Assembly: GCA_004322365.1 (NCBI GenBank)
Contig: SCTS01000006.1
Location: 4,777 to 68,776, forward strand
Length of the DNA: 64,000 nucleotides
From: Patescibacteria group bacterium
GTDB taxonomy: Bacteria > Patescibacteriota > Minisyncoccia > Phycocordibacterales > Phycocordibacteraceae
Reading direction: 5' to 3'
Shown here: positions 1 to 64,000 of the stretch, piece by piece
Layout of the letters: every line of letters starts with the position of its first letter
Numbering within the stretch: the stretch's first letter is position 1
The notes under the pieces: model-generated
What the model saw: the letters and a program-made list of their open reading frames with translations, nothing else
The model's database searches: none
What the model was told of the DNA's origin: nothing
Program-made: the position numbers and the translations under genes

Positions 1-190
1 CATGGTATGAAAAAAGCATTTCAGGACTCATGTACTGCTATACACTTGGACTCCCTTTCCTTCGAAATATGCTTCTCGGAGATATTTCATATGCACTTGC
101 CCTCTTTGGAGCATTTGAAGGAATTAAAATACTTCGGACAAGGAAGCACATCACGCTTAAAAGTGCGTGGGAATTTACACCCACCAAATA

Positions 191-595
191 CTAATCAAAT
201 TCTTGAGGTGCGGGTTTGAAGTGTTCGCCTTCATCGGCCTCAGCATCAGCCTTTGTTTTGTGAACTGTATCTCTTTTGTGATTGGGCGGAGCATAAAGCG
301 TATACAATTTCAGAGGATTCACTGAAGATGTGTTTACAATATTATGACGGGTACCAGCTGGGATAATTACAGCAAACCCATCAGCAAGGGTGCGTGCTTC
401 GCCGTCCAAAACTGATTTCCCTTCTCCTTTCTCGACTCGTATAAATTGATCGAGCGTATGTACCTCTTCCCCAATATCTTCATTGGGTTTCAAACTCATC
501 ACCACTAATTGCACTCGCTCATCGGTATACAAAACAGTGCGAAAATTTTCATTCTTCAGTGACTCCTCTTCAATATTGGCAACATATCCATTCAT
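191..595 (-). CDS. cupin domain protein
   Basis: 134-aa ORF with cupin-like beta-barrel region (GFAVIIPAGTRHNIVN); no informative neighbours. Confidence 0.5.
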   Translation of the reverse strand: MNGYVANIEEESLKNENFRTVLYTDERVQLVVMSLKPNEDIGEEVHTLDQFIRVEKGEGKSVLDGEARTLADGFAVIIPAGTRHNIVNTSSVNPLKLYTLYAPPNHKRDTVHKTKADAEADEGEHFKPAPQEFD

Positions 596-645
596 AGAAG
601 TGTGAAGTTACTAGTAACTCTATCTCCATTATATACTGCACACTC

Positions 646-1347
646 ATGGAAATAAGACCCTCTTATCCGTTACGCATCAACAAATACCTTGCACACAAGG
701 GTTATGCGACACGAAAAGATGCAGATACTCTCATAACGCAAGGATTGGTGTTCATTAATGGCAGGCAGGCAGTTCTTGGAGATAAGGTAGAAGAAAAAGA
801 TGTGGTTGAGGTAAAGGGCATACGAAAAGAATACCGATACTTCGCATACAACAAGCCTGAGGGCGTTGTTACCCATTCACCTCAAGAGGGAGAGAAAGAT
901 ATTTTAATGACAACATCCCTCAAGGAAGTGTTCCCTGTCGGCAGGCTTGATAAAAAATCAACAGGACTCATCATTCTTACCAATGACGGTCGCGTTACTG
1001 ACAAACTTCTGAATCCTGACTATGCACACGAAAAAGAGTACCGAGTTACCACAACCGATGAGCTACCAAAGAATTTTAAAAAACGAATGGAGACAGGCGT
1101 TGATATTGAAGGCTATGTAACAAAACCATGCACCATCGAAATTGAAGACGATTTTGAATTTACTATTACTTTAACTGAAGGAAAGAAACATCAAATTCGC
1201 AGGATGTGCGTTGCATGCGGAGTGAACATTGAAACATTGGAGCGCGTGCGTGTAATGAATATAGAGCTTGGCACATTAAAACCAGGGGCTCACCGACCTA
1301 TTGTTGGCACTGAACTAAAAGAACTTCTTACAGCGCTCGGGTTGTAA
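646..1347 (+). CDS. RNA pseudouridine synthase, RsuA/RluB family
   Basis: N-terminal S4-like RNA-binding motif (RINKYLAHKGYATRKDADTLI..NG) followed by the catalytic GRLDKKSTGLIILTNDG motif typical of the RsuA/RluB family. Confidence 0.8.
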   Translation: MEIRPSYPLRINKYLAHKGYATRKDADTLITQGLVFINGRQAVLGDKVEEKDVVEVKGIRKEYRYFAYNKPEGVVTHSPQEGEKDILMTTSLKEVFPVGRLDKKSTGLIILTNDGRVTDKLLNPDYAHEKEYRVTTTDELPKNFKKRMETGVDIEGYVTKPCTIEIEDDFEFTITLTEGKKHQIRRMCVACGVNIETLERVRVMNIELGTLKPGAHRPIVGTELKELLTALGL

Positions 1348-1356
1348 AAACTCGGG

Positions 1357-2064
1357 TTATATTCCATCAACTACTCCAATTATTTTTCCAATACCAAAAG
1401 TGATTACCATGGCGAGTATGCCACCAAACATCACACGAAATGTTGCCTTTGTTTTATTTGCCCCTCCAGCGTAGGCGCTGAGCATGCCTGTAACTGCAAG
1501 TGCGACAACAACGGCAATGAGCATTACAGGCATACGAAGCGATGCAGGCGGCAACCCAACAGCAATAAGAGGAATAAGTGCTCCCGCAAAAAAAGATCCA
1601 GCCGACGCAAATGCCGCATGCCAAGGATTTGTTAAACGATTAGGATCAATACCTAATTCCACATCCACATGTGCTGCGAATGCACCGTGGGCAGTCAGCT
1701 CTTTAGCAACTATGCGTGCCGTTGTACTCGTCACACCTTTCGCTTCATACATCGACACAAGTTCTTCAAACTCTTGCTCGGGCATGGTTTCAAGTTCAAA
1801 TCTTTCTTTTTCCAATAGAGCTCGCTCGGTGTCCCTTTGAGTACTTACAGAAATATATTCTCCAACAGCCATCGAAAGTGCACCTGCAACTAAGCCCGCC
1901 GTACCTGCAGTCAAAATAAATACTGATGAACCAGAAGCGCCAGCAACACCAGCAACTATTGAAGCCACTGAAACAATGCCATCGTTTGCACCCAAAACCG
2001 ATGCACGAAGCCAATTTAGCTTTGCGCCCGCGCCTTTCGAATGCCATTCGTGATGTAGCGACAT
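1357..2064 (-). CDS. VIT1/CCC1 family iron/manganese transporter
   Basis: Cytoplasmic N-terminal region then membrane helices; LGANDGIVSVASIVAGVAGA and C-terminal hydrophobic repeats match the VIT family. Confidence 0.7.
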   Translation of the reverse strand: MSLHHEWHSKGAGAKLNWLRASVLGANDGIVSVASIVAGVAGASGSSVFILTAGTAGLVAGALSMAVGEYISVSTQRDTERALLEKERFELETMPEQEFEELVSMYEAKGVTSTTARIVAKELTAHGAFAAHVDVELGIDPNRLTNPWHAAFASAGSFFAGALIPLIAVGLPPASLRMPVMLIAVVVALAVTGMLSAYAGGANKTKATFRVMFGGILAMVITFGIGKIIGVVDGI

Positions 2065-2091
2065 GCTACATGCATTCTACTATAGCCACTC

Positions 2092-2646
2092 CTAAGCTCC
2101 GATTTCTTTAAACGTAACGCCTGGCGGCAGTGTAAATTTTGACTCATCAACTGTCCACGGCTGACAATCATAGTCGCCAATTGTCTCAGCATTAAAGCCA
2201 ATCTGACCTGATGCGGGAGCTACATTTGTTCCTTCAGGTGCCACCGCCTTTACCTTAAAGCCCATGCTTGGTGCCGCTGAAGTCCATGTATAGGTGTAAC
2301 CGTCGCGAAGTATGAAATCAGTCTGAATAGTTTTGCCGTAGGCTTCAGTCTTAAAATCCCCATTCATCATTCCTTTATATGCATACACAGTCCCCTTCGT
2401 CTCAAGATCACTTACATTTTGGACAACCGTACACTTACTTGCCTCACCACTCTTCAGAAATTCCGAGAACGCCATTTTCTTACCGCTCGGCTGTGCGAGA
2501 GCATTTGCTGTCTCAGTTTTTGAAACTGCACCCTTGTTTGAGGTAATCGCAAAGTATCCTCCTCCAACTACAACGGCACCAACGACAATCCAAAGTATTA
2601 TTTTTTGCATACGATTTAGCGAAATTATGTGAATCAGCAGATTCAT
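2092..2646 (-). CDS. hypothetical membrane-anchored/secreted protein
   Basis: N-terminal hydrophobic helix (likely true start at internal M, MQKIILWIVVGAVVVGGG). Lies directly downstream of an ArsR-type palindrome. No recognisable family. Confidence 0.4.
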   Translation of the reverse strand: MNLLIHIISLNRMQKIILWIVVGAVVVGGGYFAITSNKGAVSKTETANALAQPSGKKMAFSEFLKSGEASKCTVVQNVSDLETKGTVYAYKGMMNGDFKTEAYGKTIQTDFILRDGYTYTWTSAAPSMGFKVKAVAPEGTNVAPASGQIGFNAETIGDYDCQPWTVDESKFTLPPGVTFKEIGA

Positions 2647-2759
2647 GCCGGGCAGTGTCCATTGAAGCCCGGCCGGACGTCCATTAAGGGTCGACTAAAA
2701 ATTATCTTAATAGCTACACTCCTCAGTATACAAGAGACTTACATACCCACCACACAAAA

Positions 2760-2789
2760 CATTCCAACATTCTCAAGAATGTTGGAATG
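2760..2789. promoter_or_regulatory. 30-bp palindrome (14-bp arms, 2-bp spacer) CATTCCAACATTCT-CA-AGAATGTTGGAATG; putative ArsR operator
   Basis: Perfect inverted repeat read from sequence. A second copy lies at 3076-3105. This one sits between the arsR stop and the next gene. Confidence 0.6.
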
Positions 2790-3057
2790 TGGTGATGAAT
2801 CCAACCAGCATACGACCGTACGGAGAGAGCGAGTGTGCCACAGTTCTTCCTTGATACTTTTTATTCAGCAAACCTGCTTGCACCAAACGACGCGTATGTT
2901 CAGAAATTGTTTTTATATTAGAACCGAGACTTTGCGCTATGCCCTCAACCGTAATCTGATCATCAGTATTCACAAGAAGCAAAATCTCAATCCGATGATG
3001 ATTTGCGATCCCTTTAAAATGTCGCTCAAGTTGTTTACTTGTTTTTCCTTTCTTCAT
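2773..3057 (-). CDS. ArsR/SmtB family metalloregulator
   Basis: 94 aa with a winged HTH (HHRIEILLLV..ITVEGIAQSLGSNIKTISEHTRRLVQAGLL), typical of ArsR/SmtB. Confidence 0.8.
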   Translation of the reverse strand: MKKGKTSKQLERHFKGIANHHRIEILLLVNTDDQITVEGIAQSLGSNIKTISEHTRRLVQAGLLNKKYQGRTVAHSLSPYGRMLVGFITTFQHS

Positions 3058-3075
3058 ATATACACAGTACTACAT

Positions 3076-3105
3076 CATTCCAACATTCTTGAGAATGTTG
3101 GAATG
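3076..3105. promoter_or_regulatory. second copy of the 30-bp ArsR-type palindrome, 19-48 bp upstream of the arsR start
   Basis: CATTCCAACATTCT-TG-AGAATGTTGGAATG. Same arms as 2760-2789 with the spacer inverted. Confidence 0.6.
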
Positions 3106-3166
3106 TAAAAGTGAATTAGAGTATCTGAGTGATTTTTTCAAATATTCCTCTCTCTTTGTGAGTAAA

Positions 3167-3469
3167 CTACGCTTGGATTTCTATAGAAAAAGAGATCGAT
3201 TCCTCTGCATACACACCCTCCTTTTTTCGTACCTCAGCTTTAAGTGGGAGAAGATACGAACCAGCTTTTGTATCAGGAAAAATCGAAGTCTTCCAGACTG
3301 TTTTGCCAAGCGTCACCATTACTGGAAGTGAGCCCCATCCTCTTTTCATACCACCAAATTTCTTTTTAATTTCTTCTGATTGTTTTTTATCAATTGATAC
3401 AAAATGCCATCCAGACATTCCTGGATATAGCCGCACCTTGCTCACAACTTTGTACTTTCTTGATTTCAT
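3167..3469 (-). CDS. DUF1905-like small protein
   Basis: MSGWHFVSI core resembles the DUF1905 family. The ORF-track N-terminus probably over-extends; the internal start MKSRKYK avoids overlap with the upstream gene. Confidence 0.35.
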   Translation of the reverse strand: MKSRKYKVVSKVRLYPGMSGWHFVSIDKKQSEEIKKKFGGMKRGWGSLPVMVTLGKTVWKTSIFPDTKAGSYLLPLKAEVRKKEGVYAEESISFSIEIQA

Positions 3470-3497
3470 ATGGCAATTGAATAAAATTACTATTTTC

Positions 3498-4022
3498 CTA
3501 AATATTTGATAGAAAATTCTTCGCTTCTTTAGGAGAAGCAAGTTTGATTATTTTAGTTTGGTCTTTCAGTTGAGCGAGAAATTTATTGAGTGAAGCGGTC
3601 TCCCCCTTTGTCCAGACTAACTTGAGAAACTTCCAGCTAAATTTTTCAGGACTACCTTCAAGCTCAGAGCGAGGATTTTTCTTATGCATCCACCACCGCT
3701 GTATGTAGCGAAGTGACGCAACGAGAGGATGATAATCCAAATAAATTATTGACTCAGCACGCTCAAAAACAAAAGAGCGTGCCCCCTTAGCTATGTAGCC
3801 TTCAATAATCCACCGAGGCTTGGCACTTTCCTCATTAAGCTTTTTAACAGTCTCTTCATCTCCAATATAGTTCCATCCAGGCTTCCACATAATGGCATCC
3901 ATAAAGACAATTGGCAGATTCACTTTCGTAGCCAGCCTTCTTGCGAAAACTGATTTGCCTGAGGCACTGACACCAACTACGACAATTTTATTTCTCAGTT
4001 CTAAAGGATACAAAGGTAACAC
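3498..4022 (-). CDS. P-loop NTPase, topology-modulation/adenylate-kinase-like
   Basis: Walker A motif GVSASGKS near the N-terminus; size about 170 aa; resembles FlaR/YqaC-type kinases. Confidence 0.5.
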   Translation of the reverse strand: MLPLYPLELRNKIVVVGVSASGKSVFARRLATKVNLPIVFMDAIMWKPGWNYIGDEETVKKLNEESAKPRWIIEGYIAKGARSFVFERAESIIYLDYHPLVASLRYIQRWWMHKKNPRSELEGSPEKFSWKFLKLVWTKGETASLNKFLAQLKDQTKIIKLASPKEAKNFLSNI

Positions 4023-4030
4023 TTGGATTA

Positions 4031-4429
4031 CTAGCTAACCTCTATTTGAAAGTTATACATCCCCATGCCACATACCCCTTGTATTTTTTCGCCAGACTTA
4101 GAAATACCTAAATCAATCACCTCTTCACCAGTTGGTTGGAGTATCTTTTGGAAACCGACCGAACGGACAACGAGCGATGCAGAACAATCGTAGGTGCCGT
4201 CGGTTTTCACTACCAACTTTGTCGGTAGTCCTCCCTTGATTTGACTGACGCTCGGAGAATAACCACCCTTTGCGGTTATCGTTACGTACTGTACGCCATC
4301 TCTAATCTCTACATTCTGAGAATCCACCACTTCGTCACCTGAAGATGCTGGTCTGTCAGAAACGAAATACAGCATTCCCCCAATGAGTACAAGACTGATG
4401 ATTACGGATATGAGTATGTTCTTTTGCAT
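4031..4429 (-). CDS. membrane-anchored protein with Cys/Met-rich C-terminus (putative metal-binding)
   Basis: N-terminal TM helix. C-terminal YDCSAS..GVCGMGMY has Cys/Met residues suggestive of Cu(I) ligands. Sits in a metal-resistance context. Confidence 0.4.
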   Translation of the reverse strand: MQKNILISVIISLVLIGGMLYFVSDRPASSGDEVVDSQNVEIRDGVQYVTITAKGGYSPSVSQIKGGLPTKLVVKTDGTYDCSASLVVRSVGFQKILQPTGEEVIDLGISKSGEKIQGVCGMGMYNFQIEVS

Positions 4430-4445
4430 ATATTAACTAGTAAGA

Positions 4446-5453
4446 TTATATGTTAAATAAAGGATCAATAATACCGAGTCCGGCAAGTCCTGCGAGTAGT
4501 GCGAATGCTCCAAGGCCAATCACTAGAACTCCAGCAGATTTGAAAAAGAGCGGGGCGTGCTTTGACCCTGCAAATGAAGCAGAGCCAAAGGACAAAAGCG
4601 CGAGCATCGGGAGTGTGCCAAGGGCAAATGCAGTCATTATTAGAAATCCCGAGAGAAACGAACCGCTTGAGAGCGCAGCAATCTGCATTGTTTGAGTAAA
4701 CCCACAAGGCAAGAAAAATGTACCAACACCAATCAAGAACGGGGCTATCGTCTTATGTTCCACCTTGCGGAAGAAACTGAAAAATCCCGAGGGGAGAGCA
4801 ATCATATTTTTCTCAAATACTCCTACGAGATTAAGCCCAAGCAGAATCATCACTGTTGAAGCAATTATTCCCAGTATTGCAGTGAGAGTAAAACTAATTC
4901 CGATAGCGCTACCAATGGCACCGAGCACACCACCGAGTACAGCAAAACTAATAAGCCTGCCTCCGTGGAAAAGCATCATCGGCTTTACGTCACTAACCTT
5001 GTCCTGAGAGACTGTTGCGGAAAGGGAGAGCACTAATCCTCCAACAACCGCAAGACAACTTGAAACAGAAGCGACTAGTCCGATGATAAAACTTGTCACT
5101 GGTGTCACGGTCCCACCTAAACCAAAATTTAGGATTCCTGATTTTTGCACAATGAAAAACAGTGCGAGAAACGCTAGCCCGATGGGCAATGCCAGCCAAA
5201 TGACTCCACTGTTCTTGTTTTCCTTTGCTCGCTTCTCTATAGAGAGCTGGTAGCCATTCTGTTTAATTTGCTCGGTCAAAACTTCAGCAAGCATATGCTG
5301 CGAATCATCAAGATCGGTATCAAAAGAAACTGTCTCGTGCTTGAGATCAACTTGTGTATTTTTAATACCAATGTGCTCGTTCAGTGCATCCTCAATAAAG
5401 ATTTTGCAGGAGGCGCAGTGCGTGCCGGAAACGTGTAATGTGATAGTTTTCAT
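4446..5453 (-). CDS. HMA-domain fused to a polytopic permease (DsbD_2/UreH-like family)
   Basis: N-terminal heavy-metal-associated fold with GTHCASC (MxCxxC-type) motif, then about 6 TM helices. Start chosen at MKTITLHVSG. Confidence 0.6.
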   Translation of the reverse strand: MKTITLHVSGTHCASCKIFIEDALNEHIGIKNTQVDLKHETVSFDTDLDDSQHMLAEVLTEQIKQNGYQLSIEKRAKENKNSGVIWLALPIGLAFLALFFIVQKSGILNFGLGGTVTPVTSFIIGLVASVSSCLAVVGGLVLSLSATVSQDKVSDVKPMMLFHGGRLISFAVLGGVLGAIGSAIGISFTLTAILGIIASTVMILLGLNLVGVFEKNMIALPSGFFSFFRKVEHKTIAPFLIGVGTFFLPCGFTQTMQIAALSSGSFLSGFLIMTAFALGTLPMLALLSFGSASFAGSKHAPLFFKSAGVLVIGLGAFALLAGLAGLGIIDPLFNI

Positions 5454-5475
5454 AATTGATACTATTTCTCTGGAT

Positions 5476-5697
5476 TTATACAATCTCTCCTTTTTTCTCA
5501 AGCGTCATGTGATGGAGCGTCGCAAGTTGAAGCCAAATGGCAATCAATATTCTAATACCAGCATCAATAAAAAGATGGTTCTGATTCAAACCAAAGACCG
5601 TTCCGCTTGGACCGGCAATATACGCCCCGACAAGCGCTACAATTCCCGCTACGCCTACAATGACGCTCACCACATGCAATATTTTTGATATCTTCAT
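5476..5697 (-). CDS. small 2-TM membrane protein with conserved HHM motif
   Basis: 73 aa. Clear paralog of the ORF at 60601-60819; both end in ..LIAIWL..T.HHM.LEK.GEI. Both are adjacent to metal-transport genes. Confidence 0.5.
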   Translation of the reverse strand: MKISKILHVVSVIVGVAGIVALVGAYIAGPSGTVFGLNQNHLFIDAGIRILIAIWLQLATLHHMTLEKKGEIV

Positions 5698-5729
5698 ATA
5701 TTTTTACTTTTAATTAATTTTTAATAAGA

Positions 5730-6350
5730 TTATTTGTACCAACTTTCATACCAGCCCTGCATTTGCTGAATCTCTTTGGCTTGAGAGTCAATAATATTTC
5801 TTGCGAGCTGTTGCATTTCTGGCTGTGCAGTTCCAGATTCAAGCATGCGAGCCATCATGATTGCCATTTGATGATGCGGAATCATAGCCTCGATAAATGC
5901 CTTGTCGAAATCAGGTGCATTTTTTAAAGCTTCAATATCCTGTGCACCTCCCATGTGCATGCCGCCCTGTGACATCATTCCGCCAATCATGGCACTGCCT
6001 TTTGATACTTCTTTTCCAAACCAATCTTTGTACCAGCTTTTCATCTGCTGATTTTCAGATTCTTGTGCGCTTACGATGGCTTGGGCAAGCGTCTTTATTT
6101 CAGGTCTTTTTGCTTTCTCGAGCGCAAGATTTGCCATAGCAATTGCTCCATCATGATGAGATATCATCTGTTCGATGAAGTGTTTATCAATCGAACTCAC
6201 ATTTGCTGACTGAGGGGTTTGATTTTGGTTGTTTCCCCATGACATCATTCCACCATATCTCATCATGGGAAAGAATATTGCCGCAAAAATGAGACCGATA
6301 ACAATTCCGCTTACTCCGTACATGACGCTATTATTTTGATTGTTGTTCAT
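5730..6350 (-). CDS. DUF305 family protein (copper-resistance-associated, Met/His-rich)
   Basis: Duplicated HH-containing helices (ISHHDGAIAMA.., IPHHQMAIMMA..) after an N-terminal TM segment. Hallmark of DUF305. Confidence 0.7.
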   Translation of the reverse strand: MNNNQNNSVMYGVSGIVIGLIFAAIFFPMMRYGGMMSWGNNQNQTPQSANVSSIDKHFIEQMISHHDGAIAMANLALEKAKRPEIKTLAQAIVSAQESENQQMKSWYKDWFGKEVSKGSAMIGGMMSQGGMHMGGAQDIEALKNAPDFDKAFIEAMIPHHQMAIMMARMLESGTAQPEMQQLARNIIDSQAKEIQQMQGWYESWYK

Positions 6351-6393
6351 AGTTTTGTAGTTACTGTAATAATGACCTTTCTAATAGAAATAG

Positions 6394-7524
6394 TTATGGG
6401 GTGCCACCCATATCCTTATTCCACATACTAATACCATTTGGCATTTCACCAATTTTTATTCGAGCAACTTCTTTGTTTGATAGCGCGTCTATTACAGACA
6501 TATCCTTACTCAACAGGTTTGTTACATACACGAACCGTCCAGCTTTATCTACTACGATGCCGTGCGGTCCGTCCCCTGCAGGTATGACCTGATCAACTTT
6601 TTTTTGGCCAATATCAATTCGATACACTGTATTCCCGATAGGCTGATCAAAGTAGTACCCCTGGTTTACAACATAGAGATATTTTGAATCAGGAGTTGCG
6701 TACAATTGGACTGATCCTTTAGCGTCCTCTGGGAGGTCAATGTATCCTTGTTCTTCTGTCTGCGTCTTAATCCATGCTACTTTTTTTGTGTTGTAAACGG
6801 AACCGAAGACATAGTTTCCATCGGAGGTTACCGCCGTCTGAATTACCGCGCCCGACAGTGGATATTCTAGTACTGAGTAATTTTTAAGGCTGACTTCAGC
6901 AATTGCCTTTCCGCCAATCAATGCAACATATAGTTTTGAATTATCAGGTGAGAGGCGCAGACCGTGAGGTTCACTTTTTTCACCAATAGAAATTGATTTT
7001 TCTATTTTTTTGTTGGTTAAGTCAATGCTATATAAAATCCCTTTCTCTTGCGACATAACATAGGCGCGGGTGCCCGCATCATTGATGACAACGTGCGCAA
7101 GATGCGAGTCTATTTCAATCGGTAATGATCCCGTCACAGTGTCAGTCTTCGGATCAATGAAGAATACTTTGTCGTAGAGGTCGTCCGAGACATCTTCATT
7201 ATTTGATTCACTCTCTCCCATGACACCTCGCTTCACATTAGCGGTGACAAGAACAATTTTTCCATTCGGAGCCACTTGCACATTGTGAGTGGTGTACCCC
7301 ACAAACTTGCCATTCTGGACTTCGGAGAGGTCAATTGATTTAATAACCTTACGCGAAGCGGTATCAACGACGCCCACTCTTCCCTCCTCTTCTATCGCGA
7401 CATACACTTTCTCAGTGTAGTTTTGAGCACCACCAATGTTGCTTTGAGACGAGAAAAGAAATGCTGCGATGAAAAAGGGTGACAATGCAAGAGCTATGGC
7501 TGCTATGAGTGATATTTTTTTCAT
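6394..7524 (-). CDS. secreted YVTN-type beta-propeller repeat protein
   Basis: Signal peptide then repeated about 40-aa units (..YVALIGG.., ..FVYVTNLLSKDMSVID..) typical of YVTN propellers. Confidence 0.55.
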   Translation of the reverse strand: MKKISLIAAIALALSPFFIAAFLFSSQSNIGGAQNYTEKVYVAIEEEGRVGVVDTASRKVIKSIDLSEVQNGKFVGYTTHNVQVAPNGKIVLVTANVKRGVMGESESNNEDVSDDLYDKVFFIDPKTDTVTGSLPIEIDSHLAHVVINDAGTRAYVMSQEKGILYSIDLTNKKIEKSISIGEKSEPHGLRLSPDNSKLYVALIGGKAIAEVSLKNYSVLEYPLSGAVIQTAVTSDGNYVFGSVYNTKKVAWIKTQTEEQGYIDLPEDAKGSVQLYATPDSKYLYVVNQGYYFDQPIGNTVYRIDIGQKKVDQVIPAGDGPHGIVVDKAGRFVYVTNLLSKDMSVIDALSNKEVARIKIGEMPNGISMWNKDMGGTP

Positions 7525-7528
7525 ACCG

Positions 7529-9823
7529 TTATAGTTTCTTTACTTTTAGACGGAGTGAGTTCGTGACCACCGAAACACTCGACATAGCCATCGCAAATCC
7601 CGCAAAGACAGGCGACAACAACCAACCAAAGAACGGAAAGAATATTCCGCTCGCCAGTGGTATGCCAACGATGTTGTATATAAATGCCCAGAACAAATTT
7701 TGTTTGATTCCGCGCATTGTTAACTTTGAGAGGCGAATCGCTTTCACTATTTTAGAAACATCTCCATGAAGAAGCGTAATCCCCGCGCTTTCAATGGCCA
7801 CGTCTGTTCCTGTCGCCATTGCAATACCAACGTCAGCTTGCGCGAGCGCTGGCGCGTCATTCACCCCGTCCCCTGCCATTGCGACGACATACCCCTTGCT
7901 TTGTAACTCCTTAATTTTTGCCAGCTTATCAGCAGGCATGACCTCTGCCACAACCTCATCAATACCAACTTGATCGGCAATATAGCGTGCGGTGTTTTTG
8001 TTATCACCGGTAAGCATTACCACCTTAATCCCAAGCTTGTGCAGATTCTTTACCGCCTCAATGGCTTCCGGCTTTATCGCATCCGCAACCATAAACACCC
8101 CGAGCAACTTTTCTTTTGTTGCAAGCAAGACGGGTGTTTTACCTTCAGTGGTTTCTTTTGTTATTGACTCCGTGTCGAAACTGAGCCCTAGGTCTTGTAT
8201 TAATTTTGTATTACCTGCGAAGTATTCAACACCATCAATTAACCCCTTCACTCCTTTGCCTTTGATCGCTTCAAAACCAGTAACAGTAGGAATATCTATT
8301 TTTCTTTCTTTGGCGGAGGAAGCAATGGCGTGGGCGATTGGATGTTCAGATTTATTTTCAAGTCCTGCCAATACCGAAATAATGTTACTCTCCGATTTCT
8401 CTGAAAGATTTTTAATGGATACTAACTCAGGCTTCCCTCGAGTGAGGGTACCTGTCTTGTCGACCACGACAGTAGTCACCTTGTGAAGTTTTTCCAAAGT
8501 AGCAGCATCTTTCACTAAAATTCCTTCACGAGCGCCTTTGCCTACTCCCACAATAATCGCAGTGGGCGTAGCGAGCCCCAATGCACATGGACATGCAATT
8601 ACCAGAATTCCTACGAAAGAAACAAGTCCGTACGAAAGTGCTTGAGAGAACCCTAGGTACGGTGTACCTATCAAGAGCCATAGGTCGAGAGCAATGACTG
8701 CCAATACCAAAACTACTGGGACAAAAACAGACGAAATTTTGTCAGCCAACGCTTGAATGGGCGCCTTACTTCCTTGAGCGTCTTCAACCATTCTAATAAT
8801 CTGAGACAGGAAAGTCTGTGACCCAATTTTTGTTGCTCTAAACGTAAATACGCCTGAGGTGTTAATAGTTCCGGCCACTATCGAATCACCAAATTCTTTC
8901 TTCACTGGCATTGGCTCACCAGTAACCATAGATTCATCAACAAAAGACTCCCCTTCAGTTATTTCGCCATCAACTGGAATCTTTGCGCCAGGCTTTACGA
9001 TGATAAACTCGCCTACTTTCACTTGGTCTATGGGTATTTCTATCTCCTTTCCATCCCGTATGACGAGCGCGGTCTTTGCCTGAAGATTCAATAGCTTTTC
9101 AATCGCGTCACCTGTTTTAATCTTCGATTTTGCTTCCAGATATTTACCAAGCGTAATGAATGCAATCACCACGATAGTCACGTCGTAATAACTTTGATCA
9201 ACATTCAAATATGGGCGGAGCGATGTCTCGAGAGCCGCTATCATTAAGCTGTATGTGTACGCGGCAAGTGTTCCAATCCCTATAAGGGTGTCCATATTTG
9301 CTTTGCCATAGCGAATGAAGCGATACACACCAAGAAGATACGGTTTACCGACTACAAAAAGCACATACGTTGCAAATGCCGGTAATAGGTGATGAAAAAA
9401 TTCAGACCAAACATAGGGCATCGCCGAAATGATTTTAAATTGGGCGAGAATGTCCCACCCCATGATGAAAGCGGCAAAAATGGCAATGGGAATTGCTGAG
9501 AGTACCTTTATACGCATATCTGCAACCTCCGCTAACTTTTCCTTCTTTGTTTGATTGAGCCCGAGGTGTGCGGCATGATCTTCCGGAGACATACCCATTT
9601 CTAGAGCCGTAGCAGGGATATCTAGAGAATATCCGAGAGGCTCAATATGTTTTGATAGTTCGTGTGCGTTCGTTTTAGCGGGGTCAAAAGAGACCTTCGC
9701 TTTTTCAGTCCCATAGTTTACTTCTGCAGAATGCACGCCTTCAACTTTCTTAAATGTCTTCTCGATAGTCGAGGAGCACGAAGCACAGTGCATTCCTTTA
9801 ATGTTATACGTTTGTGTTTGCAT
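7529..9823 (-). CDS. copA: copper-translocating P1B-type ATPase
   Basis: N-terminal HMA (GMHCASC), CPC motif ([11 protein letters not shown]), DKTGT phosphorylation site, GDGVNDAP hinge. 764 aa. Confidence 0.9.
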
Positions 9824-9847
9824 ATTACTTGTAGTGAGTCTGTCGAA

Positions 9848-10123
9848 CTATTTCCTCTTTAATTTATACACCTTGAGAATTTCTTCTTTTGCCTTGTCTA
9901 TTTTGCCTGACTTCACTTGATTTAAGATGCAGCCACCAAGATGATTCTCGAGGAGAAGATCTTCAACATTCGAAAGCCCCTGTTTTACTGCAGATGTCTG
10001 GGTAATTACATCAATGCAATAGATATCACTCTCAACCATCTTTTGAAGCCCTCGAACTTGACCTTCTAAAAGTTTGAGTCGGCGAATGACTTTCGCTTTA
10101 CTAGTATCATCCATGTATTTCAT
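9848..10123 (-). CDS. csoR: CsoR/RcnR family metal-sensing repressor
   Basis: About 90 aa after trimming to the internal Met (the ORF-track start is GTG at 10165). RRLKLLEGQVRGLQKMVE..YC..H..C is the CsoR signature. Confidence 0.8.
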   Translation of the reverse strand: MKYMDDTSKAKVIRRLKLLEGQVRGLQKMVESDIYCIDVITQTSAVKQGLSNVEDLLLENHLGGCILNQVKSGKIDKAKEEILKVYKLKRK

Positions 10124-10128
10124 ACAAA

Positions 10129-10156
10129 CAAGTATACCCCCTAGGGGGTATACTTG
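10129..10156. promoter_or_regulatory. perfect 28-bp palindrome CAAGTATACCCCCTAGGGGGTATACTTG; CsoR-type operator
   Basis: Read directly from sequence. GC-tract pseudo-palindrome of the ATACCC..GGGTAT type, 5 bp upstream of the csoR start codon. Confidence 0.7.
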
Positions 10157-10163
10157 CAAGTCC

Positions 10164-10191
10164 ACATACCCACATTTGAGTGTGGGTATGT
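10164..10191. promoter_or_regulatory. second palindrome ACATACCCACA-TTTGAG-TGTGGGTATGT between the cusA stop and csoR
   Basis: 11-bp arms with ends related to the CsoR box (TACCC..GGGTA). Could be a second operator or a T-run-less terminator of cusBA. Confidence 0.45.
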
Positions 10192-13100
10192 TACTGATCT
10201 GCCACTTTCTGAAATTTCTTCAGAATATTCTCAAGCTTCGGCATATCGTGATGCCTGAAGTGATAGAACACTGATGGTGTGAAGATGAGTGACACTATCG
10301 TTGAGCTGATAAGTCCTCCAAAAATCACAACCGCGAGTGGGTGTAGAAGCTCTTTGCCTGGCTCTTCTGCTCCGATAAGAAGTGGTACAAGCGCGAGCGC
10401 GGTGACAAGTGAGGTCATAAGAACGGGAACGACACGGTCAAGTGTTGCCTTAAGAACTATCTCCTTCGTTACTCCGTCTCTACTCTCTTTACCTACTAAG
10501 TTGAGCGTGTGACTAATAAGGATGATTCCGTTTCTCGATACGATACCCGCGAGCGATATGAATCCAACGAGGTGTGCGAGATTTATTTCGCCTCCAGTAA
10601 CCCACACTGCAACCATGCCGCCGAATATGGCTGACGGAATATTGAGCATTATCTGGAGCGCAATTGGAATTGACTTGAAGGTCTGATACAGAACCCAAAG
10701 AATAAGCAGAAGTCCTACCGCAAAGAGAATACCGAGTCGCTGGCTGTTTTCTTTCTGACTCTTATAAGTACCTTCATACGAGATGGACTGTCCCTGTGGT
10801 AGTTTTTCTTTGTCCATTGTTTGCTTAACCACCTCAACAGCACCAACAATATTTCCACCTTCATAGTTAGCGCTCACCACAAGAACGCGTTTCCCGCCTT
10901 CATGACTAAATTTATTTCGCCCAGCATCAAGGCGGAGTTCCGCTACATTGCCGAGAGACTCTACTCCATCAAAAGGAAGCGAGAGATCTCGTATGCCGTC
11001 ACTGTTGCCACGCCATGAAGGGTCATACCGAAGAACGACATCAGTACGAGCGGCACCTTCTTGAATCTGACCAATTTTGACTCCAAGAAGACCTTCTTCA
11101 AGTTCTTCTGCAACTTCGCCACTCGATACGCCGTAGTCTGCTAGCCGATTGCGGTCTGGGTAAATACGAAGTTCCGGAAGAAGCACTTCTTTTTGTACTT
11201 GTGGATTTTTTACCCCTTCTTGTTTTGCGAGCTCTGCACGAATCATATCTCCTGTCTGCTTAAGCTCGGATAGATTGTCTCCATACACTTTAACCACTAT
11301 AGGAGCACGAACTCCGGATAGTAGTTCTTCAACACGGTGAGTTATTGGCTGACCTATCGAGAAGTCTGCACCAGGGAATCTATCGACTACTTTCTGTATT
11401 TCGGCGAATAGTTTTTCGCGTTCACCTTCAAGGCCTTGCTCGAAGGTTACCTGGATCTCGCTCGTGTTTGCTCCACTGTCGTGAGGATCTGCACCCGCAC
11501 GACCAGTAATGTGTCCTGCGCGTGCGACACCATCTATTTTTCCTATCTCTTTTTCGACACGAGATGCAAAAGCATTTGACGTTCCAAGATCTGTCCCGAC
11601 AGGCATAACCACAGAGATAGTTGCGGAACCTTCATTGAACGGTGGTATGCCTTCCTTACCTGCAAGCATATACATACCAACAGTGATGAGTATTCCAACG
11701 CCTGTGGCCATCATAAGTGGGCGCACATGATCAATGCCCCACATAATGACAGGGGTCATTTTTGTTTTTATGAAGCGCACGAATTTCGTATCACCTTCAT
11801 GTCCTGTTAGATGTTTTGGTGTGAGCAATAATGCGCACAGCGCGGGGGTTATGGTCACTGACACCACGAGTGACGCGAGCAGTGCAATTAGGTATGCACT
11901 TCCAAGAGACGCCAAAAGACGACCTTCAACTCCCGGAATAAAGAATACGGGCAAGAACACTATCACCACGAGAACAGTCGCAACGACAATCGAACTCAGA
12001 ACTTCGCGAGTGCCCTCATACACAACAGACTGTATTGACTCTGTTGATCCTGATGCTTTCCATTCTCTAAGTCTTCTGAAAACATTCTCAACGCCCACGA
12101 TGGCATTGTCGACCAACTCACCGACTGCAACCGCAATGCCACCTAAAGTCATCACGTTCACAGAGAATCCCAGCAACTTGAAGACAATCAAGGTGACGAG
12201 AATGCTGAATGGAATAGATACAAGAGTGATGAAAGTCACCCTTCGATGCATCAAAAACAGCGCGAGAATAATAGCGACCACAACAACACCTTCGAGGAGC
12301 GCTTTGTAGACGTTATTAAGCCCCGCATCAATAAACCATTCTTGACGAAACAAGTCGTTCTGTAAGGTCACTCCTTCAGGAAGGGATTGCTTGATACCGT
12401 TTAATGCATCATCGACGGAAGCCGTTACCGCGAGTGTCTCCGCTTCCGGCTGTTTTGCAATACGAAGAATGACTCCGGGCTTGCCATCTATAGTTGCACT
12501 GCCACGCACTGGACTCACACCAGAAACTACTGTTCCGATGTCTGCGAGACGTACACCACGGCCATTCCATGTCGTAATGCCAATTTCTTCGATTTCGGCC
12601 ATGTCTTGGGGAGAAACAAGAATGCGAAGTGGGTATTCCTTACCACCCTGCACCAAAAGTCCGCCACTCTTGTTCGTGATTGCAGAGCCAAGCTTCTCTT
12701 CAACATCAGAGATTTTGAGACCGTAGCGTCGCATCGCCTCGGGATTAAGATTGACCTGCCACTCCTTCACATCACCGCCAAGTACGATAATATCGCTCAC
12801 ACCTGGGACGCGCAGAAGCGCTGGTCGCACTGTCCAATCGGCAAGTGTGCGCAACTCTTTACTGTCGGATGTTTCGTCACTCGAGGTAAGTCCAACCCAC
12901 ATAATCTCGCCCATGATGGAGCTCACTGGGCCGAGTACGGGGCGAACATTTGGCGGAAGATCAAGACGTGAAATCCGCTCTTGAATGATTTGTCGATTAC
13001 GATATATATCTGACCCCCAATCAAACTCCGCTTGCACAATGGCGAGTCCAAACGATGCGGTTCCGCGCACGCGTGTGACACCTGGTGCGCCAGCAACCGC

Positions 13101-13343
13101 ATTTTCAACTTGAGAGAGAATTAAACGCTCAACCTCTTCAGGCGCAAACCCCTCAGCTTCGGTAAATACCGCGACCGTTGGTTTGTTAATGTCTGGAAGC
13201 ACGTCGACTTTCATAGTCACGAAGCTCCACGTTCCAAGTAGAATGAGCGCGACAAATACTGCCACAGTCCGCCACTGATGTTTGAGAGAAAGTGAAATAA
13301 TACGATTCAACATACTATTCGTCGTGAGCATGGCCATGCCCAT
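10191..13343 (-). CDS. cusA: heavy-metal-efflux RND permease (CusA/CzcA family)
   Basis: 1050 aa, 12-TM RND architecture with two large periplasmic loops; sequence style of HME-RND. Confidence 0.85.
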   Translation of the reverse strand: MGMAMLTTNSMLNRIISLSLKHQWRTVAVFVALILLGTWSFVTMKVDVLPDINKPTVAVFTEAEGFAPEEVERLILSQVENAVAGAPGVTRVRGTASFGLAIVQAEFDWGSDIYRNRQIIQERISRLDLPPNVRPVLGPVSSIMGEIMWVGLTSSDETSDSKELRTLADWTVRPALLRVPGVSDIIVLGGDVKEWQVNLNPEAMRRYGLKISDVEEKLGSAITNKSGGLLVQGGKEYPLRILVSPQDMAEIEEIGITTWNGRGVRLADIGTVVSGVSPVRGSATIDGKPGVILRIAKQPEAETLAVTASVDDALNGIKQSLPEGVTLQNDLFRQEWFIDAGLNNVYKALLEGVVVVAIILALFLMHRRVTFITLVSIPFSILVTLIVFKLLGFSVNVMTLGGIAVAVGELVDNAIVGVENVFRRLREWKASGSTESIQSVVYEGTREVLSSIVVATVLVVIVFLPVFFIPGVEGRLLASLGSAYLIALLASLVVSVTITPALCALLLTPKHLTGHEGDTKFVRFIKTKMTPVIMWGIDHVRPLMMATGVGILITVGMYMLAGKEGIPPFNEGSATISVVMPVGTDLGTSNAFASRVEKEIGKIDGVARAGHITGRAGADPHDSGANTSEIQVTFEQGLEGEREKLFAEIQKVVDRFPGADFSIGQPITHRVEELLSGVRAPIVVKVYGDNLSELKQTGDMIRAELAKQEGVKNPQVQKEVLLPELRIYPDRNRLADYGVSSGEVAEELEEGLLGVKIGQIQEGAARTDVVLRYDPSWRGNSDGIRDLSLPFDGVESLGNVAELRLDAGRNKFSHEGGKRVLVVSANYEGGNIVGAVEVVKQTMDKEKLPQGQSISYEGTYKSQKENSQRLGILFAVGLLLILWVLYQTFKSIPIALQIMLNIPSAIFGGMVAVWVTGGEINLAHLVGFISLAGIVSRNGIILISHTLNLVGKESRDGVTKEIVLKATLDRVVPVLMTSLVTALALVPLLIGAEEPGKELLHPLAVVIFGGLISSTIVSLIFTPSVFYHFRHHDMPKLENILKKFQKVADQ

Positions 13344-15015
13344 CTCCTCCCGGAGCTGTAGCAGGTTGCTCAGTTATGGCAGCGTCCTCGATTCGCATGC
13401 CTTCAGTAATAGTGTCTGACGCTTCTCTAATGTAGGTATCGCCGAGTGTGAGACCCTCAAGTATTTCGACTGCATCTCCGAACGTCCTACCAGTTTTGAC
13501 TGCCTGAGACGTTACGAGACCTCCCTCTTTCACCATCCATACATGTGGATGATTTACTTCGTCCCAGAACACAGCATCAAATGGGACTACAATAGTTTGA
13601 CTGGTCCGCTTTTCAGGCACTATTCGCACTGATAGGTGTGCAGGCCATTCGAGCTCGCCTTCTACTCGTGCATCGGCCATGAATGCGCCGTTACCATCGA
13701 GCGCTGTACCAACTCCGATTATCGTTGCCGTGCGTACATCCTTCGCAAATCCAGGTCGAATTACTTTTACCGTCTCTCCCTTTTTCGGCACTTCGACATT
13801 GCTTGGGATTCTGAAACGAATAAGCTTATTGATTTGTACCCCTGAGCTTATAGATGCAACTGTTTTCCCTGGTTCTACAAATTCACCGATTTGCCCGAGG
13901 ATAGCAGATACATATCCGCTTTTTGGTGCAATAATCGCCGTGCCGCCGGTGATTGCTCTAGATGCCGCGCCGTATGCTGCTTGTGCCGCTTCGTATTCTG
14001 CTTCTGCGGTTAATTGATCGCGATCGAGTTCAGTATTTTTGTTTGCATTATCACGATTTCGCTCCGCGAATTCTTTTTCCTTTTCAGAAACAGTCAGAAG
14101 CGCTTCACGGTACTTTCCAACCGCCTCATTGAAGCTGGCTTGATGCTCACTGATAAGTTCTCGTAAGTCATTGAGTTCTGCTTGGGTGAATCCCTCTCCT
14201 GAAGAAATGCTTGCAGCTGCCAATTGAGTCGCAACAAGAAAGTACGCAAGACCCTCCTGTTGTGACACTGAGTCTTTTTCAAGAGCGGAAACTACTTTCG
14301 CAGTCGCCGTGAGATATTTATCACGAAGACTGGAATTTGTGACTCCGAACCACCACGGAAGAGTTGTTAAGAATGTGGCATCCTTTGAACTCAAAATATC
14401 CCTATTGTTTCCAGAAAATTCGGAGAACTCCTTAACTACCGATTGTCTTAGGACACCTTTCGCCGTTTCCCCGGCTGCTATTGCCGCTTGCTTTGCTTCA
14501 CTAATTGCTCGCTCTGCTGTGTCGTTTGTTGTGAAGATAGTAAGTTGGGTTTTGGACTGTCCGACGAAACTCTGAGTTGAAGAAAGTTTCGATTTAGCTC
14601 GCGCCACTTCTCCAGCACGCTCCGCGAGAGTGGTTGCGAGTTCCGGTGTAAGTGGCGCAGCCGATAACCGTCCGAGAACCTCTCCAGCGTTCACATATTC
14701 GCCAATAGTGACATTCCACGAAACAACAGTGCCTTGTCGTGGTGGTTGCACATCAGCGTCGTTAGGAGAAATGATTTCTCCCGGCCACGAGGCGAAGGTG
14801 GCGAATGCTTCGCTTTCTGCGCCAACAGTTTGCGTCGCAAGATTTACTTTCTGAAATTCTGTTATTGTGTTTGCCGGTTCTAAAGATGAAGGAAAGTTTA
14901 GCACTCCCAATGTAACCACAAGAACCGTAAACACTCCTGATGCTGCCTGTGTAGTTAAAGGAAGTTGCTTAAACGAACCCCATACGCCTAAGAAAGCGTT
15001 GAGTAATTTTTGCAT
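13315..15015 (-). CDS. RND membrane-fusion (periplasmic adaptor) protein, CusB-like, with C-terminal His-rich tail
   Basis: N-terminal TM, coiled-coil and lipoyl/beta-barrel regions, C-terminus GGDGHGHAHDE. Unusually long at 566 aa. Confidence 0.7.
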   Translation of the reverse strand: MQKLLNAFLGVWGSFKQLPLTTQAASGVFTVLVVTLGVLNFPSSLEPANTITEFQKVNLATQTVGAESEAFATFASWPGEIISPNDADVQPPRQGTVVSWNVTIGEYVNAGEVLGRLSAAPLTPELATTLAERAGEVARAKSKLSSTQSFVGQSKTQLTIFTTNDTAERAISEAKQAAIAAGETAKGVLRQSVVKEFSEFSGNNRDILSSKDATFLTTLPWWFGVTNSSLRDKYLTATAKVVSALEKDSVSQQEGLAYFLVATQLAAASISSGEGFTQAELNDLRELISEHQASFNEAVGKYREALLTVSEKEKEFAERNRDNANKNTELDRDQLTAEAEYEAAQAAYGAASRAITGGTAIIAPKSGYVSAILGQIGEFVEPGKTVASISSGVQINKLIRFRIPSNVEVPKKGETVKVIRPGFAKDVRTATIIGVGTALDGNGAFMADARVEGELEWPAHLSVRIVPEKRTSQTIVVPFDAVFWDEVNHPHVWMVKEGGLVTSQAVKTGRTFGDAVEILEGLTLGDTYIREASDTITEGMRIEDAAITEQPATAPGGDGHGHAHDE

Positions 15016-15029
15016 AATGGTATGTGAGA

Positions 15030-15263
15030 TTAGTCGTTATGTGGCGCTGCTCCCGTGTCATCGTGAGGTACCGCAGTAGTGTCGTTGTGTGGAGCGGTAC
15101 CAGTATCATCATGCGGTGCAATATTTACCGTTTTTTGTTGAGTTGTTGTAGTGTCGCCGGTCTTCGCGTTACCGTCTGATGCTGATTTTCCAAGAACTGT
15201 ATAACCGATAAGGCCACCAACGATAACAATGCCCGCAATAAGAATCAATACTGTTTTGTTCAT
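15030..15263 (-). CDS. small membrane-anchored protein with tandem APH(D/N)DT repeats
   Basis: N-terminal TM then four PH[DN]DT repeat units. The DNA shows the matching tandem 24-bp repeats. Immediately upstream of cusB. Confidence 0.45.
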   Translation of the reverse strand: MNKTVLILIAGIVIVGGLIGYTVLGKSASDGNAKTGDTTTTQQKTVNIAPHDDTGTAPHNDTTAVPHDDTGAAPHND

Positions 15264-15336
15264 AGTTGTTTTAGATTAGAGTCGAAAGTAATAGAAAAAA
15301 TCGTGCAAAAATATGCCACGAATTGTAACGATTCTT

Positions 15337-15717
15337 CTAAAACAGCAGTTGAGTTTTTTGTTGTAGCGGGAGACGCGGTGGGAGTTTTTCTTTCGCGAGA
15401 TGTGTGGAAATTAGATAGTCGTCAAAGTGTACAAAGCTTGAGTTGACGACGACAGATATGCAATAACCCAGACCACCAGTAGAATGCTGATTATCGTCAG
15501 AAACTGTTCGATTGCTTATTATCTGATGAAGTTCTGTTAGACACGGAGAATGGTTATCAGAGTCGGGTGCATGGGGCACTTTGTCCTGATGGGTCTGATC
15601 ATTTGCAAAAGCGACAGAGGGCGATAGGAGTGTATGTCCAAATGTGAAAAAGACGGCAGCAAGGAGCAACGCGACACCAAAAAGTTTTCTCTTCGAATCC
15701 TTACGCTTTGGAAACAT
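15337..15717 (-). CDS. hypothetical secreted His-rich protein
   Basis: Signal/TM segment then HQDKVPHAPDSDNHSP. First gene of the co-directional metal block. Confidence 0.35.
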   Translation of the reverse strand: MFPKRKDSKRKLFGVALLLAAVFFTFGHTLLSPSVAFANDQTHQDKVPHAPDSDNHSPCLTELHQIISNRTVSDDNQHSTGGLGYCISVVVNSSFVHFDDYLISTHLAKEKLPPRLPLQQKTQLLF

Positions 15718-15875
15718 GATGCTATTTTAACACATTTGTAAATTGAGGAGTACAGATGAAGATATTCAAGAATCGCACCAAAAAGAGATTTATAAAAATT
15801 AAACGTTTCTTCTGTGTTACGAGGAAAATTTAGATAGGTGCTTACTCGTGCCAGGTTTTACTCTATTATCTTTAA

Positions 15876-17012
15876 TTATTCTACCATCATTTCAATCGCA
15901 TCAGGGAATGAGTTATAGCCCTTTGCGCGCATGCTGGCACAATAGGCGCCTGTGTCATATATCCGTACCTCATCACCAATTTTCGCCTCTTTTAATGTCC
16001 GTGTCTCAATCTCTTCTGGGTTATCAGCGCCAGGAGAAAGAATATCGCCAGACTCACAATTGTGCCCCACCACTACATATTTTTTTGTAATACTACTTTC
16101 ATTCACCACCTCAATGAGGTGGCGCGAACCATACAAGGTGGCGCGTAAAAAATCATTCATCCCCGTATTAAGACGAAGAAATGTATACCCACCACTCCCT
16201 GTATCAACAATGTCATCTACAGACGCAACTAAAGTCCCTGCGTGCGCAATAAGGTATGTCCCCGGTTCAATCTCTAAAGCAATCTTCCGATTTGTTTTTT
16301 CATAAAACAACTGTAACTTTTTACCAAACATTGCCACAATTTCCACCATGTCAGCCTCCTTCTCATCACCATAGCGATGAATTTTGTATCCACCTCCAAT
16401 GTCGAGCACTGTTACATCAGGCATTTTTTCTACAACACCGAGTGATCGCTCCATTACCTCTCCCCACAGTGCAGGGTCAGTTCCTGAACCAATATGAATA
16501 TGTAGCCTGTTGATGGTTACTTGTTCTGACTGAGCAAGTGCCAGCGCTTCGTCTACATACTCATGCCAGATACCAAAGCTCGCGCTCGTACCTCCAGTGC
16601 TTGTTCTATTGTTATGGCCAGCACCGAACGCTGGGTTAATCCGTACACCAACAACAGAAGGATGATTGGAACAATCTAAAAATAGTTTCAATTGATTAAG
16701 AGATGTTGCCGTAAAGAGCACCCCTGCATTGAGTAGTACTTCAAGATTATGTGGTGACTGCTGTGAGGAAAGGGAAATTTTATTTCCTTCAATTCCTTGG
16801 TTCAATAATTCTTCTGCTTCGTAGCTTGAGCTCGCGTCAAAGTACACTCCTCTTTCATTCATCATTTTAATAATTTCAGGATGAGGATTCGCTTTTATTG
16901 CATACCGAACAGTAAGTCCATATGGTGACGACAAACTAAGAAGTAGTTTGATTGTTTTCTCTATTGCCGAGCGACCATATTCAAAACGAGGTGTGTTCAT
17001 TTTTATGCGCAA
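15876..17012 (-). CDS. PLP-dependent decarboxylase, Orn/DAP/Arg decarboxylase family 2 (diaminopimelate decarboxylase-like)
   Basis: YAIKANPHPEI (PLP-lysine region) and C-terminal GAYCASM-type motifs. 378 aa. Confidence 0.7.
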   Translation of the reverse strand: MRIKMNTPRFEYGRSAIEKTIKLLLSLSSPYGLTVRYAIKANPHPEIIKMMNERGVYFDASSSYEAEELLNQGIEGNKISLSSQQSPHNLEVLLNAGVLFTATSLNQLKLFLDCSNHPSVVGVRINPAFGAGHNNRTSTGGTSASFGIWHEYVDEALALAQSEQVTINRLHIHIGSGTDPALWGEVMERSLGVVEKMPDVTVLDIGGGYKIHRYGDEKEADMVEIVAMFGKKLQLFYEKTNRKIALEIEPGTYLIAHAGTLVASVDDIVDTGSGGYTFLRLNTGMNDFLRATLYGSRHLIEVVNESSITKKYVVVGHNCESGDILSPGADNPEEIETRTLKEAKIGDEVRIYDTGAYCASMRAKGYNSFPDAIEMMVE

Positions 17013-17385
17013 CTTTTTTGATTAGCGTCATTCTATCATTTTGCCCCCCTTTGAACGGGCATTCGCATGGCTTCTGTTTAAGTATTGCATCCTGTTCTTT
17101 GAGAGTACTAATAAATACCCTCTGAATACCAGACCCTTTTGCCAACTGTTTATTGAGAGGCGTGTGATGTTTATAACCACGACGAGTAAATTCCTTAACT
17201 AATACCTCATGCCGATTATAGAGCGCTTTTTGTTTTCCTACCCAGCGCAGTGTCTCCGGATGGCGTGAGTATCCCCCTGTGCCTTTATGTTTTGTAAGGA
17301 TATTCCAGAGTCCATGAAGCTCTCGATGTTCAGCAAGCAAATGCTTTCTGCATAAATGTTTTGGATGAATGTCCCATACACGCAT
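16981..17385 (-). CDS. pyrimidine-dimer DNA glycosylase (T4 endonuclease V / DenV family)
   Basis: N-terminus MRVWDIHPKHLCRKHLLAEHRELHGLW aligns with the DenV DQHLMAEYRELPR region. 134 aa. Confidence 0.7.
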   Translation of the reverse strand: MRVWDIHPKHLCRKHLLAEHRELHGLWNILTKHKGTGGYSRHPETLRWVGKQKALYNRHEVLVKEFTRRGYKHHTPLNKQLAKGSGIQRVFISTLKEQDAILKQKPCECPFKGGQNDRMTLIKKVAHKNEHTSF

Positions 17386-17388
17386 AGA

Positions 17389-17793
17389 TTACCTATTCAA
17401 AAATGTAATGGTTAATTGTAGAAAAGTGGCAAATATTCCCCACAGAAGATACGGGATATTGGCATACACAACCCAACGCAATTCTGGTGACGCATGCCAA
17501 ATGGCTATGAGTGCCCACACAAGCGTGCCAATGACAAGTAGGATATCAATCGATGCAAGGAGATTATTTTTGAGCCCAAACTGAATCGGCGTAAAAGCAA
17601 AGTTAAAAAAGAGATTAAGTGCAAAAGGCACAGCCACTATCCACGGATTTTGTTTAGTGAATACTTTGTAAAATACGGTTCCAAAAGTTACCGCAATAAT
17701 TGCATACAGCACCGTCCACACTAGCCCAAAGAGCCATGATGGCGGAGCCCATGTCGGCTTAATTAATTGTGAGTACCAACTGTAAGTTTCCAT
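17389..17793 (-). CDS. tspO: TspO/MBR tryptophan-rich sensory protein
   Basis: Five TM helices; W-rich N-terminus (SWYSQLIKPTWAPPSWLFGLVWTVLY) characteristic of TspO. Confidence 0.8.
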   Translation of the reverse strand: METYSWYSQLIKPTWAPPSWLFGLVWTVLYAIIAVTFGTVFYKVFTKQNPWIVAVPFALNLFFNFAFTPIQFGLKNNLLASIDILLVIGTLVWALIAIWHASPELRWVVYANIPYLLWGIFATFLQLTITFLNR

Positions 17794-17851
17794 CTATACC
17801 TCATTGTACCTCAATGACCCTCCTCGGAATCGAAACATCTATATAGACCCC

Positions 17852-19600
17852 TTACCCGAAAGTAAAAGTAAATGCTTGTAATCCAGCCCTTGGTATTACG
17901 ATACGAAGGATATGCTTTCCATACTCTGCATCTTGGATGAGTGAATAGAGAGTTTCGTCCTTAATCACCATCTTTTTGACTAATACATCATCTTTATATA
18001 TCTCAATCTCAACTCCTTTAGCTGAGCCAGCTGTCATATAGACATTTTTTGATTCATAGCTGAAGACAATACTTCCTCCGCTTTTATTTTCTGCATATTC
18101 GGGAGTCATGCTCCATGTGCCGCCAAGGTAGAGCTGATTGAAAGAGGCCTTAGAAGGAACGCTCAGCGTCTGCTCGCCAGTCTGACCAGCAGTGCCATTT
18201 GCAAGATAGTGATTACGAGATGACCCAAAATATACTTCAGGACTCTTCACCTTACTCGAGTCAACAGTTACAACCGTTGAAGGTTGTGATGTACCTGTAG
18301 ACACCGTGTCTTCCATCCCCATACGAGATGCGCGTTCTTTGAGAGCATTTTGAATTGCTTTCTCTGTTTCTTCGTACTCACCTTCACCAATATGGTCGTA
18401 AATGATATACCCATCGATATCAATAAGATATTTGCGTGGCCAGAACTGATTACCGAGCGCATTCCATGTCGAGTAATCGTTGTCGAGAACAACAGGATAT
18501 TGTATGCTAAAGCCTTTTACTGCTTTCTCAACATTGACCTGCACCTTTTCAAATGCAAATTCTGGAGTGTGAAGTCCTACTACCTCCAACCCTTGATCTT
18601 TATATTTTGTATACCACTCGTTAATGTACGGAATGGTGCGCTGACAATTGATACAGCTGTATGTCCAAATATCGAGGAGCACTACCTTTCCTCTGAGTGA
18701 TGCGAGGGTAATTGGTTTTCCCTCCGTATTAACATAGCCATCAATCGAGCTCAGTTCTGGAACCTTTTTATATTTTGCCTGTTTCTGTTCCATAGTGAGG
18801 TATCCACTCACATCCTTTTTCACAGAGCTTTCTTTCGCTGATACATCAGTTGTTCGGGCTGGAGCATTATTCTTCTCCAAAAGTTTCTGCTCTATTTTTG
18901 TGACGTCAAAAAATCCGGCATCAAGCAAAAACAGTTGAGTTTTCTTGTCGAACCCACCAATAATAGCGATGCCGACAATAAGGAAAATAACTCCAAGCGT
19001 TCGCTTAAACCATCCCTTTGGATCTGCAGCAACACCAAGTTTGTTCATTATTTTTTGACCAACAATTGACACCACCAAAAGCGAAAGACAAAGTCCTATG
19101 GTGTAGGCAAATAGGTAGAGCATCCCGAGTGCAGGGCTTACTGGGAGTACTGTGGCAAGGACAATGAAGTAAGTTGGACTACAGGTCGAGAACACGGGGC
19201 CAAGCGCACTACCTACAATGACATCGCCCCAGAAACTATTTTGTTTGTTACCTTTGCCAAGAAGAATATTAGACTTTGTGCTGAGCCTTGCAATAAACTG
19301 ACCTTCCCAAAGCGACGGGAAAAGAGTGACGAGACCGAGAAAGATGATGATGCCTCCTGAAATCCATTTCCACACATATTCCGGAATATCAATAAACAAT
19401 GTACTTGCTTTGAGTAACAGCGTGAATCCGATAACAGACACGCCGAGGGCTATGATGATAGTGAAGGCTTTCTTTTTATTGAACACTCCTACACCTCCAT
19501 TTGAAAGCGAGCCGCCAATAATGACAGGAAGCAACGGCAAGATACACGGCGCAAGCACCGTCAAAGCTCCCGCAATAAATGAGATGAGGAGGAGAATCAT
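17852..19600 (-). CDS. CcdA/DsbD-type membrane thiol-disulfide transporter fused to TlpA-like thioredoxin domain plus a C-terminal domain of unknown function
   Basis: N-terminal 6-TM region with the two conserved Cys (APC.., STCSP), periplasmic thioredoxin CxxC (WTYSCINCQ), and a further 150-aa domain of unknown function. Confidence 0.75.
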   Translation of the reverse strand: MILLLISFIAGALTVLAPCILPLLPVIIGGSLSNGGVGVFNKKKAFTIIIALGVSVIGFTLLLKASTLFIDIPEYVWKWISGGIIIFLGLVTLFPSLWEGQFIARLSTKSNILLGKGNKQNSFWGDVIVGSALGPVFSTCSPTYFIVLATVLPVSPALGMLYLFAYTIGLCLSLLVVSIVGQKIMNKLGVAADPKGWFKRTLGVIFLIVGIAIIGGFDKKTQLFLLDAGFFDVTKIEQKLLEKNNAPARTTDVSAKESSVKKDVSGYLTMEQKQAKYKKVPELSSIDGYVNTEGKPITLASLRGKVVLLDIWTYSCINCQRTIPYINEWYTKYKDQGLEVVGLHTPEFAFEKVQVNVEKAVKGFSIQYPVVLDNDYSTWNALGNQFWPRKYLIDIDGYIIYDHIGEGEYEETEKAIQNALKERASRMGMEDTVSTGTSQPSTVVTVDSSKVKSPEVYFGSSRNHYLANGTAGQTGEQTLSVPSKASFNQLYLGGTWSMTPEYAENKSGGSIVFSYESKNVYMTAGSAKGVEIEIYKDDVLVKKMVIKDETLYSLIQDAEYGKHILRIVIPRAGLQAFTFTFG

Positions 19601-19601
19601 G

Positions 19602-20132
19602 TTATTTTACTTCTGCCACGAGCGCTCCGAGAGTCGGGCTACCACTCCACTTTTTAATAAGGTTTCCGTCTTTATCAACCTGCACAAAAGTGTGCTGATA
19701 TGTCACGCCGTACTTTTGTTTAAGCGCAGTAGAGGTATCGTAGTTCACATCTAATATCGAAAGACCTGGAGGAATCTTTGAAAGATTAGCTTTAATATCG
19801 GCATCTATTGTTCTACACGTTGGACACCAGCTGGCTTGGAAAAACAACACTACATCATGGGTAGCCGAAGCTACTGCTACTTTTTCAGGTGCATATGCTT
19901 CATATGATCCCGCTTTCATCATAGTATCGCTCGTATCCATCATGCTATCGGTCTGAGTGGTGTCGGCTTTCATCATTTCTTCCCCCTCTTTCGGTGTATC
20001 TTTCATCATTGCTGAATCAGCCTTTTTAGTATCCATCATTGTGTCATCCTTACTGTTGAGGAATGCATACACCCCTCCAGCAATCACCACTAACGCTATA
20101 ACTCCGATAATAATTCCTATGTTTTTGTTCAT
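19602..20132 (-). CDS. membrane-anchored thioredoxin-like protein with Met-rich linker
   Basis: TM helix, MM-rich segment (MMDTKKADSAMMKD..EEMMKAD..SMMDTSDTMMK), WCPTC active site. Confidence 0.65.
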   Translation of the reverse strand: MNKNIGIIIGVIALVVIAGGVYAFLNSKDDTMMDTKKADSAMMKDTPKEGEEMMKADTTQTDSMMDTSDTMMKAGSYEAYAPEKVAVASATHDVVLFFQASWCPTCRTIDADIKANLSKIPPGLSILDVNYDTSTALKQKYGVTYQHTFVQVDKDGNLIKKWSGSPTLGALVAEVK

Positions 20133-20185
20133 AAAAAATAGTGATATTTATTAATTACTTCTGTACCTAGTACTATAAATAAAAG

Positions 20186-20221
20186 AAAAACAGATGTAAA
20201 GTAGACTTTACATCTGTTTTT
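20186..20221. terminator. bidirectional rho-independent terminator
   Basis: AAAAA-CAGATGTAAAG-taga-CTTTACATCTG-TTTTT. 11-bp perfect stem flanked by an A-run and a T-run. Confidence 0.7.
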
Positions 20222-20245
20222 GGGGAAAACTTACACATGTAGCCT

Positions 20246-20608
20246 CTAGAGGTTTGTATCGCTCCATGTTCGAGTACCAATCTTGACCACCACCATTGCA
20301 ATGAGAGCAATAACGAGCCATGGATCTACCGCGTGTGTATAGCCTTGAATCACTATGCCAAGGGTAAGTACGCCTGATCCTGCAAGAAATGCGTTTCTTC
20401 CAGCAAGGGCACGGTGCTGGGCATCACGCTCGTCAACCAAACTTTCTCGAAGAATGAAGCTGGCAAATATCCCGAAAAGTCCTAACGTTAGCGCCAGCAT
20501 GCCCATCACCATCATGTCTGGCATCCAGAAATGAAATGGATTAAGTAGCAAAATTGCAATTGCAATCAAAGCTACGGTAACAATGATTTCTTTAAGATTA
20601 TTTTTCAT
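20246..20608 (-). CDS. small polytopic membrane protein, cotranscribed partner of the XRE regulator
   Basis: 4 TM helices; overlaps the XRE gene by 11 nt. Confidence 0.4.
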   Translation of the reverse strand: MKNNLKEIIVTVALIAIAILLLNPFHFWMPDMMVMGMLALTLGLFGIFASFILRESLVDERDAQHRALAGRNAFLAGSGVLTLGIVIQGYTHAVDPWLVIALIAMVVVKIGTRTWSDTNL

Positions 20609-20810
20609 AGGATATTTTAAATATTTTCTCGACAGGTATCTTAAAGAAACCGGCGATTTTTAAAGCGAGTAAAATAGATGGCGTGTAGTTCCCTTTTTCC
20701 AAGGCAATGATAGTTTGTCGACTAACATTCACTTTGGAAGCAAGATCCTCCTGCGTCATACCCATCTCCGCTCTGTATGTACTTACCTCATTTTTTATCT
20801 TTTCCTCCAT
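20598..20810 (-). CDS. XRE-family HTH transcriptional regulator
   Basis: 70 aa; MTQEDLASKVNVSRQTIIALEKG is a canonical XRE HTH. Confidence 0.75.
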   Translation of the reverse strand: MEEKIKNEVSTYRAEMGMTQEDLASKVNVSRQTIIALEKGNYTPSILLALKIAGFFKIPVEKIFKISYEK

Positions 20811-20843
20811 ATGTAATGATAATTCAATTGTACCTATCAGCCT

Positions 20844-20873
20844 ATGCTATGTAAAGAGGACTTTACATAGCAT
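20844..20873. promoter_or_regulatory. perfect 13-bp-arm palindrome ATGCTATGTAAAG-agga-CTTTACATAGCAT upstream of the XRE gene; putative operator
   Basis: Read from sequence. Shares the TGTAAAG..CTTTACA core with the terminator stem at 20191-20216. Confidence 0.55.
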
Positions 20874-21168
20874 GACTGACCGCAATAATCATATCGAGGT
20901 TATACATCTCGACTGAACGAACCACAGCTCTTTTGCCTTCAGTTTGAACTAGTTCCAATTTGGAACTAGTTGCTGTTTTGATAAGCTCTTTCTCCTTGTA
21001 GATATTTTGAATATGCTTTGAGATCGCCTGCGGATTAACTCCGAACATTTTAGCCATCTGCATACGGTTTGCCCAAATAGTCTCGCGCACTGAATCCCCA
21101 CGAAGCTCAATGGCACCGTTCTTTGCTTGATACACAACTACGTTATTTTTTACTTGCTTATTTTTCAT
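20863..21168 (-). pseudogene. RhuM-family protein, N-terminal about 100 aa only (truncated)
   Basis: ETIWANRMQMAKMFG..AISKHIQNIYKEKEL..YNLDMIIAV matches the RhuM N-terminal region. Full-length family members are about 330 aa; the remainder is absent. Confidence 0.55.
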
Positions 21169-21256
21169 ACTTTAAAAAATTATACCACATCTAGGCGAAC
21201 GTTCGTTCGCCTTGGTGTGGATATTCCTGTCCCATCTATTTCGAGTAGCGATTCGA

Positions 21257-22264
21257 TCACCACTCTTGCTGTACATCAGAGAATTCTTCCTGCTTCAAAA
21301 GATAGTTTAAGCCACCCACGATAGCGGCGATCTGAGCATTGACGCAGATTTCATCGGTAACCCTAGGGCTATCGGGATACACTTCTGTGGTCGTGGTATA
21401 TACGGCGTCTGAAAAGCCAGCGCACAACTTGGACTCTTTGAAATCATAGTTAACCACTCCTTCTTGCTCGAGCGGAGTTCCGATAATGTTGCCATTTTCA
21501 TCAGCTTGAGCGATGTGGGTTACCTCTCTAACCGACTCGATGATAGCTTTCTGAAAATCCGCCTGCGGATTCTTGGTATCGCCGACAGCGTAAAATCCGT
21601 CGGGGATCTCCGACCACTCCTCGGCTTTTCCATCCCGCTCGCCTTTCGCTGGTCGGAAAACGGTGTTGTCGGTGTCGGTCGTCTCGTGAAGATCAAAATG
21701 TGCAAAGGGCTTGATGTCCTTCATCGCACGCAAGAAAAGCTGGCACTCCTCAACCGGACTCCCATCACGGAACGAACGATTCGGATCGAACGCCTGTGCA
21801 TTCCAACGATTAATCGTCTCGTAAGCCCAGGGACTAACACAAGGCACGCACACAAAATTAAACTTGCCGTCAAACTGTCCAGCCGCGCGTTCCAGAAATC
21901 CGAGCGCGCCTTGAACACCGCTGGTTTCATAACCGTGTACGCCACCAGTGATTAAAATCGTTTTTTTGTCGGGAGAAAAATTTGGAGATTTTAGAAGATA
22001 GAGCGGGTAACGCTTTGGATCCTGCGAGAGCGCTCCGTATTGCTGAACTTCGAATCTGCCCCTCAGCTCTAAGACTCTGCCAACAACTTCTTCGTTATAA
22101 GAGCGCTTAGGTGTTTGCTCTCGAGACCAGCGGTCGACATCCGTCTTCGTCCACTTCCAATCTTCCATTCCGGTCAGGCTGACTTTGGAGCGGGTTTCCT
22201 TAGACAATTCGGCTGCCATAGTTCTTCTACCGTACAATTTAGATACTCTCTTGTCAAACTCCAC
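21257..22264 (-). CDS. M14-family zinc carboxypeptidase-like protein
   Basis: HGYE (HxxE) and downstream DLHE His motifs. The DNA is locally GC-rich (about 50%) relative to its neighbours. Confidence 0.5.
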   Translation of the reverse strand: MEFDKRVSKLYGRRTMAAELSKETRSKVSLTGMEDWKWTKTDVDRWSREQTPKRSYNEEVVGRVLELRGRFEVQQYGALSQDPKRYPLYLLKSPNFSPDKKTILITGGVHGYETSGVQGALGFLERAAGQFDGKFNFVCVPCVSPWAYETINRWNAQAFDPNRSFRDGSPVEECQLFLRAMKDIKPFAHFDLHETTDTDNTVFRPAKGERDGKAEEWSEIPDGFYAVGDTKNPQADFQKAIIESVREVTHIAQADENGNIIGTPLEQEGVVNYDFKESKLCAGFSDAVYTTTTEVYPDSPRVTDEICVNAQIAAIVGGLNYLLKQEEFSDVQQEW

Positions 22265-22314
22265 TTCATTTGAATCCGTAAGAAATCCTTACAAGTTGCC
22301 CTTCACCTCACTAC

Positions 22315-23820
22315 TCAACTAACCATGTCTCGGAGGTGCTTCCAAATTTGGTACATAGCGTAGGTATCAAGGGCGCAGTATGTTCTCAGGTCTTTGGCAA
22401 TCTTCGCCCGCTCTTGTTCTGTAATAGTTGGAGAAATCATTTGCCACCACGCATCTGATGCCGCACCACCTTCAGAAATATCTAAGTCAGCGTGGCGAAC
22501 TCCTTCCACAAGCGCAGGGAGTACTTTCTTAATAGAAGTCTTTCCACGAAAATCGGGATGCACATAATACTGCTTTTGAAATACATCTCGAAGATCGTAC
22601 ATCTGTGTATTTATACGCTCCAAAGCAATACGCTCATCAGGTTGCCTGAGAGCTAGTTCCCTATTCACTCCCTGCTCAAAGCTCTTATTCCACGAAATTA
22701 CACTACCCTCCGGAAGAATATGTTCCGCCAACATTTCAGCTACTTTCTCGGAAGGGTCAGAGCACTCTTCGTGAAGATACTCCACATGTCGAACTTCACC
22801 GGCAGGAGTATCCAAAATATGAAGTGAAAATTGAAACGGAATTCGCTTGTATGGGCTGTAGCCCGTAAACATAGGTATGGCTGGGGCAAAAGTTTCGTAG
22901 TCCAAAAAGTAGAGAGGAAATATGAGTGCCTCTATCTCCGCGCGAATAGCATCAAGGTCAATAATAGGTTTCTGATTTCTATACACGAGGAGCTGATTCA
23001 ATTGAATATCACTCAAATCTACATCCGCAGGAACATCATCCAAACTAAACACTTCTCGCTCCACCAGCGTTGCTAGTTTCTTCTTACTACTGCCAATCCG
23101 TGCCAAGTCGTGAATAGAATATTCAGGAACCTGCGGATTAGAATGTTTGAATGTTGAGCAATGAGCGCTCCGTCCTGAAAAGATACAGTCACATCCTTTC
23201 ATGGGCTCTTCTGTTTGTGTCAGGTGATATTTGGCCGCCTCCATCTGCTCTTCAACCTGAGGCATGCGTGCAATAACCTTCTCGGTCATATCTTCTACTC
23301 TAAACAACTCCTCCGGAACAAGGTCACCCATGCGTACATATTCTTTATTAAGGTGAATGATGAAAAATTTTCCTGTCTGAACTTTTGCGCGCTTCAAAAC
23401 AGATGCTTGAAAAGTAAGGTCGTCTATATGATCACGAGTCTTCCCCTCCTCCTTAATTGAGTTTGTGCCTTTTATTTCATACAGATCGAAGCACGCATTC
23501 TTTTTGTCGTACGCAAGCGCATCGTTTTTTGCAATAAACCCGTCAACAACAAATGTTGCTTGAAATATCGCAGGTATTTCTGCAAGCATAAACCGCTCTG
23601 TTTCTCGTACCGCTTCATCTCCGGTTTCAGTAACGAGCACACCTCCAGGGAAAAGATTTCGGGCATACGCTTCAACTTCATTTCCCTGCTCAGCTAATTG
23701 AAGTTCAAACGCTGAAAGTGAAAAAAGCTTCATAAGCTCAGGCCTATGAAGCTTGAGCCAGATGTTCTTTGGACACATCAGGAATTCGAGGAAAGTTGTT
23801 TTGGAGATGAGGGTGGACAC
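22315..23820 (-). CDS. DUF2779-type nuclease (Cas4/RecB-like PD-(D/E)xK region with Cys cluster plus C-terminal DxE exonuclease-like region)
   Basis: DLYEIKGT (E-x-K), CDCIFSGRSAHC cluster, YFLDYETF motif. 501 aa. Confidence 0.5.
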   Translation of the reverse strand: MSTLISKTTFLEFLMCPKNIWLKLHRPELMKLFSLSAFELQLAEQGNEVEAYARNLFPGGVLVTETGDEAVRETERFMLAEIPAIFQATFVVDGFIAKNDALAYDKKNACFDLYEIKGTNSIKEEGKTRDHIDDLTFQASVLKRAKVQTGKFFIIHLNKEYVRMGDLVPEELFRVEDMTEKVIARMPQVEEQMEAAKYHLTQTEEPMKGCDCIFSGRSAHCSTFKHSNPQVPEYSIHDLARIGSSKKKLATLVEREVFSLDDVPADVDLSDIQLNQLLVYRNQKPIIDLDAIRAEIEALIFPLYFLDYETFAPAIPMFTGYSPYKRIPFQFSLHILDTPAGEVRHVEYLHEECSDPSEKVAEMLAEHILPEGSVISWNKSFEQGVNRELALRQPDERIALERINTQMYDLRDVFQKQYYVHPDFRGKTSIKKVLPALVEGVRHADLDISEGGAASDAWWQMISPTITEQERAKIAKDLRTYCALDTYAMYQIWKHLRDMVS

Positions 23821-23846
23821 GAGATGTACCCAATACTATATAGTGT

Positions 23847-24602
23847 TTATGGAAGTTTCTGAAACACAAACAAATGCTCGTGCATTATCAATAAGAAATT
23901 CGCCTCTTTAGATTTAGTAACCCAAAATCCAGTGGCTTTGCAGTTAAACTGCCTCTTTATAATGTCTTCCTTTAAAACAAAACCGACTTTCAAAAATCTA
24001 TCCATCACCTTAAATGCAAGGGGTTGATACATTTTATTTCTGCGTGTATCTCCCATCAAAATGGCACAAAATTTTCCTGGCTTTAAAACCCTATAAAGCT
24101 CCTGTGCGACTTTCTCAATTTCATCAACAAAAGCATCTATATTATGTATCCCTGACAAATCCTCTTCTATTTTCCCCTCACTATATTTAATAATGTCTGC
24201 GTATGGAGGATGAGTTAAAACAAAATCAATTTCATTATCTTTAATAAAACTCATATCCCTCGCATCACATTTCACTACTCGCTGTTTTGCCTTATTATCA
24301 ACTTCAAATTCGAGAGATTTTTTCGTTCTCTCCAATGCCACCTCATTTACATCAATGCAAGTAATATGGCGATTTAATATCTTTGCTTCAATTGCTGTCG
24401 TACCCCCACCGATCATGCAATCGAGTAAATGATCCTTTTCTTTTGAATACCGCAAAATAAGGTTGCGAACAACCTCGGGTGCCCAATTACCTCGCCAATC
24501 TGACTTATGTGTTGCCCAATTACCTCTCCGTGGAAATGCCCAGACCGTGGTACATTCCAGTTCAAAATCGTCGGGATGAAGTTTGAAATCTTTTGTAGGC
24601 AT
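23847..24602 (-). CDS. DNA methyltransferase, N6-adenine/N4-cytosine class (second methylase of R-M cassette)
   Basis: AdoMet motif LLDCMIGGGTTAIEA, acidic motif II, HPPY catalytic motif. Confidence 0.65.
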   Translation of the reverse strand: MPTKDFKLHPDDFELECTTVWAFPRRGNWATHKSDWRGNWAPEVVRNLILRYSKEKDHLLDCMIGGGTTAIEAKILNRHITCIDVNEVALERTKKSLEFEVDNKAKQRVVKCDARDMSFIKDNEIDFVLTHPPYADIIKYSEGKIEEDLSGIHNIDAFVDEIEKVAQELYRVLKPGKFCAILMGDTRRNKMYQPLAFKVMDRFLKVGFVLKEDIIKRQFNCKATGFWVTKSKEANFLLIMHEHLFVFQKLP

Positions 24603-25411
24603 TATTTTACTTGTAGAATATATTTTTTACTTTTAGATACACTCATCCCGATACTAGATTCTGAGGTATCCTCAATCAAATCATAAGCCCAATACTCAAC
24701 ACCTATTTTATTTGTCACTGCCAATAAAACTAACGAATGCACTTTTTTATTCTGTAGCAATTTTTTCCACTTAAGCATCGGGAGTAAAGCCTGATTAACA
24801 TCAAATTTCGTTTGAGTAAACGAACTCTTCATTTCTACAATTACAACAGTCTCTGGCCACTCAAAACCTCCATCTATTTCAATTTGTGCTTTAGTCATAT
24901 CAACGCTCTTACCACCAACAATAAGATGAATATCTGCTTTTTGACGACCTCCTGTAAACAACACTCCATTTTCACTTAAACTATAAAAATCAGAAATGAT
25001 ACCAGCATGGTTTGCGATCGCCAAAAGAGTGGTCTCCCCAGGGTTTGAGTTTAAAGCCAGCGTTTCCTTGATTCCCGCAAGCATCCCTTCAGTTAATTCA
25101 TTTTTTATCTTAAAAATTCCACCAACTGTCGGCTCTTGAAAATCAATACCCGGTGGACTTTTAACAATTTTCCATGAACTACGACTTATGGGAATTTTCA
25201 CTATCCCTCTTTTCTGAACAGCATTCACATGTTTTGAACTTGAATGAAATATACGGATTTCTCCTTGCCCTGATTTCGTATATTTTGATAAAATAGGTTC
25301 TAAATCCGATTTATCATATTCAACAACATCAACACCTTTCGGTCTTTTGTCCCATTTTTTCTTTAAAAGAATCTCCCAAGCCTCCTCTTTCCATGAATCC
25401 TTCTTGGGCAT
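24602..25411 (-). CDS. putative Type II restriction endonuclease (middle gene of M1-R-M2 cassette)
   Basis: Assigned by its position between the two methylases, as in mboA-mboB-mboC. Possible PD..(E)xK region VVIVEMKSS. No direct family recognition. Confidence 0.4.
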   Translation of the reverse strand: MPKKDSWKEEAWEILLKKKWDKRPKGVDVVEYDKSDLEPILSKYTKSGQGEIRIFHSSSKHVNAVQKRGIVKIPISRSSWKIVKSPPGIDFQEPTVGGIFKIKNELTEGMLAGIKETLALNSNPGETTLLAIANHAGIISDFYSLSENGVLFTGGRQKADIHLIVGGKSVDMTKAQIEIDGGFEWPETVVIVEMKSSFTQTKFDVNQALLPMLKWKKLLQNKKVHSLVLLAVTNKIGVEYWAYDLIEDTSESSIGMSVSKSKKYILQVK

Positions 25412-25416
25412 AAATA

Positions 25417-26400
25417 TTAATAATTCGTTACCAAAACCTCATTGATTTTTCCTCTTTTCGAGGCATCTGAATTGATCATTCTTCCTGCTTTTATTTTGTG
25501 AATATTTATTTTTCTATCCTTAATTTCTGTATAGATTTTGTTTATGAAGGGAGTGTCAGAATTTGAAAGCATCACAAAACACCCACGCTTATGCAATTCT
25601 AAAAAAGTATCGCGAAGTTCAATTTGTTCTTTTTCTAAAAACTCTTCTGCAGTGTACGCAGTAAACGAAGCGGTTTTGCTAACTGGGTAATAAGGGGGGT
25701 CAAGGTAGATGAAGTCACCTTTTTGGGCGTATCGAAGAACCTTCTTGTAATCAGCAACCTTTATTTCCGTGTGTTGAAGTGTCTCTGACACTTTACGCAA
25801 ATTTTCTACATCACAAATGAGAGGATTAGAGTGCCTTCCAAAAGGTATATTGAACTTTCCACTTTTATTCACGCGATACATGCCGTTAAAACCTGCACGA
25901 TTCAAAAAGATAAAACGAGAAGCTACTTCCACGTCTGACAAAGAAACTGGATCCTGTGCACGCACTTTGTAATAATATTTTTCTTCGTACCGATGTTTTT
26001 TTAGAGACTTTATGAGCGATCCAACATCATCACGAATCACTTTATATGTGGTAACAAGTTCAGCGTTGCTATCAGAAAGGTAGGCCTTCTCTGGCTCAAG
26101 ATCAAAAAAAACTGCACCGCCTCCAACAAATGGTTCGAAATATCTATGTCGCACAGGATCAAACCCATCGGGAGGATAAAGCCCCAACTCCTTAAATTGT
26201 TTTAGTAGTTGTCTTTTACCGCCAACCCACTTTATAAAGGGCTTTGCCTTATGAGCGATTGCATGCGATGGCCCTAGAGGGAGCTTTCCTGTGACGTTTT
26301 TTACCGCAAGAACATGGGCATAGATACGATTGATGCCAAATTCAGCCTGATAGACCTTAGCAGCCTTTTTTATTACGGCGTCGTTTGTTACAGCGCTCAT
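25417..26400 (-). CDS. Dam-family (D12 class) N6-adenine DNA methyltransferase
   Basis: KWVGGKRQLL AdoMet motif and DPPY catalytic motif. 327 aa. Confidence 0.8.
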   Translation of the reverse strand: MSAVTNDAVIKKAAKVYQAEFGINRIYAHVLAVKNVTGKLPLGPSHAIAHKAKPFIKWVGGKRQLLKQFKELGLYPPDGFDPVRHRYFEPFVGGGAVFFDLEPEKAYLSDSNAELVTTYKVIRDDVGSLIKSLKKHRYEEKYYYKVRAQDPVSLSDVEVASRFIFLNRAGFNGMYRVNKSGKFNIPFGRHSNPLICDVENLRKVSETLQHTEIKVADYKKVLRYAQKGDFIYLDPPYYPVSKTASFTAYTAEEFLEKEQIELRDTFLELHKRGCFVMLSNSDTPFINKIYTEIKDRKINIHKIKAGRMINSDASKRGKINEVLVTNY

Positions 26401-26479
26401 AGAAGTTAATTATTAACCATATTGTAACATCCCATTTATTGGTGCGACTGCGCTAGGAACTTGGTACGAAGTTGGAACC

Positions 26480-27052
26480 TTATTGAGTAAAGCCTTCCGG
26501 TAATTCCATGTCAGAAGGTAGGCCCATTTGAGCTAAAGGGTTTTTAGTAAGATTAACTTCAGAAAAATGAGCGTTGCCTGAAAGGAACTCCTGCTGGAGT
26601 TTATCGGGCATGTATATTTTATTTGAGGGGGATTTTATGTTGTGCAGGTATATATTTCTCAAATTGAAGGTGAGTTCATCGACTGAGTTGATAATTTCTT
26701 GGCAATTGGAATTTGCTCCCGCTTCTCCGTATCGGTGAATCAAATAACCTTCCGACAATTGTTTTAAGAATTCAACCTTGTGCGGATCACCAAGGATTGT
26801 AGAAAAGTAGGGGTCTCTACTTTTGTACTTTATCAAAAGTTTAATTAAGTCGTGTCCTCGCTCTTTTTCGTAATTTAGTCTGAGTATAGCTTTGACGTAC
26901 AATTCGATTGCTTGATGGGCATTTGAACAGCCCACCGACACCCAACCATACGAGAGAGCGCGGCGTGCACTTATATAAAATGCGTCGGCGTTAGAAAATA
27001 AAAAAATAAAATCTAAGGCCCCATTTTTAATTAGTTCAAAAGGTTTATCCAT
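26480..27052 (-). CDS. HEPN-like helical protein
   Basis: All-helical; R-x4-H motif (RNIYLH) near the C-terminal region, consistent with HEPN. No closer family call is possible. Confidence 0.35.
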   Translation of the reverse strand: MDKPFELIKNGALDFIFLFSNADAFYISARRALSYGWVSVGCSNAHQAIELYVKAILRLNYEKERGHDLIKLLIKYKSRDPYFSTILGDPHKVEFLKQLSEGYLIHRYGEAGANSNCQEIINSVDELTFNLRNIYLHNIKSPSNKIYMPDKLQQEFLSGNAHFSEVNLTKNPLAQMGLPSDMELPEGFTQ

Positions 27053-27150
27053 AATTTGCTGGGAAATAGGGATTCGGATAATTTTCAGTCAAGCCCCATA
27101 AGGTTTTTAGCCGGTTTTTTGACTCAGACTCAAGCTCTTCGGAATGGAGA

Positions 27151-28038
27151 TCATGCCTTTAAATTTGCCTGAATTTCTCCAATAAGATCGTATATATAAT
27201 CGACCGGTAGTGCTACGGAATAACCCGAGTTTTGTAAATTTGTATTATATAACTCTGGAAATCGAACGTTCCTCCATTGATCAACAAAGGGAACGAACTG
27301 AACAACTACCCCAATGAGATGGATGTCTCCATTTCCTAACCCTGTTGCGTTCATTTCTAATACAAGCCCCCCGCTATTTCCACCATACACAGGACAGTCA
27401 AGAATCAAGGATTTATTTATATTATTTTTCCCAGCGATTATTCCTTTTCTAACCAAAGGGGAATCGTAATCTATCTGATTCATTTCGGGCGTACTGAGTG
27501 ACACTGGGTAGCCAAGGATAAATATATCGTTAGTGATTACCACGTCGTCGAATCGCCTGGACCCTGTCATATCATAATGTACAATCATTCCTTCGGATTT
27601 TTGAATGATTTGTATAGTTTCAAGAAAATCGATATTGCCATCTTCACTTCTCACTTCTGCCAATTTAATAACAACAATGTCTCCGCTCGCATGTGCTTTT
27701 AAATCATTTGAATCTGAGAGTGCTTCTATATTGAGCTCGAACATCTGTGGTTTGGTAGATACCTTTCCCGAAACTACAGGATAAGCAATCATCTTCATTT
27801 TCTTATCAAGTAGATTAAAAGCCTTAGTGACTTGATCTTGCTGATAGAGAACATGCTTTGCTGTCACCAAATATAACTGGTTACCATGTCTAATAATAAA
27901 ACCCGAGCCTGAACTGCCACCGACTAAAAGCTTTACTGGGTAGCTCAAGTTATCTGTAGGTAATTTCATATCAAGTTTTTTATACTTCTTGGACTTCAAA
28001 CCTATCGCAAGTTTGCTAGAAAACAGGGATTCGGTCAC
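27151..28038 (-). CDS. cytoplasmic trypsin-like (S1 family) serine peptidase
   Basis: Catalytic triad regions TAKHV (His), GDIVVIKL (Asp), GNSGGLV (Ser). No signal peptide. GTG start. Confidence 0.7.
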   Translation of the reverse strand: MTESLFSSKLAIGLKSKKYKKLDMKLPTDNLSYPVKLLVGGSSGSGFIIRHGNQLYLVTAKHVLYQQDQVTKAFNLLDKKMKMIAYPVVSGKVSTKPQMFELNIEALSDSNDLKAHASGDIVVIKLAEVRSEDGNIDFLETIQIIQKSEGMIVHYDMTGSRRFDDVVITNDIFILGYPVSLSTPEMNQIDYDSPLVRKGIIAGKNNINKSLILDCPVYGGNSGGLVLEMNATGLGNGDIHLIGVVVQFVPFVDQWRNVRFPELYNTNLQNSGYSVALPVDYIYDLIGEIQANLKA

Positions 28039-28202
28039 CCGTCACTAAGTATTTTACTCCTCAAATTCGTAAAATACTAAGTGCGCTCAATCTCGTTCTA
28101 TTTTTTTACCCCAATTAGCTTCTTGTGTTGCTATCCGCAACATCCGCGAAGTGAATTCGAGCTTTTTTGTAATGGATCGCTTCGCTCGCAAAAAACTCTA
28201 AT

Positions 28203-28245
28203 TCAAGGCTTCAAAGGCCTCTGTCCTACTGTCTAGCGAATGAGG
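28203..28245. repeat. partial degenerate copy of tRNA-Gln (D-arm to anticodon region)
   Basis: 25 nt identical to 28307-28331 of the intact tRNA-Gln, then decays. Confidence 0.55.
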
Positions 28246-28277
28246 GGAATGAAAAAGTGTTCAATTCGTGTGCACTG

Positions 28278-28348
28278 CTGGGGAACAGGGATTCGAACCC
28301 CAATTAAAGGCTTCAAAGGCCTCTGTCCTACCATTAGACGATTCCCCA
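28278..28348 (-). tRNA. tRNA-Gln (anticodon TTG)
   Basis: Manual cloverleaf: acceptor TGGGGAA/TTCCCCA, anticodon loop CTTTGAA, T-loop TTCGAAT, discriminator G. Confidence 0.8.
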
Positions 28349-28420
28349 GCGGTGAACGCGAATACTAAGATTTAAAAGAACACTTTTTCATTTCCGAGGG
28401 AGCGCTGACAGAAAGCTTTG

Positions 28421-28441
28421 CTTACCATTAGACGATTCCCC
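28421..28441. repeat. 19-nt exact copy of the 5' end of tRNA-Gln
   Basis: ACCATTAGACGATTCCCCA is identical to 28330-28348. Confidence 0.5.
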
Positions 28442-28505
28442 ATTACCTAACTTCTAGCTTACAGGTGACAGCTTATAGGTTTTAGCTTTAAACTTCAACC
28501 TTTAT

Positions 28506-28541
28506 AACAAAAAACACCCTGCGGGAAGCAGGGTGTTTTTT
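28506..28541. terminator. bidirectional rho-independent terminator
   Basis: AAAAAA-CACCCTGC-ggga-AGCAGGGTG-TTTTTT. Confidence 0.75.
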
Positions 28542-28551
28542 AGAGTAAGAG

Positions 28552-29181
28552 TTAGTTTGCTTTTGCGGATGCCTCTGCATTCAAGGATGCAATAATGGCA
28601 TTTACTATTTGTGCTCGGGTTTCGTTTGAAACCTGAGCGCCAGCACCTGCTTTAATTTGAGCATTAGCTTTGAGTGAGGTTTCAATGTCGTTTTCAACTT
28701 TTGATACGCCACCAACAAGGAAGCTCCACCATGGCAACTTAACCGTTACCGTTACATTGCCATCAGCGTCACTCTTCACTTTTGTGTGAGATGTAATTTT
28801 CATTGGAATAAATCCCAAGAATCGCACCTTATGCTGGTATGCCACCTCTACACTACCGTCTTCATTGGCCTCAACGGCTTCAACGTTTTCATTCTTTGAT
28901 TCAACATCATCAGAGAATGATTTGAACTCAGTATCTACATCACCTGACATCTCTTCTTGATCATCAGAAACGTCAACTTTTACATTAGCAATTGTTTCAT
29001 TTTTTTCAGAGTCAGTTTCTATTCCAGTCGAACTCTTCACGTCTCCACGCACACCGACATCTACTGAGACACCGGAACCTGAGTTAGCCATAACTTCAGT
29101 GTTTCCATATAGAGACGCTGCTCCTACAGAAAGAGGAAGTACGAGAAGTGCGATAGGCAATAATTTTATAGCTGTTTTCAT
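28552..29181 (-). CDS. secreted acidic protein of unknown function
   Basis: Clear signal peptide (MKTAIKLLPIALLVLPLSVGAASLYG). No family recognised. Confidence 0.4.
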   Translation of the reverse strand: MKTAIKLLPIALLVLPLSVGAASLYGNTEVMANSGSGVSVDVGVRGDVKSSTGIETDSEKNETIANVKVDVSDDQEEMSGDVDTEFKSFSDDVESKNENVEAVEANEDGSVEVAYQHKVRFLGFIPMKITSHTKVKSDADGNVTVTVKLPWWSFLVGGVSKVENDIETSLKANAQIKAGAGAQVSNETRAQIVNAIIASLNAEASAKAN

Positions 29182-29298
29182 TTTATTAAATTACTTAAAA
29201 GACTTTTTAAATACCCCAAGACCTAGGGCACTAAAAGTATAAGACGGCTGTAGTAATGAACACTTACAGTGTTCCCGAATGCAATTTCTAGTTTTAAT

Positions 29299-29340
29299 TC
29301 CTGAAAGCTGAAAGCTGGAACCTGGAACCTGACACCTAGC
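29299..29340. repeat. degenerate heptamer tandem array (GCTGAAA GCTGAAA GCTGGAA CCTGGAA CCTGACA CCTAGCT)
   Basis: Read from sequence. Member of the leader-associated heptamer family (see findings). Confidence 0.6.
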
Positions 29341-30367
29341 TTTGAGCCAGTTCCATTATCGCGAGCTCTAAAGGCAACTGCGGAACGGGAGAACGAGGAA
29401 TTTCTATGGAAGCGAGGATGAACTTTCTGAGAGTTTCAGAATTTATTTTTGATTTTGTATCTTTAGCGAGAGCTTCCAAGAATGCTCGATCAGTATCAGC
29501 AAGATCGCTTGCGAGTTCTTTACCAAATTCAGGTGAGTAGCGAAGCATCAAAAGTACACGCAAGCGTTGAAGAAGAAGCATTGCAAACACATTCATGTCT
29601 GCATTCGCCTTCGTTGCCTCCCCTATTGCCTGAAGTGCGCCATCAGATTTCCCTTCACTTAAATCCATAATAACTTTCTCCACGAGCTCAAGGCGAGGCG
29701 CCCCAGTAACAAGCACTGCTTCTTCGACGCTTACTTTCTTATCCGAAGAGGACGCAAGGATTTTTTGAAGTGTTCCGTGTGCATCTCGAAATGATCCATC
29801 AGCAAGAAGTGAAATTAATTCTGCCGCTGCAGGTTCCAAGCTGAAGCCTTCAGCTTTTGCCACCCTTGTTACCATTTCCACCAAAACTTTCTGTGTAGGT
29901 TTTTTAAAAGTAAATACTTGGCAACGCGACTGAATAGTTTCAGGAACTTTTTCCAGCTCAGTAGTTGCGAGAATAAACACCACATGTGAAGGAGGCTCTT
30001 CAAGAATTTTCAAGAACGCATTGAAGGCACCTTTCGAGAGCATGTGCACTTCATCAATGATGTATACCTTCCGTGGTGACTCAAACGGCATCACAAACGC
30101 TTCTTCACGAAGCTGGCGAATATTATCAACACCTGTGTTTGAAGCGGCATCCATTTCATAGATATCACGCTCGCTTGCACCAAGCTCACGAGCAAGAATT
30201 CGAGCAACAGAAGTCTTCCCTGTTCCTCGAGAACCTATAAACAAATATGCATGCGCAGGATGTTTTTCTTTAAGCGCTCCTTCAAGCACTTTAACCACAT
30301 GATCTTGCCCCAAAACATCCTTGAATGTTGTAGGTCGGTATTTCCTGTAGAGAGAAAGATCTGACAT
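29336..30367 (-). CDS. dnaX: DNA polymerase III subunit gamma/tau (short form)
   Basis: YRKYRPTTFKDVLGQ, Walker A GSRGTGKTS, DEVHML box. Start trimmed to MSDLSLYRKY. Confidence 0.8.
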   Translation of the reverse strand: MSDLSLYRKYRPTTFKDVLGQDHVVKVLEGALKEKHPAHAYLFIGSRGTGKTSVARILARELGASERDIYEMDAASNTGVDNIRQLREEAFVMPFESPRKVYIIDEVHMLSKGAFNAFLKILEEPPSHVVFILATTELEKVPETIQSRCQVFTFKKPTQKVLVEMVTRVAKAEGFSLEPAAAELISLLADGSFRDAHGTLQKILASSSDKKVSVEEAVLVTGAPRLELVEKVIMDLSEGKSDGALQAIGEATKANADMNVFAMLLLQRLRVLLMLRYSPEFGKELASDLADTDRAFLEALAKDTKSKINSETLRKFILASIEIPRSPVPQLPLELAIMELAQS

Positions 30368-30750
30368 TTGCCCAAAGTATAACAGAATACCCAGTTGGGT
30401 TTTCAACTCAAATGTTTCCTCTATTTCCCAGTCTCGCTAACTCAGCTTCTGCACCCTTCCAGCCCGCTTCATCCTTTTCTTTCAAGTTACCCCCAATTCT
30501 CCCGTTACGAAAAATGCCGTTCGGGCCAATAATAAAACGATAAAACACACCTCCGAGCTGTATATTTCTTGCTATCTCTTTTCCTGGCTCATTCATAGAC
30601 GAATAATGGATTAATCAATACAAAAGGTCAAATTACCGTATTTTAATTACGACCCCACTTCCCTCTGCCTCTCACTCATTCTCACAACACACATATATAC
30701 CCCTTATTCGCACTAATAAGGGGTATATATTCAAAAAAGTTTTCCGTGAG

Positions 30751-31074
30751 TTATTGCGACTTAACAATTTTCTTGGCGACCGCTCCAACAAAAAGACGAT
30801 ACGCTGGCCGGTCCTCCTTTTTGTATGTAATGAGTGCACCAAGAACTCTTTCACAGTGTTCACAAACTAACTGCTTCGCGGTTCGAGTAGATTCTGGAAT
30901 CATCCTATCGGTATACAGACGCTTCAACATTCCCGGTCCATCTTTTTGATAGAGACAAATCACAGCCTTGCAACCCTCACACGAAAGCTCTAGCAAGCGT
31001 GAATACCCACCTCTCGTACGCCGATAGGCATCCTTTTTGAATACAATCGATTTCTTTACACTTTTTCTTTTCAT
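30751..31074 (-). CDS. zinc-ribbon-like protein, paralog 1 of 33201-33533
   Basis: Two CxxC pairs (CEGC..CEHC). Shares ELSCxxC..YQKDG.G.L.R.Y..R ... AYRL with the paralog. Confidence 0.4.
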   Translation of the reverse strand: MKRKSVKKSIVFKKDAYRRTRGGYSRLLELSCEGCKAVICLYQKDGPGMLKRLYTDRMIPESTRTAKQLVCEHCERVLGALITYKKEDRPAYRLFVGAVAKKIVKSQ

Positions 31075-31098
31075 ACTGTATATCCAAGGTACCACGCA

Positions 31099-31656
31099 CT
31101 ATTCCTTTGACTCTTTCGTTAGACTCTCCAAGTACCCCCTATAGATTGTTTCCGCGACTTCCTTAGTGTGCCCCTCATGATTAACGACAGAAAGTTCAAA
31201 TGTCTCCTTACTCTCGCCCATTCTTTCTATCTCCTCTTCACTCTCCCTCATTCTCTCTGGTCTACTCTTCAAGCGTTCCCGTAATATTTCTAGAGAAGGT
31301 GGGTATACATACACTATATAGAGTTGACCGGGAAATATTTTTTTTACTACATCAAGTCGAGAAATAGGAAAATCAAGAACAGGAAAATTACCAGAATCAA
31401 AAGCATCTACTATAGGTTCATATGGTGTACCGTAGCTAATCCCATACAATTCATTAACTATAACGAATTTACCTGCATCTTCTAATTCTTTAAAAGTCTC
31501 CTTGTCCACACTTACCTTCTCATCCTCTCCTTCCCGCAACGGGCGAGTCATAAAAGGAGAAATGTATACGAAGCGAGGGTCTAATTTTTTCAATTCATTT
31601 ATTATGGTGCTTTTCCCAACCCCCGATGCACCAAGTAGAAGCAAGAATTTACTCAT
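31099..31656 (-). CDS. guanylate-kinase-like P-loop nucleoside-monophosphate kinase
   Basis: GASGVGKST Walker A, TRPLREGE (compare Gmk TRxPRxGE), ..YGISYGTP. Divergent. Confidence 0.5.
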   Translation of the reverse strand: MSKFLLLLGASGVGKSTIINELKKLDPRFVYISPFMTRPLREGEDEKVSVDKETFKELEDAGKFVIVNELYGISYGTPYEPIVDAFDSGNFPVLDFPISRLDVVKKIFPGQLYIVYVYPPSLEILRERLKSRPERMRESEEEIERMGESKETFELSVVNHEGHTKEVAETIYRGYLESLTKESKE

Positions 31657-32488
31657 TTCGAAATTTATTAACCTCATCTTTCATTCGATTCAATTCAACA
31701 GCAACATTATCGCGCCAATTTTTATCTTCTGTGCTATACGGATACAGAATTTTTCGAGATGAATTAATGAATACACCTCTTTTTTTACTGTCTAAAAAAT
31801 CAGTAATGTTCGTTGCATCCCCACCCTGTGCGCCGTATCCAGCTAACAAAATAGGTATATCGTCCGGGATACTAGAGCGTGGGCTTGTAGAATACTCCGC
31901 AAGCGAAGAAAGCACCGGGATAAGATTCTGAGCAGTATTCCATTCATTCACAGTTAAATCGAGTACATGTTCCCACATTTTTCTCCCGTCGAGCGCTGGT
32001 AAATCTTGAACGGAACTATCATTACTTGTCTTTACAAGAACAATGCCTGCTTTCTCGGGCCGATTTCTCACAATGTTTAAAACGTCTTCTCCCATATATG
32101 GGTTCAAGACAACTCCGTCAGCATCCAACTCATCAAAAATAAGTGACCCGTATGCTTCCATCGTATTATCAATGTCGCCAATTTTACAATCTACAAAAAC
32201 AGGTATGTCAGAATACTTTAGGTGTATATATTGAATAATATTTTTTAAAAGTGAGTGCCCCTGTGGATACAAATCAAAAAATGCTTTCTGAATTTTATAC
32301 GAGCACACACCTTCGCCTGTAATGTCGACAATGGTTGTCAAAAAACTATAGATTTTCTCTTCGCGATTTTCGATAGCAGAATCACGTGTGTATTCCTCTG
32401 GCATTTTTGACCAATCAGGGTCAAGACCTACACAAATAAGCGAATCGTTCTTCACCATTGCTCTGTCAAGCTTTTCAAGAGTACTCAT
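31649..32488 (-). CDS. pyrF: orotidine-5'-phosphate decarboxylase (long type 2 form)
   Basis: LICVGLDPD and FVDCKIGDIDNTM (K-x-x-D-I-x-x-T) motifs. Confidence 0.8.
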   Translation of the reverse strand: MSTLEKLDRAMVKNDSLICVGLDPDWSKMPEEYTRDSAIENREEKIYSFLTTIVDITGEGVCSYKIQKAFFDLYPQGHSLLKNIIQYIHLKYSDIPVFVDCKIGDIDNTMEAYGSLIFDELDADGVVLNPYMGEDVLNIVRNRPEKAGIVLVKTSNDSSVQDLPALDGRKMWEHVLDLTVNEWNTAQNLIPVLSSLAEYSTSPRSSIPDDIPILLAGYGAQGGDATNITDFLDSKKRGVFINSSRKILYPYSTEDKNWRDNVAVELNRMKDEVNKFRNE

Positions 32489-33204
32489 ACAAGATTGAGA
32501 TGTCCTAATTTGTCTTGCTTGGCACGCAAATGTGGCTCCGTAAGCTCGGTAGGCTGAATAACCACTGGCATTACCTCATGAATCGTATAACCGTTCTCAG
32601 CAAAAACTTGCATTTTCTTTGGGTTATTTGTAGCCAACTCAATCTTCGTTGATGTTGGTATATTGAAAAATTTCAAAATTGCAATTACACCACGGTAACT
32701 TCTAACATCTATTTCGCCATGAGTTAAAGAATGTGCGGCATCAACGGTATCTAAGCCGAGATCGTGCTGCAGTAATAATGTAGCAAGTTTAAATGCCAAA
32801 CCTTTACCGCGTCCATCTTGCTGAGGTATGTGTACAATCATACCCTCTCCCTTTGCCTGTATATCTTCCATTGTTTTGTGAAGCTGATCTTTGCAGTCAC
32901 ATGTTCTATCCCCAAAAACCTGACCAGTCTCACAGCCGGAGTCTATACGAATCGTTAATAAGTCTCTATTTCTAAAAACAGGAGAAAGAGATTGATCTAA
33001 TTCTGCATTAATAAGCACAGAATATTTCTGCCACTTATCACTTACTCTAAATAAAAACTGATGAAACATACCCTCCTCAGGCTTAATTATGCCCACCCCC
33101 TCTCTTTTGACTGTAATGTTGTGCACTTTACCAGCCTCAGTAACAGACACACGCCTCTTGATTGGGCGCATGCTTAATTTTGCTCTTTCAAGTGATTCAC
33201 TCAT
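32485..33204 (-). CDS. GTP cyclohydrolase II (RibA)-like enzyme
   Basis: Zinc motif C-x2-G-x8-C-x-C (SGCETGQVFGDRTCDCKDQL) with RibA spacing. Embedded in the pyrimidine cluster. Confidence 0.6.
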   Translation of the reverse strand: MSESLERAKLSMRPIKRRVSVTEAGKVHNITVKREGVGIIKPEEGMFHQFLFRVSDKWQKYSVLINAELDQSLSPVFRNRDLLTIRIDSGCETGQVFGDRTCDCKDQLHKTMEDIQAKGEGMIVHIPQQDGRGKGLAFKLATLLLQHDLGLDTVDAAHSLTHGEIDVRSYRGVIAILKFFNIPTSTKIELATNNPKKMQVFAENGYTIHEVMPVVIQPTELTEPHLRAKQDKLGHLNLV

Positions 33205-33533
33205 GATATATGGTTCTTTTTTGAAAATCGTCCTCGAATAAGGCGATATGCCAATCTGTCGTCTATATGTCGCATAGGTAGCCCAATAATGGAATCGCAA
33301 GAAATACAAGAAAAATTTGGCATATCTCGCTGGTCGACTATATCAGCGTCATATTGAAGGTTGGCATATGTATCGGGCCAAAAAATACGATTTAAGTAGC
33401 AACGGAACAAACTACCGCTACCGTCTTTTTGATAAACAAGCGTCTTTTCTTGACATGCAGTGCAAGACAATTCAATAAATTTTCCAAAACCCTCCCTAGC
33501 TCTGAAATACTTATCTTTTTTTAATTCGAAGCT
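33201..33533 (-). CDS. zinc-ribbon-like protein, paralog 2
   Basis: CTAC..CISC pairs; conserved blocks shared with 30751-31074. Start at MSFELKKDKYF. Confidence 0.4.
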   Translation of the reverse strand, partial: SFELKKDKYFRAREGFGKFIELSCTACQEKTLVYQKDGSGSLFRCYLNRIFWPDTYANLQYDADIVDQRDMPNFSCISCDSIIGLPMRHIDDRLAYRLIRGRFSKKNHIS

Positions 33534-33666
33534 CATTTTGTTTGAATGTAATATTCTGCTCTTTTTTTGAATACTGTCAAGTCTCACCAATTCCACACTA
33601 TCTTGGCGCTTTAATAACGATTCGTTTAAACAGAGCAAGATGGGAGGTGATGGTAGAATATCTGGA

Positions 33667-34737
33667 ATGGATTCAATAACCATCCGCAAACCCGACGATT
33701 GGCATGTGCACCTCCGAGACGGTGCAATGCTTGAAGCCGTTCTGCCATTTACTGCTCGTACCTTTGGACGAGCCATTGTAATGCCAAACCTCTCACCAAA
33801 CCCCGTCACCACAACTCTTGAGCTACAAGCATACAGAGAACGAATTGCTGAAGTAATTAAAGCGTATCCAAAATTCACACCTTTGATGACCTACTACCTC
33901 ACCGATAATTCTTCGGCGGAAGAAATCGCAAGCGGTTTTACGAATGGCATCGCTTCAGCAGTAAAGGCGTACCCAGCCGGTGCAACTACCAACTCAGCGC
34001 AAGGCGTTACCGACATTCGAAAAGTATATGAGGTACTTGAAGCCATGCAAAAAATTGGCATGCCCATTCTTATGCATGGAGAGACACTAAAAGATGAGAA
34101 TGGAAATATTATTGACCCATTTGATCGTGAGAAGGTATTTCTCGACACCACCCTTCCCACAATTCTCAAAAATTTTCCAGAATTGAAAATAGTTTTAGAG
34201 CACGCAACCACAAAAGATGCCGTGGACTTTGTACGAAATGAAAACAGTAACCGCCTTGGCTCAACAGTGACCATCCACCACCTCATGGAAAACAAAGCGG
34301 ATGTAGAGCATAGCGAGGAACCTGCATACCTTCACTGTATGCCAGTTATAAAAAACGAAGCGAACCAAAAGGCACTTCGGGAAGCCGTAACATCGGGTGA
34401 TTCACACTTCTTCCTCGGTACTGACTCAGCGCCACATCCAGTGTCTTCAAAAGAAAAAACTCCACCAGCGGCCGGTATCTTTACTGTTCCTTCAGCAATA
34501 GAGCTCTATACACAAGTGTTTGAAGAGATGGGAAAACTTGAAAACTTAGAAACATTTGCATCACTCAACGGCGCACAGTTTTATGGCCTTCCACCGAACG
34601 AAGAAACCATCACTCTTACTAAAAACCCTTGGACTATTGATTCACTGGTACACGTTTCAAACGGCGAAACCATTCGCCCTTTTGGCTACACCGAAGACCC
34701 AACGAAGCGCCTTCAAATCCAATGGAAGATTTCCTAA
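33667..34737 (+). CDS. pyrC: dihydroorotase (class II, E. coli type)
   Basis: IRKPDDWHVHLRDG N-terminal metal-binding motif; size about 355 aa. Confidence 0.85.
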   Translation: MDSITIRKPDDWHVHLRDGAMLEAVLPFTARTFGRAIVMPNLSPNPVTTTLELQAYRERIAEVIKAYPKFTPLMTYYLTDNSSAEEIASGFTNGIASAVKAYPAGATTNSAQGVTDIRKVYEVLEAMQKIGMPILMHGETLKDENGNIIDPFDREKVFLDTTLPTILKNFPELKIVLEHATTKDAVDFVRNENSNRLGSTVTIHHLMENKADVEHSEEPAYLHCMPVIKNEANQKALREAVTSGDSHFFLGTDSAPHPVSSKEKTPPAAGIFTVPSAIELYTQVFEEMGKLENLETFASLNGAQFYGLPPNEETITLTKNPWTIDSLVHVSNGETIRPFGYTEDPTKRLQIQWKIS

Positions 34738-34741
34738 GCGC

Positions 34742-35641
34742 TTAACCAAGCAACAATTTCAAAAGTGCCATGCGCACAAGAACACCGTACTCTGCTTGCT
34801 TGAAATAGACTGCGTGCGGTGAGTCATCAACTTCAGGAGTTATCTCACCTGCCCGTGGAAGTGGATGAATGAGTATAGAGCCTTCTTTCATCTGATCAAC
34901 CAATGCGCGATCAATAACATACTTACCGCGAAGCTTTTCATACTGATCGTGATCGGGAATCCACTCTTCCGCAATACGTGTTTGATAGACAACATCGGCC
35001 TCGCGCATTGCTCCTACTAAATCATCTGTTTCAGTAAACTGAACACCTCTCTCTTTCAAATACTCTTTCACATCGTCTTTCATAGCAAGCTCGGGGCCAG
35101 ACACGAATGTCATTTTTACATTGTTGTATTTGGCGAGAAGATATGCGAGCGAACGAGCGGCACGATAATACGCGAGATTGCCGACGAATGCGATGTGAAA
35201 ATCATCAGTGCGACCTATCTCACGAAAAATAGTATACAAATCAAGAAAGGCCTGTGTTGGATGCTGACCGATACCATCTCCACCATTAATGACGGAGACT
35301 TCCGAAACAGCACCAGCCCTCGCGAGCATTCCCACTTCTGGATGACGAAGAACAATCACATCGGCGTAGTTGTCTACGATACGAACAGTGTCTTCAATAG
35401 TCTCCCCTTTGGTTGAAGAGGACGACTCACTTGCATTCTCCATTGAAATAACATGACCGCCGAGCCGATACATTGCTGATTCAAAACTTAAACGAGTGCG
35501 GGTGGATGGCGCAAAAAATAACGACGCCATTATCTTTCCATCAAGATCCTTTGTGCGCCTCCCTTCAAGAGAAGTCGCAACCTGAAAAAGATTATTTAGT
35601 GCTTCGCGATCAAACTGCTGAGTTTCGAGTATATGTTGCAT
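34742..35641 (-). CDS. pyrB: aspartate carbamoyltransferase catalytic subunit
   Basis: STRTR carbamoyl-phosphate motif (FFAPSTRTRLSFE), HPLPR motif. Confidence 0.9.
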   Translation of the reverse strand: MQHILETQQFDREALNNLFQVATSLEGRRTKDLDGKIMASLFFAPSTRTRLSFESAMYRLGGHVISMENASESSSSTKGETIEDTVRIVDNYADVIVLRHPEVGMLARAGAVSEVSVINGGDGIGQHPTQAFLDLYTIFREIGRTDDFHIAFVGNLAYYRAARSLAYLLAKYNNVKMTFVSGPELAMKDDVKEYLKERGVQFTETDDLVGAMREADVVYQTRIAEEWIPDHDQYEKLRGKYVIDRALVDQMKEGSILIHPLPRAGEITPEVDDSPHAVYFKQAEYGVLVRMALLKLLLG

Positions 35642-35644
35642 AAA

Positions 35645-35698
35645 CTAGGTGTTAGGGGTTAGCGTTTAGGCGATGCTTCATCGGATCCGTAGGGATCA
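35645..35698. repeat. leader element: heptamer array plus conserved 33-bp two-hairpin block (TGATCCCTACGGATCCGATGAAGCATCGCCTAA in gene sense)
   Basis: Near-identical 33-bp block recurs inverted at 42827-42859. Confidence 0.6.
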
Positions 35699-35712
35699 CT
35701 TAGAAATAAAAA

Positions 35713-36789
35713 CTACGAGGTTTCGGGAAACTTAATCTCTTTTGCTAAGTTTGTATTCCACATGGCGCCAGTTGCACTCATGACAATGTCAGCTCCAGCG
35801 TGCAAGTACTCAGCATAGTCAGCGGGGGTAGTCACACCACCAACGCCGCAAATTTTAAATGTACCCCCACTAGAATCTCGAGCACTTTTCAGGCGCTGCA
35901 CCATCTCGAGCCCTGCCCATTTGATGGATGCGCCACATACACCTGAGCGTGAACGATTTGGCCCTGGGAGTGCCTGCTCGCCTTTTTCATCTACAATAGT
36001 TGCCTGCACTGTGTTGATAGCGGAAACACCGTTTGCATATTTTTCAGCAATTTCAGCGAGACGCACAACGTCTTCATTGTTTTTGTAATAGCCAACTTTG
36101 AGCATCAGCGGTGTTGAACCAATGACGGCACGCAATCCTTCACAGACTTTTTCCGTAACATCCAAGTTGTAGCAAACCAAGCCTTCGTTGCCGATGTTAG
36201 GACATGAAAGATTCACTTCCAAAACTTTTGCTCCTGTCTTCGCCGCAAGAGATCCTGCAAGAACATAGTCATCAATAAATTCATTTTGGCTTTGATCTGC
36301 TTTCACGGTACCCATAAAACTAAGTACAGCGAGCTGACCTTTTTTCTCATAGACAATAGCTTTCTTAAAATCATCCTGCCACACAGGTGTTTCTTTTGAG
36401 GGGACGCCAAATGAGTTGGTGATGGAAATAGGCTCAGTGTAATTAACATCTGCCACCAAGGCTTCTGCTTGCGCACGCTCTAGCGTGAGGTGTTCCCCCG
36501 GATGTACCGCAAGTACATTAGGAAATGGATGGCACGGGTAAGCGCCACTTCGTATTGTTTTATAAACTGCGATATCAAAACCAGTATCAAACGCACCCTT
36601 CATGAATGCGCTATTTAAAAGTGGGCCAGCAGGAATACCGAATGGTGTGTAGACTTTATACCCAAAAACATCATGCATTGGCTCGCCTTTCTCTTCATAA
36701 GCTGGAGCGTTTTTAAATCCTCCAAACGGACCATCTGTATAGTTTTCTTCGTATGACTTCGTGGGATCATAAAAGCTCGTAGTGGTCAT
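35713..36789 (-). CDS. pyrD: dihydroorotate dehydrogenase
   Basis: NLSCPN active-site motif, FMN-binding TIM-barrel pattern, N-terminal extension. Start trimmed to avoid overlap with pyrE. Confidence 0.8.
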   Translation of the reverse strand: MTTTSFYDPTKSYEENYTDGPFGGFKNAPAYEEKGEPMHDVFGYKVYTPFGIPAGPLLNSAFMKGAFDTGFDIAVYKTIRSGAYPCHPFPNVLAVHPGEHLTLERAQAEALVADVNYTEPISITNSFGVPSKETPVWQDDFKKAIVYEKKGQLAVLSFMGTVKADQSQNEFIDDYVLAGSLAAKTGAKVLEVNLSCPNIGNEGLVCYNLDVTEKVCEGLRAVIGSTPLMLKVGYYKNNEDVVRLAEIAEKYANGVSAINTVQATIVDEKGEQALPGPNRSRSGVCGASIKWAGLEMVQRLKSARDSSGGTFKICGVGGVTTPADYAEYLHAGADIVMSATGAMWNTNLAKEIKFPETS

Positions 36790-36790
36790 A

Positions 36791-37429
36791 TTATTGAGTG
36801 TACTCTTTAAGGTATTTCGCACCGTGACCAAGTTCAGTATTGATAGGAATTTTTTTCAACCATTCTGGAACCTCGTTTTCCGCATACGCATCAAGGGGCA
36901 TAAGTGAGAGAGAGTGGAATGGAACCCCAAGCAATTCTTGAATCAGTGTATCGGTTGAATTTCTGTTTATGAGTGCAACTGCCCCCACCACCTCACCACC
37001 TACTGCCTGCACCGCCTGAACAACCCCGTTGATTGATTTTCCAGTGTTGACGACATCTTCAATCACCACAACCCTCTTTCCTTTAACCACTGCGTCGTAC
37101 CCGCGCTTTGTAATAGACTGAATTCCATCAATTGATTCTGTGTAGGCACTCAAAACCTCTCTTCCTAAAAGCGCACTCATATGAAATGCCATCCACTGCG
37201 AGAGTGCTATGCCGCCAGTTGCAGGAGCTACGATGACATCGGGATTCCAATCAACGACCTTCTTTGCAAGTACTTCACACAGGCGTGAGGTAAGAGCAAC
37301 GTGGATAAGAATTTTATTTTTATTTATGTATACAGACAAATGCTTTCCTGACGTACCGATAAAATGGCCTTCAGTGATAGCTCCCGCCTCTTTTAGTATG
37401 TGAGTAATGTCGTCCATATTCCTCACCAT
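36791..37429 (-). CDS. pyrE: orotate phosphoribosyltransferase
   Basis: PRPP-binding motif VVVIEDVVNTGKS. Confidence 0.85.
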   Translation of the reverse strand: MVRNMDDITHILKEAGAITEGHFIGTSGKHLSVYINKNKILIHVALTSRLCEVLAKKVVDWNPDVIVAPATGGIALSQWMAFHMSALLGREVLSAYTESIDGIQSITKRGYDAVVKGKRVVVIEDVVNTGKSINGVVQAVQAVGGEVVGAVALINRNSTDTLIQELLGVPFHSLSLMPLDAYAENEVPEWLKKIPINTELGHGAKYLKEYTQ

Positions 37430-40400
37430 TTAAGCATCTTTCTTATACGCATCCCATGCTTTTGACTCTAATCCTTTCTTTCCTACTTCTGAGAGTGCCA
37501 TGGCAAATGCTTCTGCTAGCTGACGGTTAGTGATGAGCGGGATATTAAGGTCAACTGCCTTGCGACGAATAATAAAGCCGTCTGACGGATTATTCCCTCC
37601 GTTACCTTCTCGCACGAGCCCTCGATTTGCGAGATTGATAATGAGCTCAAGTTTTCCTGAATCAAGTAATGTCCCTACGTTCTCTTTCTTGCCGCTCTTA
37701 ATTTTATGCACGAGCTCTGAAGCAATACCGTGGGTTTTCAAAAACTCTGCAGTGTGTTCAGTCGCAAAAAAATTAAATCCTAACACTTTAAGTTTTTCTA
37801 TTGCAGGAAGAAGCTTTACTTTATTTTCCTCACCTCCAAGAGAAATCAAAATATTTTTCTTGGGCAATCGAAAACCAGCGGACATCATGGATTTCAACAA
37901 GGCTTCTGGATATGAATCACCAAACGCAGCCACCTCACCTGTTGATGCCATCTCTACATACCCAAGTGGATCAGCGCCTTTAATTCGACTGTATGAAAAC
38001 TGTGGCGACTTCACCGCAACATAGTCAAGTTCGAGCGTTTGATAGTGCCCACTAATGTCTTTGCCGAGCATTGCTTTTGTAGCGAGCTCAATAAAATTGT
38101 ACCCAGTGACTTTTGAAACGAATGGAAAACTACGCGACGCACGAACATTGGTTTCAATAACCTGTAATTTATTTTCTTTCGCCAAAAACTGAATGTTGAA
38201 TGGGCCAGTGATTTTCAACTCTTTGACTACTTTCTTTGCAATACGCTTTGCACGGCGAATCGTTTCAAGATAGGTGCGCTGTGGAGGTAATACTACTGTT
38301 GCGTCACCCGAATGTGTTCCTGCATTCTCAACGTGCTCTGTAATAGCGTAAATTTCGAGCTTGCCCTTTGAAGCCACGCCATCTATTTCAATTTCCCGTG
38401 CATTTTCAATAAATTTTGAAATAACTATTGGATGTTCTGATGACACATCAACTGCTCGCTCCAAAAATCGCATGAGTGATTTCTCGTCGGACGCAATTGC
38501 CATGGCCGAGCCTGAAAGAACATAGGAAGGGCGCACGAGAACAGGGTACCCAAGCCTCATAGCTGCTTCACCTGCAGCTTTTCGTGTAGTGAGCTCTGCC
38601 CATCCTGGTTGATCAATATTGAGCTTATCTAAAAGCTTTGAAAATGTGTGGCGATCTTCTGCGCGGTCAATGTTTTCAGGCGTGGTGCCTAAAATCTTCA
38701 CACCGTTTTTATGGAGTGGAAGTGCAAGATTGTTTGACACTTGTCCGCCCGTTGAAATGACAACTCCTTTTATTTTTTCAAATTGCACAATGTCGAGTAC
38801 ACGCTCAAGAGAAAGTTCTTCAAAGTACAATCTGTCTGACATGTCGTAGTCAGTCGACACTGTTTCGGGATTGTAGTTAATCATCACCGTCTCCTTGCCT
38901 TCGGCTTGGAGTGTTTTTAGCACCTGCACACTCGACCAATCAAACTCCACCGATGAGCCGATGGAATATGGCCCACTTCCAAGAACCGCAATTCCTTTCT
39001 TTCCAGGAGTCACATCGTGTTCAGTGCCGTGGTACGTCACATAAAGATAGTTTGTTTTTGCTGGAAACTCCCCCGCCAGCGTATCGATTTGCTTCACTAC
39101 TGGAGTGACATTCTTTTTTCCACGAAGTGCACGCACCGCCACTTCAGTCTTATCCGTAATTGTTCCAATTTGCTTGTCTGAAAATCCCGCCTGCTTTACT
39201 TGGCGTAACAATTCCACCGTGAGTGTTTCTTTCTTTAAGCGCTTTTCAAGCTCGATGATATTTTTCATCTTATCCAAAAACCATGTGGTGATACCTGAGA
39301 GCTTGTGAATCTCCTCAACAGAAACGCCCCGATGCAGTGCCTCTGCCACAGCAAAAACACGCCTCGTTGTTGGATCTTTAATTTCAGCTAGATATTTTTC
39401 TATATGAAATGCCTCGCCTTTATTTGCAGTAAATCCATCTGCTCCGATCATGAGCATACGAATTGCTTTCTGAAGCACCTCCTCAAAAGAGCGTCCTATC
39501 GCCATTACCTCTCCCACTGATTTCATTTCTGTTCCAATGGAGGTAACGGCACTATCAAATTTATTCAAATCCCATCGTGGCATTTTCAGTACCAAGTAGT
39601 CGAGTGCCGGCTCAAAACATGCGATTGTCTTTTGGGTAACAGCATTTTTAATAGTGAGAAGTGATTGTCCAAGGGCGAGCTTCGCAGCAATAAATGCCAG
39701 AGGATATCCAGTTGCCTTTGAAGCAAGTGCAGAAGAACGAGAGAGGCGTGCGTTTACTTCAATCACACGGTACTCACCCGTCGTGGGGTGGAGCGCATAT
39801 TGAATGTTGCACTCACCCACCACGCCAAGGTGTCGAATCGTTTTAATCGCCACTTCACGCAAACGGTGATATTCCTCATTCGTTAATGTTTGCGACGGCG
39901 CAACCACCATAGATTCACCAGTGTGAACACCCATTGGGTCAAAGTTTTCCATGTTGCAAACCACAATGCAGTTGTCATAGGCATCGCGAACAACTTCATA
40001 TTCCACCTCTTTCCACCCTGCAAGATATTCTTCAATCAATACCTGCGGGCTACGATGAAATGCTTCCGCAAGTCGAGTACGCAGTTCTGACTCAGAACGC
40101 ACTAACCCAGAACCTTCACCACCGAGCGCAAAGCCCATGCGAATCATCACTGGGTACTTCAGTTTTGCGGCGGCCTTTACCGCATCTTTAATATTTTCTG
40201 CAGCAAAACTTCTTGCAGTCACCACACCGATTTCCGAAAGACGCTTAATAAAAAGCTCTCTGTCTTCAGTGTCTCGAATAACAGACACGGGCGTACCCAA
40301 AACTTCAACGCCATATTTTTTAAGCACCCCACTCTTATCAAGCGCGAGGCCCAAGTTCAATGCGGTTTGCCCACCAAAGCCAAGAAGTATCGCATCAGGG

Positions 40401-40639
40401 CGTTCTTTCTCTATTACCTCTTTTGCAAAATGTTCAGTGAGTGGCAAAAAGTATACGGTGTCCGCAAGTCCTTTATCTGTCTGCACCGTTGCAATATTTG
40501 GGTTCATCAAAACAGTTCGAATACCTTCTTCTTTGAGTGCTTTGATTGCTTGAGAGCCCGAGTAATCAAACTCGCCAGCTTGCCCAATGCGCAAACCTCC
40601 AGAGCCGAGAATAAGAACTTTTTTGGGTTTTTTAGGCAT
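37430..40639 (-). CDS. carB: carbamoyl-phosphate synthase large subunit
   Basis: Duplicated ATP-grasp halves, oligomerisation and MGS-like domains. About 1070 aa. Confidence 0.95.
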   Translation of the reverse strand: MPKKPKKVLILGSGGLRIGQAGEFDYSGSQAIKALKEEGIRTVLMNPNIATVQTDKGLADTVYFLPLTEHFAKEVIEKERPDAILLGFGGQTALNLGLALDKSGVLKKYGVEVLGTPVSVIRDTEDRELFIKRLSEIGVVTARSFAAENIKDAVKAAAKLKYPVMIRMGFALGGEGSGLVRSESELRTRLAEAFHRSPQVLIEEYLAGWKEVEYEVVRDAYDNCIVVCNMENFDPMGVHTGESMVVAPSQTLTNEEYHRLREVAIKTIRHLGVVGECNIQYALHPTTGEYRVIEVNARLSRSSALASKATGYPLAFIAAKLALGQSLLTIKNAVTQKTIACFEPALDYLVLKMPRWDLNKFDSAVTSIGTEMKSVGEVMAIGRSFEEVLQKAIRMLMIGADGFTANKGEAFHIEKYLAEIKDPTTRRVFAVAEALHRGVSVEEIHKLSGITTWFLDKMKNIIELEKRLKKETLTVELLRQVKQAGFSDKQIGTITDKTEVAVRALRGKKNVTPVVKQIDTLAGEFPAKTNYLYVTYHGTEHDVTPGKKGIAVLGSGPYSIGSSVEFDWSSVQVLKTLQAEGKETVMINYNPETVSTDYDMSDRLYFEELSLERVLDIVQFEKIKGVVISTGGQVSNNLALPLHKNGVKILGTTPENIDRAEDRHTFSKLLDKLNIDQPGWAELTTRKAAGEAAMRLGYPVLVRPSYVLSGSAMAIASDEKSLMRFLERAVDVSSEHPIVISKFIENAREIEIDGVASKGKLEIYAITEHVENAGTHSGDATVVLPPQRTYLETIRRAKRIAKKVVKELKITGPFNIQFLAKENKLQVIETNVRASRSFPFVSKVTGYNFIELATKAMLGKDISGHYQTLELDYVAVKSPQFSYSRIKGADPLGYVEMASTGEVAAFGDSYPEALLKSMMSAGFRLPKKNILISLGGEENKVKLLPAIEKLKVLGFNFFATEHTAEFLKTHGIASELVHKIKSGKKENVGTLLDSGKLELIINLANRGLVREGNGGNNPSDGFIIRRKAVDLNIPLITNRQLAEAFAMALSEVGKKGLESKAWDAYKKDA

Positions 40640-41687
40640 GATTCTTTTTATACAAAGCAACAGAGGCTAAAAACTCATCGAAAACCCATGCGGTATCGGT
40701 AGGTCCAGGGGATGCTTCGGGATGAAACTGTACTGCAGACCACGGTTTAGAGCTGTGTTTAATACCCTCAATAGAACCATCATTCGCATTTTCAAACCAC
40801 ACCTTCCATTCTTTGGGTAATGTTTTTCGATTGATCGCGAATCCGTGATTTTGAGAAGTGATGTAACAACGAGTGCCGACAGTCACATCAGTACATGGCT
40901 GATTTTGAGAGCGATGTCCGTATTTTAGTTTGTAGGTTGATGCACCTGCGGCGAGAGCCATGAGTTGTGTACCGAGACAGATCCCAAGGATAGGAATATC
41001 TTTCTTGAATGCATTTTTTATATTTTGAATTGTGGCGTCACACATCGTTGGGTCCCCCGGACCATTTGAAAGAAAGAGTCCGTCATACTCCTCTTTTGTA
41101 AAATCGTAGTCCCAAGGAACACGAAGCACGGTGATACCAGGGCGCGTGAGTGAGCGGACAATATTTTCCTTCATCCCACAGTCAACTGCAATAATTTTTG
41201 TTGGGCCACTTCCGTACACACGCTTTTCTTTGATACTCACTTCTGCTACAAGGTTTCTTTTATTTGGATCCTCAAGAGCAATTGTGTTTCCCTTAGCTGA
41301 GAGTCCACCAAGCATGACGCCTTTTTCACGGAGCTTCTTTGTAAGCGCACGCGTATCAACACCGGAAATTGCAGGAATGCCAGATTTTTTCAACCACGAA
41401 GCGAGCGACTGCTTTGCAGATGCACTTGAGTAGGTCTCGCTGTACTCACTCACCACAAGCCCTGAAATATGAATACCTGTTGATTCAAAAAATTCAGGGT
41501 CAGGAACACCATAATTACCTACAAGTGGATAGGTCAGAACTAAAATTTGTCCTTGGTACGACGGATCAGTGAGTGTCTCAACATACCCAACCATCCCAGT
41601 ATTGAAAACAACTTCACCTGTTGCAGAAGTCTCTGCTCCAAAGCTTTTCCCTTCTATAACGGTTTTGTCTGCAAGGATTAATTTCAT
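40632..41687 (-). CDS. carA: carbamoyl-phosphate synthase small (glutaminase) subunit
   Basis: Class I GATase triad region (GICLGTQ, H..E). Confidence 0.9.
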   Translation of the reverse strand: MKLILADKTVIEGKSFGAETSATGEVVFNTGMVGYVETLTDPSYQGQILVLTYPLVGNYGVPDPEFFESTGIHISGLVVSEYSETYSSASAKQSLASWLKKSGIPAISGVDTRALTKKLREKGVMLGGLSAKGNTIALEDPNKRNLVAEVSIKEKRVYGSGPTKIIAVDCGMKENIVRSLTRPGITVLRVPWDYDFTKEEYDGLFLSNGPGDPTMCDATIQNIKNAFKKDIPILGICLGTQLMALAAGASTYKLKYGHRSQNQPCTDVTVGTRCYITSQNHGFAINRKTLPKEWKVWFENANDGSIEGIKHSSKPWSAVQFHPEASPGPTDTAWVFDEFLASVALYKKNHA

Positions 41688-41802
41688 AGATTAAAAAAAA
41701 GCCCCCAATAAATGGAGGTTTTTGAGGAATTAATTCCCTGTCTGTGGAGAGAGCGAAGCTTGAAGTGATTCTGCATACTCAAATTAAAAGTAGTCTACAT
41801 GG

Positions 41803-42780
41803 CTAACGCACTGAAGTAAAGAACCTGTCCACAGCATCCGCTACTTCTGTAGCATTTTCTGCCCTCATAAGTTCCCCCCGAAGCTCTGCGGCACCATCAA
41901 AACCATTCACATACGCTTTATAGTGTTTTTTCATAATGGCAAAAGATTTGTGAGGCAGTAATTCCTCAAAAAGCTTTGTGTGTTCCACCATGACTCGTAA
42001 TTGCTCTCGAATAGCAATGTAGGGTTTCGTAAACCCTACATTGGCGAATAGCCATGGGTTACCGAAGATGGCACGGCCCAGCATGGCGCCATCAGCACCA
42101 GACTCTTCAATTTTTGCTCGAGCATCTTCAGTGTCCACAATGTCCCCATTACCCAAAATAAATGCATCGGGGTTTTCGCGATTGCGGATGCCCACTGCGT
42201 GAGCAACTTCTTCCCACCGTGCAGGGACACTCGACATTTCCTTTCGTGTACGCGCATGAATGGTAATTGCAGAAACATCAGTTTCAAGTAGGTATGGTAA
42301 CCACTCCTCAAGTTCGTTTTTGTTGTACCCAATTCTTGTCTTTACCGAAACAGGCAATCCCCCACCGCCCCTAATTGCAGCTTCAACAACAGCCTTCGCG
42401 CGCATAGGGTCCCTCATCATTGCAGCTCCCGCTTTTTGCTTCTCAATTGATTTGTCGGGGCATCCCATGTTGAGGTCGATACCATCGAAACCAAGCTCCC
42501 TCGCAAGCTCGGCAGTTTTTTCCATGTGGTCAGGATTGCCTGTAAAAAACTGAGCAACTATTGGACGCTCTTCTTCGGAATAAATTAAATCCGCAAGCAG
42601 TTTCTTCTTTCCTATCTCTGGTGCACGCACCAAGCCGTCTGCCGAAACGAATTCCGTCCACATCACATCTGGTTTGCCATACTTTGCGATTACTCGACGA
42701 AATGCCGCATCCGTTACATCCGCCATTGGTGCAAGAACCAAAAACGGCTTAGGTAGTCTGTCCCAAAATCCTCTGTTCAT
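41803..42780 (-). CDS. dus: tRNA-dihydrouridine synthase
   Basis: LVLAPMADVTD, DLNMGCP, FMN TIM-barrel. Confidence 0.85.
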   Translation of the reverse strand: MNRGFWDRLPKPFLVLAPMADVTDAAFRRVIAKYGKPDVMWTEFVSADGLVRAPEIGKKKLLADLIYSEEERPIVAQFFTGNPDHMEKTAELARELGFDGIDLNMGCPDKSIEKQKAGAAMMRDPMRAKAVVEAAIRGGGGLPVSVKTRIGYNKNELEEWLPYLLETDVSAITIHARTRKEMSSVPARWEEVAHAVGIRNRENPDAFILGNGDIVDTEDARAKIEESGADGAMLGRAIFGNPWLFANVGFTKPYIAIREQLRVMVEHTKLFEELLPHKSFAIMKKHYKAYVNGFDGAAELRGELMRAENATEVADAVDRFFTSVR

Positions 42781-42826
42781 AGGGCGAGCCTACCACACAA
42801 CTTAACTTACGTGCGACTTGTTCCTA

Positions 42827-42888
42827 TGATCCCTTCGGATCCGATGAAGCATCGCCTAAAAGCTAGAAGCTATAACCTAGAACCTTCC
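42827..42888. repeat. leader element upstream of dus: 33-bp two-hairpin block plus heptamer array (AGCTAGA AGCTATA ACCTAGA ACCT)
   Basis: Block TGATCCCTTCGGATCCGATGAAGCATCGCCTAA is 32/33 identical to the reverse complement of 35666-35698. Confidence 0.6.
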
Positions 42889-42890
42889 TG

Positions 42891-43697
42891 TTATTCCCCT
42901 TTAAACTTTATATATACTTTGTCGCCAAAACGGAAATCTGCGTATTCAAACTCCTTGTTTTTTTTGAAGCTTTGGGATGCAAAAACTGATGCAATGTTTT
43001 CAAGGGTAGCCTGCTGGTTTGATGTAGTGCGAACAAACTTCAATACCCCACCGTCCGCAAACGCAAGCTCAACATCATTTGAAGTGCCATCAACAATAAC
43101 GGTCTCTGGAATGCGATGTATAGATGAAGCAATGCCAGTAACTAATGTATTGAGAGAAGCAAAACCGCCATCAAGGTATGTGCTACCAATAGGCACACTT
43201 GAAAGCGCCCCATAAAAACGAATCATCGGCGGTACATCCGTCACGGAAGCAAAAATAAATCCGTTTTTGTCGACACTGTAACAAGCTTCCTCTGCAGCAC
43301 CATCGCACCACAGAGCAGTCGCCCCTCGCTCTTCGGCAGTTACAGTGAGCACATTAAAACCATTTCGAGAGATGGTAATTTTTGCCAGTGGAGGAAAGGC
43401 AGTGGCTACGGCATTCTCTATATTTCTTTTTGGAAACAATAAGGAGTTTCTGTAGGGAATCCAATATGCGTATGAGCCATCCAATTTTTCTTCGACAAGT
43501 TTTTTAACTTCATCAGCTGAAACTATTGAAGTTCCTTTCACTTCAATTGAAGCAATTGTGGTTGCTGGAATACGCGCAAGAAACCACACAGCTATCAGCG
43601 ACAGAGCGACAACTGCACTGCCCGCAGCCACCTTCACCCACACTAATCGGCGTCGCCTATCTCGAAGACTAAGTTTTGGCTGTTGCGAATTTGGCAT
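42891..43697 (-). CDS. FtsQ/DivIB-like cell-division protein (TM + POTRA)
   Basis: Basic N-terminus, single TM, extracellular domain; in a division-site neighbourhood. Confidence 0.45.
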   Translation of the reverse strand: MPNSQQPKLSLRDRRRRLVWVKVAAGSAVVALSLIAVWFLARIPATTIASIEVKGTSIVSADEVKKLVEEKLDGSYAYWIPYRNSLLFPKRNIENAVATAFPPLAKITISRNGFNVLTVTAEERGATALWCDGAAEEACYSVDKNGFIFASVTDVPPMIRFYGALSSVPIGSTYLDGGFASLNTLVTGIASSIHRIPETVIVDGTSNDVELAFADGGVLKFVRTTSNQQATLENIASVFASQSFKKNKEFEYADFRFGDKVYIKFKGE

Positions 43698-43704
43698 AGG
43701 GACC

Positions 43705-44988
43705 TTAGGCCTTCAGTATATCCTTCCCTACATATTGCTGAAGAACTTTTGGAACACGGACTGTGCCATTTGATTCCTGATAATTTTCAAGAATAGCCGC
43801 GAGTGTGCGTCCCATAGCCACAAGCGTTGCGTCGTTCATATGTACAAATTCCATAGCACCGTCAGCGCGCTTTGTTCTGGTATTCAAACGACGAGCTTGG
43901 AACCCCCCCATGTAGTCTGAGGTATGTGTTTCGCGGTATGCGCCCTGCCCTGGCATCCAGGTGTTCATATCAAACTGTCTTTGATCTGGGAACCCCATAT
44001 CCGCGGTGCAAATTGAAATTACCTGATACGGCAAACCGAGGAGTTGTAAAAAATGTTCCTGAAGTGCCACCATAAAATCCTGCTCTTGATACCCTTCCTC
44101 TGGTTTCGTGAAGGTCTCCATTTCTACCTTATCAAAGTGGTGCATGCGAATTAATCCGCGCGTATCTTTACCGTATGAACCAGCTTCACGGCGAAATGAC
44201 GGTGAGTATCCAACATAGCGAATAGGTAGCATCTCTTCGGGAATAACCTCGTCCATGTGGATAGGTCCCAAAGTATGCTCTGCACTTCCAATCAACACTT
44301 CATCATCTTTTTCAAAATAGTACCGCTCATCTATAGGGTCGAGTCGTGCCATTCTATTCATCACGGCTGAACGCACCATATAAGGAGGGATAACGGGAAT
44401 GAAAGGCTTCGAAGAGACCTTTAGGCCAGAGCGCTCAATGACCCCCTTTAAAATGTCTTCGTCTGTAAGAACCTTCATTGCAAGATTGAGGAGTCCAAAT
44501 TGCATGAGTGCAAGATCTCCCATGAGGTATGCAAAACGAGCACCAGAAACCACCCCTGCCTTCTCAGAATTTATAATTCCTAAATCACTCCCTATTTCAA
44601 AATGTTGCCGTGGAGAAAAAGGGCCGAAGCTTCGTTTCTCACCCACTTCACGGAGCACCACATTCTCGTCCTCGCTAGCACCAATAGGTGTATCGGGTGA
44701 AGGAATGTTAGGAATCTTCAAAAGGAGTGCAACCAAATCTTTCTCTAGTGCTCCATGGCGAGCTTCAAGTGCCTGCAATTCTTCCTTAAGGAGTTTACCG
44801 GTTTCTATATCTCTCGTTGCAGCTGCTTCATTTCTTTTACGATTCACTTCTTCGATCCTTTGCTTCACGCCTTTACGCTCTTCGTGCAACTTCAATACTT
44901 CATCAATATCAACAGGCTTCCCTTTTTTATTTACAATCGCTGCGCGAACTATATCGGGATTATCTTGAATGAATTTGATGTCTAACAT
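43705..44988 (-). CDS. serS: seryl-tRNA synthetase
   Basis: N-terminal coiled-coil arm (MLDIKFIQDNPD..), class II motifs. Confidence 0.9.
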   Translation of the reverse strand: MLDIKFIQDNPDIVRAAIVNKKGKPVDIDEVLKLHEERKGVKQRIEEVNRKRNEAAATRDIETGKLLKEELQALEARHGALEKDLVALLLKIPNIPSPDTPIGASEDENVVLREVGEKRSFGPFSPRQHFEIGSDLGIINSEKAGVVSGARFAYLMGDLALMQFGLLNLAMKVLTDEDILKGVIERSGLKVSSKPFIPVIPPYMVRSAVMNRMARLDPIDERYYFEKDDEVLIGSAEHTLGPIHMDEVIPEEMLPIRYVGYSPSFRREAGSYGKDTRGLIRMHHFDKVEMETFTKPEEGYQEQDFMVALQEHFLQLLGLPYQVISICTADMGFPDQRQFDMNTWMPGQGAYRETHTSDYMGGFQARRLNTRTKRADGAMEFVHMNDATLVAMGRTLAAILENYQESNGTVRVPKVLQQYVGKDILKA

Positions 44989-44995
44989 AAAAAAC

Positions 44996-45042
44996 AGGTT
45001 ATAGGTTACAGGTTACAGGTTACAGGTTTTAGCTTTAACAGC
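44996..45042. repeat. heptamer array AGGTTAT AGGTTAC AGGTTAC AGGTTAC AGGTTTT AGCTTTA in the serS/dprA divergent region
   Basis: Read from sequence; cleanest member of the family. Confidence 0.7.
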
Positions 45043-45081
45043 AAATCAGAAGTGCACAATACCACGAGCTATACTTGAACC

Positions 45082-45936
45082 ATGCCAGTAGAAATACGAA
45101 AGCTCTCAAAAAATAACTTCCCAGCACTTCTTTCTGAAATCAACGACCCGCCAAGCACACTCTACTTACGAGGGGTATTGCCGCCACCCGAAACAAAGCT
45201 TCTAGCAGTTGTGGGGTCACGGCGTATGAGCAGATATGGGCAAGATGCTTGTGAACATTTAATTGCCGGACTTGCTGGATACCCTATTTCTATAGTTTCA
45301 GGTTTAGCCCTTGGCATTGATGGTGTTGCCCACAAGGCGGCGCTCGCGGCAGGCTTACACACTATTGCGGTTCCTGGCTCTGGGTTATCTGAAGAAGTTC
45401 TCTATCCGCGAGCGCACCTCACACTCTCAAGAGATATTCTTGATGCTGGCGGAGCACTTCTCTCGGAAATGGAACCAGATGAACACGCAGCTCCCTACAC
45501 ATTTCCTAAGCGTAATCGCATCATGGCAGGGATGAGCCACGCCGTCCTTATAATAGAAGCGGGCTTGAAATCAGGAACACTCATAACGGCACGGCTCGCT
45601 ACTGAATATAACCGTGAACTCCTCATTGTCCCCCACTCTATTTTTTCCGAGGGAGGCGCCGGCGGGCATCTCTTTATGGGTCTTGGAGCAAAACCGGTAC
45701 GGAATGCGGACGACATCCTTGATGTCTTTGATATGAAAAAAGAAGAGACTAAAAAAAGTGTTGAGCTTACTCCCGAAGAAGAGCGTGTGTTTGAAATTCT
45801 TTCTGCCCCCATACCACGCGACGAATTAATCCGTGCATTAGGAGTCTCTACTGGAAGTGCAAATGTGCTTCTTACACAAATGGAAATTCGTGGAATTATT
45901 ACAGAATCGATGGGAGAAATTAGGAAAAATATCTAG
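45082..45936 (+). CDS. dprA: DNA-processing protein DprA (SMF family)
   Basis: LLAVVGSRR..GLALGIDGVAHKAALAAG Rossmann-like DprA core. Confidence 0.8.
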   Translation: MPVEIRKLSKNNFPALLSEINDPPSTLYLRGVLPPPETKLLAVVGSRRMSRYGQDACEHLIAGLAGYPISIVSGLALGIDGVAHKAALAAGLHTIAVPGSGLSEEVLYPRAHLTLSRDILDAGGALLSEMEPDEHAAPYTFPKRNRIMAGMSHAVLIIEAGLKSGTLITARLATEYNRELLIVPHSIFSEGGAGGHLFMGLGAKPVRNADDILDVFDMKKEETKKSVELTPEEERVFEILSAPIPRDELIRALGVSTGSANVLLTQMEIRGIITESMGEIRKNI

Positions 45937-45982
45937 CAGTATGGTTGACACGATTCAATTCATGCCGTACTAGTGTCTCGTA

Positions 45983-48373
45983 ATGGCAACAAAAAGTGCA
46001 AGCGCAAAGAATACGCTCGTTATCGTTGAGTCGCCCGCAAAGGCAAAGACGATAGAAAAATACTTAGGACCTGGCTACAAGGTGCTTGCTTCCGTTGGGC
46101 ATGTTCGTGATTTACCAAAATCTAGCAAAGACGCTATTGATATTGAGGCTGGATTTATACCTCGCTATGTCACTGTTCCAGGAAAAGGAGATGTCATAAA
46201 AAAAATTGTAGAGGCTGCAGAAAAAGCTGATGAGGTGCTTCTTGCAACCGACCCTGACCGTGAAGGAGAAGCTATTGCGTGGCACCTAAATGAAGCGGCA
46301 CATCTCAAAGGGGCAAAGCGTGTCGTTTTTCATGAGATTACAAAAGACGCCGTAACAGAGGCAATTGCGCATCCACGAAAAATTGACCAAGACCTTCGAA
46401 AAGCACAGGAAGCGAGGCGCGTACTTGACCGACTTGTGGGGTACGACCTTTCAGGACTCATTTGGAAAAAAGTTCGCTATGGCCTTTCAGCAGGAAGAGT
46501 GCAATCGCCGGCACTTCGCATTCTCGTAGAAAAGGAACGAGAAATCCGTGCGTTCAACCCCGTTCAATATTTCGTTATCACCGCAGATTTGCAAACTCCT
46601 CGGGGCGATACATTTACTGCTACCTGCTCAACTGAGCCAGCAACAATTGCTGAAGCAGAAGAAATAGTAAAGAACGGCACCAAAGGTGCATGGGTAGTTG
46701 CTGATGTTACCTCTTCTCCAGTGAAGCGTTCCCCAAAAGCACCATTCACTACTTCAACGCTCCAGCAGTCAGCAAGCTCTCGTCTTGGCTTCTCACCTTC
46801 ACGCACTATGCGTACCGCACAAAGACTCTATGAAGCTGGCCACATAACCTACATGCGCACTGACAGCACGAGTCTTGCTGAAGTTGCGGTGAGTGCAATC
46901 GCCAGCCATGTAAAAAAAGAATATGGCGCGAACTACCTTGAAACCCGTACTTACAAAACAAAAAGTAAAAACGCTCAAGAAGCTCACGAAGCAGTACGCC
47001 CTACAGATATAACGGTCGCGAGAGCAGGAGCAACCGAGGAAGAAGAGCGTTTGTATGCACTCATATACACTCGCACTGTCGCCTCACAAATGTCAGATGC
47101 AATAATGACCCGTTCAAAAATTACTGCCATCACTGAAGGAGTTCCTGAATTTGGTGTCACTGGTTCCACTATGCAATTTGATGGATGGCTTGCTGCAGAT
47201 GTTGAAGCTAAAGGTGAGGAAACAATTCTCCCTGAAGCAAAAAAGGGAGAGAAACTAAAATTAGAGAAGATAGAATCGCAGGAAAAATATACCCAACCTC
47301 CGGCACGCTACACCGAGGCAGGCCTCGTGAAAGAGCTCGAAAAACGCGGTATCGGCCGACCATCTACCTACGCATCAATCATCAAGACTGTTGTCGACCG
47401 TGGCTATGTCGAAAAAATTGGAAGAGCTTTGCATCCAACAACTACAGGTGAAGTAGTCTCAACATTTCTAGAGGAAAACTTTGAAAAATACATCAGCGAT
47501 TCATTTACTGCTGAAATGGAAAACGAACTCGACCAGATTGCTTCAGGCGAGCGCGAGTATACAAAAACCTTGAAGAATTTTTACGGACCATTTTCAAAAG
47601 ATGTAGCGTCAAAAGAAGATATTCCAAAGCTCACTACTCTCGGTGATGTTCCTAAAGAATTCCCCTGCCCTTTGTGCGGACATGCAATGGTTATGAAACT
47701 TTCACGCACTGGTGTCTTCATGAGCTGTGCACGATTTCCTGACTGCAAAGGTTCTCGTACTGAAAAAGGAGAAGTTATTAAAGAGACTGAATCCATTGGT
47801 GATCATCCAGAAACCGGACACCCAATTCATGTGCGTGTCGGTCGTTTTGGTCCGTACCTAGAAATGGGTCCAAAAATGGAACCGGTACCAGAACCTGTGG
47901 ATGGAAAAAAGAAAAAGAAAGCAAAAAAACCTGACACAAGAAAAGCGAGTATCCCTCCAGAAATAATTCCTGAATCAATCACGATGGAACAGGCGGTTAA
48001 GCTTCTTTCGCTTCCACGAGAATTAGGTGTCCACCCTGACTCGAGCATGCCTATAACTTCAGCCATAGGAAAATTCGGTCCGTTCATCGTACATAACGGA
48101 GATTTTCGTTCACTCAAAGGAGCTGATGAGCCGTACAGTATCACCTACGAGCGAGCTCTCGAAATTCTCAAAGAGCCTAAGAAAGGACGCCCCGGCATTG
48201 CTATCGCACGCGAAGTTGGAACGCATCCACGCACAAAGAAAAAAATATATCTCTATAAATCAAAGAGTGGTTTCTTTTTGAAAAAAGGCTTCAAGCATGT
48301 GCGAATTCCCGATGGCATGGATCCAGAGAAACTCACCGTGCCAGAAGCACTTGAATTATTAAAGGCGTCTTAG
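45983..48373 (+). CDS. topA: DNA topoisomerase I
   Basis: Toprim (LVIVESPAKAKTI), catalytic Tyr domain, C-terminal zinc ribbons (CPLCGH..C..C), Lys-rich tail. Confidence 0.95.
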   Translation: MATKSASAKNTLVIVESPAKAKTIEKYLGPGYKVLASVGHVRDLPKSSKDAIDIEAGFIPRYVTVPGKGDVIKKIVEAAEKADEVLLATDPDREGEAIAWHLNEAAHLKGAKRVVFHEITKDAVTEAIAHPRKIDQDLRKAQEARRVLDRLVGYDLSGLIWKKVRYGLSAGRVQSPALRILVEKEREIRAFNPVQYFVITADLQTPRGDTFTATCSTEPATIAEAEEIVKNGTKGAWVVADVTSSPVKRSPKAPFTTSTLQQSASSRLGFSPSRTMRTAQRLYEAGHITYMRTDSTSLAEVAVSAIASHVKKEYGANYLETRTYKTKSKNAQEAHEAVRPTDITVARAGATEEEERLYALIYTRTVASQMSDAIMTRSKITAITEGVPEFGVTGSTMQFDGWLAADVEAKGEETILPEAKKGEKLKLEKIESQEKYTQPPARYTEAGLVKELEKRGIGRPSTYASIIKTVVDRGYVEKIGRALHPTTTGEVVSTFLEENFEKYISDSFTAEMENELDQIASGEREYTKTLKNFYGPFSKDVASKEDIPKLTTLGDVPKEFPCPLCGHAMVMKLSRTGVFMSCARFPDCKGSRTEKGEVIKETESIGDHPETGHPIHVRVGRFGPYLEMGPKMEPVPEPVDGKKKKKAKKPDTRKASIPPEIIPESITMEQAVKLLSLPRELGVHPDSSMPITSAIGKFGPFIVHNGDFRSLKGADEPYSITYERALEILKEPKKGRPGIAIAREVGTHPRTKKKIYLYKSKSGFFLKKGFKHVRIPDGMDPEKLTVPEALELLKAS

Positions 48374-48620
48374 ACGAGAGGCGTCGGCAAATCCAGTGCG
48401 AGCAACATCACGAAATAAAGGCGCGTGTGGTGAACGGTAATTAATCAAGACTGCTGTAGCAAGATTCCAAGCAGCTAATTCTAAGTTAGTAGCTCTACGA
48501 GCTATTCTTGCAGGACTCATACGGCGAATCCTTCTCGGAGGTAAACTTTCGCGTGTAGTCATTTAAAAATTTTATATCAAATTTTGAGCCTATTGTCAAC
48601 GATAATGCCGAGATAACTTC

Positions 48621-48669
48621 ATAGGTTTTTGCTTTGAAAGCTAGCCCCTAAACACTAAACGCTATACAC
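48621..48669. repeat. heptamer-family leader element immediately upstream of the rsh start (..CTAGCCCCTAAACACTAAACGCTATACAC)
   Basis: Resembles the reverse complement of the pyrB leader array. Confidence 0.5.
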
Positions 48670-48676
48670 TATTCAC

Positions 48677-50209
48677 ATGCCTCATGCTACAGACGACATC
48701 ATCCGTGCGATGCAGTCCCCTTCCTCGGAAGATCAGAAAGCAATTCAGGTGGCGTATGAATTTGCAAAAGTAGCCCACGGTGAAGAAAAAAGAAAATCAG
48801 GTGAGCCATACATCATCCACCCAACTGCAATTGCAGTGACACTCGCCAAGCTCGGGATGGACCGCGAAACAATTGTTGCGGGAATTCTTCATGACACAGT
48901 TGAGGACACGCCCGTTACCATCGAAGAAATAGAAGAAAAATTTGGTGCAACAGTGCGATTTTTGGTTGAGGGGGTCACGAAGCTTTCGAAATTAAAATAT
49001 CGCGGAGTAGAGAGGCACGTGGAAAGTTTACGGCGTCTACTCGTTGCAACTGCAAACGATATTCGCGTCATCATCATCAAGCTTGCTGATAGGCTCCACA
49101 ACATGGAGACAATTAACTTCGTTGAACCTATTGAAAAACGAATGCGCATTGCGCTCGAAACGAAGGAAATATATGTCCCTATCGCCGAAAGACTTGGTAT
49201 CGGTTTAATAAAATCACAACTCGAAGATTTAGCATTTAAAACACTAGAACCTGAACGATACAAAAAAATTCACCAATTCTTGGAAGAGCGTGGAGAAACG
49301 GAAAAAGAAGCACTCGACAGAGCGCTTAATGACCTGCGCAAAGCACTTGCTGAAGCAGGTATACGCAACTTTAGAACAGAATCACGCGTAAAAAATGTTC
49401 ATAGTTTTGCCACGAAGCTCATTCGCAAAGGCAACGACCCCGACAAGGTATACGACATATTTGCGATTCGCATTATTGTTCCAACACTTGAGGACTGCTA
49501 TCGATCATTTGGAGTTATTCACAATATCTGGAGACCAATCCCAGGACGCATTAAAGATTACATCGCAAGCCCAAAGCCGAACGGCTACCGTACTCTCCAC
49601 ACCACAATCATCACTCCTCATAAGCTGATTATTGAAATTCAGATACGCTCTGAAGAGATGCAACAGGAAAGTAAGTTTGGGGTGATGGCACATTTCATAT
49701 ACAAAAACAAAAGTCAGGGCAGCGAGCCTGGAAAAGATTCAAAAATAGGATGGGTAGGACGCTTTGTTCCATCGCTCATGAAAATGACGCGCGCAGAAAA
49801 ATCTCTCACGCAAACCAGTACACCAACACCGCGTTGGCTCACAGACTTGAATACCGCAGCAGAAGATTTTGAGGGGGAGGAAGCATTTCACGATGCACTT
49901 CGTGAAGACTTTTTTGCACGAAGAATGTTTGTGTTCACTCCAAAAGGTGATGTTATCGACTTACCTATTGGCGCAACGCCGATAGATTTTGCATACGCAG
50001 TACACACAAATCTTGTTGACCTTATGTCTGGTGCTAGGGTAAATGGAAAAATGGTTGGTCTTGATACAGAGTTACACAAAGGGGATATTGTTGAAATACA
50101 AACAAAAAAAATAGGAGTGCCTAATAAAAAATGGCTTGAGTATACAAAAACTGCATCGGCTCGTCGCTACATCCGCGCAACATTAAAGAAGAAAGAAAAT
50201 AAATCCTAG
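48677..50209 (+). CDS. bifunctional (p)ppGpp synthetase/hydrolase, short RelA/SpoT homolog
   Basis: HD motif HDTVEDT, RelA_SpoT synthetase region, TGS domain. 510 aa, with no ACT-like C-terminal region visible. Confidence 0.85.
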   Translation: MPHATDDIIRAMQSPSSEDQKAIQVAYEFAKVAHGEEKRKSGEPYIIHPTAIAVTLAKLGMDRETIVAGILHDTVEDTPVTIEEIEEKFGATVRFLVEGVTKLSKLKYRGVERHVESLRRLLVATANDIRVIIIKLADRLHNMETINFVEPIEKRMRIALETKEIYVPIAERLGIGLIKSQLEDLAFKTLEPERYKKIHQFLEERGETEKEALDRALNDLRKALAEAGIRNFRTESRVKNVHSFATKLIRKGNDPDKVYDIFAIRIIVPTLEDCYRSFGVIHNIWRPIPGRIKDYIASPKPNGYRTLHTTIITPHKLIIEIQIRSEEMQQESKFGVMAHFIYKNKSQGSEPGKDSKIGWVGRFVPSLMKMTRAEKSLTQTSTPTPRWLTDLNTAAEDFEGEEAFHDALREDFFARRMFVFTPKGDVIDLPIGATPIDFAYAVHTNLVDLMSGARVNGKMVGLDTELHKGDIVEIQTKKIGVPNKKWLEYTKTASARRYIRATLKKKENKS

Positions 50210-50261
50210 CTCTACGCCGACCACTCCAAAGGATTTCAAGTTAAAAGATTAAAAATTTTCT

Positions 50262-50298
50262 CTTAGAAAAAATTCACCCATATATGGGTGAATTTTTT
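50262..50298. terminator. bidirectional rho-independent terminator
   Basis: AAAAAA-TTCACCCATATATGGGTGAA-TTTTTT. Confidence 0.7.
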
Positions 50299-50321
50299 AA
50301 AGATATACTGCGGAGGATTTT

Positions 50322-50345
50322 CCAGTGACTTGATATCAAGTCACT
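50322..50345. promoter_or_regulatory. perfect 24-bp palindrome CAGTGACTTGATATCAAGTCACTG
   Basis: Read from sequence; 75 bp past the parB stop; no adjacent T-run. Confidence 0.4.
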
Positions 50346-50420
50346 GCCACCCTCTTTAAAATAAAATACCCCAAGATGAAACATTGGGATATTTTATCTA
50401 TTCTGTTATACAGACGGAAA

Positions 50421-51385
50421 CTAGATAGAGAAATGTTTCAAAGAAAAGTCATCATCATTCGAAGGAGGTGGAGGTACGGAAGCGAGTGTTGAAGGCACAT
50501 CTACCATATCATTTCTTTGTTCTTGAACCTCTGAGATAGGGCTCTCCACTTGAGGCGAAATACCACGGCGCTCCATATGCGCGAGCATACCTTCCAAATC
50601 TTCTGTTGAGAAAAAATCAATGATGAGCTTTCCTCCCTTTTCCTGCGCTTTAATTTCAACCTTTGTTCCTAACGACTCTGCGAATGCTCGTTCAAGTGCC
50701 TCGATTTGAGGAGTAACATCACGCTTTCGTGCTTTCTCCACAGCAATCTCACGCGTAATTTTTTCAACATCACGCACTGATAATTTGCGAATCATAATGT
50801 CACGAAAGACTGTCTTTTGTTCTTCGGGTCTGTCGGAGAGCATGAGTAATGCTCGAGCATGACCTTCGTAAATAGCACCACCAATAACCGCTTGTTGCAT
50901 TTCAGCAGGCAATGCAAGAAGGCGAATTGAGTTTGAAACATACTCGCGACTCTTCCCCACCTTCACAGCAATTTCTGAATTGTTTAAACTAAATTCTTTC
51001 TGCAAACGATCAAAGGCGCGCGCACGGTCAATGGCATTCAGATCTTCTCGTTGTAAGTTTTCAATGATAGCGAGCTCCAAGCGTACACGGCTCTGTTCTT
51101 CAGTGGAGCGAATAATAACAGGCACCTGAGAGAGGCCGGCAAGCTTTGATGCACGGAGCCGGCGCTCCCCCGCAATGAGTTCATAGTAGGTTGAAAGTCC
51201 GCCATCTTCACGCGACTCTTCGTATCGTGTGACCATAAGTGGCTGTAACACTCCGTATTGGCGAATAGAACCAGCAAGGTCTTTCAATTTTGCTTCATCG
51301 AACTCGGTACGTGGTTGATATTGGTTTGGCCGTATTTTTTCAACCTCGACCCAAAAAATTGCATCTCCTTGGAACTGTGACATGG
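50421..51385 (-). CDS. parB: ParB/Spo0J family partition protein
   Basis: ParB box (GERRLRASKLAGL..VPVII), HTH, C-terminal dimerisation region. Start trimmed to MSQFQGD. Confidence 0.8.
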
Positions 51386-51499
51386 GAAAATTGTAACACG
51401 AACACAAAAGAAGCGTGAGATAAAAAACCATCCTGTTTCTCAAAAATTGAGAAAATTCAAAAAAAATCAACCATCTAACCTACTCCCTACCACTCTTTA

Positions 51500-51543
51500 C
51501 CTGTATAGTATAATTTAACGGTCGTTAAATTATACTATACAGG
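51500..51543. promoter_or_regulatory. 44-bp perfect palindrome CCTGTATAGTATAATTTAACG-GT-CGTTAAATTATACTATACAGG (copy 1)
   Basis: 21-bp arms; contains TATAAT on both strands; second copy at 56610-56651. Confidence 0.6.
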
Positions 51544-51701
51544 TGGAATGGCGCGGGGGTTTTAGTTTTTTAAAGTATCGAACATGAATCTCTGATGCAG
51601 GTCATTCATCTAGCCTAGTATTGAATACAGCACGGCAACTAGACCTCACTGCTCCTTTCGGGTACTCTACACGGAGCAACGCACGAGTCCTAGTTGCACA
51701 G

Positions 51702-51782
51702 GCCGGAGTGGTGGAATGGTATACACGCACGACTCAAAATCGTGTCTCGCAAGGGATGAGGGTTCGAGTCCCTCCTCCGGCA
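51702..51782 (+). tRNA. tRNA-Leu (anticodon CAA)
   Basis: Manual fold: acceptor GCCGGAG/CTCCGGC, anticodon stem CACGA/TCGTG with loop CTCAAAA, long variable arm, T-loop TTCGAGT. Confidence 0.8.
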
Positions 51783-51833
51783 CTTGCCAAGCAAGAAGAC
51801 GGAGCACACTGCATTTCTGCAGTGTGGGAGAGG

Positions 51834-51875
51834 GGCTCGAAAAGCGGAAGACGCCTCGTCTCCCTATCGAGGGCC
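51834..51875. repeat. inverted copy (D) of the tRNA-associated repeat body (GGAAGACGCCTCGTCTCC hairpin core)
   Basis: Reverse complement matches ..CCCTCAAAGGGAGACGAGGCGTCTTGAGCTCGAAA of repeat A. Confidence 0.5.
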
Positions 51876-52000
51876 AGTGTTTTTTGCAACAAAAAACCGT
51901 GAGGCGGCGATTAGAAAATCGTGCCGAGAGGCTCTGCGACTTAAGGTGAACATGGGTGAACCTTAAAGTTCTAGGTGTGTTCCCCTTCCTTCTGGCACAC

Positions 52001-52450
52001 CTATATTTTTCTTGAATTGGTTGTAATAATATTCCAATCGTCCTTTTCTATAATCAAAAGACAATCAACAGGCTCATCCCATGGTTCACGGCTTAATTTC
52101 TCTTCAGAAAGTTGAGCTGGGCTCAAAACACCAATGCGTATCCAGTCTTGCGGTAACTCCTTGAGAAATCTATCGTACCAGCCTCCGCCACGCCCATGAC
52201 GTGTTCCAAAATGATCAAATTCCCTCCCGGGAATAAGAATACAAACTTTTTCATCCGCATGTGCCTCTAAAAGCGACAGTGCAAAATCATGCGGAGAAAT
52301 ATCCTTGTCTGCAAGAATGGAGCGCCCGGAGTTAAAAATTTTATTTTTAACTAGAAACTCATGTGGATTAGGCTCATCGCCCATCGGTGAATACCCAATG
52401 ATGGCATCCGCCTCACGAAGTTTTTCAAGAAGTTCTTCCTTGTCATTCAT
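52001..52450 (-). CDS. 5-formyltetrahydrofolate cyclo-ligase
   Basis: PGREFDHFGTRHGRGGGWYDRFL is the MTHFS signature. Start trimmed to MNDKEE. Confidence 0.75.
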   Translation of the reverse strand: MNDKEELLEKLREADAIIGYSPMGDEPNPHEFLVKNKIFNSGRSILADKDISPHDFALSLLEAHADEKVCILIPGREFDHFGTRHGRGGGWYDRFLKELPQDWIRIGVLSPAQLSEEKLSREPWDEPVDCLLIIEKDDWNIITTNSRKI

Positions 52451-52458
52451 CGATCCAA

Positions 52459-52495
52459 AAGCTGAAAGCTGTAACCTGACACCTGAAAGCTGGTC
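52459..52495. repeat. heptamer array GCTGAAA GCTGTAA CCTGACA CCTGAAA GCTGG between prx and 5-FCL
   Basis: Read from sequence. Confidence 0.6.
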
Positions 52496-53138
52496 AAATC
52501 TTTCCAACCAAATCCAAATCCCCTCCTTTCAGTGTATCGTCACCTGGTTTCCATGCAGCAGGACACACTTGACCTCCGTGAGATCGAACAAATTGAGCAG
52601 CTTGAAGCTTGCGAATAAGTTCTTGTGCAGAACGGCCAATTGAATTGTCATTGATTTCCATCGTAGAAAGAATGCCATCTGGATCAATGATGAATGTACC
52701 GCGGAGCGATAACCCTTCATCTTCCATGTGTTCAAGTCCATCATTTTCAATATAGGTCCCGAAAGCTCGAGCAAGTCTACCTGCAGTATCTGACGCCATA
52801 GGGAATTCAATTTTGGCTATTGCTGGCGATGTATCGTGCCATGCTTTATGCACAAACACTGTGTCAGCACTTACGCTGACAATTTCGGTATCTAAATTTG
52901 TAAAAACCTTATGAGAATCTGCTAGTTCTTCAAGCTCCGTAGGACACACAAAGGTGAAATCTGCTGGATAGAAAAACAACACGAGCCACTTGCCTTTATA
53001 GTCAGAAAGTCGAATTTTCTTGATTTTTTCGTTGTGAAATACCTCACATTCTAGGTCAGGAATCTGATGTCCAATGCGCACCATACTCACAAATCCTTCT
53101 GCTGTATCCTCGCTGTTGTCTTTTTTTTCTTTTGCCAT
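52494..53138 (-). CDS. peroxiredoxin (1-Cys/Prx6-like, AhpC/TSA family)
   Basis: Peroxidatic Cys motif FTFVCPTE. 214 aa. Confidence 0.85.
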   Translation of the reverse strand: MAKEKKDNSEDTAEGFVSMVRIGHQIPDLECEVFHNEKIKKIRLSDYKGKWLVLFFYPADFTFVCPTELEELADSHKVFTNLDTEIVSVSADTVFVHKAWHDTSPAIAKIEFPMASDTAGRLARAFGTYIENDGLEHMEDEGLSLRGTFIIDPDGILSTMEINDNSIGRSAQELIRKLQAAQFVRSHGGQVCPAAWKPGDDTLKGGDLDLVGKI

Positions 53139-53140
53139 TG

Positions 53141-53166
53141 CAGTTCTAATGAAGCTAGTTCTAACG
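53141..53166. repeat. short heptamer-family element (AGTTCTA ATGAAGC TAGTTCTA) abutting the prx start codon
   Basis: Similar to the reverse complement of the dus leader array. Confidence 0.45.
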
Positions 53167-53192
53167 ATTATTATGATAGCATACCAGCCACA

Positions 53193-54119
53193 ATGAAAGA
53201 GAAAGTACTAGTCGTCCTTGGACCCACTGCAGTGGGTAAAACAAGCATTTCTATTGAAATCACTAAAGCACTCGGTGGTGAGGTTGTGTCTGCGGACTCA
53301 CGGCAAGTCTATAGAGGACTTGATATTGGGAGTGGCAAAGTTACATCATCTGAGATGAATGGAGTTCCCCATCATCTCATTGATATCGCAAACCCGGAGG
53401 AGATATTTTCTGTGTCTGATTATCTACACCTAGGAAGACAAGCATTGAGCGACATACTCACTCGCAAAAAAGTTCCTGTCGTCGTCGGAGGCACAGGATT
53501 CTATATTGATGCGCTCTTGGGAAATATTTCACTTCCTAATGTACCGGCAGACCCAAGCTTAAGGTTTCAGCTGTCAGGTTTCAGCTTGGAGGAACTGAAT
53601 GAAGAGTTGGAAAAACTGGATCCTGAGAGAATTAAAACTATAGATACAAAAAATCCAGTGCGCTTAATACGAGCCATAGAAATAGCACGGGCACTTGGTG
53701 CAACCCCTCAATCCGCACCAGAGGCACCCTACAATGTTTTATATATTGGACTCACTTTGCCACTCACTCAATTGCAGGAAAAAATACGCACTCGTCTTCT
53801 CGCTCGTCTAGAGTTAGGAATGCTTGATGAAGCAATTCGACTCCACGCACACGGACTCTCATGGGAGAGGATGGAAAGCTTGGGACTTGAGTATCGGTAT
53901 ATGGCACGACACCTTCAGGGACATATTTCGTATGAAGAAATGGTAGCCCAATTGGAACTAGAAATTCGACACTATGCAAAGCGCCAAATGACGTGGTTTA
54001 AGCGAAACAAAGATATTCAGTGGTTTACCCCGAACGCAGTTGATGGGTTTAATCCAGAACAGAAAAAAGAAATCCTCGCACTAACAAAAAACTTTATGTC
54101 TCCCAACTACTCCAATTAA
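53193..54119 (+). CDS. miaA: tRNA dimethylallyltransferase
   Basis: P-loop GPTAVGKTS, SADSRQVYRGLDIGSGK. Start trimmed to MKEKVLVV. Confidence 0.85.
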   Translation: MKEKVLVVLGPTAVGKTSISIEITKALGGEVVSADSRQVYRGLDIGSGKVTSSEMNGVPHHLIDIANPEEIFSVSDYLHLGRQALSDILTRKKVPVVVGGTGFYIDALLGNISLPNVPADPSLRFQLSGFSLEELNEELEKLDPERIKTIDTKNPVRLIRAIEIARALGATPQSAPEAPYNVLYIGLTLPLTQLQEKIRTRLLARLELGMLDEAIRLHAHGLSWERMESLGLEYRYMARHLQGHISYEEMVAQLELEIRHYAKRQMTWFKRNKDIQWFTPNAVDGFNPEQKKEILALTKNFMSPNYSN

Positions 54120-54145
54120 TCGGAGTAGTTGTTCCAAATATGAAG

Positions 54146-54745
54146 CTAGTCACCTTGAAATTTCACTGAACCAGGACAACCCGGTAAGCCAAGGTTCTTA
54201 TCGGCGTAATATTCATTTACCCAACGAGGCGTTTGAACTGTAGCAACAATTGAGCATAATTCTTTTGGAGATAGACCGGTTCTCTTAGCTAAATCATCAG
54301 CTGCTTTTCTTCTTACCTCAGCAAGGGGCTCTCCTGCTAAGACCAAGGAGAAAGAACGATCTGAGGGAAAGTAGTTAATCTCATAATCAAATTCGGATGG
54401 ATTGGTGCTTGTAACACTGGAATACAAAACATAAAAAACTCGATTGTCTGGTTCGGCAATAATATCAGGGCCTTTAGTAAAATCTTCTACGAACAAAATG
54501 TCTCCAGTAACTGTACGCACCTCTAAGGTGTTTGAACTCTGCACCGGCACCCCCTGTGAAGTAGCAGAAACAGGCCTTCGATCATCTTTCGTTCCAAAAA
54601 ATGGCAATGTGGCTGAGAAAGGATCTTCATTAACAATAGTTGTCTTAGTGGCGTTTGACCCGAAAGAAAAGAAATACAATATGCCCAATCCGAGAATGAG
54701 CAATAAGGCCCCGAAGGCAACTATGAGAGTTGGAGATAATTTCAT
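54146..54745 (-). CDS. hypothetical membrane-anchored protein
   Basis: Single N-terminal TM (internal start MKLSPTLIVAF..); extracellular domain of unknown function. Confidence 0.35.
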   Translation of the reverse strand: MKLSPTLIVAFGALLLILGLGILYFFSFGSNATKTTIVNEDPFSATLPFFGTKDDRRPVSATSQGVPVQSSNTLEVRTVTGDILFVEDFTKGPDIIAEPDNRVFYVLYSSVTSTNPSEFDYEINYFPSDRSFSLVLAGEPLAEVRRKAADDLAKRTGLSPKELCSIVATVQTPRWVNEYYADKNLGLPGCPGSVKFQGD

Positions 54746-54761
54746 ACGGAATAGGTATTCA

Positions 54762-55640
54762 TTAACCATTAGGATAGACCGCGCGGGGTAACTGAAAATG
54801 CATCGCATCGTAACACCTGTTTTGCATGAAGGTTGGACTACTACCCCCCCACTGATAAGGAATACCGGTCTGCCGACTGCCACAAGCAAATGCGTCATTT
54901 ATTGCTCGATAATTTGCATTGGGGACTGCACATGAACCTCCTGTATAGCTCACTATACTTCTAATGATAGGGTGCGCGTCTACAGCCATACCCTGGATAT
55001 GCCGTGAATCTGTAGCGGTGCTAGACCTCTGACGAAAACCACTCGTCACCTGAAATTGAATAGGAGAACAGGCATGAGCCGCATTGACGAGTCGGACAAG
55101 GTCAGGGTGAACTCCCGCAAGATTATCATTACGATTTGTTGGAGCAACGGGAGTTCCAGTACCGGTCACTCGAGGACGAGGGGTAGGTGCACCTGGTGCA
55201 TCAGGAAATGCGGCACTAGTTGGATTTCCCACACATGAAATGTCTGTCCATATAGCAAGACCTCTTCCGGTAAGCACCGAAAAAGTAACATTCACCAAAA
55301 GCCATGCAGTGAGGACGATACATAAGCCAACGAATACATTAATGAACACCCCGTGTGCTTTCTTTACTTGGTCTGGTTTGCTGGCTGCGGTTACATACAG
55401 GATGCCTGCATAAGCAAACATGAGTGTGGCAATAATTACTGAAAATGCAATAGCAAAGTTGATAACATTGCTCGAAAGCTCAATAAGATCGCACGCTCTG
55501 CAGAGTGCTCCCTCACACTGAGGAACTAATCCCCCACCACTCCCACTTAAGAGTGCTGAAGGGTCTTGTTGAACTGCAGCAAATGCCACGAGTGGCATGA
55601 AGAACAGTATCGGAAGGAGAAGTATCAGTATCTTTCTCAT
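54762..55640 (-). CDS. pilin-like (TrbC/VirB2-type two-helix) N-terminal domain fused to M15-family zinc peptidase (VanY/DD-carboxypeptidase-like)
   Basis: Signal peptide then two hydrophobic helices. C-terminal S-x-H-x2-G-x-A-x-D-x-H (DSRHIQGMAVDAH) zinc motif of peptidase M15. Confidence 0.5.
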   Translation of the reverse strand: MRKILILLLPILFFMPLVAFAAVQQDPSALLSGSGGGLVPQCEGALCRACDLIELSSNVINFAIAFSVIIATLMFAYAGILYVTAASKPDQVKKAHGVFINVFVGLCIVLTAWLLVNVTFSVLTGRGLAIWTDISCVGNPTSAAFPDAPGAPTPRPRVTGTGTPVAPTNRNDNLAGVHPDLVRLVNAAHACSPIQFQVTSGFRQRSSTATDSRHIQGMAVDAHPIIRSIVSYTGGSCAVPNANYRAINDAFACGSRQTGIPYQWGGSSPTFMQNRCYDAMHFQLPRAVYPNG

Positions 55641-55794
55641 CACACAATGAGTATACCCTTGAAAAGCGGCTTTCGGCCTGTATATGAGACCTTTCCACAC
55701 CTCGAAGAACCACATATTGACTTTCCTCATAGGAAGCACATGATTTAGAGAGATAGCGCATGATTATTGGTTTTCTAAACAGAAACTGAAACAT

Positions 55795-56217
55795 ATGGGA
55801 TCGCAATACGAAGGCCGACATCGTACTCAAAAGAAACCTTGGGGTGCAGCGCTACTCGCAGCCGTCACTCTTGGCTTTGCTGGTGATGCGGGAGCGCAGA
55901 GTCAACCTGACCGAAGCTTCTACTTTAATCGTGACCCTGAGCTTCCCCTAGCGGAAAACATTAGGAGATTTAATCTAATGCAAGCAAGACGGAGGAGTGG
56001 AGAGATATCAGATGACTGCATGGAAATTATAGCTATTACAGAAAGACAGCTACGAGCAGGTCAATATCCAGAATACTTAGAAGAAGATGTCTCATCCTGC
56101 AGTGATAACGAATATAATAGATTATCAGCTCTCGACAGAGCAAACGCTAGGCGTAGAGGCTTAGCAGGGATGGCAGATTTGCCAGCAGATCGTCGAGGTA
56201 GCGGAGGAAATCCTTAA
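55795..56217 (+). CDS. hypothetical secreted protein
   Basis: Signal peptide (AALLAAVTLGFAGDAGAQS); Arg-rich; no family. Confidence 0.35.
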   Translation: MGSQYEGRHRTQKKPWGAALLAAVTLGFAGDAGAQSQPDRSFYFNRDPELPLAENIRRFNLMQARRRSGEISDDCMEIIAITERQLRAGQYPEYLEEDVSSCSDNEYNRLSALDRANARRRGLAGMADLPADRRGSGGNP

Positions 56218-56240
56218 TTACCCATGCTATGAAGTGATAA

Positions 56241-56272
56241 AAACCCGCCCACATTTAACTGGCGGGTTTTTA
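56241..56272. terminator. bidirectional rho-independent terminator
   Basis: AAAA-CCCGCC-cacatttaact-GGCGGG-TTTTT between convergent genes. Confidence 0.65.
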
Positions 56273-56566
56273 TTTATGATTCTGAATCCACCACTTTTTT
56301 ACTAGCGGAAGTGATTGCGTAGAGAGGAGGTATCCAACAGCTGGTACTAATGCGTTGAATATGAAATTACTGATGCCTAAGATCGCAAGAATAAAACACG
56401 CGACAACATAGGTGATGATAGTAATAGTGAGGATGCGAAACCAGCTTACTTCCCAAGCTTTTTCGGCTTCTACCTTCAGGTTTCGTTCCCGAATAAGCTG
56501 TACTTCCCTTTCCAATTTTTGTATACGATCTTCTGTCATAGAATCAGTGTAACTCACCCATTTCAA
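56270..56566 (-). CDS. small coiled-coil plus 2-TM membrane protein
   Basis: 98 aa; N-terminal charged helix then two TM helices. Confidence 0.4.
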   Translation of the reverse strand: MKWVSYTDSMTEDRIQKLEREVQLIRERNLKVEAEKAWEVSWFRILTITIITYVVACFILAILGISNFIFNALVPAVGYLLSTQSLPLVKKWWIQNHK

Positions 56567-56609
56567 AAAATACTACCAAACCTTTTTCCATCTTTCAGAT
56601 TTAAAATCA

Positions 56610-56651
56610 CAATATAGTATAATCTAACGGTCGTTAAATTATACTATATTG
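56610..56651. promoter_or_regulatory. second copy of the 44-bp TATAAT-containing palindrome (one arm mismatch)
   Basis: CAATATAGTATAATCTAACG-GT-CGTTAAATTATACTATATTG. Confidence 0.6.
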
Positions 56652-56764
56652 TGCATTGAGGCTCGGAAGTTAGTTCTAATGTTGATTTGAACTGTGACCT
56701 CGCTTTTCTAATGCGCTACAGAGCAAAAACCAATCAGTGTATGGAAATGTTAGGATTGTAATCG

Positions 56765-57850
56765 ATGCCTATAGATATTCTCAACCCAGTTTCTTCAACA
56801 TACATCTTCGCAGTACTGCTGTTCGTGGGGCTGTTGTTTTCGTTGAAGAAAAAAGAAAGTACGGAACTCCTCCCCCCAACCCTTTCACAAGAACTTAAGG
56901 GGTTTGCGATGCTTGCGATTATTTTGGCGCACATTGGATATTTTTTAGTAAACGACCATCGGTTTCTTTTTCCTTTATCAATTTTCGCAGGTGTGGGGGT
57001 AGACCTCTTTCTTTTTCTCTCTGGTTTCGGACTTGCACTGTCTGCTCTCAGAAAGAAGCTTTCGCCAAGAGATTTTTATCGACGACACCTTCCTAAGCTG
57101 TATATCCCTTTTTGGATAGTACTTACAGTGCTTTTCGTTGCTGACTTTCTGTTACTCAACACCACCCGCTCTTGGAGCTACATAGTGCAATCGTTTTTCG
57201 GCTTCTTTCCTCATGCGAATCTCTTTACTGATATCAACTCACCTCTTTGGTATTTCACCTTCATACTTTTTTTCTATCTTATATTTCCTATTCTGTTCTT
57301 CAAACAAAGACCACTACTTTCAGCAGTTCTGATGTATGTCGGGGTGCAAAGTGTCATGTTTTTACACCTACCTATTCTAAAAAACGTTGAACATCTCTAC
57401 CTACTCCATACCGTTGCGTTTCCATTAGGTGTAGCTGTTGCGGGGCTCTATCAGAGATATTCAAAAAACCGTGAGTACATAGAGAGTCAAATTAAAAAAG
57501 TGAGTATGTGGATCCTGGTTCCAAGCATGTTGTGCATTACAGGAATCTTTTCTTATTTTGCGTATTTCTCTGGCGTCGGTACACCATCACAGCAATATAT
57601 AAGCCTCTTGGTGACACTCTTACTTCTTATTCTTTTCATTCTCAAACCTTTTCGTATCAGCTTTTTCTATCTTTTGGGAATATACTCCTACGAGCTCTAC
57701 CTCATACACTGGCCTCTTATGTCACGGTACGACATTCTCTATTCACACCTCCCTGCATGGCTAGCCACTACGCTGTATATCCCTCTGCTTTTGGGATTAG
57801 CTTGGTTGTTGCACAAAGCGGTTGAAGTTATGTTGAAAAAGAAAAATTAG
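56765..57850 (+). CDS. acyltransferase family 3 (OafA-like) membrane protein
   Basis: About 10 TM helices; conserved His-containing N-terminal helix (ILAHIGYF); 361 aa. Confidence 0.7.
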   Translation: MPIDILNPVSSTYIFAVLLFVGLLFSLKKKESTELLPPTLSQELKGFAMLAIILAHIGYFLVNDHRFLFPLSIFAGVGVDLFLFLSGFGLALSALRKKLSPRDFYRRHLPKLYIPFWIVLTVLFVADFLLLNTTRSWSYIVQSFFGFFPHANLFTDINSPLWYFTFILFFYLIFPILFFKQRPLLSAVLMYVGVQSVMFLHLPILKNVEHLYLLHTVAFPLGVAVAGLYQRYSKNREYIESQIKKVSMWILVPSMLCITGIFSYFAYFSGVGTPSQQYISLLVTLLLLILFILKPFRISFFYLLGIYSYELYLIHWPLMSRYDILYSHLPAWLATTLYIPLLLGLAWLLHKAVEVMLKKKN

Positions 57851-57884
57851 TTAGGTGTTGTGCAAAAATAGCTAAGATTGACTC

Positions 57885-58382
57885 TTACATTTTTCCTTTA
57901 CCGAACGCATTCCAAGGAAGCTTGATATTTGATTCTGGAAAACTGCTCAACACCCACTGCACGTAGGTATTGCTGTTAGGACCTAAAAGCGAGTAATAAT
58001 CTCGATGTGGATACGAGGTAATGGAATTTTCAATGTAGGTGGCCATACGCTCAGCAACCGAACCCGCACCGCCTTCTACTACACCTACAATTACCCCTTT
58101 CCAATGCGTGTGATGTATAGAGGGAAATATTTCTAAGCCTTCGAAAGGAGGTTTTGCATTTTTATGTAGACGACCAGAACACTCCTCGCACGAGTGTGTT
58201 CCAAAAAATCTTCTACTTTCTTCGGTATTGTAACGGCCGATTCCAAATCGTGACACTATTCCCCTTTGATTTATGACAAGCCACGGGTGTACAGCGAACG
58301 AAAATGGCATCGTTGCTGGGCACACCATGACAAAGACTTGATAGATATCTTTTCGTACCAAAGAGACTAGAGGTTCGTGCAT
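57885..58382 (-). CDS. hypothetical protein
   Basis: 165 aa; no recognisable motifs beyond a CEEC pair. Confidence 0.3.
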   Translation of the reverse strand: MHEPLVSLVRKDIYQVFVMVCPATMPFSFAVHPWLVINQRGIVSRFGIGRYNTEESRRFFGTHSCEECSGRLHKNAKPPFEGLEIFPSIHHTHWKGVIVGVVEGGAGSVAERMATYIENSITSYPHRDYYSLLGPNSNTYVQWVLSSFPESNIKLPWNAFGKGKM

Positions 58383-58486
58383 AAAAAATTAGTTGCGAAA
58401 GGGAAATTTATTTTAGCAAAGTTACCTGAGTATATGAAGATACGTGGATATAGAACACAGACAAAATATTAGATAATTGCATGCAA

Positions 58487-59074
58487 TTAAAGAATCTTCT
58501 CTCGAAAAAGAATTAACTCACTAGACTCAGGTATTGCTTCATCGCCAGTCAGTCGGAACCCAAACTCTTCGTACATGTCTTGCGCAACGACCTCTTCAGG
58601 TGCAGTAGTTGTCCATAGTCGTAATTTCTCAAAACCAATTAAGCGAGCCTTGGAAATAGTTTTTTTAAGCAATGACCGCCCATACCCCTTCCCGCGATAC
58701 TGAGGAGTAACCCCAAACCACCCAAGCCATGCTACATCATTCGTATCCTCCATTTTTGTTTCAAGACCAGTGATTCCTGCCACATCGTGTGACTTTTTTG
58801 ATTTCGTGGCAACCCAATACTTCTGGGTTTTTATACCATTCGCGAGCATCTCCTCATTAAATCTTTCAGGTTCCAAACTCATTCGATAATCCCGTTCAAC
58901 TGCGATTTGATCTTTTGGATTACCAAATATTTCAAAAGCAGAACCGAGGGCGCGTGAAAATATTGAAGGGGAAATCCCATGCAACTTTATACGCGCACTT
59001 TTATGGTGATGTTCTTGGATCCTTTCATCACCATAGGAAACATAGGAAACACCTTGAGGAGACTCAAAACTCAT
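58487..59074 (-). CDS. GNAT family N-acetyltransferase
   Basis: Motif A region VAWLGWFGVTPQYRGKGYGRSLL (Q/RxxGxG/A). Confidence 0.75.
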   Translation of the reverse strand: MSFESPQGVSYVSYGDERIQEHHHKSARIKLHGISPSIFSRALGSAFEIFGNPKDQIAVERDYRMSLEPERFNEEMLANGIKTQKYWVATKSKKSHDVAGITGLETKMEDTNDVAWLGWFGVTPQYRGKGYGRSLLKKTISKARLIGFEKLRLWTTTAPEEVVAQDMYEEFGFRLTGDEAIPESSELILFREKIL

Positions 59075-59162
59075 ACCTTATAAAATATACTCTTCTGTTC
59101 GAAGTAAGTAAAAAAGTATCTTTTGTATACAAGCAACTATAGTCGCTTCGCTCGTTATTTTT

Positions 59163-59220
59163 GCGGGGCCACAAGGATTCGCCTCTCGTCGCTGCTGCAA
59201 CTCGAAACCTACGGCCGCTC
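59163..59220. repeat. repeat C: tRNA-Trp 3'-end-like fragment (GGCCACAAGGATTCG) joined to the conserved repeat body (CTCTCG..CTCGAAACCTACGGCCGCTC)
   Basis: 16/17 match to 59546-59562 of tRNA-Trp. Body shared with repeat A. Confidence 0.55.
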
Positions 59221-59223
59221 AAA

Positions 59224-59457
59224 TCAAGATAGATGCCTTTTTATGAAAGCTCTTCCGGAACCTGATTTGAGATATTTTTCAAACTCAAATGCTTTGTATT
59301 TATCTGCGATAGCAACATAGAATTCCAAAGCTACAGGTAGACGCTCTCTCGTGGCAAGAACTTGACCTTTCATATGCCTACTCATTCTATCTTTCAAATC
59401 AGTAGTACATCCAATATAGAATCCGTCTTTGCACTTTAAGCTATATACATACCACAT
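59224..59457 (-). CDS. GIY-YIG nuclease family protein (small)
   Basis: YVYSLKCKDGFYIGCTTDLKDRMSRH carries the GIY..YIG and catalytic Arg motifs. 77 aa. Confidence 0.7.
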   Translation of the reverse strand: MWYVYSLKCKDGFYIGCTTDLKDRMSRHMKGQVLATRERLPVALEFYVAIADKYKAFEFEKYLKSGSGRAFIKRHLS

Positions 59458-59543
59458 AAAATTTCACTTCAGCGGGTTTCACCACGCCGAAGCCATGACG
59501 AATCCCACCTTCGTCTCGAGACGGGACTTCGGCGTGGCAAAGG

Positions 59544-59614
59544 CGGGCCCACAAGGATTCGAACCTTGATCGACGGTTTTGGAGACCGTAATTCTACCAT
59601 TGAACTATAGGCCC
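59544..59614 (-). tRNA. tRNA-Trp (anticodon CCA)
   Basis: Manual fold: acceptor GGGCCTA/TGGGCCC, anticodon stem ACGGT/ACCGT with loop CTCCAAA, T-arm CAAGG-TTCGAAT-CCTTG. Confidence 0.8.
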
Positions 59615-59685
59615 TATTGAGTCACCAGTATAAATGAAAAAAGGGAAAAAGTATTTCCCTTTCAAACATCAAAAATAAGCAATGC

Positions 59686-59844
59686 TTACTTTTTAGCTTC
59701 TTTGAAGGTCACGCGCTTCCTGACCACTGGGTCGTACTTTTTGAGCGCCATTTTTGTATTCGCAAGCTTCTTTTTGTTTTTGGTAGTCCAAATAACATGG
59801 CCAGAAGCCGAGGATTTCATCTTGATGAGGTTATCTTGTGACAT
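59686..59844 (-). CDS. rpmG: 50S ribosomal protein L33
   Basis: 52-aa ORF, below the 60-aa threshold of the ORF track: [52 protein letters not shown]. Matches L33 (..[28 protein letters not shown]). Confidence 0.8.
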
Positions 59845-59895
59845 GCCGTGTACTATACCTCAGGTTCTACTATGGGTCAAAATCCGAGAATCTCC

Positions 59896-60417
59896 TTATA
59901 CTCCCTGCCCCAAAGACCCACTTGCTCGCTTAACAAGCTCATCTCTCAAAACCTCTGCATCTGCTTTTGATACTCCAGGTAATCTTCCTTCTGCGCTGAT
60001 ACCTGCCATCCCATATCGGCTTATCGAAGCACTCGCCCCTGCCGTTTGAATATGCAAATCTGAAAGACCTAGTAAGCGCGCCAGAATGCCACGATTAATA
60101 TCAACATTTTGGATTCGTGCATAAGGTATGGTGACGTATTTTTTCCAAATTACTCCAGATTCCTTACGAAACCCTAAATCGGTTAACTCGTAGCGATAGT
60201 AGTGATATGAGAGCTTTGCCCAAATAAATGATAATGCTATCAAAACGAGGAATATCAGCACGAGCCATGTTACGAGGGTAATAATCCAATTTCCATCGAA
60301 GATCCCTTCAATCGCAATCAACACTACCCATCCGGTAAACATCATACTGAGTACGAATGACCCGAATACGGAGCTAAGAAAAAATAACCACACTGCTTTT
60401 TTGTCTAGTTGTTTCAT
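59896..60417 (-). CDS. bacterial PH-domain (bPH_2/YdbS-like) membrane protein
   Basis: Two N-terminal TM helices then PH-like domain (YRYELTDLGFRKESGVIWKKYVTIPYARIQNVDI..). Confidence 0.6.
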   Translation of the reverse strand: MKQLDKKAVWLFFLSSVFGSFVLSMMFTGWVVLIAIEGIFDGNWIITLVTWLVLIFLVLIALSFIWAKLSYHYYRYELTDLGFRKESGVIWKKYVTIPYARIQNVDINRGILARLLGLSDLHIQTAGASASISRYGMAGISAEGRLPGVSKADAEVLRDELVKRASGSLGQGV

Positions 60418-60465
60418 AGAAAATATATAAATAAGTGAACTCCTTTCAGTATATAACAAATCTCG

Positions 60466-60550
60466 GGTTGGATTCGCTTCTCGCGTTTGACCCTCAAAGG
60501 GAGACGAGGCGTCTTGAGCTCGAAACCTACGGTCGCTGTGCGGACAACAG
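60466..60550. repeat. repeat A: tRNA-Tyr T-arm-like fragment (GGGTTGGATTCG) joined to repeat body with GGAGACGAGGCGTCTTG hairpin and CTCGAAACCTACGGTCGCTGTGCGGACAAC
   Basis: 12/12 identity to 63354-63365 of tRNA-Tyr. Same orientation as repeat B on the other side of the copper cassette. Confidence 0.6.
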
Positions 60551-60600
60551 TTCCAACTGCAACTATTCAGAATAGATGAAGAAACTTGTTGTTCATATGA

Positions 60601-60819
60601 TTAGATAATTTCCCCTGTCTTCTCAAGCATCATGTGATGGATGGTGCTGATGGCAAGCCAGATTGCAATAAGCATGAGGACAGCTGAGCACATGAGTGCA
60701 TCCATTTTCGTGATTCCGAACACGTCCTCAGAATTACCGAAAACACTAATCAAGAAAGATACAACTCCAATAAATCCGGCAACTACACTGCCTACATGTA
60801 TTGCTTTTGATAGTTTCAT
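60601..60819 (-). CDS. small 2-TM HHM-motif membrane protein (paralog of 5476-5697)
   Basis: 72 aa; about 45% identical to the locus-1 paralog; 24 bp downstream of the copB-type ATPase. Confidence 0.5.
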   Translation of the reverse strand: MKLSKAIHVGSVVAGFIGVVSFLISVFGNSEDVFGITKMDALMCSAVLMLIAIWLAISTIHHMMLEKTGEII

Positions 60820-60842
60820 AATTTTATTTTATTTTTTAATAT

Positions 60843-62762
60843 TTATAAAGTTCTTCTTCCCAGCAGAACCGCATTGATCGCCACAATGACAGTTGAAAGA
60901 GACATGAACACCGCCGCTAACCACGGTTGCAATATAATACCCCAAGGCGCGAGTACTCCAGCAGCCAATGGAATAGCGACGACGTTATAGCCGGTTGCCC
61001 AGAAGAGATTCTGGATCATTTTATTGTAGGTAAGACGGGAGAGATTAAAAATTTTCGGAATATCTCTCGGGTCATTTTTAACAAGTATTATTCCCGCAGA
61101 TTCAATGGCCACGTTTGTACCTGCGCCAATTGCGATACCTAGGTTTGCTTGAGCAAGAGCGGGGGCATCATTTACTCCGTCGCCAACCATTGCAACTCTG
61201 CGACCATTACTTTGGAGCAACTTTACTTTTTCAGATTTTTCTTCAGGTCGAACGCACGCAAAATACTCATCAATACCAAGCTCGTTGGCAACTTCTTTCG
61301 CTACGTCCTCGGAATCTCCCGTAATCATCGAGACTAAAATGCCTGCTTCTTTCAAATGTGCCACTGCTTCCTTTGCTTCAGGGCGAACAGAATCGGCTAC
61401 TACGATCGTGCCAATAACCTCACCATCTTTTTCAACGACAATATCCTTACCACCTCGATGACCAACAAAAATAGTAATGCCGTCCACTTTTGCTTCTACT
61501 CCAGTACCCGCGATAGTTTTAAACTCTCTTACTTCTCCAATGTGTAGATTTCTCTTTTGAGCTTCTTTCAGAATTGCCTTGCCGATTGGGTGCTCGGAGT
61601 TTGTTTCCACTGCGGCTGCGAGTGCAAGTACCTCATCTGAGGTTACTGAAACGACACCAAATTCTCCTTTGGTGAGCGTACCCGTTTTATCGAACAAGAC
61701 CGTATCAATCTTCCGAGCTTCTTCAAGTGCGATTCTTTGGCGGATTAACAAACCATTTCTTGCTGCCATTGTTGTTGATATCGCAGCAACTAGCGGTACT
61801 GCCAGACCTAGTGCATGAGGGCAGGCAATTACGAGAACGGCGACAAAACGCTCGACAGCGGTGAGAGTGCCGGCGCCTAGAGCGATCCATGCTGTAAACG
61901 TAATGCCCCCACCAACGATAGCTACAATGGTGAGATAGAACGCAGCTTGATCTGAAAGCACCTGTAATCGCGACTTTGACGCCTGTGCCTCAGCTACCAG
62001 GCGCATTACTCCTGCAAGAAACGTTTTCTCTCCAATGGTACTAATCTCAACTGTGAGGCTACCATCTCCATTTATTGAACCAGCGATGACCTCGGCGCCT
62101 ACAGTTTTTCGCACTGGCTTCGATTCTCCTGTAAGAATGGATTCATTTACATTTGATAGCCCCTCAATTACTTTGCCATCAGCAGGGATTTTTGAGCCCG
62201 GCTTTATCAAAACAACATCGCCAACCTTAAGTTCAGAAATTGAGATCGTTATCGTAGAGCCACCACGAATAACATCTGCAGTATCAGGGAGCAGTTTTGA
62301 TAACTCTTTGAGTGCCCCTTGTGCGTTGGTGACAGATTTCATCTCAATCCAATGACCAAGAAGCATAATTGTTATTAGAGACGCGAGTTCAAACATCAGA
62401 TCATGCATCCCGCCTGAGAGTATTGAGAAGGTGCTATACGCGTAAGCGGCAGTAACTGCAATGGCAATGAGCGTCATCATGCCGGGCAATCTGTCTTTTA
62501 GCTCCCGGTATGCACTTTGGAGAAATACCCAACCACAGTAAAAGTAGGTAACCGAGCCGAGTAGAAGCAAAAGGTATTGCCACCCGATGAACTCGGGACC
62601 ACGAATATTAAAAACCTCCATAGCCATTTCTGAGTAGAAGAAAATGGGGACGGAAAGTACCAAAGAAATCCAGAACTTCTTTAAGAAGTCGGCAGTGTGA
62701 TGCCCGGCGTGTTTGTCATGCTGTGCCTCATGCTGGTGATGAGGCGAGTGGTTGTGGTCCAT
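60843..62762 (-). CDS. P1B-type heavy-metal ATPase, CopB-like (CPH motif, His-rich N-terminus, no HMA domain)
   Basis: MDHNHSPHHQHEAQHDKHAGHH N-terminus, [26 protein letters not shown]. Confidence 0.85.
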   Translation of the reverse strand: MDHNHSPHHQHEAQHDKHAGHHTADFLKKFWISLVLSVPIFFYSEMAMEVFNIRGPEFIGWQYLLLLLGSVTYFYCGWVFLQSAYRELKDRLPGMMTLIAIAVTAAYAYSTFSILSGGMHDLMFELASLITIMLLGHWIEMKSVTNAQGALKELSKLLPDTADVIRGGSTITISISELKVGDVVLIKPGSKIPADGKVIEGLSNVNESILTGESKPVRKTVGAEVIAGSINGDGSLTVEISTIGEKTFLAGVMRLVAEAQASKSRLQVLSDQAAFYLTIVAIVGGGITFTAWIALGAGTLTAVERFVAVLVIACPHALGLAVPLVAAISTTMAARNGLLIRQRIALEEARKIDTVLFDKTGTLTKGEFGVVSVTSDEVLALAAAVETNSEHPIGKAILKEAQKRNLHIGEVREFKTIAGTGVEAKVDGITIFVGHRGGKDIVVEKDGEVIGTIVVADSVRPEAKEAVAHLKEAGILVSMITGDSEDVAKEVANELGIDEYFACVRPEEKSEKVKLLQSNGRRVAMVGDGVNDAPALAQANLGIAIGAGTNVAIESAGIILVKNDPRDIPKIFNLSRLTYNKMIQNLFWATGYNVVAIPLAAGVLAPWGIILQPWLAAVFMSLSTVIVAINAVLLGRRTL

Positions 62763-62795
62763 ATTATTTTTTCTTTTGAATTAGCTTGTACACTT

Positions 62796-63035
62796 TCAAC
62801 ATCTCATCGATAGCTTTTTTTCTTTACCGATCTTCATCTGATGTAATACGTGAGTAGATAGGTGGTTTTCAAGCATAAGATTTTCCACTCCGGAAAGCGC
62901 CTCCTTGATTGCATTCGACTGCGTAATAATCTCAATACAGTATTTTTCGTCTTCAATCATCTTCATCAGGCCCTTTAGCTGACCTTGTACAATTTGGAGA
63001 CGACGAACAATTTTTTTCTTAGTATCAGACTTCAT
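62796..63035 (-). CDS. CsoR/RcnR family repressor (second copy)
   Basis: RRLQIVQGQLKGLMKMIE..YC..H..C. Start trimmed to MKSDTKKK. Confidence 0.75.
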   Translation of the reverse strand: MKSDTKKKIVRRLQIVQGQLKGLMKMIEDEKYCIEIITQSNAIKEALSGVENLMLENHLSTHVLHQMKIGKEKKLSMRC

Positions 63036-63042
63036 TATAGTA

Positions 63043-63062
63043 TTATACCCCCTAGGGGTATT
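63043..63062. promoter_or_regulatory. CsoR-type box TATACCCCCTAGGGGTATTA (one G shorter than the locus-1 box), 8 bp upstream of the csoR-2 start
   Basis: Same ATACCCCC-TA-GGGGTAT core as 10129-10156. Confidence 0.6.
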
Positions 63063-63140
63063 AGACACAAACAAAACACCCCTTATTTTTCGAATCCAGC
63101 AAAAAAGTCATTTGTGCGGACATGGGTAAATCTAGACGAA

Positions 63141-63212
63141 TTGGATTCGGTTCTTACATTTGACCCTCAGAGGAAGACAAAGCGTCTTCCGTCCGCGCAC
63201 TTGTGCGGACAC
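63141..63212. repeat. repeat B: TTGGATTCG fragment joined to repeat body (TTTGACCCTCAGAGGAAGACAAAGCGTCTTCC..TGTGCGGACA)
   Basis: About 75% identical to repeat A over 55 nt; lies 135 bp from the tRNA-Tyr 3' end. Confidence 0.6.
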
Positions 63213-63347
63213 GGATAAATCTCCTGACGGAGATTTTCCGCGATCCCCGCCTCGGTATTTTTGCCTTTCGCTTCGCTCAAACAAAAATATACCTGCGGCC
63301 GCGCACAAAGCAGAAAACCTCCCGCAGGGGAGGTATTTCTAGCTTTG

Positions 63348-63430
63348 TGCGCCGGGTTGGATTCGAACCAACGAAGACCGAAGTCAGGAGATTTACAGTC
63401 TCCCCTCGTTGACCACTTGAGTACCGACGC
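63348..63430 (-). tRNA. tRNA-Tyr (anticodon GTA)
   Basis: Manual fold: acceptor GCGTCGG/CCGGCGC (one G-T pair), anticodon loop CTGTAAA, long variable hairpin TGACTTCGGTCTTCG, T-arm GTTGG-TTCGAAT-CCAAC. Confidence 0.8.
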
Positions 63431-63475
63431 AACTAACTAGCCAGTTATGGCTAGTTGCTACAGTAACACTTTTCT

Positions 63476-64000
63476 TTAGTTTTTTGAACTCGCCGCTCCG
63501 ACTTTCGCACGGTGTGACTTAGTAGCACGGGCACTCTTCACAACATCAAAAACAAACTCATTCCCCTTCATGCTGACGCTCACGGTACCTCCCTGCATCA
63601 CGCCACGGGACACCATAAACGATGCTACCGGCGTGAGAATCTTAGATTGAATCAAGCGTTTCAATGGTCTAGCGCCGTACTGAGGGCTATAGCCTTCTTT
63701 AGCAAGGTACGCATACACTTCAGGATGTATTGCGAGCTTAATGTCTTTCGTAGCGAGTCTATCTTCCACAATCTTCACCTGCATATCAACAATGTTCTTT
63801 ATTGCTTCTACCGAGAGAATGTTAAAGACAATAATCTCATCGAGACGGTTCAAGAATTCTGGTCTGAAGTAATCTTTCAGACGACCCATGACTTTCTCTT
63901 TGGCAATGGCATATTCAGCAACATCACTGCCATTTGCTGAGCTAAATCCGAAGCTCGACATCTTATCGATGAACTCAGCTCCGATGTTTGAAGTCAAAAT
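63476..64000 (-). CDS. Clp ATPase (ClpB/ClpC-type), C-terminal portion; gene continues past window end
   Basis: D2 small-domain region (..YGARPLKRLIQ..). ORF open to the window edge. Confidence 0.7.
   Translation of the reverse strand: MLTSNIGAEFIDKMSSFGFSSANGSDVAEYAIAKEKVMGRLKDYFRPEFLNRLDEIIVFNILSVEAIKNIVDMQVKIVEDRLATKDIKLAIHPEVYAYLAKEGYSPQYGARPLKRLIQSKILTPVASFMVSRGVMQGGTVSVSMKGNEFVFDVVKSARATKSHRAKVGAASSKN

Follow-up and report, generated by a model that had tools for sequence, protein, structure and literature searches.

The closest described relatives of the locus analysed here fall into several groups. CusCFBA of Escherichia coli is an HME-type RND system for Cu(I)/Ag(I) (PDB 3K07/3NE5), and ZneCAB/CzcCBA of Cupriavidus metallidurans are HME-type RND systems for divalent cations (PDB 4K0E, 3LNN). 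Membrane-fusion proteins (MFPs) operating without an outer membrane are found in Spr0693-0694-0695 of Streptococcus pneumoniae and YknWXYZ of Bacillus subtilis. As solved, Spr0693 is a hexameric nanotube of 56 Å that sits over its ABC pump, traverses the inner-wall zone and has been proposed to carry substrate across it; Gram-positive MFPs have also been proposed as substrate-delivering and activating subunits. CPR bacteria, in turn, have been proposed to lack an outer membrane, and the few cells described so far are monoderm. Here we analyse a 64-kb stretch of DNA (the window), a part of which we consider, with slightly better than even confidence, to be a composite island for copper homeostasis in a Patescibacterium (CPR), with a two-component RND pump whose adaptor serves as the exit duct. 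If true, this would be a metal RND pump without an outer-membrane factor (OMF) in a single-membraned cell.

The ORF survey of the window reveals a tight run of 15 genes on the minus strand, extending from 15717 down to 2092. The original prediction had described this run as a co-directional 14-gene copper/heavy-metal resistance island. Hereby, the run itself is borne out and the Pfam and NCBIfam family assignments agree with metal resistance, while the count has to be corrected to 15, the number of genes which that prediction itself had named. The shared orientation is likewise observed but has no special significance: the minus strand carries nearly all large ORFs between 1357 and 44988, a stretch of uniformly negative GC skew, so that co-directionality of the copper genes tells little. 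Moreover, at least three transcription units are seen instead of one, since a hairpin and a CsoR-operated promoter separate csoR from the RND gene, and the ArsR gene comes with twin operators of its own. Three ORF starts were over-extended, with csoR truly starting at 10123, the HMA-DsbD_2 gene at about 5453 and the DUF1905 gene at about 3469. The labels RND, MFP, CsoR, CopA, YVTN propeller, DUF305, HMA permease, DUF1905 and ArsR were retained. All genes described below are on the minus strand.

Module 1 (15717-10191) is the pump unit, comprising a secreted 126-aa protein, a His/Asp-repeat anchor protein, a 566-aa adaptor and an HME-type RND transporter. The 126-aa protein (15337..15717), encoded by the first gene, carries a signal peptide ending in AFA followed by a His/Asp-containing region and found no match in a Pfam search; homologues of 123-127 aa occupy the same position in the close relatives L083-L085 (59-67% identity) and in L005/L009 (40-43%). 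The second gene (15030..15263) codes for a 77-aa membrane-anchored protein with PH(D/N)DT repeats, by its sequence a candidate extracytoplasmic metallochaperone. Members of this family (62-97 aa) lie directly upstream of the adaptor gene in L083-L085 and at eight GTDB loci whose adaptors are more than 50% identical (nine GTDB loci by tblastn), and have in common the motifs GDGHTEAQH and PHDDTG, which show the same chemistry as the adaptor tail. Other clade-specific proteins beside the pump are a 134-160-aa TM/Cys protein (9 loci) and a 307-336-aa YtkA-like protein (6 loci).

The adaptor (13315..15015) is a membrane-fusion/periplasmic-adaptor protein with a TM anchor that scores 104 bits on TIGR01730, above the cutoff of 94.9. 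Its AF2 monomer model (pLDDT 79.7) shows the four-domain PAP fold and is matched by Foldseek to TMexC, AcrA, MexA, MacA, EmrA, ZneB and CusB with a probability of 1.0. The predicted alpha-hairpin consists of two helices (residues 124-201 and 278-356) of about 78 residues each, which enclose a tip insert (202-277) predicted with high confidence and containing the family-invariant residues G224, Y258, L265, A268 and S269. The chain ends in a His-rich tail, GDGHGHAHDE. Where the tail is of the His/Asp type (PEGDGHGHAHDE) the adjoining small protein is rich in His/Asp, and where it is Met-rich so is the small protein. The adaptor family is discrete: at E<=1e-30 it comprises 103 clusters, some 60 of which match end to end (540-670 aa), and it has a median length of 571 aa compared to 361 aa for diderm MFPs. 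An oligomer of this protein may form a hexameric exit duct without a TolC-like channel; the predicted length of its hairpin barrel, about 115 Å, was taken from the DSSP string of the monomer model and not from coordinates.

The RND transporter (10191..13343; ACR_tran, 762 bits) likely starts at 13313, i.e. at Met11 of the long ORF, which aligns with Met1 of CusA. It scores 645 bits on TIGR00914, below the cutoff of 701, and in a PDB sequence search matches CusA best (379 bits), with ZneA at 372 bits. The positions of CusA M573, M623 and M672 are occupied by I/V, V and E, respectively, across 121 relatives, and H611, D619, H621, E629, H669, E672 and E673 of the RND are invariant in these 121 sequences. 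Residues D619, H669 and E673 align with D602, D654 and D658 of ZneA, presumably the ligand residues of that divalent-cation pump. The pump mechanism of CusBA type which the original prediction had assumed thus does not hold, as the Met triad is replaced in 121 of 121 sequences, and the term CusA/CusB-like is valid only at the level of the HME family. These residues indicate a mechanism unlike that of CusA, with a putative His/Asp/Glu relay in place of the methionine relay. JGI annotation places relatives in the CzcA family.

The RND gene is followed by a hairpin with an 11-bp stem (10164..10191), a possible terminator or RNA-stability element. Its arms ACATACCCACA/TGTGGGTATGT form an inverted repeat of 100% complementarity, the outer one overlapping with the stop codon of the RND gene (10191-10193). 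Next to the hairpin lies the csoR-copA promoter (TTGCAA-17-TATACT; 10129..10159, minus strand), overlapped by a palindrome with the CsoR-type box TACCCCCTAGGGGGTA. This CsoR operator (10129-10156) is a perfect 14+14 palindrome of the GC-rich TACCC...GGGTA type; CsoR boxes occur twice in the 64 kb, compared to 0.12 expected, and TACCCCCTAGGGGGTA is also present upstream of csoR in L008, L018, L025, L029 and L083-L085. Due to the hairpin behind the RND stop codon and the promoter with operator before csoR, the pump unit and the csoR operon are separate.

Module 2 (10159 to about 4031) is a CsoR-repressed copper operon with its own promoter and the gene order csoR-copA-propeller-CopM(DUF305)-HHM protein-HMA/DsbD_2-cupredoxin. 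CsoR, a copper-sensing repressor of 91 aa (9848..10123; PF02583, 80.7 bits), has RicR, likewise a copper-sensing repressor, as its best NCBIfam match and displays, as read from the sequence, the x-C-H-C ligand pattern, with Cys in DIYC and H-x3-C in ENHLGGC; its start is set at 10123 because the operator falls inside the long ORF and a 91-aa protein is called in relatives. CopA (7529..9823), which carries an HMA domain at its N-terminus, is a Cu(I)-exporting ATPase of the P1B-1 type, as supported by TIGR01511 (612 bits, cutoff 397) and the motifs CxxC, CPC, YN and MxxSS. It is followed by a 7-bladed YVTN/YncE beta-propeller, membrane-anchored or secreted (6394..7524; PF21783, TIGR02276), and by a DUF305 extracytoplasmic copper-binding protein (5730..6350; PF03713, 148 bits) which passes the CopM cutoff of NF049983 (115.7 vs 90 bits) and thus belongs to the CopM-family metallochaperones. 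The 73-aa two-TM HHM protein (5476..5697) has a conserved C-terminal motif, (I/L)HHM(M/I/T)LEK, and no match in a Pfam search; behind it are a fusion of an HMA domain (CxxC) with a membrane domain of the DsbD_2 family (4446..5453; PF00403 + PF13386) and a membrane-anchored cupredoxin-like protein (4031..4429; PF13473, 28.1 bits at a cutoff of 27) whose candidate ligands are Cys/Met, with no His. The former label of the latter, Cys/Met protein, was dropped since a Cupredoxin_1 domain was found.

The remaining genes are unrelated neighbours or passengers. The P-loop protein (3498..4022) resembles a FlaR-type 'DNA topology modulation protein' (NF005994, 110 bits, under cutoff) rather than a P-loop kinase, as it had been labelled, and precedes a DUF1905 protein (3167..3469; PF08922, 76 bits). 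An ArsR-family gene (HTH_5; 2773-3057) is bracketed by a 14-2-14 palindrome present in two perfect copies (3076-3105 and 2760-2789) and, to judge by this arrangement, is with them a separate, putatively autoregulated unit (2759..3105); inspection of the protein sequence found neither Cys nor a recognisable a3N/a5 metal site. A membrane-anchored or secreted 184-aa protein, encoded downstream of the second palindrome (2092..2646), gave nothing over cutoff in a Pfam search. These four genes are linked to the pump in none of 31 related loci, so that the single island of the original prediction does not hold for them; the PHDDT, HHM, HMA-DsbD_2 and cupredoxin genes do accompany pump or copper genes in relatives, as do the propeller gene in close relatives and DUF305/CopM in three loci.

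Only MFP and RND are universal among the pump loci, no further gene is linked in all clades, and gene order around the pump is shuffled from locus to locus. CopA occurs within 10 kb of the pump in 16 of 28 GTDB loci and in all three close relatives (89% identical in L084/L085, 45% in L083), CsoR in 9/28 and a multicopper oxidase (MCO) in 5/28. Within the same distance, HMA-DsbD_2 is found in 10/28 loci and paired with the cupredoxin in 7/28, both being present in 3/3 close relatives. The propeller directly follows copA only in L084/L085 (76% identity) and is present in 0/28 of the more distant loci; DUF305/CopM lies near the pump in 3/28. The HHM family is recovered by ORF clustering in six related loci and the window, beside RND or copper genes, and by tblastn in 9/28 loci. 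In one close relative the island adjoins a serine recombinase and a terminase.

Copper may be the substrate of the pump. An alternative which we consider unlikely, though it deserves weight, is that the RND transports a divalent cation, Zn(II), Co(II), Ni(II) or Cd(II), as CzcCBA/ZneCAB do, and that the copper genes reflect a general metal-resistance island. The absence of the Met triad in all 121 sequences, the ligands aligned with those of ZneA, a porter cleft closer to ZneA (47 bits) than to CusA (41 bits), the CzcA label given by JGI, and the His/Asp-rich accessory protein and adaptor tail in the clade of the window all point this way; His/carboxylate ligands at such positions would suit Zn, Co, Ni or Cd at least as well as copper. 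Regulation argues for copper instead. A CsoR-type box stands directly upstream of the first pump-operon gene in four loci (L022, L025, L027 and L029) and upstream of MCO-PHDDT-MFP-RND in a fifth (L012); no such box precedes the pump unit in the window's own copy (64-kb window). Furthermore, multicopper oxidase, CopA and CsoR recur as neighbours, CzcD/ZntA/Zur-type genes were not seen at the related pump loci, and a sister clade has a Met-rich tail and accessory protein, typical of Cu(I)/Ag(I).

The adaptor shares 100% identity with 'EPO14_01950 [Patescibacteria group bacterium]'; of the 120 RND matches listed (60-97% identity), those bearing a name are Patescibacteria/CPR or unclassified bacterium. 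Together with the monoderm nature of the CPR cells described so far, this supports the earlier hint at a monoderm host, whose envelope may thus lack an outer membrane. Eight related loci bear NCBI labels of diderm phyla, which we judged to be wrong solely because several of their genes are highly identical to those of CPR. In agreement with the original prediction, an HMM built from 45 OEP proteins retrieved no OMF at E<=1 among the six-frame ORFs of the window; this HMM likewise found none in the 35 CPR loci that were fetched, with flanking sequence of at most 10 kb, compared to 44 of 50 diderm control loci from the same scan. With a Patescibacterium as host, the topology puzzle of a pump without an OMF gene nearby is therefore real. 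The RND pump may represent a two-part version, recurring across CPR, of a design held to need three parts.

In the copper-pump reading that we favour, the anchored small protein and the adaptor tail would capture copper on the outer face of the membrane, as Cu(II) after oxidation or as Cu(I), and hand it into the RND cleft. Proton-driven cycling of the RND (TM4 E409/D412/E419, TM10 R937) would drive the copper up into the duct of the adaptor oligomer, whose alpha-hairpin barrel and tip domain would take it through the wall/S-layer zone. CopA would export Cu(I) from the cytoplasm, with CopM, HHM protein, HMA-DsbD_2, cupredoxin and propeller buffering or relaying copper outside it.

It is also conceivable, yet in our view improbable, that the RND is a plain single-membrane exporter which moves metal outward from the cytoplasm or membrane face, with the adaptor as a substrate-delivering, activating subunit instead of a conduit and the long hairpin serving oligomerisation or wall anchoring. 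According to reviews, MFPs stimulate transporters and bind metal substrates without engaging an OMF, and no explanation is offered there for what the hairpin does in Gram-positive MFPs; the metal-ligand tail and its matching small protein likewise hint at delivery. However, at least 60 divergent clusters keep the hairpin region of 233 residues together with its tip insert, which is conserved and folds confidently in the model; such retention is hard to explain if the membrane-proximal domains alone matter, and the solved monoderm MFP Spr0693 forms a tube. Quite improbable is a third partner, i.e. docking of the tip onto a wall/S-layer pore, an OMF-unrelated protein encoded elsewhere or even the host-cell envelope of an epibiont. 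Diderm MFPs do touch TolC by the hairpin tip, the CPR tip has an extra conserved subdomain of about 75 residues, and clade-specific adjoining proteins exist (the 126-aa, TM/Cys and YtkA-like proteins); these are, however, small, metal-ligand-rich and chaperone-like rather than channel-like, MFP and RND alone are universal, and OMF-like ORFs are absent from all 35 fetched loci. That the pair was acquired horizontally from a diderm and is now decaying and non-functional, as a raised G+C content in the 10-15 kb segment (0.46-0.50 vs about 0.42-0.44 in the flanks) and the recombinase and terminase of one relative might suggest, is very improbable given intact, translationally coupled ORFs, at least 120 RND clusters (60-97% identity) in which the proton-relay and ligand residues are invariant, and lineage-specific accessory genes and regulation.

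Compared to CusCFBA, the CPR pump belongs to the same RND superfamily branch, with CusA as best PDB match (379 bits), has its adaptor gene directly upstream of the RND gene, is linked to copper genes and includes a small extracytoplasmic partner, a candidate metal-binding protein in a role analogous to CusF. It differs in lacking a CusC-type OMF, in the replacement of the Met triad and most Met pairs, in an Arg at the position of CusA E939 along with an additional TM4 Glu, and in having CsoR instead of CusRS beside it; where CusB has a short helical domain and an N-terminal Met site, the CPR adaptor has a long hairpin of two helices with a tip domain and bears a ligand tail at its C-terminus. 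ZneA scores nearly equally overall (372 bits) and is closer in the porter cleft, with acidic/His ligands of the CPR RND at the positions aligned with D602/D654/D658. Unlike ZneCAB/CzcCBA, the CPR pump lacks an OMF, its adaptor is about 200 residues longer and its genomic context is copper (CsoR, CopA, MCO) instead of czcD/czcRS. The RNDs of those systems have a TM4 motif of the DFG-DGA-VEN type; that of the CPR RND is AVGELVDNAIVGVEN. Spr0693-0694-0695 and YknWXYZ share an MFP working without an outer membrane, but their transporters are ABC pumps of the MacB type that handle peptides and antibiotics, whereas the CPR motor is a proton-driven HME-RND, probably for metal; the CPR hairpin barrel is predicted to be about twice as long as that of Spr0693 (about 115 Å vs 56 Å) and has a tip insert. 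EmrA (PDB 4TKO), adaptor of an MFS-type pump, resembles the CPR adaptor in its TM-anchored N-terminus and exceptionally long alpha-hairpin (Foldseek probability 1.0), but partners an MFS transporter and docks to TolC. EmrA has no membrane-proximal domain, whereas the CPR adaptor keeps four domains and pairs with an RND. Finally, csoR-copZA of Bacillus subtilis and the cso operon of Mycobacterium tuberculosis share with the CPR operon the C-H-C ligands of CsoR, a TACCC...GGGTA-type palindrome over the promoter and an opening with csoR and a P1B-1 CopA; the CPR operon differs in that it has no separate CopZ, runs on into propeller, CopM, HHM protein, HMA-DsbD_2 and cupredoxin, and lies directly behind an RND pump.

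Listing and translation of the open reading frames (ORFs) of the window gives a minus-strand series that runs uninterrupted from 15717 down to 2092. With families assigned from Pfam and NCBIfam, this series encodes, in order of transcription, a 126-aa secreted protein without a family in either database, a membrane-anchored 77-aa protein containing PH(D/N)DT repeats, a membrane-fusion protein of 566 aa (MFP, hereafter the adaptor; TIGR01730, 104.2 bits against a cutoff of 94.9), a 1050-aa RND transporter, a 91-aa CsoR, the P1B-1 ATPase CopA, a YVTN/YncE beta-propeller (6394-7524), a DUF305 protein, a 73-aa protein with two TM helices (HHM protein), an HMA-DsbD_2 fusion, a Cupredoxin_1 protein, a P-loop protein similar to 'DNA topology modulation' proteins of FlaR type, a DUF1905 protein, a 94-aa HTH_5 (ArsR-family) regulator and a 184-aa anchored protein. 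The original prediction had described a tight run of 14 genes; the run is confirmed, while the count has to be raised to 15 ORFs. Mechanical calling places the start too far upstream in three of them, the revised starts being 10123 for csoR, about 5453 for HMA-DsbD_2 and about 3469 for DUF1905. Since the minus strand carries nearly every large ORF between 1357 and 44988, and GC skew is negative throughout the same stretch, co-directionality alone is uninformative.

The series is divided between the RND gene, with which the pump unit (15717-10191) ends, and csoR. A hairpin with an 11-bp stem (10164-10191) reaches into the RND gene, whose stop codon is covered by the outer arm, and is followed by a sigma-70-like promoter (TTGCAA-17-TATACT, 10159-10131). 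Overlapping this promoter is a perfect 14+14 palindrome (10129-10156) that contains TACCCCCTAGGGGGTA and is a predicted CsoR-type operator; 12 bp separate it from the downstream ATG of the 91-aa CsoR, a size also called in the close relatives. The box upstream of csoR is kept in seven related loci, and two boxes of this type occur in the 64-kb window where 0.12 are expected. Taken together, hairpin, promoter and putative operator indicate that the csoR-copA operon, situated behind the pump genes, is a unit of its own that represses itself. The operon itself is ordinary, and each of the gene families involved in pump and operon is already known. CsoR (PF02583, 80.7 bits) shows the Cys-His-Cys Cu(I) ligand pattern in its translation, with the Cys in DIYC and His and Cys in ENHLGGC; CopA scores 612 bits with TIGR01511 (cutoff 397) and carries the CPC, YN and MxxSS TM motifs as well as an HMA CxxC; the DUF305 protein, which has two repeats, exceeds the cutoff of the CopM metallochaperone model NF049983 (115.7 against 90 bits). 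For the propeller, sub-threshold NCBIfam matches to the zinc chaperone AztD (E=4e-5) and to a lactonase-type N2O reductase (49 bits) hint at metal binding but do not amount to evidence of it.

A second division concerns the ArsR-family gene (HTH_5 winged helix, 26.1 bits against a cutoff of 22), on either side of which the 30-nt 14-2-14 palindrome CATTCCAACATTCT-NN-AGAATGTTGGAATG occurs in perfect form, at 3076-3105 and 2760-2789. This palindrome differs from the CsoR box and none is expected by chance. One copy lies in the ArsR promoter region, the other overlaps the ArsR stop codon upstream of the gene for the 184-aa protein. The twin palindromes are probably operators of the ArsR-family regulator, unrelated to the CsoR system, although the downstream copy could also be a terminator; the unit looks independent and autoregulated and may also control the 184-aa protein gene. 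Of the ArsR/SmtB metal-ligand motifs, neither an a3N Cys site nor a recognisable a5 His/Asp/Glu site was found in the 94-aa sequence, which has no cysteine at all. A role of this regulator as metal sensor of the island was rejected, since ligand residues are missing, the gene comes with twin palindromes of its own, and in relatives it is never linked to the pump. The single 14-gene operon originally pictured is likewise ruled out by the internal promoter/operator, the hairpin after the RND gene and the separate ArsR operators.

To define which genes travel together, the species of GTDB, each represented by one genome, were scanned with aligned adaptor homologues as query. The scan gave 28 loci with full-length adaptor relatives, from Paceibacteria, Adler-, Lloyd-, Magasanik- and Saccharibacteria MAGs, together with 50 ordinary diderm MFP loci in which the match was confined to the C-terminal half and which served as controls. 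All window proteins were then compared by tblastn with the 28 loci (with up to 10 kb on either side, less on several short contigs). Hereby an RND gene adjoins the adaptor in every locus (28/28), and CopA (16/28), HMA-DsbD_2 (10/28), CsoR (9/28), the HHM protein (9/28), the PHDDT protein (9/28, only where the adaptor is more than 50% identical), the cupredoxin (7/28), DUF305 (3/28) and the 126-aa protein (2/28) follow with falling frequency; the propeller, P-loop, DUF1905, ArsR and 184-aa proteins, VIT1 and the upstream redox genes have no counterpart (0/28). Three close relatives (L083-L085), whose adaptors are 86-87% identical to that of the window, show the order 127-aa protein, 71-74-aa protein, MFP, RND, (multicopper oxidase, MCO), CsoR, CopA, (propeller), HMA-DsbD_2, cupredoxin, (MCO). 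In all three the gene next to the adaptor is again an RND, a MacB-type ABC motor being absent there, and the propeller is kept at this short evolutionary range with 76% identity. The linkage assumed for the accessory genes is therefore borne out for the HHM, PHDDT, cupredoxin and HMA-DsbD_2 genes and fails for the P-loop, DUF1905, ArsR and 184-aa protein genes, which are missing from the close relatives as well (0/31 loci in all). The redox genes (17852-20132) and VIT1 (1357-2064) were also discarded as island members, being found within 10 kb of the pump in 0/31 loci. At 17852-20132 (minus strand) a DsbD_TM-Redoxin-Thioredoxin_10 fusion adjoins an anchored thioredoxin, whose strikingly Met-rich linker (MMDTKKADSAMMKDTPKEGEEMMKADTTQTDSMMDTSDTMMK) suggests Cu(I) binding.

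The copper operon lies upstream of the pump in locus L008 and downstream of it in the window; such reshuffling within a set that remains clustered speaks for functional coupling. In L084 (1-9255) the island has DNA methylases, a terminase-like gene and a large serine recombinase as neighbours, in L085 (1-6590) ribonucleotide reductase, MsrB and MarR genes, and these differing surroundings hint that the island is mobile, travelling with a phage-like or integrative element. The G+C content of the RND/adaptor segment (10000-15000) is 0.46-0.50 as against about 0.42-0.44 in adjoining windows, as would fit a pump unit acquired from another CPR (Patescibacteria) lineage. The 120 RND relatives listed are 60-97% identical, and those that are named belong to Patescibacteria/CPR, including Magasanikbacteria, or to an unclassified 'bacterium'. 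With 100% identity the window adaptor matches 'hypothetical protein EPO14_01950 [Patescibacteria group bacterium]', and a second homologue search with the adaptor alignment added no sequence. Eight of the 28 loci (L014, L018, L019, L021, L025, L027, L030, L032) carry diderm labels at NCBI ('uncultured Gammaproteobacteria/Cytophagia/Flavobacteriales', TPA MAGs). All eight encode the long CPR-type adaptor and an RND with no outer-membrane factor (OMF) in the fetched flanks, and in several of them CopA, CsoR or HMA-DsbD_2 is 69-81% identical to the window protein; judged by this CPR-like gene identity, the labels are probably wrong.

Two further stretches of the window deserve mention. Between about 20200 and 28350, G+C is low (0.37-0.39 around 23-27 kb) and a RhuM fragment, DUF2779, N6_N4_Mtase and D12 DNA methyltransferases, DUF6997, a HEPN protein and a trypsin-like peptidase are encoded up to a tRNA-Gln (28277-28348) at the end of the stretch; it looks like a restriction-modification/defence or mobile island. 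Positions 31649-41687 (minus strand) hold carA, carB, a phosphoribosyltransferase, dihydroorotate dehydrogenase, aspartate/ornithine carbamoyltransferase, OMP decarboxylase and GTP cyclohydrolase II, apparently a near-complete de novo pyrimidine cluster. For a CPR genome this is notable, as members of the group are generally portrayed as poor in biosynthesis.

Textbooks present RND metal pumps as tripartite machines that belong to diderm bacteria. An OEP protein is encoded directly 5' of the MFP and RND genes in the diderm control loci, and a profile HMM built from 45 of these OEP proteins detects an OMF within 10 kb in 44 of the 50 loci, the six misses being short contigs. The same HMM gave nothing at E<=1 in 35 fetched CPR loci (flanks up to 10 kb) and nothing in any ORF of the 64-kb window. 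The original prediction that no OMF gene lies nearby thus stands, and the puzzle of an RND pair without OMF is genuine and extends beyond one locus. The HME family has been described as Gram-negative, and the absence of an outer membrane has been proposed for CPR bacteria; of these, the few cells that have been described are monoderm, most CPR not having been examined. An RND pump without OMF in CPR is not described in the literature that we searched, a search outside whose coverage most subscription journals lie.

The transporter itself matches PF00873 (ACR_tran) with 762 bits over residues 15-1029 of 1050 and has the full-length 12-TM AcrB/ACR_tran architecture. It stays below the cutoff of the CusA/CzcA model TIGR00914 (645.2 against 701.45 bits), which is still its best NCBIfam model, the multidrug RND models reaching 499 bits. 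Among solved relatives CusA (379 bits) and ZneA (372 bits) lead, the next being MdtB (232 bits). Ligand positions were read from an alignment of 121 CPR RND proteins with CusA. Here, the CusA methionines M573, M623 and M672 correspond to I576, V632 and E673 of the window protein and to I/V/L, V and E across the 121 homologues; D405 is kept as D412, E939 is replaced by an invariant Arg (R937), and K984 presumably aligns with a Val. Within TM4, E409, D412 and E419 are invariant, and so are H611, D619, H621, E629, H669, E672 and E673, which line the cleft region as a candidate His/carboxylate relay. As neither Met triad nor E939 is conserved, CusBA orthology is ruled out and the earlier CusA/CusB label has to be corrected: by its sequence the RND is HME-like but not CusA-like.

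The AlphaFold2 model of the adaptor (mean pLDDT 79.7, above 90 along the helices) comprises an N-terminal TM helix, lipoyl, beta-barrel and membrane-proximal domains and an alpha-hairpin with helices at 124-201 and 278-356. Foldseek returns TMexC, AcrA, MexA, MacA, EmrA, ZneB and CusB, all with probability 1.0, the first four over 500 or more alignment columns, so that the four-domain fold is recovered. Taking 1.5 Å per residue, the secondary-structure string would give a hairpin of about 115 Å. At its tip, the part with which RND adaptors engage an OMF, the model places an insert of about 75 residues with three short helices that is absent from the matched structures. An exhaustive profile search gave 103 clusters (50% identity) at E<=1e-30, some 60 of them of 540-670 aa and matched end to end; ordinary MFPs of 355-420 aa surface only near E=1e-20, as split matches. 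The median adaptor length is 571 aa in CPR as against 361 aa in the diderm controls. By these sequence comparisons, CPR adaptors are a discrete, elongated family.

Several observations tie the pump to copper homeostasis. In L022, L025, L027 and L029 a CsoR box lies 17-56 bp 5' of the first gene of an operon encoding a 134-160-aa TM protein, MFP and RND, in L012 it precedes MCO-PHDDT-MFP-RND, and in L083 it precedes the MCO gene located after the RND. For the pump unit of the window itself, a search of the upstream region for the box (TACCC-N(2-10)-GGGTA) gave no hit, only weak AT-rich inverted repeats being present there, and copper regulation of this copy would thus follow from linkage only. 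Neighbouring ORFs of the related loci were clustered de novo, revealing an MCO near the pump in five loci, a YtkA-like His/Met protein in six and, in 11 sister-clade loci (L016, L019, L021-L027, L029, L031), an anchored Met-rich protein of 107-127 aa directly after the RND. The 134-160-aa protein, whose gene is the one with the CsoR box in the four loci, is multi-TM with a conserved Cys-containing loop and directly precedes the adaptor in L021, L022, L024-L027 and L029-L031 (385 aa in L024); with the Met-rich protein it makes up an accessory pair peculiar to the sister clade. The window holds a second copper module at 60843-63060 (minus strand), in which a CsoR-family gene (ATG at 63035; ligand pattern x-C-H-H) with a box of the same type (TACCCCTAGGGGGTA, 63046-63060) beside TATAAT is followed by a 639-aa P1B ATPase of CopB/P1B-3 type, which lacks an HMA domain, carries a CPH motif and is His-rich at its N-terminus. 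This csoR stops early (…KLSMRC*) while another frame carries the expected C-terminus (KAIDEMLKVYKLIQKKK), which points to a frameshift or a sequencing error in an A7 run.

From these data the following mechanism can be drawn. A rise in Cu(I) would release CsoR from its predicted operator at 10129-10156, CopA would export Cu(I), and binding or relay of copper on the outer face of the membrane would fall to CopM, the HHM protein, the cupredoxin/HMA-DsbD_2 pair and, perhaps, the propeller; family assignments and the putative operator support these steps well. For the pump we infer that the anchored His/Asp protein and the adaptor tail gather metal and pass it to the RND cleft, that the RND, driven by the proton gradient through the E409/D412/E419-R937 network, moves it upward, and that the adaptor oligomer forms a long alpha-barrel from which metal is freed past the wall zone; with a barrel of such reach, TolC would not be needed. 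We tentatively propose a self-sufficient two-component RND system of CPR, in which the double-length alpha-barrel with its tip domain serves as a possibly gated, TolC-replacing exit duct through wall and S-layer, fed by interchangeable anchored His/Asp or Met metallochaperones that match the adaptor tail. We regard this proposal as possible, though somewhat short of probable.

Tail chemistry bears on the feeding step. Where the neighbour is a His/Asp protein (GDGH..., PHDDTG repeats), the adaptor ends in PEGDGHGHAHDE; Met-rich tails (AAMRAMGM, HAGHGGMEM, MKGMIMDN) characterise the clade whose neighbour is Met-rich. Such co-variation is expected of a chaperone-to-adaptor hand-off like that from CusF to CusB. 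As an alternative, the adaptor may be loader and activator only. Alternatively, a partner in wall or S-layer may dock on the tip domain, in which G224, Y258, L265, A268 and S269 are invariant or nearly so family-wide. The true substrate might also be Zn, Co, Ni or Cd. The cleft region scores higher with ZneA (47 bits) than with CusA (41 bits), and D619, H669 and E673 align with ZneA D602, D654 and D658, which we take to be proximal-site zinc ligands; the CsoR boxes of the related pump operons speak against such a substrate. That the RND-adaptor pair is a dead relic is unlikely, as the pair is conserved.

What is new here is the combination of an HME-type RND recurring across CPR, with no OMF gene within up to 10 kb in the 35 fetched loci, a discrete family of double-length, tip-bearing adaptors, matched candidate metallochaperones and, in several loci, predicted CsoR control. 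If the proposal is true, RND efflux systems would gain a new architectural class, and the role of an MFP without an outer membrane would have a direct model. The compact two-gene system is expressible and imageable and could test whether the adaptor alone forms the exit duct; it also bears on copper handling by CPR epibionts and on the monoderm/diderm history of the group. MFP function in single-membrane bacteria is an acknowledged gap, and a specialist review calls the role of the MFP hairpin in Gram-positives puzzling. Functionally, the CPR adaptor has its nearest precedent in S. pneumoniae, where the Spr0693 hexamer forms a 56 Å alpha-barrel above an ABC pump and has been proposed to carry substrate through the inner-wall zone. 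In the Spr0693-0695 and YknWXYZ pumps, however, the motor is a MacB-type ABC transporter, whereas the CPR adaptor adjoins an RND.

Follow-up and report, generated by a model that had tools for sequence, protein, structure and literature searches.

Within a 64,000-nucleotide stretch of DNA from a Patescibacteria group bacterium (the window, by which the whole of the stretch analysed is meant) there are two loci, A and B, each of which has a gene for a CsoR-family repressor first, a P1B ATPase gene behind it and, further on, a short gene for a membrane hairpin protein, small A and small B respectively (Table 1). The order of genes is csoR-copA-...-DUF305-small-HMA_DsbD2 at locus A and csoR-copB-small at locus B. 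As read from its sequence, the locus A regulator has a C-H-C pattern (YCIDV...NHLGGC), and an internal Met is probably its true start. That of locus B has the pattern C-H-H rather than C-H-C (YCIEI...NHLSTH), which leaves its metal specificity less sure. The csoR-copB-small cassette of locus B is bracketed by two copies of a direct repeat, the core 20-mer of which occurs twice in the window against 0.01 occurrences expected; the repeat is absent in 89 fetched loci. An Rfam search turned up nothing but the two tRNAs.

Table 1. Features of loci A and B, with coordinates counted from the first nucleotide of the window
Feature	Coordinates	Strand	Basis
Membrane-anchored cupredoxin-like protein, Cys + C-x-M-x-M pattern (VCGMGM)	4031..4429	-	PF13473; sequence
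HMA + DsbD_2 membrane protein, start revised to ATG 5453 (MKTITLHVSG...)	4446..5453	-	Pfam; conserved start
Small A, HHM-clade hairpin, 73 aa, 2-TM; H8, H62, H63, M64	5476..5697	-	ORF, family HMM, AF2
DUF305 protein, 32 nt upstream of small A	5730..6350	-	PF03713 2.7e-43
YncE-like beta-propeller protein	6394..7524	-	PF21783
CopA-type P1B-1 ATPase, N-terminal HMA domain, CPC motif	7529..9823	-	Pfam HMA + E1-E2_ATPase + Hydrolase; sequence
CsoR-family repressor, first gene of locus A	9848..10165	-	PF02583 1e-22
Direct repeat copy 1, directly downstream (gene orientation) of small B	60468..60515	+	83% over 48 nt
Small B, paralog of small A, 72 aa, H8 and HHM motif also present	60601..60819	-	ORF, BLASTP, family HMM
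CopB-type P1B-3 ATPase, His-rich N-terminus, CPH motif	60843..62762	-	Pfam; sequence
CsoR-family repressor, first gene of locus B	62796..63074	-	PF02583 7e-21; sequence
Direct repeat copy 2, directly upstream (gene orientation) of locus B csoR	63141..63188	+	Repeat comparison

The two short genes had been recognized in a first-pass annotation as paralogs of about 45% identity that share the motif ..LIAIWL..T.HHM.LEK.GEI, and both points stand: 32 of 73 residues are identical (44%; BLASTP, E 1e-19), which establishes the paralogy of two real genes, and each product has the motif. Small A is a 100% match to 'hypothetical protein EPO14_01920' of Patescibacteria group bacterium. When a family HMM (36 members) was run against all ORFs of at least 30 aa in the window, it found small A (1e-37), small B (1e-34) and no others. 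The distance of small B from the CopB-type ATPase gene, first given as 24 bp, is 23 nt (from the stop codon at 60843-60845 to the ATG at 60819).

At locus A the same annotation had small A overlapping the start of an HMA-permease gene and took this as a sign of translational coupling. Such an overlap arises only if translation begins at TTG 5501. Across 23 homologous loci the HMA-DsbD_2 product has a conserved beginning, MKT[LY]TFHV.G.HC, located 2-21 nt past the stop codon of the small gene, and four apparent 26-nt overlaps in homologous loci are one and the same upstream ORF extension (MRKKERLY...). In the window ATG 5453 is 22 nt past the small A stop codon (5476-5478), and the overlap is an artefact of ORF calling that leaves the coupling claim unsupported. 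The neighbour had also been counted as a copper transporter, a status that is not established for HMA-DsbD_2 proteins. Promoter and terminator scans of both loci gave signals near the small genes that were no better than those of shuffled controls.

Sequence, fold and distribution of the HHM family

Small A and small B belong to what is here termed the HHM clade, two-TM hairpins of ~72-73 aa with H8 and the pattern ..LIAIWL..T.HH[MI].LE..GE... Among 36 diverse aligned members H8, G15, G18, G36, A53, W55, H62, H63, L66 and E67 are invariant, and H8 is found in 109 of 112 sequences. The HHM triplet singled out from the two window proteins is thus conserved in the broader alignment, with position 64 being M or I (of 113 unique sequences, 105 have HHM and 7 have HHI). 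There is a conserved face of small residues (S11, G15, G18 and A53), no conserved Cys anywhere in the alignment, and no conserved polar or ligand residue in the interior of the membrane span besides those at its boundary.

The two TM helices first called are borne out by an AF2 model made with the family alignment, a helical hairpin (helices H3-28 and H39-68) with a mean pLDDT of 95. The N-tail, loop and C-tail carry on average 1.9, 0.9 and 1.9 K+R and 0, 1.8 and 2.0 D+E, and by the positive-inside rule this bias points to an N-in/C-in topology. On charge bias alone, then, both termini would be cytoplasmic, in which case the His residues that open TM1 (H8) and close TM2 (H62-H63) would come together with M64 at the cytoplasmic boundary of the membrane. 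Helix register only is the guide to the probable geometry of this His cluster and to the likely oligomeric state.

A scan of 185,579 GTDB species-representative genomes with the seed pattern [AGS]T[IM]HH[MI][MKT]LE gave 176 relatives confirmed by tblastn, and an HHM-family gene is accordingly present in 176 or more of these genomes. The hosts are Patescibacteria (CPR), tiny bacteria of groundwater, the exception being a single distant relative whose contig bears genes of archaeal type.

Neither small A nor small B has a Pfam match at E<=10, and searches of Pfam, NCBIfam and PDB sequences, both with single sequences and with all alignment members, gave only non-significant matches (E>=0.006); those to ZYG-11_interact, holin, Sdh_cyt and the like were set aside as noise from TM composition. 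With Foldseek the best match of the AF2 model in the PDB has an E value of 1.2, and what is matched are generic hairpins (chemoreceptors, ATP-synthase c subunits). None of 79 representatives drawn from 1.84 billion proteins is fused to an ATPase or to another domain, their lengths being 38-97 aa. Every named member is 'hypothetical' in its source annotation, and a literature search, with most subscription journals outside its coverage, yielded nothing specific on the family or on CPR copper operons. Judged by these sequence comparisons the HHM hairpins are an undescribed protein family, as had been surmised.

Sister clades lacking the HH doublet align with the HHM clade at an hhalign probability of 99.7%, and retain the equivalent of H63 alone. 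Nine loci (77 kb) from six of these distant relatives contain no copper genes, and split-transketolase genes adjoin four of the six. The doublet has been lost together with the copper context, and so the motif tracks the context.

Linkage to copper operons

Genomic context was sampled for 85 family genes from 80 species-level genomes. A copper gene is within 5 kb of 84 of them and a P1B ATPase gene within 10 kb of 72, nearly always on the same strand, and CsoR is encoded near 65; median intergenic gaps to the neighbours are 13-31 nt, and this same-strand, short-gap linkage to CsoR and P1B genes is well established. Where at least 5 kb is available on both sides, an ATPase gene lies within 5 kb in 49 of 55 cases (89%) and some copper gene in all 55. 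Independent contexts labelled with Pfam concur, and the repeated association with copper transport noticed at two loci accordingly extends far beyond the window. ATPases of three subtypes co-occur with the family (CPC 46, CPD 20 and CPH 7), which fits a helper acting at a feature that all P1B pumps have in common.

The arrangement around the HHM gene is not fixed. There are at least three operon layouts, and the adjacent gene may encode a CPC, CPH or CPD ATPase, DUF305, HMA-DsbD_2, DUF2933, YHS or CsoR. On the upstream side DUF305 is met with most often (25 loci within 150 nt, median gap 31 nt), HMA-DsbD_2 adjoins in 23 loci (median gap 18 nt) and the commonest layout has the HHM gene between these two. 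An ATPase gene directly adjoins in 15 loci (within 150 nt on the same strand, median gap 23 nt), while in five (L006, L012, L021, L029 and L038) the available flanks of ~6-10 kb contain none. Standalone CopZ-like HMA proteins are encoded in only about 7 of 80 loci, which speaks for a copper helper of another kind.

A reverse test took the 80 closest relatives of CopB (59-100% identity), of which 8 have an HHM gene within 7 kb; relatives at 85-86% identity are without one nearby. These pumps therefore work without a nearby copy, and the hairpin is not an obligate ATPase subunit. A fixed subunit of CopB (CPH) is ruled out by this result, which also argues against a fixed subunit in the manner of KdpF or sarcolipin. 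KdpF, sarcolipin/phospholamban, FXYD and MgtR are tiny membrane proteins that bind or tune the TM domain of P-type pumps; each has one TM helix and lacks metal ligands, none is homologous to the HHM hairpin, and we know of no such small subunit established for P1B pumps. The earlier suggestion of an accessory subunit of a given transporter is thus upheld as regards the repeated link to copper, but the variable neighbours and the low count among CopB relatives tell against the tie to any one transporter.

Possible roles of the HHM hairpin

A family almost confined to copper-export operons in Patescibacteria is probably an optional copper-handling helper. The reading to which we lean, tentatively and somewhat short of an even chance, is that the hairpin is an optional, CsoR-controlled and membrane-embedded Cu(I)-binding helper of efflux by P1B ATPases. 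Its gene would be co-transcribed inside CsoR-headed copper-efflux operons, and the protein would bind Cu(I) at the His/Met cluster in the plane of the inner leaflet. We infer that the metal may then be passed to, or concentrated at, the entry site, at membrane level, of the P1B ATPase at hand, be it CPC, CPH or CPD, so that the hairpin would not be a fixed subunit but an optional equivalent, embedded in the membrane, of CopZ, CupA or PacL. The metallochaperone role proposed at the outset is in this sense plausible, keeping in mind that the classic high-affinity cytoplasmic ligand set for Cu(I) is Cys-rich, from which one of His only plus a single Met differs.

While copper efflux by P1B ATPases is among the best studied of metal systems, the way in which Cu(I) gets to the membrane entry site remains under debate, and the helpers of P1B pumps known to us are only soluble CopZ, streptococcal CupA and, for zinc, actinobacterial PacL. 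A helper of the kind envisaged would be a third unrelated one, fully membrane-embedded and with His rather than Cys ligands, and would broaden the view of these systems; a role would be gained, too, for a gene carried by at least 176 of the 185,579 species representatives in the scan. The link of the HH doublet to copper context, in so short a protein, makes the family a tractable one for testing. Should the hairpin be a passive passenger of copper islands, the gain would be one of routine annotation, a DUF-type family for Pfam and NCBIfam.

A more far-reaching version, which is doubtful, would make the hairpin a new class of integral-membrane copper metallochaperone that holds Cu(I) on a His3/Met site in the inner-leaflet plane, feeds it sideways into the TM entry site of any P1B ATPase and replaces soluble CopZ in CPR. 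On this view the clade would go back to a generic membrane hairpin of CPR, with an ancestral H8/H63 pair, that acquired H62 and was drawn into mobile copper islands.

It is rather unlikely that the hairpin is a scaffold or regulatory micro-subunit, packing on the TM domain of the pump to stabilise, cluster or gate it, the His cluster serving, if anything, as a switch that responds to copper and not as a site of transfer, a role with parallels in KdpF, sarcolipin/phospholamban and the PacL1 scaffold. The protein is small and integral, its small-residue face is typical of tight helix packing and the ATPase gene directly adjoins in the 15 loci mentioned; furthermore, the metal motif of PacL1 is needed at high zinc only and its scaffold function always (PMC9374683). 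Yet 90% of the closest CopB relatives have no HHM gene nearby, three subtypes of ATPase are involved and the pump is often several genes away, and a purely structural role leaves unexplained both the three invariant His and their loss in the non-copper sister clades.

Autonomous buffering would require that the CsoR-induced protein bind copper at the inner membrane surface and lower free or lipid-associated copper without contacting a transporter, so protecting the membrane. With one site per 73-aa hairpin the capacity would be small, and the 89% of full-flank genes that still have an ATPase gene within 5 kb also make this unlikely, as does the Cys-rich and soluble nature of the known bacterial copper stores (Csp, metallothionein; PMC7558416). 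In its favor are three of the loci without an ATPase gene in the available flanks (L038, L021 and L006), where the HHM gene directly follows CsoR, the lack of a fixed neighbour, and the several or tandem copies per locus (L001, L009, L016, L028 and L040) that dosage-dependent binding would predict.

The commonest layout, shared by locus A, puts the HHM gene between DUF305 and HMA-DsbD_2, and could suggest a partner of the DUF305, HMA-DsbD_2 and cupredoxin module instead of the ATPase, for instance within a relay in the membrane that reduces thiols or handles copper on behalf of extracytoplasmic cuproproteins. This is quite improbable, as locus B and many other loci lack DUF305, HMA-DsbD_2 or cupredoxin, and as at one locus (L170) a CopA-HMA_DsbD_2-cupredoxin operon is without an HHM gene and a second, adjoining CsoR operon has it.

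A two-TM hairpin with conserved glycines and with metal ligands at one membrane boundary also brings to mind a small oligomeric metal channel or permease, with a His/Met ring as its cytoplasmic mouth. Mercury resistance operons encode small uptake proteins, and Ctr1 carries a cytoplasmic HCH tail. MerF and MerE have two TM helices and MerT three, and with their Cys pairs they import Hg(II) for reduction in the cytoplasm. Like the HHM hairpin they are small, ligand-bearing membrane proteins of metal-resistance operons; unlike them it has no conserved Cys and an efflux context. Passive cation entry would be counter-productive in an efflux operon with no cytoplasmic detoxifying enzyme, and the bare interior of the membrane span, with conserved ligands at its boundary only, adds to making a channel very improbable. 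That the protein has nothing to do with metal and hitch-hikes with mobile copper islands, whether as a bis-His haem binder or as a membrane hairpin of a generic kind, is barely credible: the wider family does occur in non-metal contexts, several copper modules look mobile (an integrase adjoins that of L172, and the direct repeat surrounds the window cassette) and there are sub-threshold matches to cytochrome b-type families, but these are not significant (E 0.05-0.25), CPR bacteria to our knowledge generally lack haem synthesis and respiratory chains, and hitch-hiking explains neither linkage in 84 of 85 cases over at least three operon layouts nor an HH doublet that is invariant exactly in the copper-linked clade.

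Precedents among known systems

For the favored reading of an optional Cu(I)-binding helper, PacL, CupA and DUF2933 may serve by analogy as conceptual precedents; the HHM family is unrelated to PacL1 and CupA. PacL1 is a small membrane metallochaperone and scaffold for CtpC (PMC9374683). Like the HHM family, PacL1, PacL2 and PacL3 (DUF1490) of Mycobacterium tuberculosis are small, are linked to P1B ATPases, have a His-containing metal motif on the cytoplasmic side and have paralogs beside different pumps (PMC9374683). While PacL, which is confined to Actinobacteria, has one TM, Glu/Ala repeats, a disordered stretch and a DLHDHDH motif at its C-terminus (PMC9374683), the HHM hairpin has two TM, a short loop, no repeats, its His at the boundary and CPR hosts. 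DUF1490 (PF07371) matches neither small A nor small B (Pfam, E<=10), nor any of the 36 members (E<=1).

CopZ hands Cu(I) over to the ATPase and can do so directly at the membrane entry platform of CopA, and its gene is often, though not always, in the copA operon with a copper sensor (PMC7558416). It resembles the HHM hairpin in size (~70 aa) and in its copper-operon setting, in contrast to which the HHM protein is an integral helical hairpin with His and Met and no conserved Cys; the CopZ/HMA profile (PF00403) gave no match, and in place of the ferredoxin-like fold with MxCxxC there is an all-helical hairpin. CupA of Streptococcus pneumoniae, a membrane-anchored chaperone encoded in the copper-efflux operon, traps copper and hands it to CopA (PMC7558416), and is thus, as the hairpin is proposed to be, a copper chaperone at the cytoplasmic membrane. 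It consists of one TM anchor and a cupredoxin domain with Cys/Met sites, to which the 132-aa cupredoxin-like protein of locus A is closer than is the HHM hairpin.

Two other small families of copper operons were compared and rejected as homologs. An 88-aa family encoded in the neighbourhood weakly resembles DUF5676 (PF18926), below the Pfam cut-off, and the hhalign probability for the DUF5676-like 2-TM family is 0.4%. DUF2933 (PF11666) comprises membrane proteins of ~55-85 aa with conserved Cys/His motifs that are encoded in copA-cupredoxin-DUF2933-ICMT operons (PMC8478169, where they are given no function), and so shares with the HHM family small size and residence in copper ATPase operons; the CPLMH motif and His-rich tail belong to DUF2933, there is no Pfam match and the hhalign probability is 2%. 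DUF2933 directly adjoins the HHM gene in several loci, with a 68-aa neighbour gene matching it at 7e-19; the two are found together and do not substitute for one another.

Small membrane hairpins with a conserved His-His-Met end

Both reading frames singled out in the first-pass annotation exist where it placed them, coding for 73 aa at locus A (small A) and 72 aa at locus B (small B), and end-to-end alignment bears out that they are paralogs (BLASTP, 32/73 identities, 44%, E 1e-19). A profile of 36 family members matches these two alone among all window ORFs of at least 30 aa. A search of 5.8 billion proteins yielded 177 relatives of small A, the best being identical to it (EPO14_01920, annotated as a hypothetical protein, from a Patescibacteria group bacterium contig of 280 kb); the 120 of the 177 that were listed are 67-78 aa long, are called 'hypothetical' or 'uncharacterized membrane protein' wherever a source names them, and their named hosts are Patescibacteria (CPR) lineages. 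Since 1.84 billion cluster representatives, searched exhaustively by HMM, gave only 79 family representatives, all of 38-97 aa, the family is small and without fusion to another domain. Small A, small B and the 36 aligned relatives have no meaningful Pfam, NCBIfam or PDB sequence match, and the literature, incompletely covered, yields no description of the HHM family or of CPR copper operons; this is absence of evidence only, and it agrees with the initial impression of an undescribed family.

AlphaFold2 with the family alignment returns the expected two-helix fold, a helical hairpin (mean pLDDT 95) with helices 3-28 and 39-68 joined by a short beta-turn loop, with which Foldseek retrieves generic hairpins only (best E 1.2). 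The suspected ligands are kept in a broad alignment: H62 and H63 are invariant in 36 diverse members, as are H8, G15, G18, G36, A53, W55, L66 and E67, and of 113 unique sequences 105 have the motif as HHM and seven as HHI, with H8 found in 109 of 112. The charges of the hairpin segments are strongly asymmetric (mean K+R and mean D+E, respectively, 1.9 and 0 in the N-tail, 0.9 and 1.8 in the loop, 1.9 and 2.0 in the C-tail), and the positive-inside rule predicts both termini to be cytoplasmic, so that H8, at the start of TM1, and H62-H63-M64, at the end of TM2, would share one cytoplasmic membrane boundary, where the hairpin register would put them about one helical turn apart.

Copper operons and the question of a fixed pump

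The linkage to copper genes first noticed at two loci holds widely. One genome per GTDB species was scanned, giving 176 confirmed relatives and 80 retained loci, in which ORFs were called and searched with the window copper proteins. Any copper gene is within 5 kb of 84 of the 85 small genes and a P1B ATPase within 10 kb of 72 (within 5 kb, 71), while CsoR is near 65, HMA-DsbD_2 near 42, and DUF305 and a cupredoxin-like gene each near 34; where at least 5 kb lies on both sides, 49/55 have an ATPase and 55/55 some copper gene. For scale, with one to three P1B ATPases per CPR genome of roughly 1 Mb, chance would put one in just a few per cent of 20-kb stretches. Nearly all copper neighbours in the 80 loci are on the strand of the small gene, and intergenic gaps to the adjacent gene have medians of 13-31 nt. 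Independent, Pfam-labelled gene calls around two further members agree, one order being CsoR-small-...-ATPase-HMA-DUF4396-multicopper oxidase and the other, on the metagenome contig L172, CsoR-HMBD-ATPase-small-...-DUF305-multicopper oxidase, adjoining a phage-type integrase.

In the window, small A follows DUF305 after 32 nt and is followed by HMA-DsbD_2 after 22 nt, and small B lies, as first described, just downstream of CopB (23 nt); the tightly packed genes of each locus are probably co-transcribed. Translational coupling of small A to HMA-DsbD_2 had been suggested from an overlap that proves apparent only, due to a TTG start inside the small gene: the conserved start MKT[LY]TFHV.G.HC comes 2-21 nt past the small gene stop in 23 homologous loci, and 26-nt apparent overlaps in four loci are the same spurious extension, leaving no overlap to argue for coupling.

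Coordinates of features in the window and in homologous loci
Feature	Location	Coordinates	Strand	Remark
RND pump, AcrB-family	locus A	10191-13343	(-)	1050 aa; PF00873, 1e-228
CsoR	locus A	9848-10165	(-)	
CopA	locus A	7529-9823	(-)	HMA, CPC
YncE-like propeller	locus A		(-)	between CopA and DUF305
DUF305 protein	locus A	5730-6350	(-)	
Small A	locus A	5476-5697	(-)	
HMA+DsbD_2 protein	locus A		(-)	after small A
Cupredoxin-like protein, membrane-anchored	locus A	4031-4429	(-)	132 aa; Cupredoxin_1 match; 3' of HMA-DsbD_2
tRNA-Tyr	locus B	63347-63430		
Direct repeat	locus B	60468-60515 / 63141-63188		
CsoR-like repressor	locus B	62796-63074	(-)	
CopB	locus B	60843-62762	(-)	His-rich N-terminus, CPH
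Small B	locus B	60601-60819	(-)	
bPH_2 protein	locus B	59896-60459	(-)	after small B
tRNA-Trp	locus B	59542-59614		
Partial tRNA-Trp end	locus B	59163-59181		19 nt
Sister-clade genes	L081	6001-6213		
	L083	6001-6204		
	L085	6001-6213		
	L087	2783-2986		
bPH_2 homolog	L083	5459-5971		
	L084	1453-1965		
Distant family member	L088	4940-5155		
Small His-rich membrane proteins	L022	8606-8872		layout II
	L014	3946-4239		layout II
	L020	10228-10434		layout II
Copper module and integrase region	L172	1-628, 3567-9337		metagenome contig

The RND transporter gene is directly 5′ of the locus A csoR and co-oriented with it, an odd presence here because the lineage is usually regarded as being without an outer membrane. 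The window cupredoxin-like protein has an N-terminal TM helix and a Cys plus C-x-M-x-M (YDCSAS ... VCGMGM), a ligand pattern resembling that of CupA, the streptococcal membrane-anchored chaperone, and such a gene accompanies HMA-DsbD_2 in 34 GTDB loci. The presumed CsoR ligand fingerprints, as read from the sequence, are C...H-x3-C (NHLGGC) at locus A and C...H-x3-H (NHLSTH) at locus B, a difference that makes the metal specificity of the latter appear less certain.

At least three layouts recur among the loci: CsoR-CopA(CPC)-DUF305-small-HMA_DsbD2-cupredoxin, as at locus A (I); CsoR-(SHOCT)-(DUF302)-small-(88-aa 2-TM protein)-DUF2933-ICMT-YHS-...-ATPase(CPD) (II); and CsoR-CopB(CPH)-small, as at locus B, or YHS-small-CopB (III). 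By signature motif the ATPases near the small gene are CPC (46), CPD (20) and CPH (7); a Pfam check of other neighbours gave DUF302, YHS, ICMT, HXXEE, DUF2933 and DUF3105, and five loci have two or three copies of the small gene. Viewed from the pump, a family member lies no more than 7 kb away in only eight of the 80 closest relatives of the window CopB (metagenome contigs, 59-100% identity), and those at 85-86% identity have none within that distance, which tells against a dedicated transporter subunit. The small gene is near-obligate in copper operons, yet the pumps need no nearby copy. Such a pattern is familiar from optional chaperones like copZ, which shares an operon with copA 'often, but not always' (PMC7558416), and it differs from that of a core subunit.

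Of the 76 P1B ATPases neighbouring a small gene, 20 have CPD, and not CPC or CPH, as their signature transmembrane motif (loci L014, L016, L020, L024-L026, L030-L032, L037, L040, L041, L046, L048, L050, L061, L066, L068, L071 and L072), and most of these 20 have an N-terminal zinc-ribbon-like domain, YTCPMHPEV..PGxCPxCGM; a similar ATPase in L172 is labelled HMBD (PF19335). Three rhizobial ATPases have CPD too, noted there as a 'novel' variant (PMC5552934); in CPR it appears common. Layout II operons have further small His-rich membrane proteins beside the HHM gene: bona fide DUF2933, a 2-TM family of 88 aa whose motifs are ELHHT and WMHNSS and which matches DUF5676 only weakly, and an approximately 97-aa family without a Pfam match that starts MHNHD and has an MMWMM helix and a C-terminal CCH. 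The 88-aa and 97-aa families also look undescribed.

A candidate Cu(I) helper at the pump entry site

The favoured, though tentative, reading is that the H8/H62/H63/M64 cluster would bind Cu(I) at the surface of the inner leaflet and would hand it on to the P1B ATPase entry site at membrane level, or concentrate it there. What is observed is a hairpin of two membrane helices whose ends, on the side of both termini, have the invariant His, a charge bias that places this side in the cytoplasm, and co-orientation and short gaps in CsoR-headed copper efflux operons. In CopA the entry platform is at the cytoplasmic membrane surface, where a chaperone can load it with Cu(I) directly (PMC7558416); as the entry site is a shared feature, a helper there would serve CPC, CPH and CPD pumps alike. 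That CopZ-like genes occur in only about seven of the 80 loci counts in favour of such a role.

A scaffold or regulatory micro-subunit with no metal transfer, for which the scaffold role of PacL1 is a precedent (PMC9374683), is unlikely given the invariant His and the eight in 80 CopB relatives. CsoR-small loci without an ATPase and the tandem copies would suit a stand-alone copper buffer, but its low capacity and the 89% ATPase linkage make this quite improbable. Partnership with the DUF305/HMA-DsbD_2/cupredoxin module is very improbable, being contradicted both by locus B and by L170, where a CopA-HMA_DsbD_2-cupredoxin operon is without the small gene and adjoins a CsoR operon with it. We give little credence to a small channel, and still less to a passenger or haem binder.

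Nearest in concept to the proposed Cu(I) helper is PacL (DUF1490), whose small membrane proteins have a cytoplasmic metal motif that includes His and are encoded next to different P1B pumps; with one TM, Glu/Ala repeats, another taxon and another sequence, it does not include the HHM family. Nearest in kind is DUF2933, likewise small and in the membrane, with His and Cys, which belongs to copA operons and for which PMC8478169 reports no function; it is non-homologous and co-occurs with the HHM gene. With CopZ and CupA the likeness is in proposed role only. The first-pass annotation was right as to a copper-linked gene, conserved ligand residues and an undescribed family, and went too far as to the gene overlap and a dedicated subunit; the HHM proteins are a new family in a putative role of known kind. 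The observation generalises strongly beyond the window, and the protein is easy to test, as a copper specialist would want to do, though metal islands often have small DUF-type membrane proteins and the idea is not without precedent.

Sister clades and putatively mobile cassettes

Homologs equally common away from metal genes, or HHM residues unconserved in a broader alignment, had been named as refuting a copper role. The outcome is split: the HHM clade has invariant residues and near-total copper linkage, and beyond that clade both are lost together. The distant relatives from the exhaustive search have TLIHQ, TLVHL, AIYHK or ALYRR in place of the doublet; their homology is clear (hhalign probability 99.7%), and the single conserved His of the sister clades pairs with H63, H62 being the addition of the HHM clade. 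Four of the six examined are between or beside split transketolase genes (rpiB-rpe-tktN-(bPH_2)-small-x-tktC), one is among VKOR and Ham1 genes and one shares its contig with genes of archaeal type (Rpb7, S24e), and their nine loci (77 kb) have no P1B ATPase, CsoR, DUF305 or HMA-DsbD_2. Joint disappearance of doublet and copper context is expected if the doublet adapts a generic hairpin to copper.

The sister clade by the tktN/tktC halves (…LIAIWLKLGAIYHK, without the doublet) is present in L081-L085 and L087, from several distant CPR lineages, a puzzling place for a membrane protein, amid a pentose-phosphate operon. A bPH_2 membrane protein gene adjoins small B, and a clear homolog (162 bits) is beside the sister-clade gene in the transketolase operons of L083 and L084; bPH_2 was not seen in the 80 GTDB copper loci, and its place next to hairpin genes may be accidental or else reflect another linkage of that family. 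The distant member in L088 (…VAVIHIAKEDKEE) shares its contig with an Rpb7 SHS2 domain, ribosomal protein S24e, DUF357 and PIN_9, and the wider hairpin family may extend to DPANN-like archaea.

The csoR-copB-small B cassette, set between tRNA-Trp and tRNA-Tyr with a partial copy of the tRNA-Trp end nearby, is bracketed exactly by a direct repeat that matches at 83% over 48 nt and can be extended to some 75 nt, and whose 20-nt core has only two copies in the window against 0.01 expected; the repeat has no Rfam match and is absent from 89 fetched loci. These sequence features have the look of a scar left when a mobile cassette was inserted. In L172 the CsoR-ATPase-small-DUF305-multicopper-oxidase module is beside phage-type integrase and HTH_17 genes, and this integrase neighbourhood supports horizontal movement of copper islands among CPR bacteria.

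Follow-up and report, generated by a model that had tools for sequence, protein, structure and literature searches.

The type-2 operators of CsoR in S. lividans, with the consensus ATATACCCCTNAGGGGTATAT and exemplified by the sites at copZA2 (TATACCCCCTAGGGGTAAGG) and copZA1 (GGGTACCCCCTAGGGGTATACA), are defined by an inverted 5'-TAC-X9-GTA-3' dyad, the span of which equals the width of a CsoR tetramer (PMC3902906). The TAC/GTA dyad is indispensable, each operator accommodates two tetramers, a half-site alone is left unbound, and at copZA1 the affinity is modulated by extra external dyads (PMC3902906). A different arrangement has been described for NreA of Mesorhizobium, a member of the CsoR/RcnR family, where the operator fills the spacer between the -35 and -10 hexamers of a 39-bp region, and where 5'-RACE revealed a leaderless transcript (PMC12724321).

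The window analysed here, a stretch of 64,000 nucleotides from a Patescibacteria (CPR) genome, holds two copper loci, in each of which a CsoR-type box stands immediately ahead of a csoR gene. From comparison with related loci it is quite probable that both boxes form the cores of the genes' own sigma-70-type promoters, with mRNAs that are probably leaderless, and that a second palindrome beside the first box (I3) lies outside this module. All of the genes concerned are on the minus strand, and the first locus comprises the following features.

7529..9823, minus strand: copA, a P1B-type copper ATPase with an N-terminal HMA domain (domain matches).
9848..10123, minus strand: csoR1, 91 aa (Pfam PF02583, 6e-23; alignment to the CsoR structures 4M1P and 4ADZ).
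10121..10123, minus strand: ATG start codon of csoR1 and putative transcription start, 7 nt past the -10 hexamer.
10129..10156, no strand: I1, a perfect 28-bp palindrome holding the predicted CsoR operator (inverted-repeat search).
10131..10136, minus strand: -10 hexamer TATACT, wholly within I1 (promoter scan).
10134..10151, no strand: core type-2 CsoR box ATACCCCCTAGGGGGTAT, a TAC-X10-GTA dyad with C5 and G5 tracts around a central TA.
10154..10159, minus strand: -35 hexamer TTGCAA, its last 3 bp within I1 (promoter scan).
10164..10191, no strand: I3, a lineage-specific palindrome with 11-bp arms ACATACCCACA and TGTGGGTATGT and a 6-nt loop (inverted-repeat search).
10191..13343, minus strand: RND efflux permease of the AcrB family, CusA/CzcA-like, with its TAA stop codon at 10193-10191.
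15015-13315, minus strand: MFP gene, the upstream-most of the run, ahead of the RND gene.

The top NCBIfam match of the RND gene is CusA/CzcA, at 645 bits and under the cut-off of 701, and a gap of 67 bp separates this gene from csoR1. Downstream of csoR1, copA (with HMA, E1-E2 and hydrolase domains, and a score exceeding the TIGR01511 cut-off) leads a copper-related run that continues with a YncE-like propeller, DUF305, HMA-DsbD_2 and cupredoxin-like proteins.

I1 (CAAGTATACCCCCTAGGGGGTATACTTG) consists of two 14-nt arms that are 100% complementary and have no spacer, with 5 bp (10128-10124) between the palindrome and the csoR1 ATG; the original prediction of a perfect 28-bp palindrome 5 bp from the csoR start was thus confirmed by the inverted-repeat search. 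Its dyad reads TAC-CCCCTAGGGG-GTA (X10), and that of the box at the second locus TAC-CCCTAGGGG-GTA (X9). In both, G/C tracts flank an A/T centre to form a pseudo-palindrome of about 20 bp, which on the coding strand is C5-TA-G5 for I1 and C4-TA-G5 for the second box. The core of I1 is near-identical to the copZA1 and copZA2 sites of S. lividans (TACCCCCTAGGGGTA), having in common with them the TAC/GTA dyad, the C/G tracts, the A/T centre and the position ahead of csoR or copA, and its outer GTA...TAC dyad (GTATAC...GTATAC) has also been described for copZA1 (PMC3902906). Among the 81 Patescibacteria boxes compared, the TACCC..GGGTA element is 16 nt long (X10) in 60 and 15 nt (X9) in 21, most of them thereby differing from the X9 spacer of S. 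lividans. The assignment of I1 and the second box to the CsoR type has stood up well, as both fit the type-2 consensus and the copZA sites (PMC3902906), front the two CsoR-family genes, and have a counterpart ahead of the csoR homologue in 80/80 related loci. I1 is best described as a predicted CsoR operator of the ordinary, textbook type-2 kind.

The cognate protein, aligned to the solved CsoR structures 4M1P, 4ADZ and 2HH7, carries Cys36, His61 and Cys65 together with Tyr35 and Glu81, as read from the translation and the alignment to 4M1P and 4ADZ. This corresponds to the x-Cys-His-Cys ligand set with its Tyr35/Glu81 second shell, in the numbering of M. tuberculosis CsoR. Arg15 and Gln42 of CsoR1 correspond to R57 and Q81, through which the S. 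lividans protein contacts DNA, so the two proteins are alike both in Cys-His-Cys and in these contacts, but in CsoR1 the final Arg of the RLXR motif is substituted (RRLKL).

The promoter scan of 9700-10500 found one sigma-70-like site on the coding strand, TTGCAA-17-TATACT (10159..10131), and it lies on I1. At this locus the predicted -35 hexamer adjoins the box on its left, the 17-bp spacer is taken up by the box, and the right half-site, GGGTAT, enters the -10 hexamer, the first three bases of which (TAT) are those that finish the half-site. At both loci the predicted -35 and -10 hexamers flank and overlap the box. The -10 hexamer stands 7 nt from the csoR1 ATG and 6 nt from the csoR2 ATG. 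A distance of six to eight nt is usual between a -10 hexamer and the transcription start, which makes a leaderless mRNA starting at 10123 the most economical reading; judged by this geometry, the csoR-copA and csoR2-copB mRNAs are most likely leaderless, starting on or beside the A of the ATG. The closeness of the boxes to the start codons, only 5-8 bp, would then follow from the lack of a leader. The absence of a Shine-Dalgarno (SD) motif before csoR is not distinctive, because such motifs are rare at the genome-wide starts, where a small TANNNT peak appears 6 nt ahead of the ATGs in a gene set that is small, noisy and dominated by repeated homologues. With transcription starting at 10123, I1 would cover -33..-6. 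Apo-CsoR, bound as two tetramers as in characterised homologues, would occupy this whole interval and shut out RNA polymerase, and Cu(I) at Cys36/His61/Cys65 would free the repressor from its operator.

For comparison, 80 genome loci were fetched, each encoding a CsoR1 relative of 64-88% identity, along with very close relatives (92-100% identical) from five lineages and, for csoR2, 19 metagenome loci. Close homologues of CsoR1 number in the thousands, mostly of 91 aa, and those with a named source are from Patescibacteria, Parcubacteria or Minisyncoccota. Across 81 scored promoters, the best -35/-10 pair always has a spacer of 16-18 bp (81/81), and in 62 of them it agrees with the consensus at some 9/12 positions or more; the -35 is mostly TTGACA, TTGACT or TTGCAA, and the -10 begins either within the GTAT of the box or 2 nt past it. 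The -10 and the ATG are separated by 6-8 nt in 71/81 loci, with about 10 outside this range, a gap that is kept despite N-termini of different length (MKYMDD.. vs MQTN..); 80/81 start codons are ATG. The two marks of a leaderless module, an operator within the -35/-10 spacer and a start codon at transcription-start distance from the -10, are thus both present. The expectation that the promoter must overlap I3 does not survive these results, given that the sole sigma-70-like site is on I1, that its arrangement recurs in 71/81 loci, and that no relative has I3.

Two further observations concern the surroundings of the box. The box palindrome reaches 5-9 bp past the dyad in 9-11 of the 81 loci, the window included, and the outer sequences of these extended palindromes vary between loci yet stay complementary; at least 5/6 complementary outer pairs were counted in 9 loci, compared with 0.42 when partners were permuted and 0 in shifted registers. 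In addition, the 9-mer TTATCCACA lies no more than about 30 nt ahead of the -35 in some 20% of lineages.

The second copper locus repeats the plan of the first, with the following features.

60843..62762, minus strand: second copper P-type ATPase, CopB-like, with a His-rich N-terminus and a CPH motif (domain matches).
62764..63035, minus strand: csoR2, a Cys33-His58-His62 variant (PF02583 match).
63042..63047, minus strand: -10 hexamer TATAAT, 6 nt ahead of the ATG at 63035 (read from the sequence).
63044..63063, no strand: second CsoR box, TAATACCCCTAGGGGGTATA on the minus strand, a TAC-X9-GTA dyad conserved in the csoR2 relatives L088-L104.
63065..63070, minus strand: weak -35 hexamer TTGTGT, a 3/6 match, 17 bp upstream of the -10 and below the promoter-scan threshold.

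The second box, TATACCCCCTAGGGGTATTA, differs from the first by one G/C fewer in its tract (C5-TA-G4 on the plus strand). A near-identical box 8 bp upstream of csoR2 had been predicted; the box and its distance from the ATG at 63035 are as described, and the coordinates required a correction by one position, to 63044-63063. Sixteen csoR2 relatives have a box of this type, with the -10 mostly 6-9 nt from the start codon. In the window, the csoR2 frame is broken by the loss of 1 nt at about 62814/62815, so that the open reading frame ends at 62796 after 79 aa; L088 and L089, which are 99% identical, encode an intact protein of 90 aa. All 16 relatives share the Cys33-His58-His62 set (ENHLSTHV), which departs from x-Cys-His-Cys. 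CsoR2 is, by its domain match, a member of the CsoR family, but its metal specificity is uncertain because Cys-His-His replaces Cys-His-Cys. As the two paralogous repressors of this genome, with Cys-His-Cys and Cys-His-His ligands, share one operator sequence, cross-talk between the copper loci is predicted.

I3 was described in the original prediction as a second palindrome with an N6 loop at the RND stop, and it is indeed there, with arms at 10164-10174 and 10181-10191 that are 11/11 complementary, and with its start on the last base of the stop codon. It spans -41..-68 from the putative transcription start, upstream of the -35 and clear of the promoter. Further full copies of ACATACCCACA with up to 2 mismatches were not found, nor was an I3-like, wide-spaced element flanking any of the 80 related promoters. 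Rfam searches with a permissive threshold, covering 10050-10300, 30380-30800 and 63030-63480, returned chance hairpin matches and a tRNA-Tyr only. Compared over the promoter/operator and the I3 zone, the closest relatives are as follows.

Window (L001): reference for CsoR, promoter/operator and I3 zone; RND gene upstream; hairpin -17.2 kcal/mol.
L087: CsoR 93% identical; RND gene upstream; promoter/operator 36/36; I3 zone 28/36; hairpin -8.2 kcal/mol.
L082-85: CsoR 97% identical; RND gene lost; promoter/operator 36/36; I3 zone 27/36; hairpin -6.4 kcal/mol.
L086: CsoR 92% identical; RND gene lost; promoter/operator 34/36; I3 zone 22/36; hairpin -2.9 kcal/mol.

These relatives keep only ..CCAC..GTGG.. 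remnants of the repeat, and I3 is most likely a recent, lineage-specific hairpin lying outside the csoR promoter module. An RND gene next to csoR is itself rare, occurring in 3 of about 87 loci (L001, L087 and L018), and RND-upstream-of-csoR was rejected as a conserved arrangement. The same fate met the palindrome CTTGAGAATATTCTGAAG (10218-10235, at the RND 3' end) as a conserved upstream operator, since it is restricted to close relatives and lies within the RND gene or its fossil. Of the proposed coupling of cusBA to csoR-copA by read-through, one half can be retained: read-through from the RND gene into csoR is possible because a canonical terminator is absent. Given how rare RND-csoR adjacency is among the gene orders compared, however, a coupling between pump and csoR-copA is no conserved feature.

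What I3 does, if anything, can be read in several ways. The original prediction saw in it a second CsoR operator, overlapped by the promoter and acting with I1 in cooperative repression. ATACCC-N(3-16)-GGGTAT does occur exactly three times in the 64 kb, at I1, I3 and the second box, each ahead of a csoR gene, where shuffles expect 0.00, although this figure overstates the significance of I3 because its arms are not independent, because the window holds 18 perfect inverted repeats (arms of at least 10 nt) against 0.5 expected, and because a related genome (L059) has a TACCC-GAAA-GGGTA stem in an ordinary terminator. I3 also lies 7 bp from I1, and external dyads tune affinity at copZA1 of S. lividans (PMC3902906). 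Yet its own dyad, TAC-CCACACTCAAATGTGG-GTA, has X16 spacing, outside the X9 or X10 of the 81 related boxes and of both canonical boxes in the window, and in S. lividans a half-site alone is unbound. I3 has only CCC/GGG runs and no G/C tract of 4 or more, no promoter-like hexamers lie over it, and its centre is 35 bp from that of I1, which amounts to 3.3 helical turns and places the two out of phase. Relatives with an identical promoter (36/36) have not kept it, and a second box is present in just 1 of 80 loci (L033), where it is canonical and 94 nt upstream. In the tandem operators of RcnR, both sites are of the same type and spacing; set against these, I3 differs in its X16 spacing, its lack of G-tracts and its lack of conservation. 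What I1 and I3 do resemble is the placing of two close dyads upstream of a metal-efflux operon, as at RcnR and some CsoR-family promoters, the precedent for the two-site idea (PMC12724321). Cooperative or two-site repression is not borne out by the comparison, and a role of I3 as a CsoR operator is improbable. A DnaA-box-like origin fares little differently: I3 would be a palindromised, degenerate copy of an element (TTATCCACA/TGTGGATAA) that recurs just ahead of the -35 and serves as a binding site for DnaA or some other factor. Over the 70 nt that precede the box, exact matches to the 9-mer TTATCCACA are enriched about 95-fold, with 6 copies in 6.9 kb compared with 6 in the remaining 649 kb of locus sequence; 9-mers with at most one mismatch occur in 20/99 loci; each I3 arm (ATACCCACA) agrees with the 9-mer at 7/9 positions; TGTGGAC adjoins the arm nearest the -35; and the homologous position reads TGTGGATTT in the close relative L082 and TGTGGGTTC in L087. 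Against this, the two mismatches in each arm leave the window outside the 20 loci, the variant A[TC]CCCACA stands upstream of no other promoter and CCCACA shows no enrichment there, the window as a whole is not enriched in the DnaA-box-like motif, and the sequence permits no protein assignment, all of which make this origin improbable. The broader proposal that I3 is an auxiliary site at -55, be it a wide CsoR site or a DnaA-box-like pair, and that a second factor, possibly DnaA, would co-control the copper-efflux promoters of Patescibacteria more widely, is similarly unlikely on the sequence comparisons; were it true, the covarying extended palindromes would speak of selection for a DNA cruciform or hairpin besides protein contacts.

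There are two other readings. I3 may act in RNA, alone or with I1, giving the MFP-RND transcript its 3' end as a terminator, a pause site or an exonuclease barrier, and this has a serious chance of being right, if somewhat short of even. The repeat begins at the last base of the RND stop codon and forms a stable stem (-17.2 kcal/mol); a read-through RNA (10215-10120) would fold into two consecutive hairpins, I3 and then I1, at -40.7 kcal/mol (z = -5.1), and UUUGUAUG follows directly past the I1 hairpin. Perfect intergenic hairpins are abundant in this genome, as the 18 repeats attest, several of them being canonical bidirectional terminators, and many relatives have a canonical terminator at the position of I3, just upstream of the -35. 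I3 is like a Rho-independent terminator in being a perfect, stable stem-loop directly past a stop codon, but it is unlike one in that no U-tract follows (its tail is GGACUUGC), in that only 5 of its 11 pairs are G-C, and in that the terminator scan of 9700-10500 called 0 sites. A further difficulty for an RNA role is that L087, although its RND-csoR junction is the same, has only a weak hairpin (-8.2 kcal/mol), and that L018, the other such junction, has none. Alternatively, I3 may have no function, an ancestral imperfect repeat (..CCAC..GTGG..) having been perfected by a template-switch (quasi-palindrome) mutation, with its likeness to the CsoR half-sites a coincidence. Imperfect versions stand at the same place in relatives, and the I3 zone (22-28/36) evolves about as does the fossil of the RND 3' end (47-49/68) in L082 and L086, where the RND gene is gone; copying of one arm onto the other means that just one need resemble GGGTAT, and stems of the ACCC/GGGT type are common among the hairpins of the genome. 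Four lineages are too few to show neutrality, however, and two such 'split-box' palindromes (I3 and 30693-30730) among 16 non-operator palindromes would arise with a chance of about 1% by a rough estimate. The ATACCC/GGGTAT common to I3 and the operator, their distance of 7 bp and the perfect 11-bp repeat are also unusual enough in combination to keep a function conceivable. A functionless I3 is possible, though rather less likely than not. I3 is probably, then, either a hairpin serving the 3' end or stability of the RND transcript RNA, or a neutrally 'perfected' quasi-palindrome.

A standard CsoR operator would by itself add little to what is known. The gain lies in the corrected promoter model, in which operator and promoter coincide and the mRNA probably has no leader, and in a promoter-operator-start module of about 36 bp that is nearly unchanged across some 100 loci from uncultured Patescibacteria, a group for which, to our knowledge, characterised promoters or regulators are almost wholly lacking. 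A literature search on CsoR with the Candidate Phyla Radiation, or on CsoR with the DnaA box, found nothing relevant. The module offers a testable example of the signals for transcription and translation initiation in the CPR, as well as a compact copper-inducible part.

Set beside the described systems, the csoR1 element shares its operator with S. lividans and its architecture with Mesorhizobium. Unlike the S. lividans sites, it belongs to a Patescibacteria host, its operator is fused to the -10 hexamer, and its transcript is probably leaderless. Like NreA, it is a compact module of about 36-39 bp with a dyad operator in the -35/-10 spacer, and its regulator gene comes first in the operon, with the start codon immediately past the -10. 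The two differ in that NreA, a Ni sensor, has a type-1 operator with a single G7 tract (TATCC..GGATA), whereas the csoR1 operator is of type 2 and its regulator has copper-type ligands, and in that the leaderless mRNA was mapped by 5'-RACE for NreA and is deduced from geometry at csoR1. The element is thus probably of a known type, a type-2 CsoR operator that forms one piece with a leaderless promoter in the manner of NreA, and well conserved across the Patescibacteria.

At the csoR start, the operator palindrome reaches 5-9 bp past the TAC/GTA dyad in a subset of loci, comprising the window (10129-10156) and the compared loci L011, L018, L019, L031, L033, L034, L036, L042 and L044. The outer arms of these extended palindromes vary in sequence between loci while their complementarity is kept, with pairs that include CAAG/CTTG, ACTAG/CTAGT, CCGAG/CTCGG and GACAC/GTGTC, among others. 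At least five of six complementary outer-arm pairs were found in 9 loci, against 0.42 expected, and the covariation extends into the -35 element and the bases directly past the -10. Candidate causes include extrusion of a cruciform, a hairpin in read-through RNA, symmetric contacts with the operator flanks, and template-switch mutation.

Inverted repeats are also abundant in the window as a whole, where a first-order Markov model predicts 0.5 perfect examples (arms of at least 10 nt, loop of at most 12) and 18 were counted. Canonical bidirectional terminators are among the 18 and are listed here with the other palindromes discussed below:

28509-28541, canonical bidirectional terminator
50267-50298, canonical bidirectional terminator
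56237-56273, canonical bidirectional terminator
2759-2790 and 3076-3105, two copies of the palindrome ACATTCCAACATTCT-N2-AGAATGTTGGAATGT
30693-30730, third perfect palindrome, ATATATACCCCTTATT-N6-AATAAGGGGTATATAT

Both copies of ACATTCCAACATTCT-N2-AGAATGTTGGAATGT fall inside the span of the ORF at 2629-3108. The arms of the palindrome at 30693-30730 are identical to the CsoR consensus (ATATACCCCT/AGGGGTATAT), whose halves are split here by a 14-nt insert. The palindrome follows the stop codon of a hypothetical ORF (31095-30751) at a distance of 20 nt and precedes dnaX (30406-29336) by ~290 nt, and there are no copper genes nearby.

A DnaA-box 9-mer, TTATCCACA, precedes the -35 of predicted CsoR-box promoters by 0-30 nt, the counterpart region in the window being 10157-10191. 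Matches with at most one mismatch occur at this position in 20 of 99 loci, of which six are perfect (L022, L023, L034, L048, L065 and L093) and 14 are further matches; most are in the forward orientation, and the 9-mer is enriched ~95-fold relative to the remainder of the same loci. A literature search for CsoR together with DnaA boxes found no connection between the two.

Comparison of the window (10191-17012) with its close relatives at this locus (L082-L086) shows a variable cassette site between the ornithine/arginine decarboxylase gene and csoR. It is occupied by the efflux genes MFP and RND in the window, where two small ORFs precede them, and in the relative L087. In L082-L085 nothing but a fossil of the RND 3' end, ~45 nt long, is left at the site, and in L086 the same fossil is accompanied by sigma-70 and PAS genes. 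The two sides of the csoR promoter form an identity mosaic: relative to L082, the window is 98% identical in csoR and 69% in the RND fossil, and relative to L087, 91% in csoR and 96% in the RND 3' end.

Shine-Dalgarno-like 4-mers lie 5-8 nt before the start codon in only ~7% of 302 ORFs from the related loci, and translation initiation in the window and related genomes therefore seems to be largely SD-independent.

On the higher-coordinate side of csoR2, the second csoR-family gene, lies a tRNA gene:

63347-63430, minus strand, tRNA-Tyr

Adjoining it, at 63089-63230, are inverted pieces identical to parts of this gene, one matching its T-arm (TTCGAATCCA) and one its anticodon-arm (TAAATCTCCTGAC). 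Copies of a 25-nt direct repeat, CAYTTGTGCGGACAYGGRTAAATCT, are also present, at 63109 and 63198. Past integration or rearrangement at the tRNA gene may have left these fragments and repeats behind.

Compared with two 99%-identical metagenome loci (L088 and L089), csoR2 carries a one-base (G) deletion adjoining an A-run (62814-62822), which shortens CsoR2 from 90 to 79 aa and is explained either by an error in sequencing or assembly or by very recent pseudogene formation. In the CsoR2 subfamily (window 62764-63035; L088-L104), the ligands are Cys-His-His (ENHLS[T/E]HV) in 16 of 16 relatives, and downstream of csoR2 in the window is a P-type ATPase with a CPH motif and a His-rich N-terminus. 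The subfamily departs from the copper-type Cys-His-Cys set, its genes nonetheless being preceded by the same CsoR box, so that two paralogues with different ligand sets share one common operator sequence.
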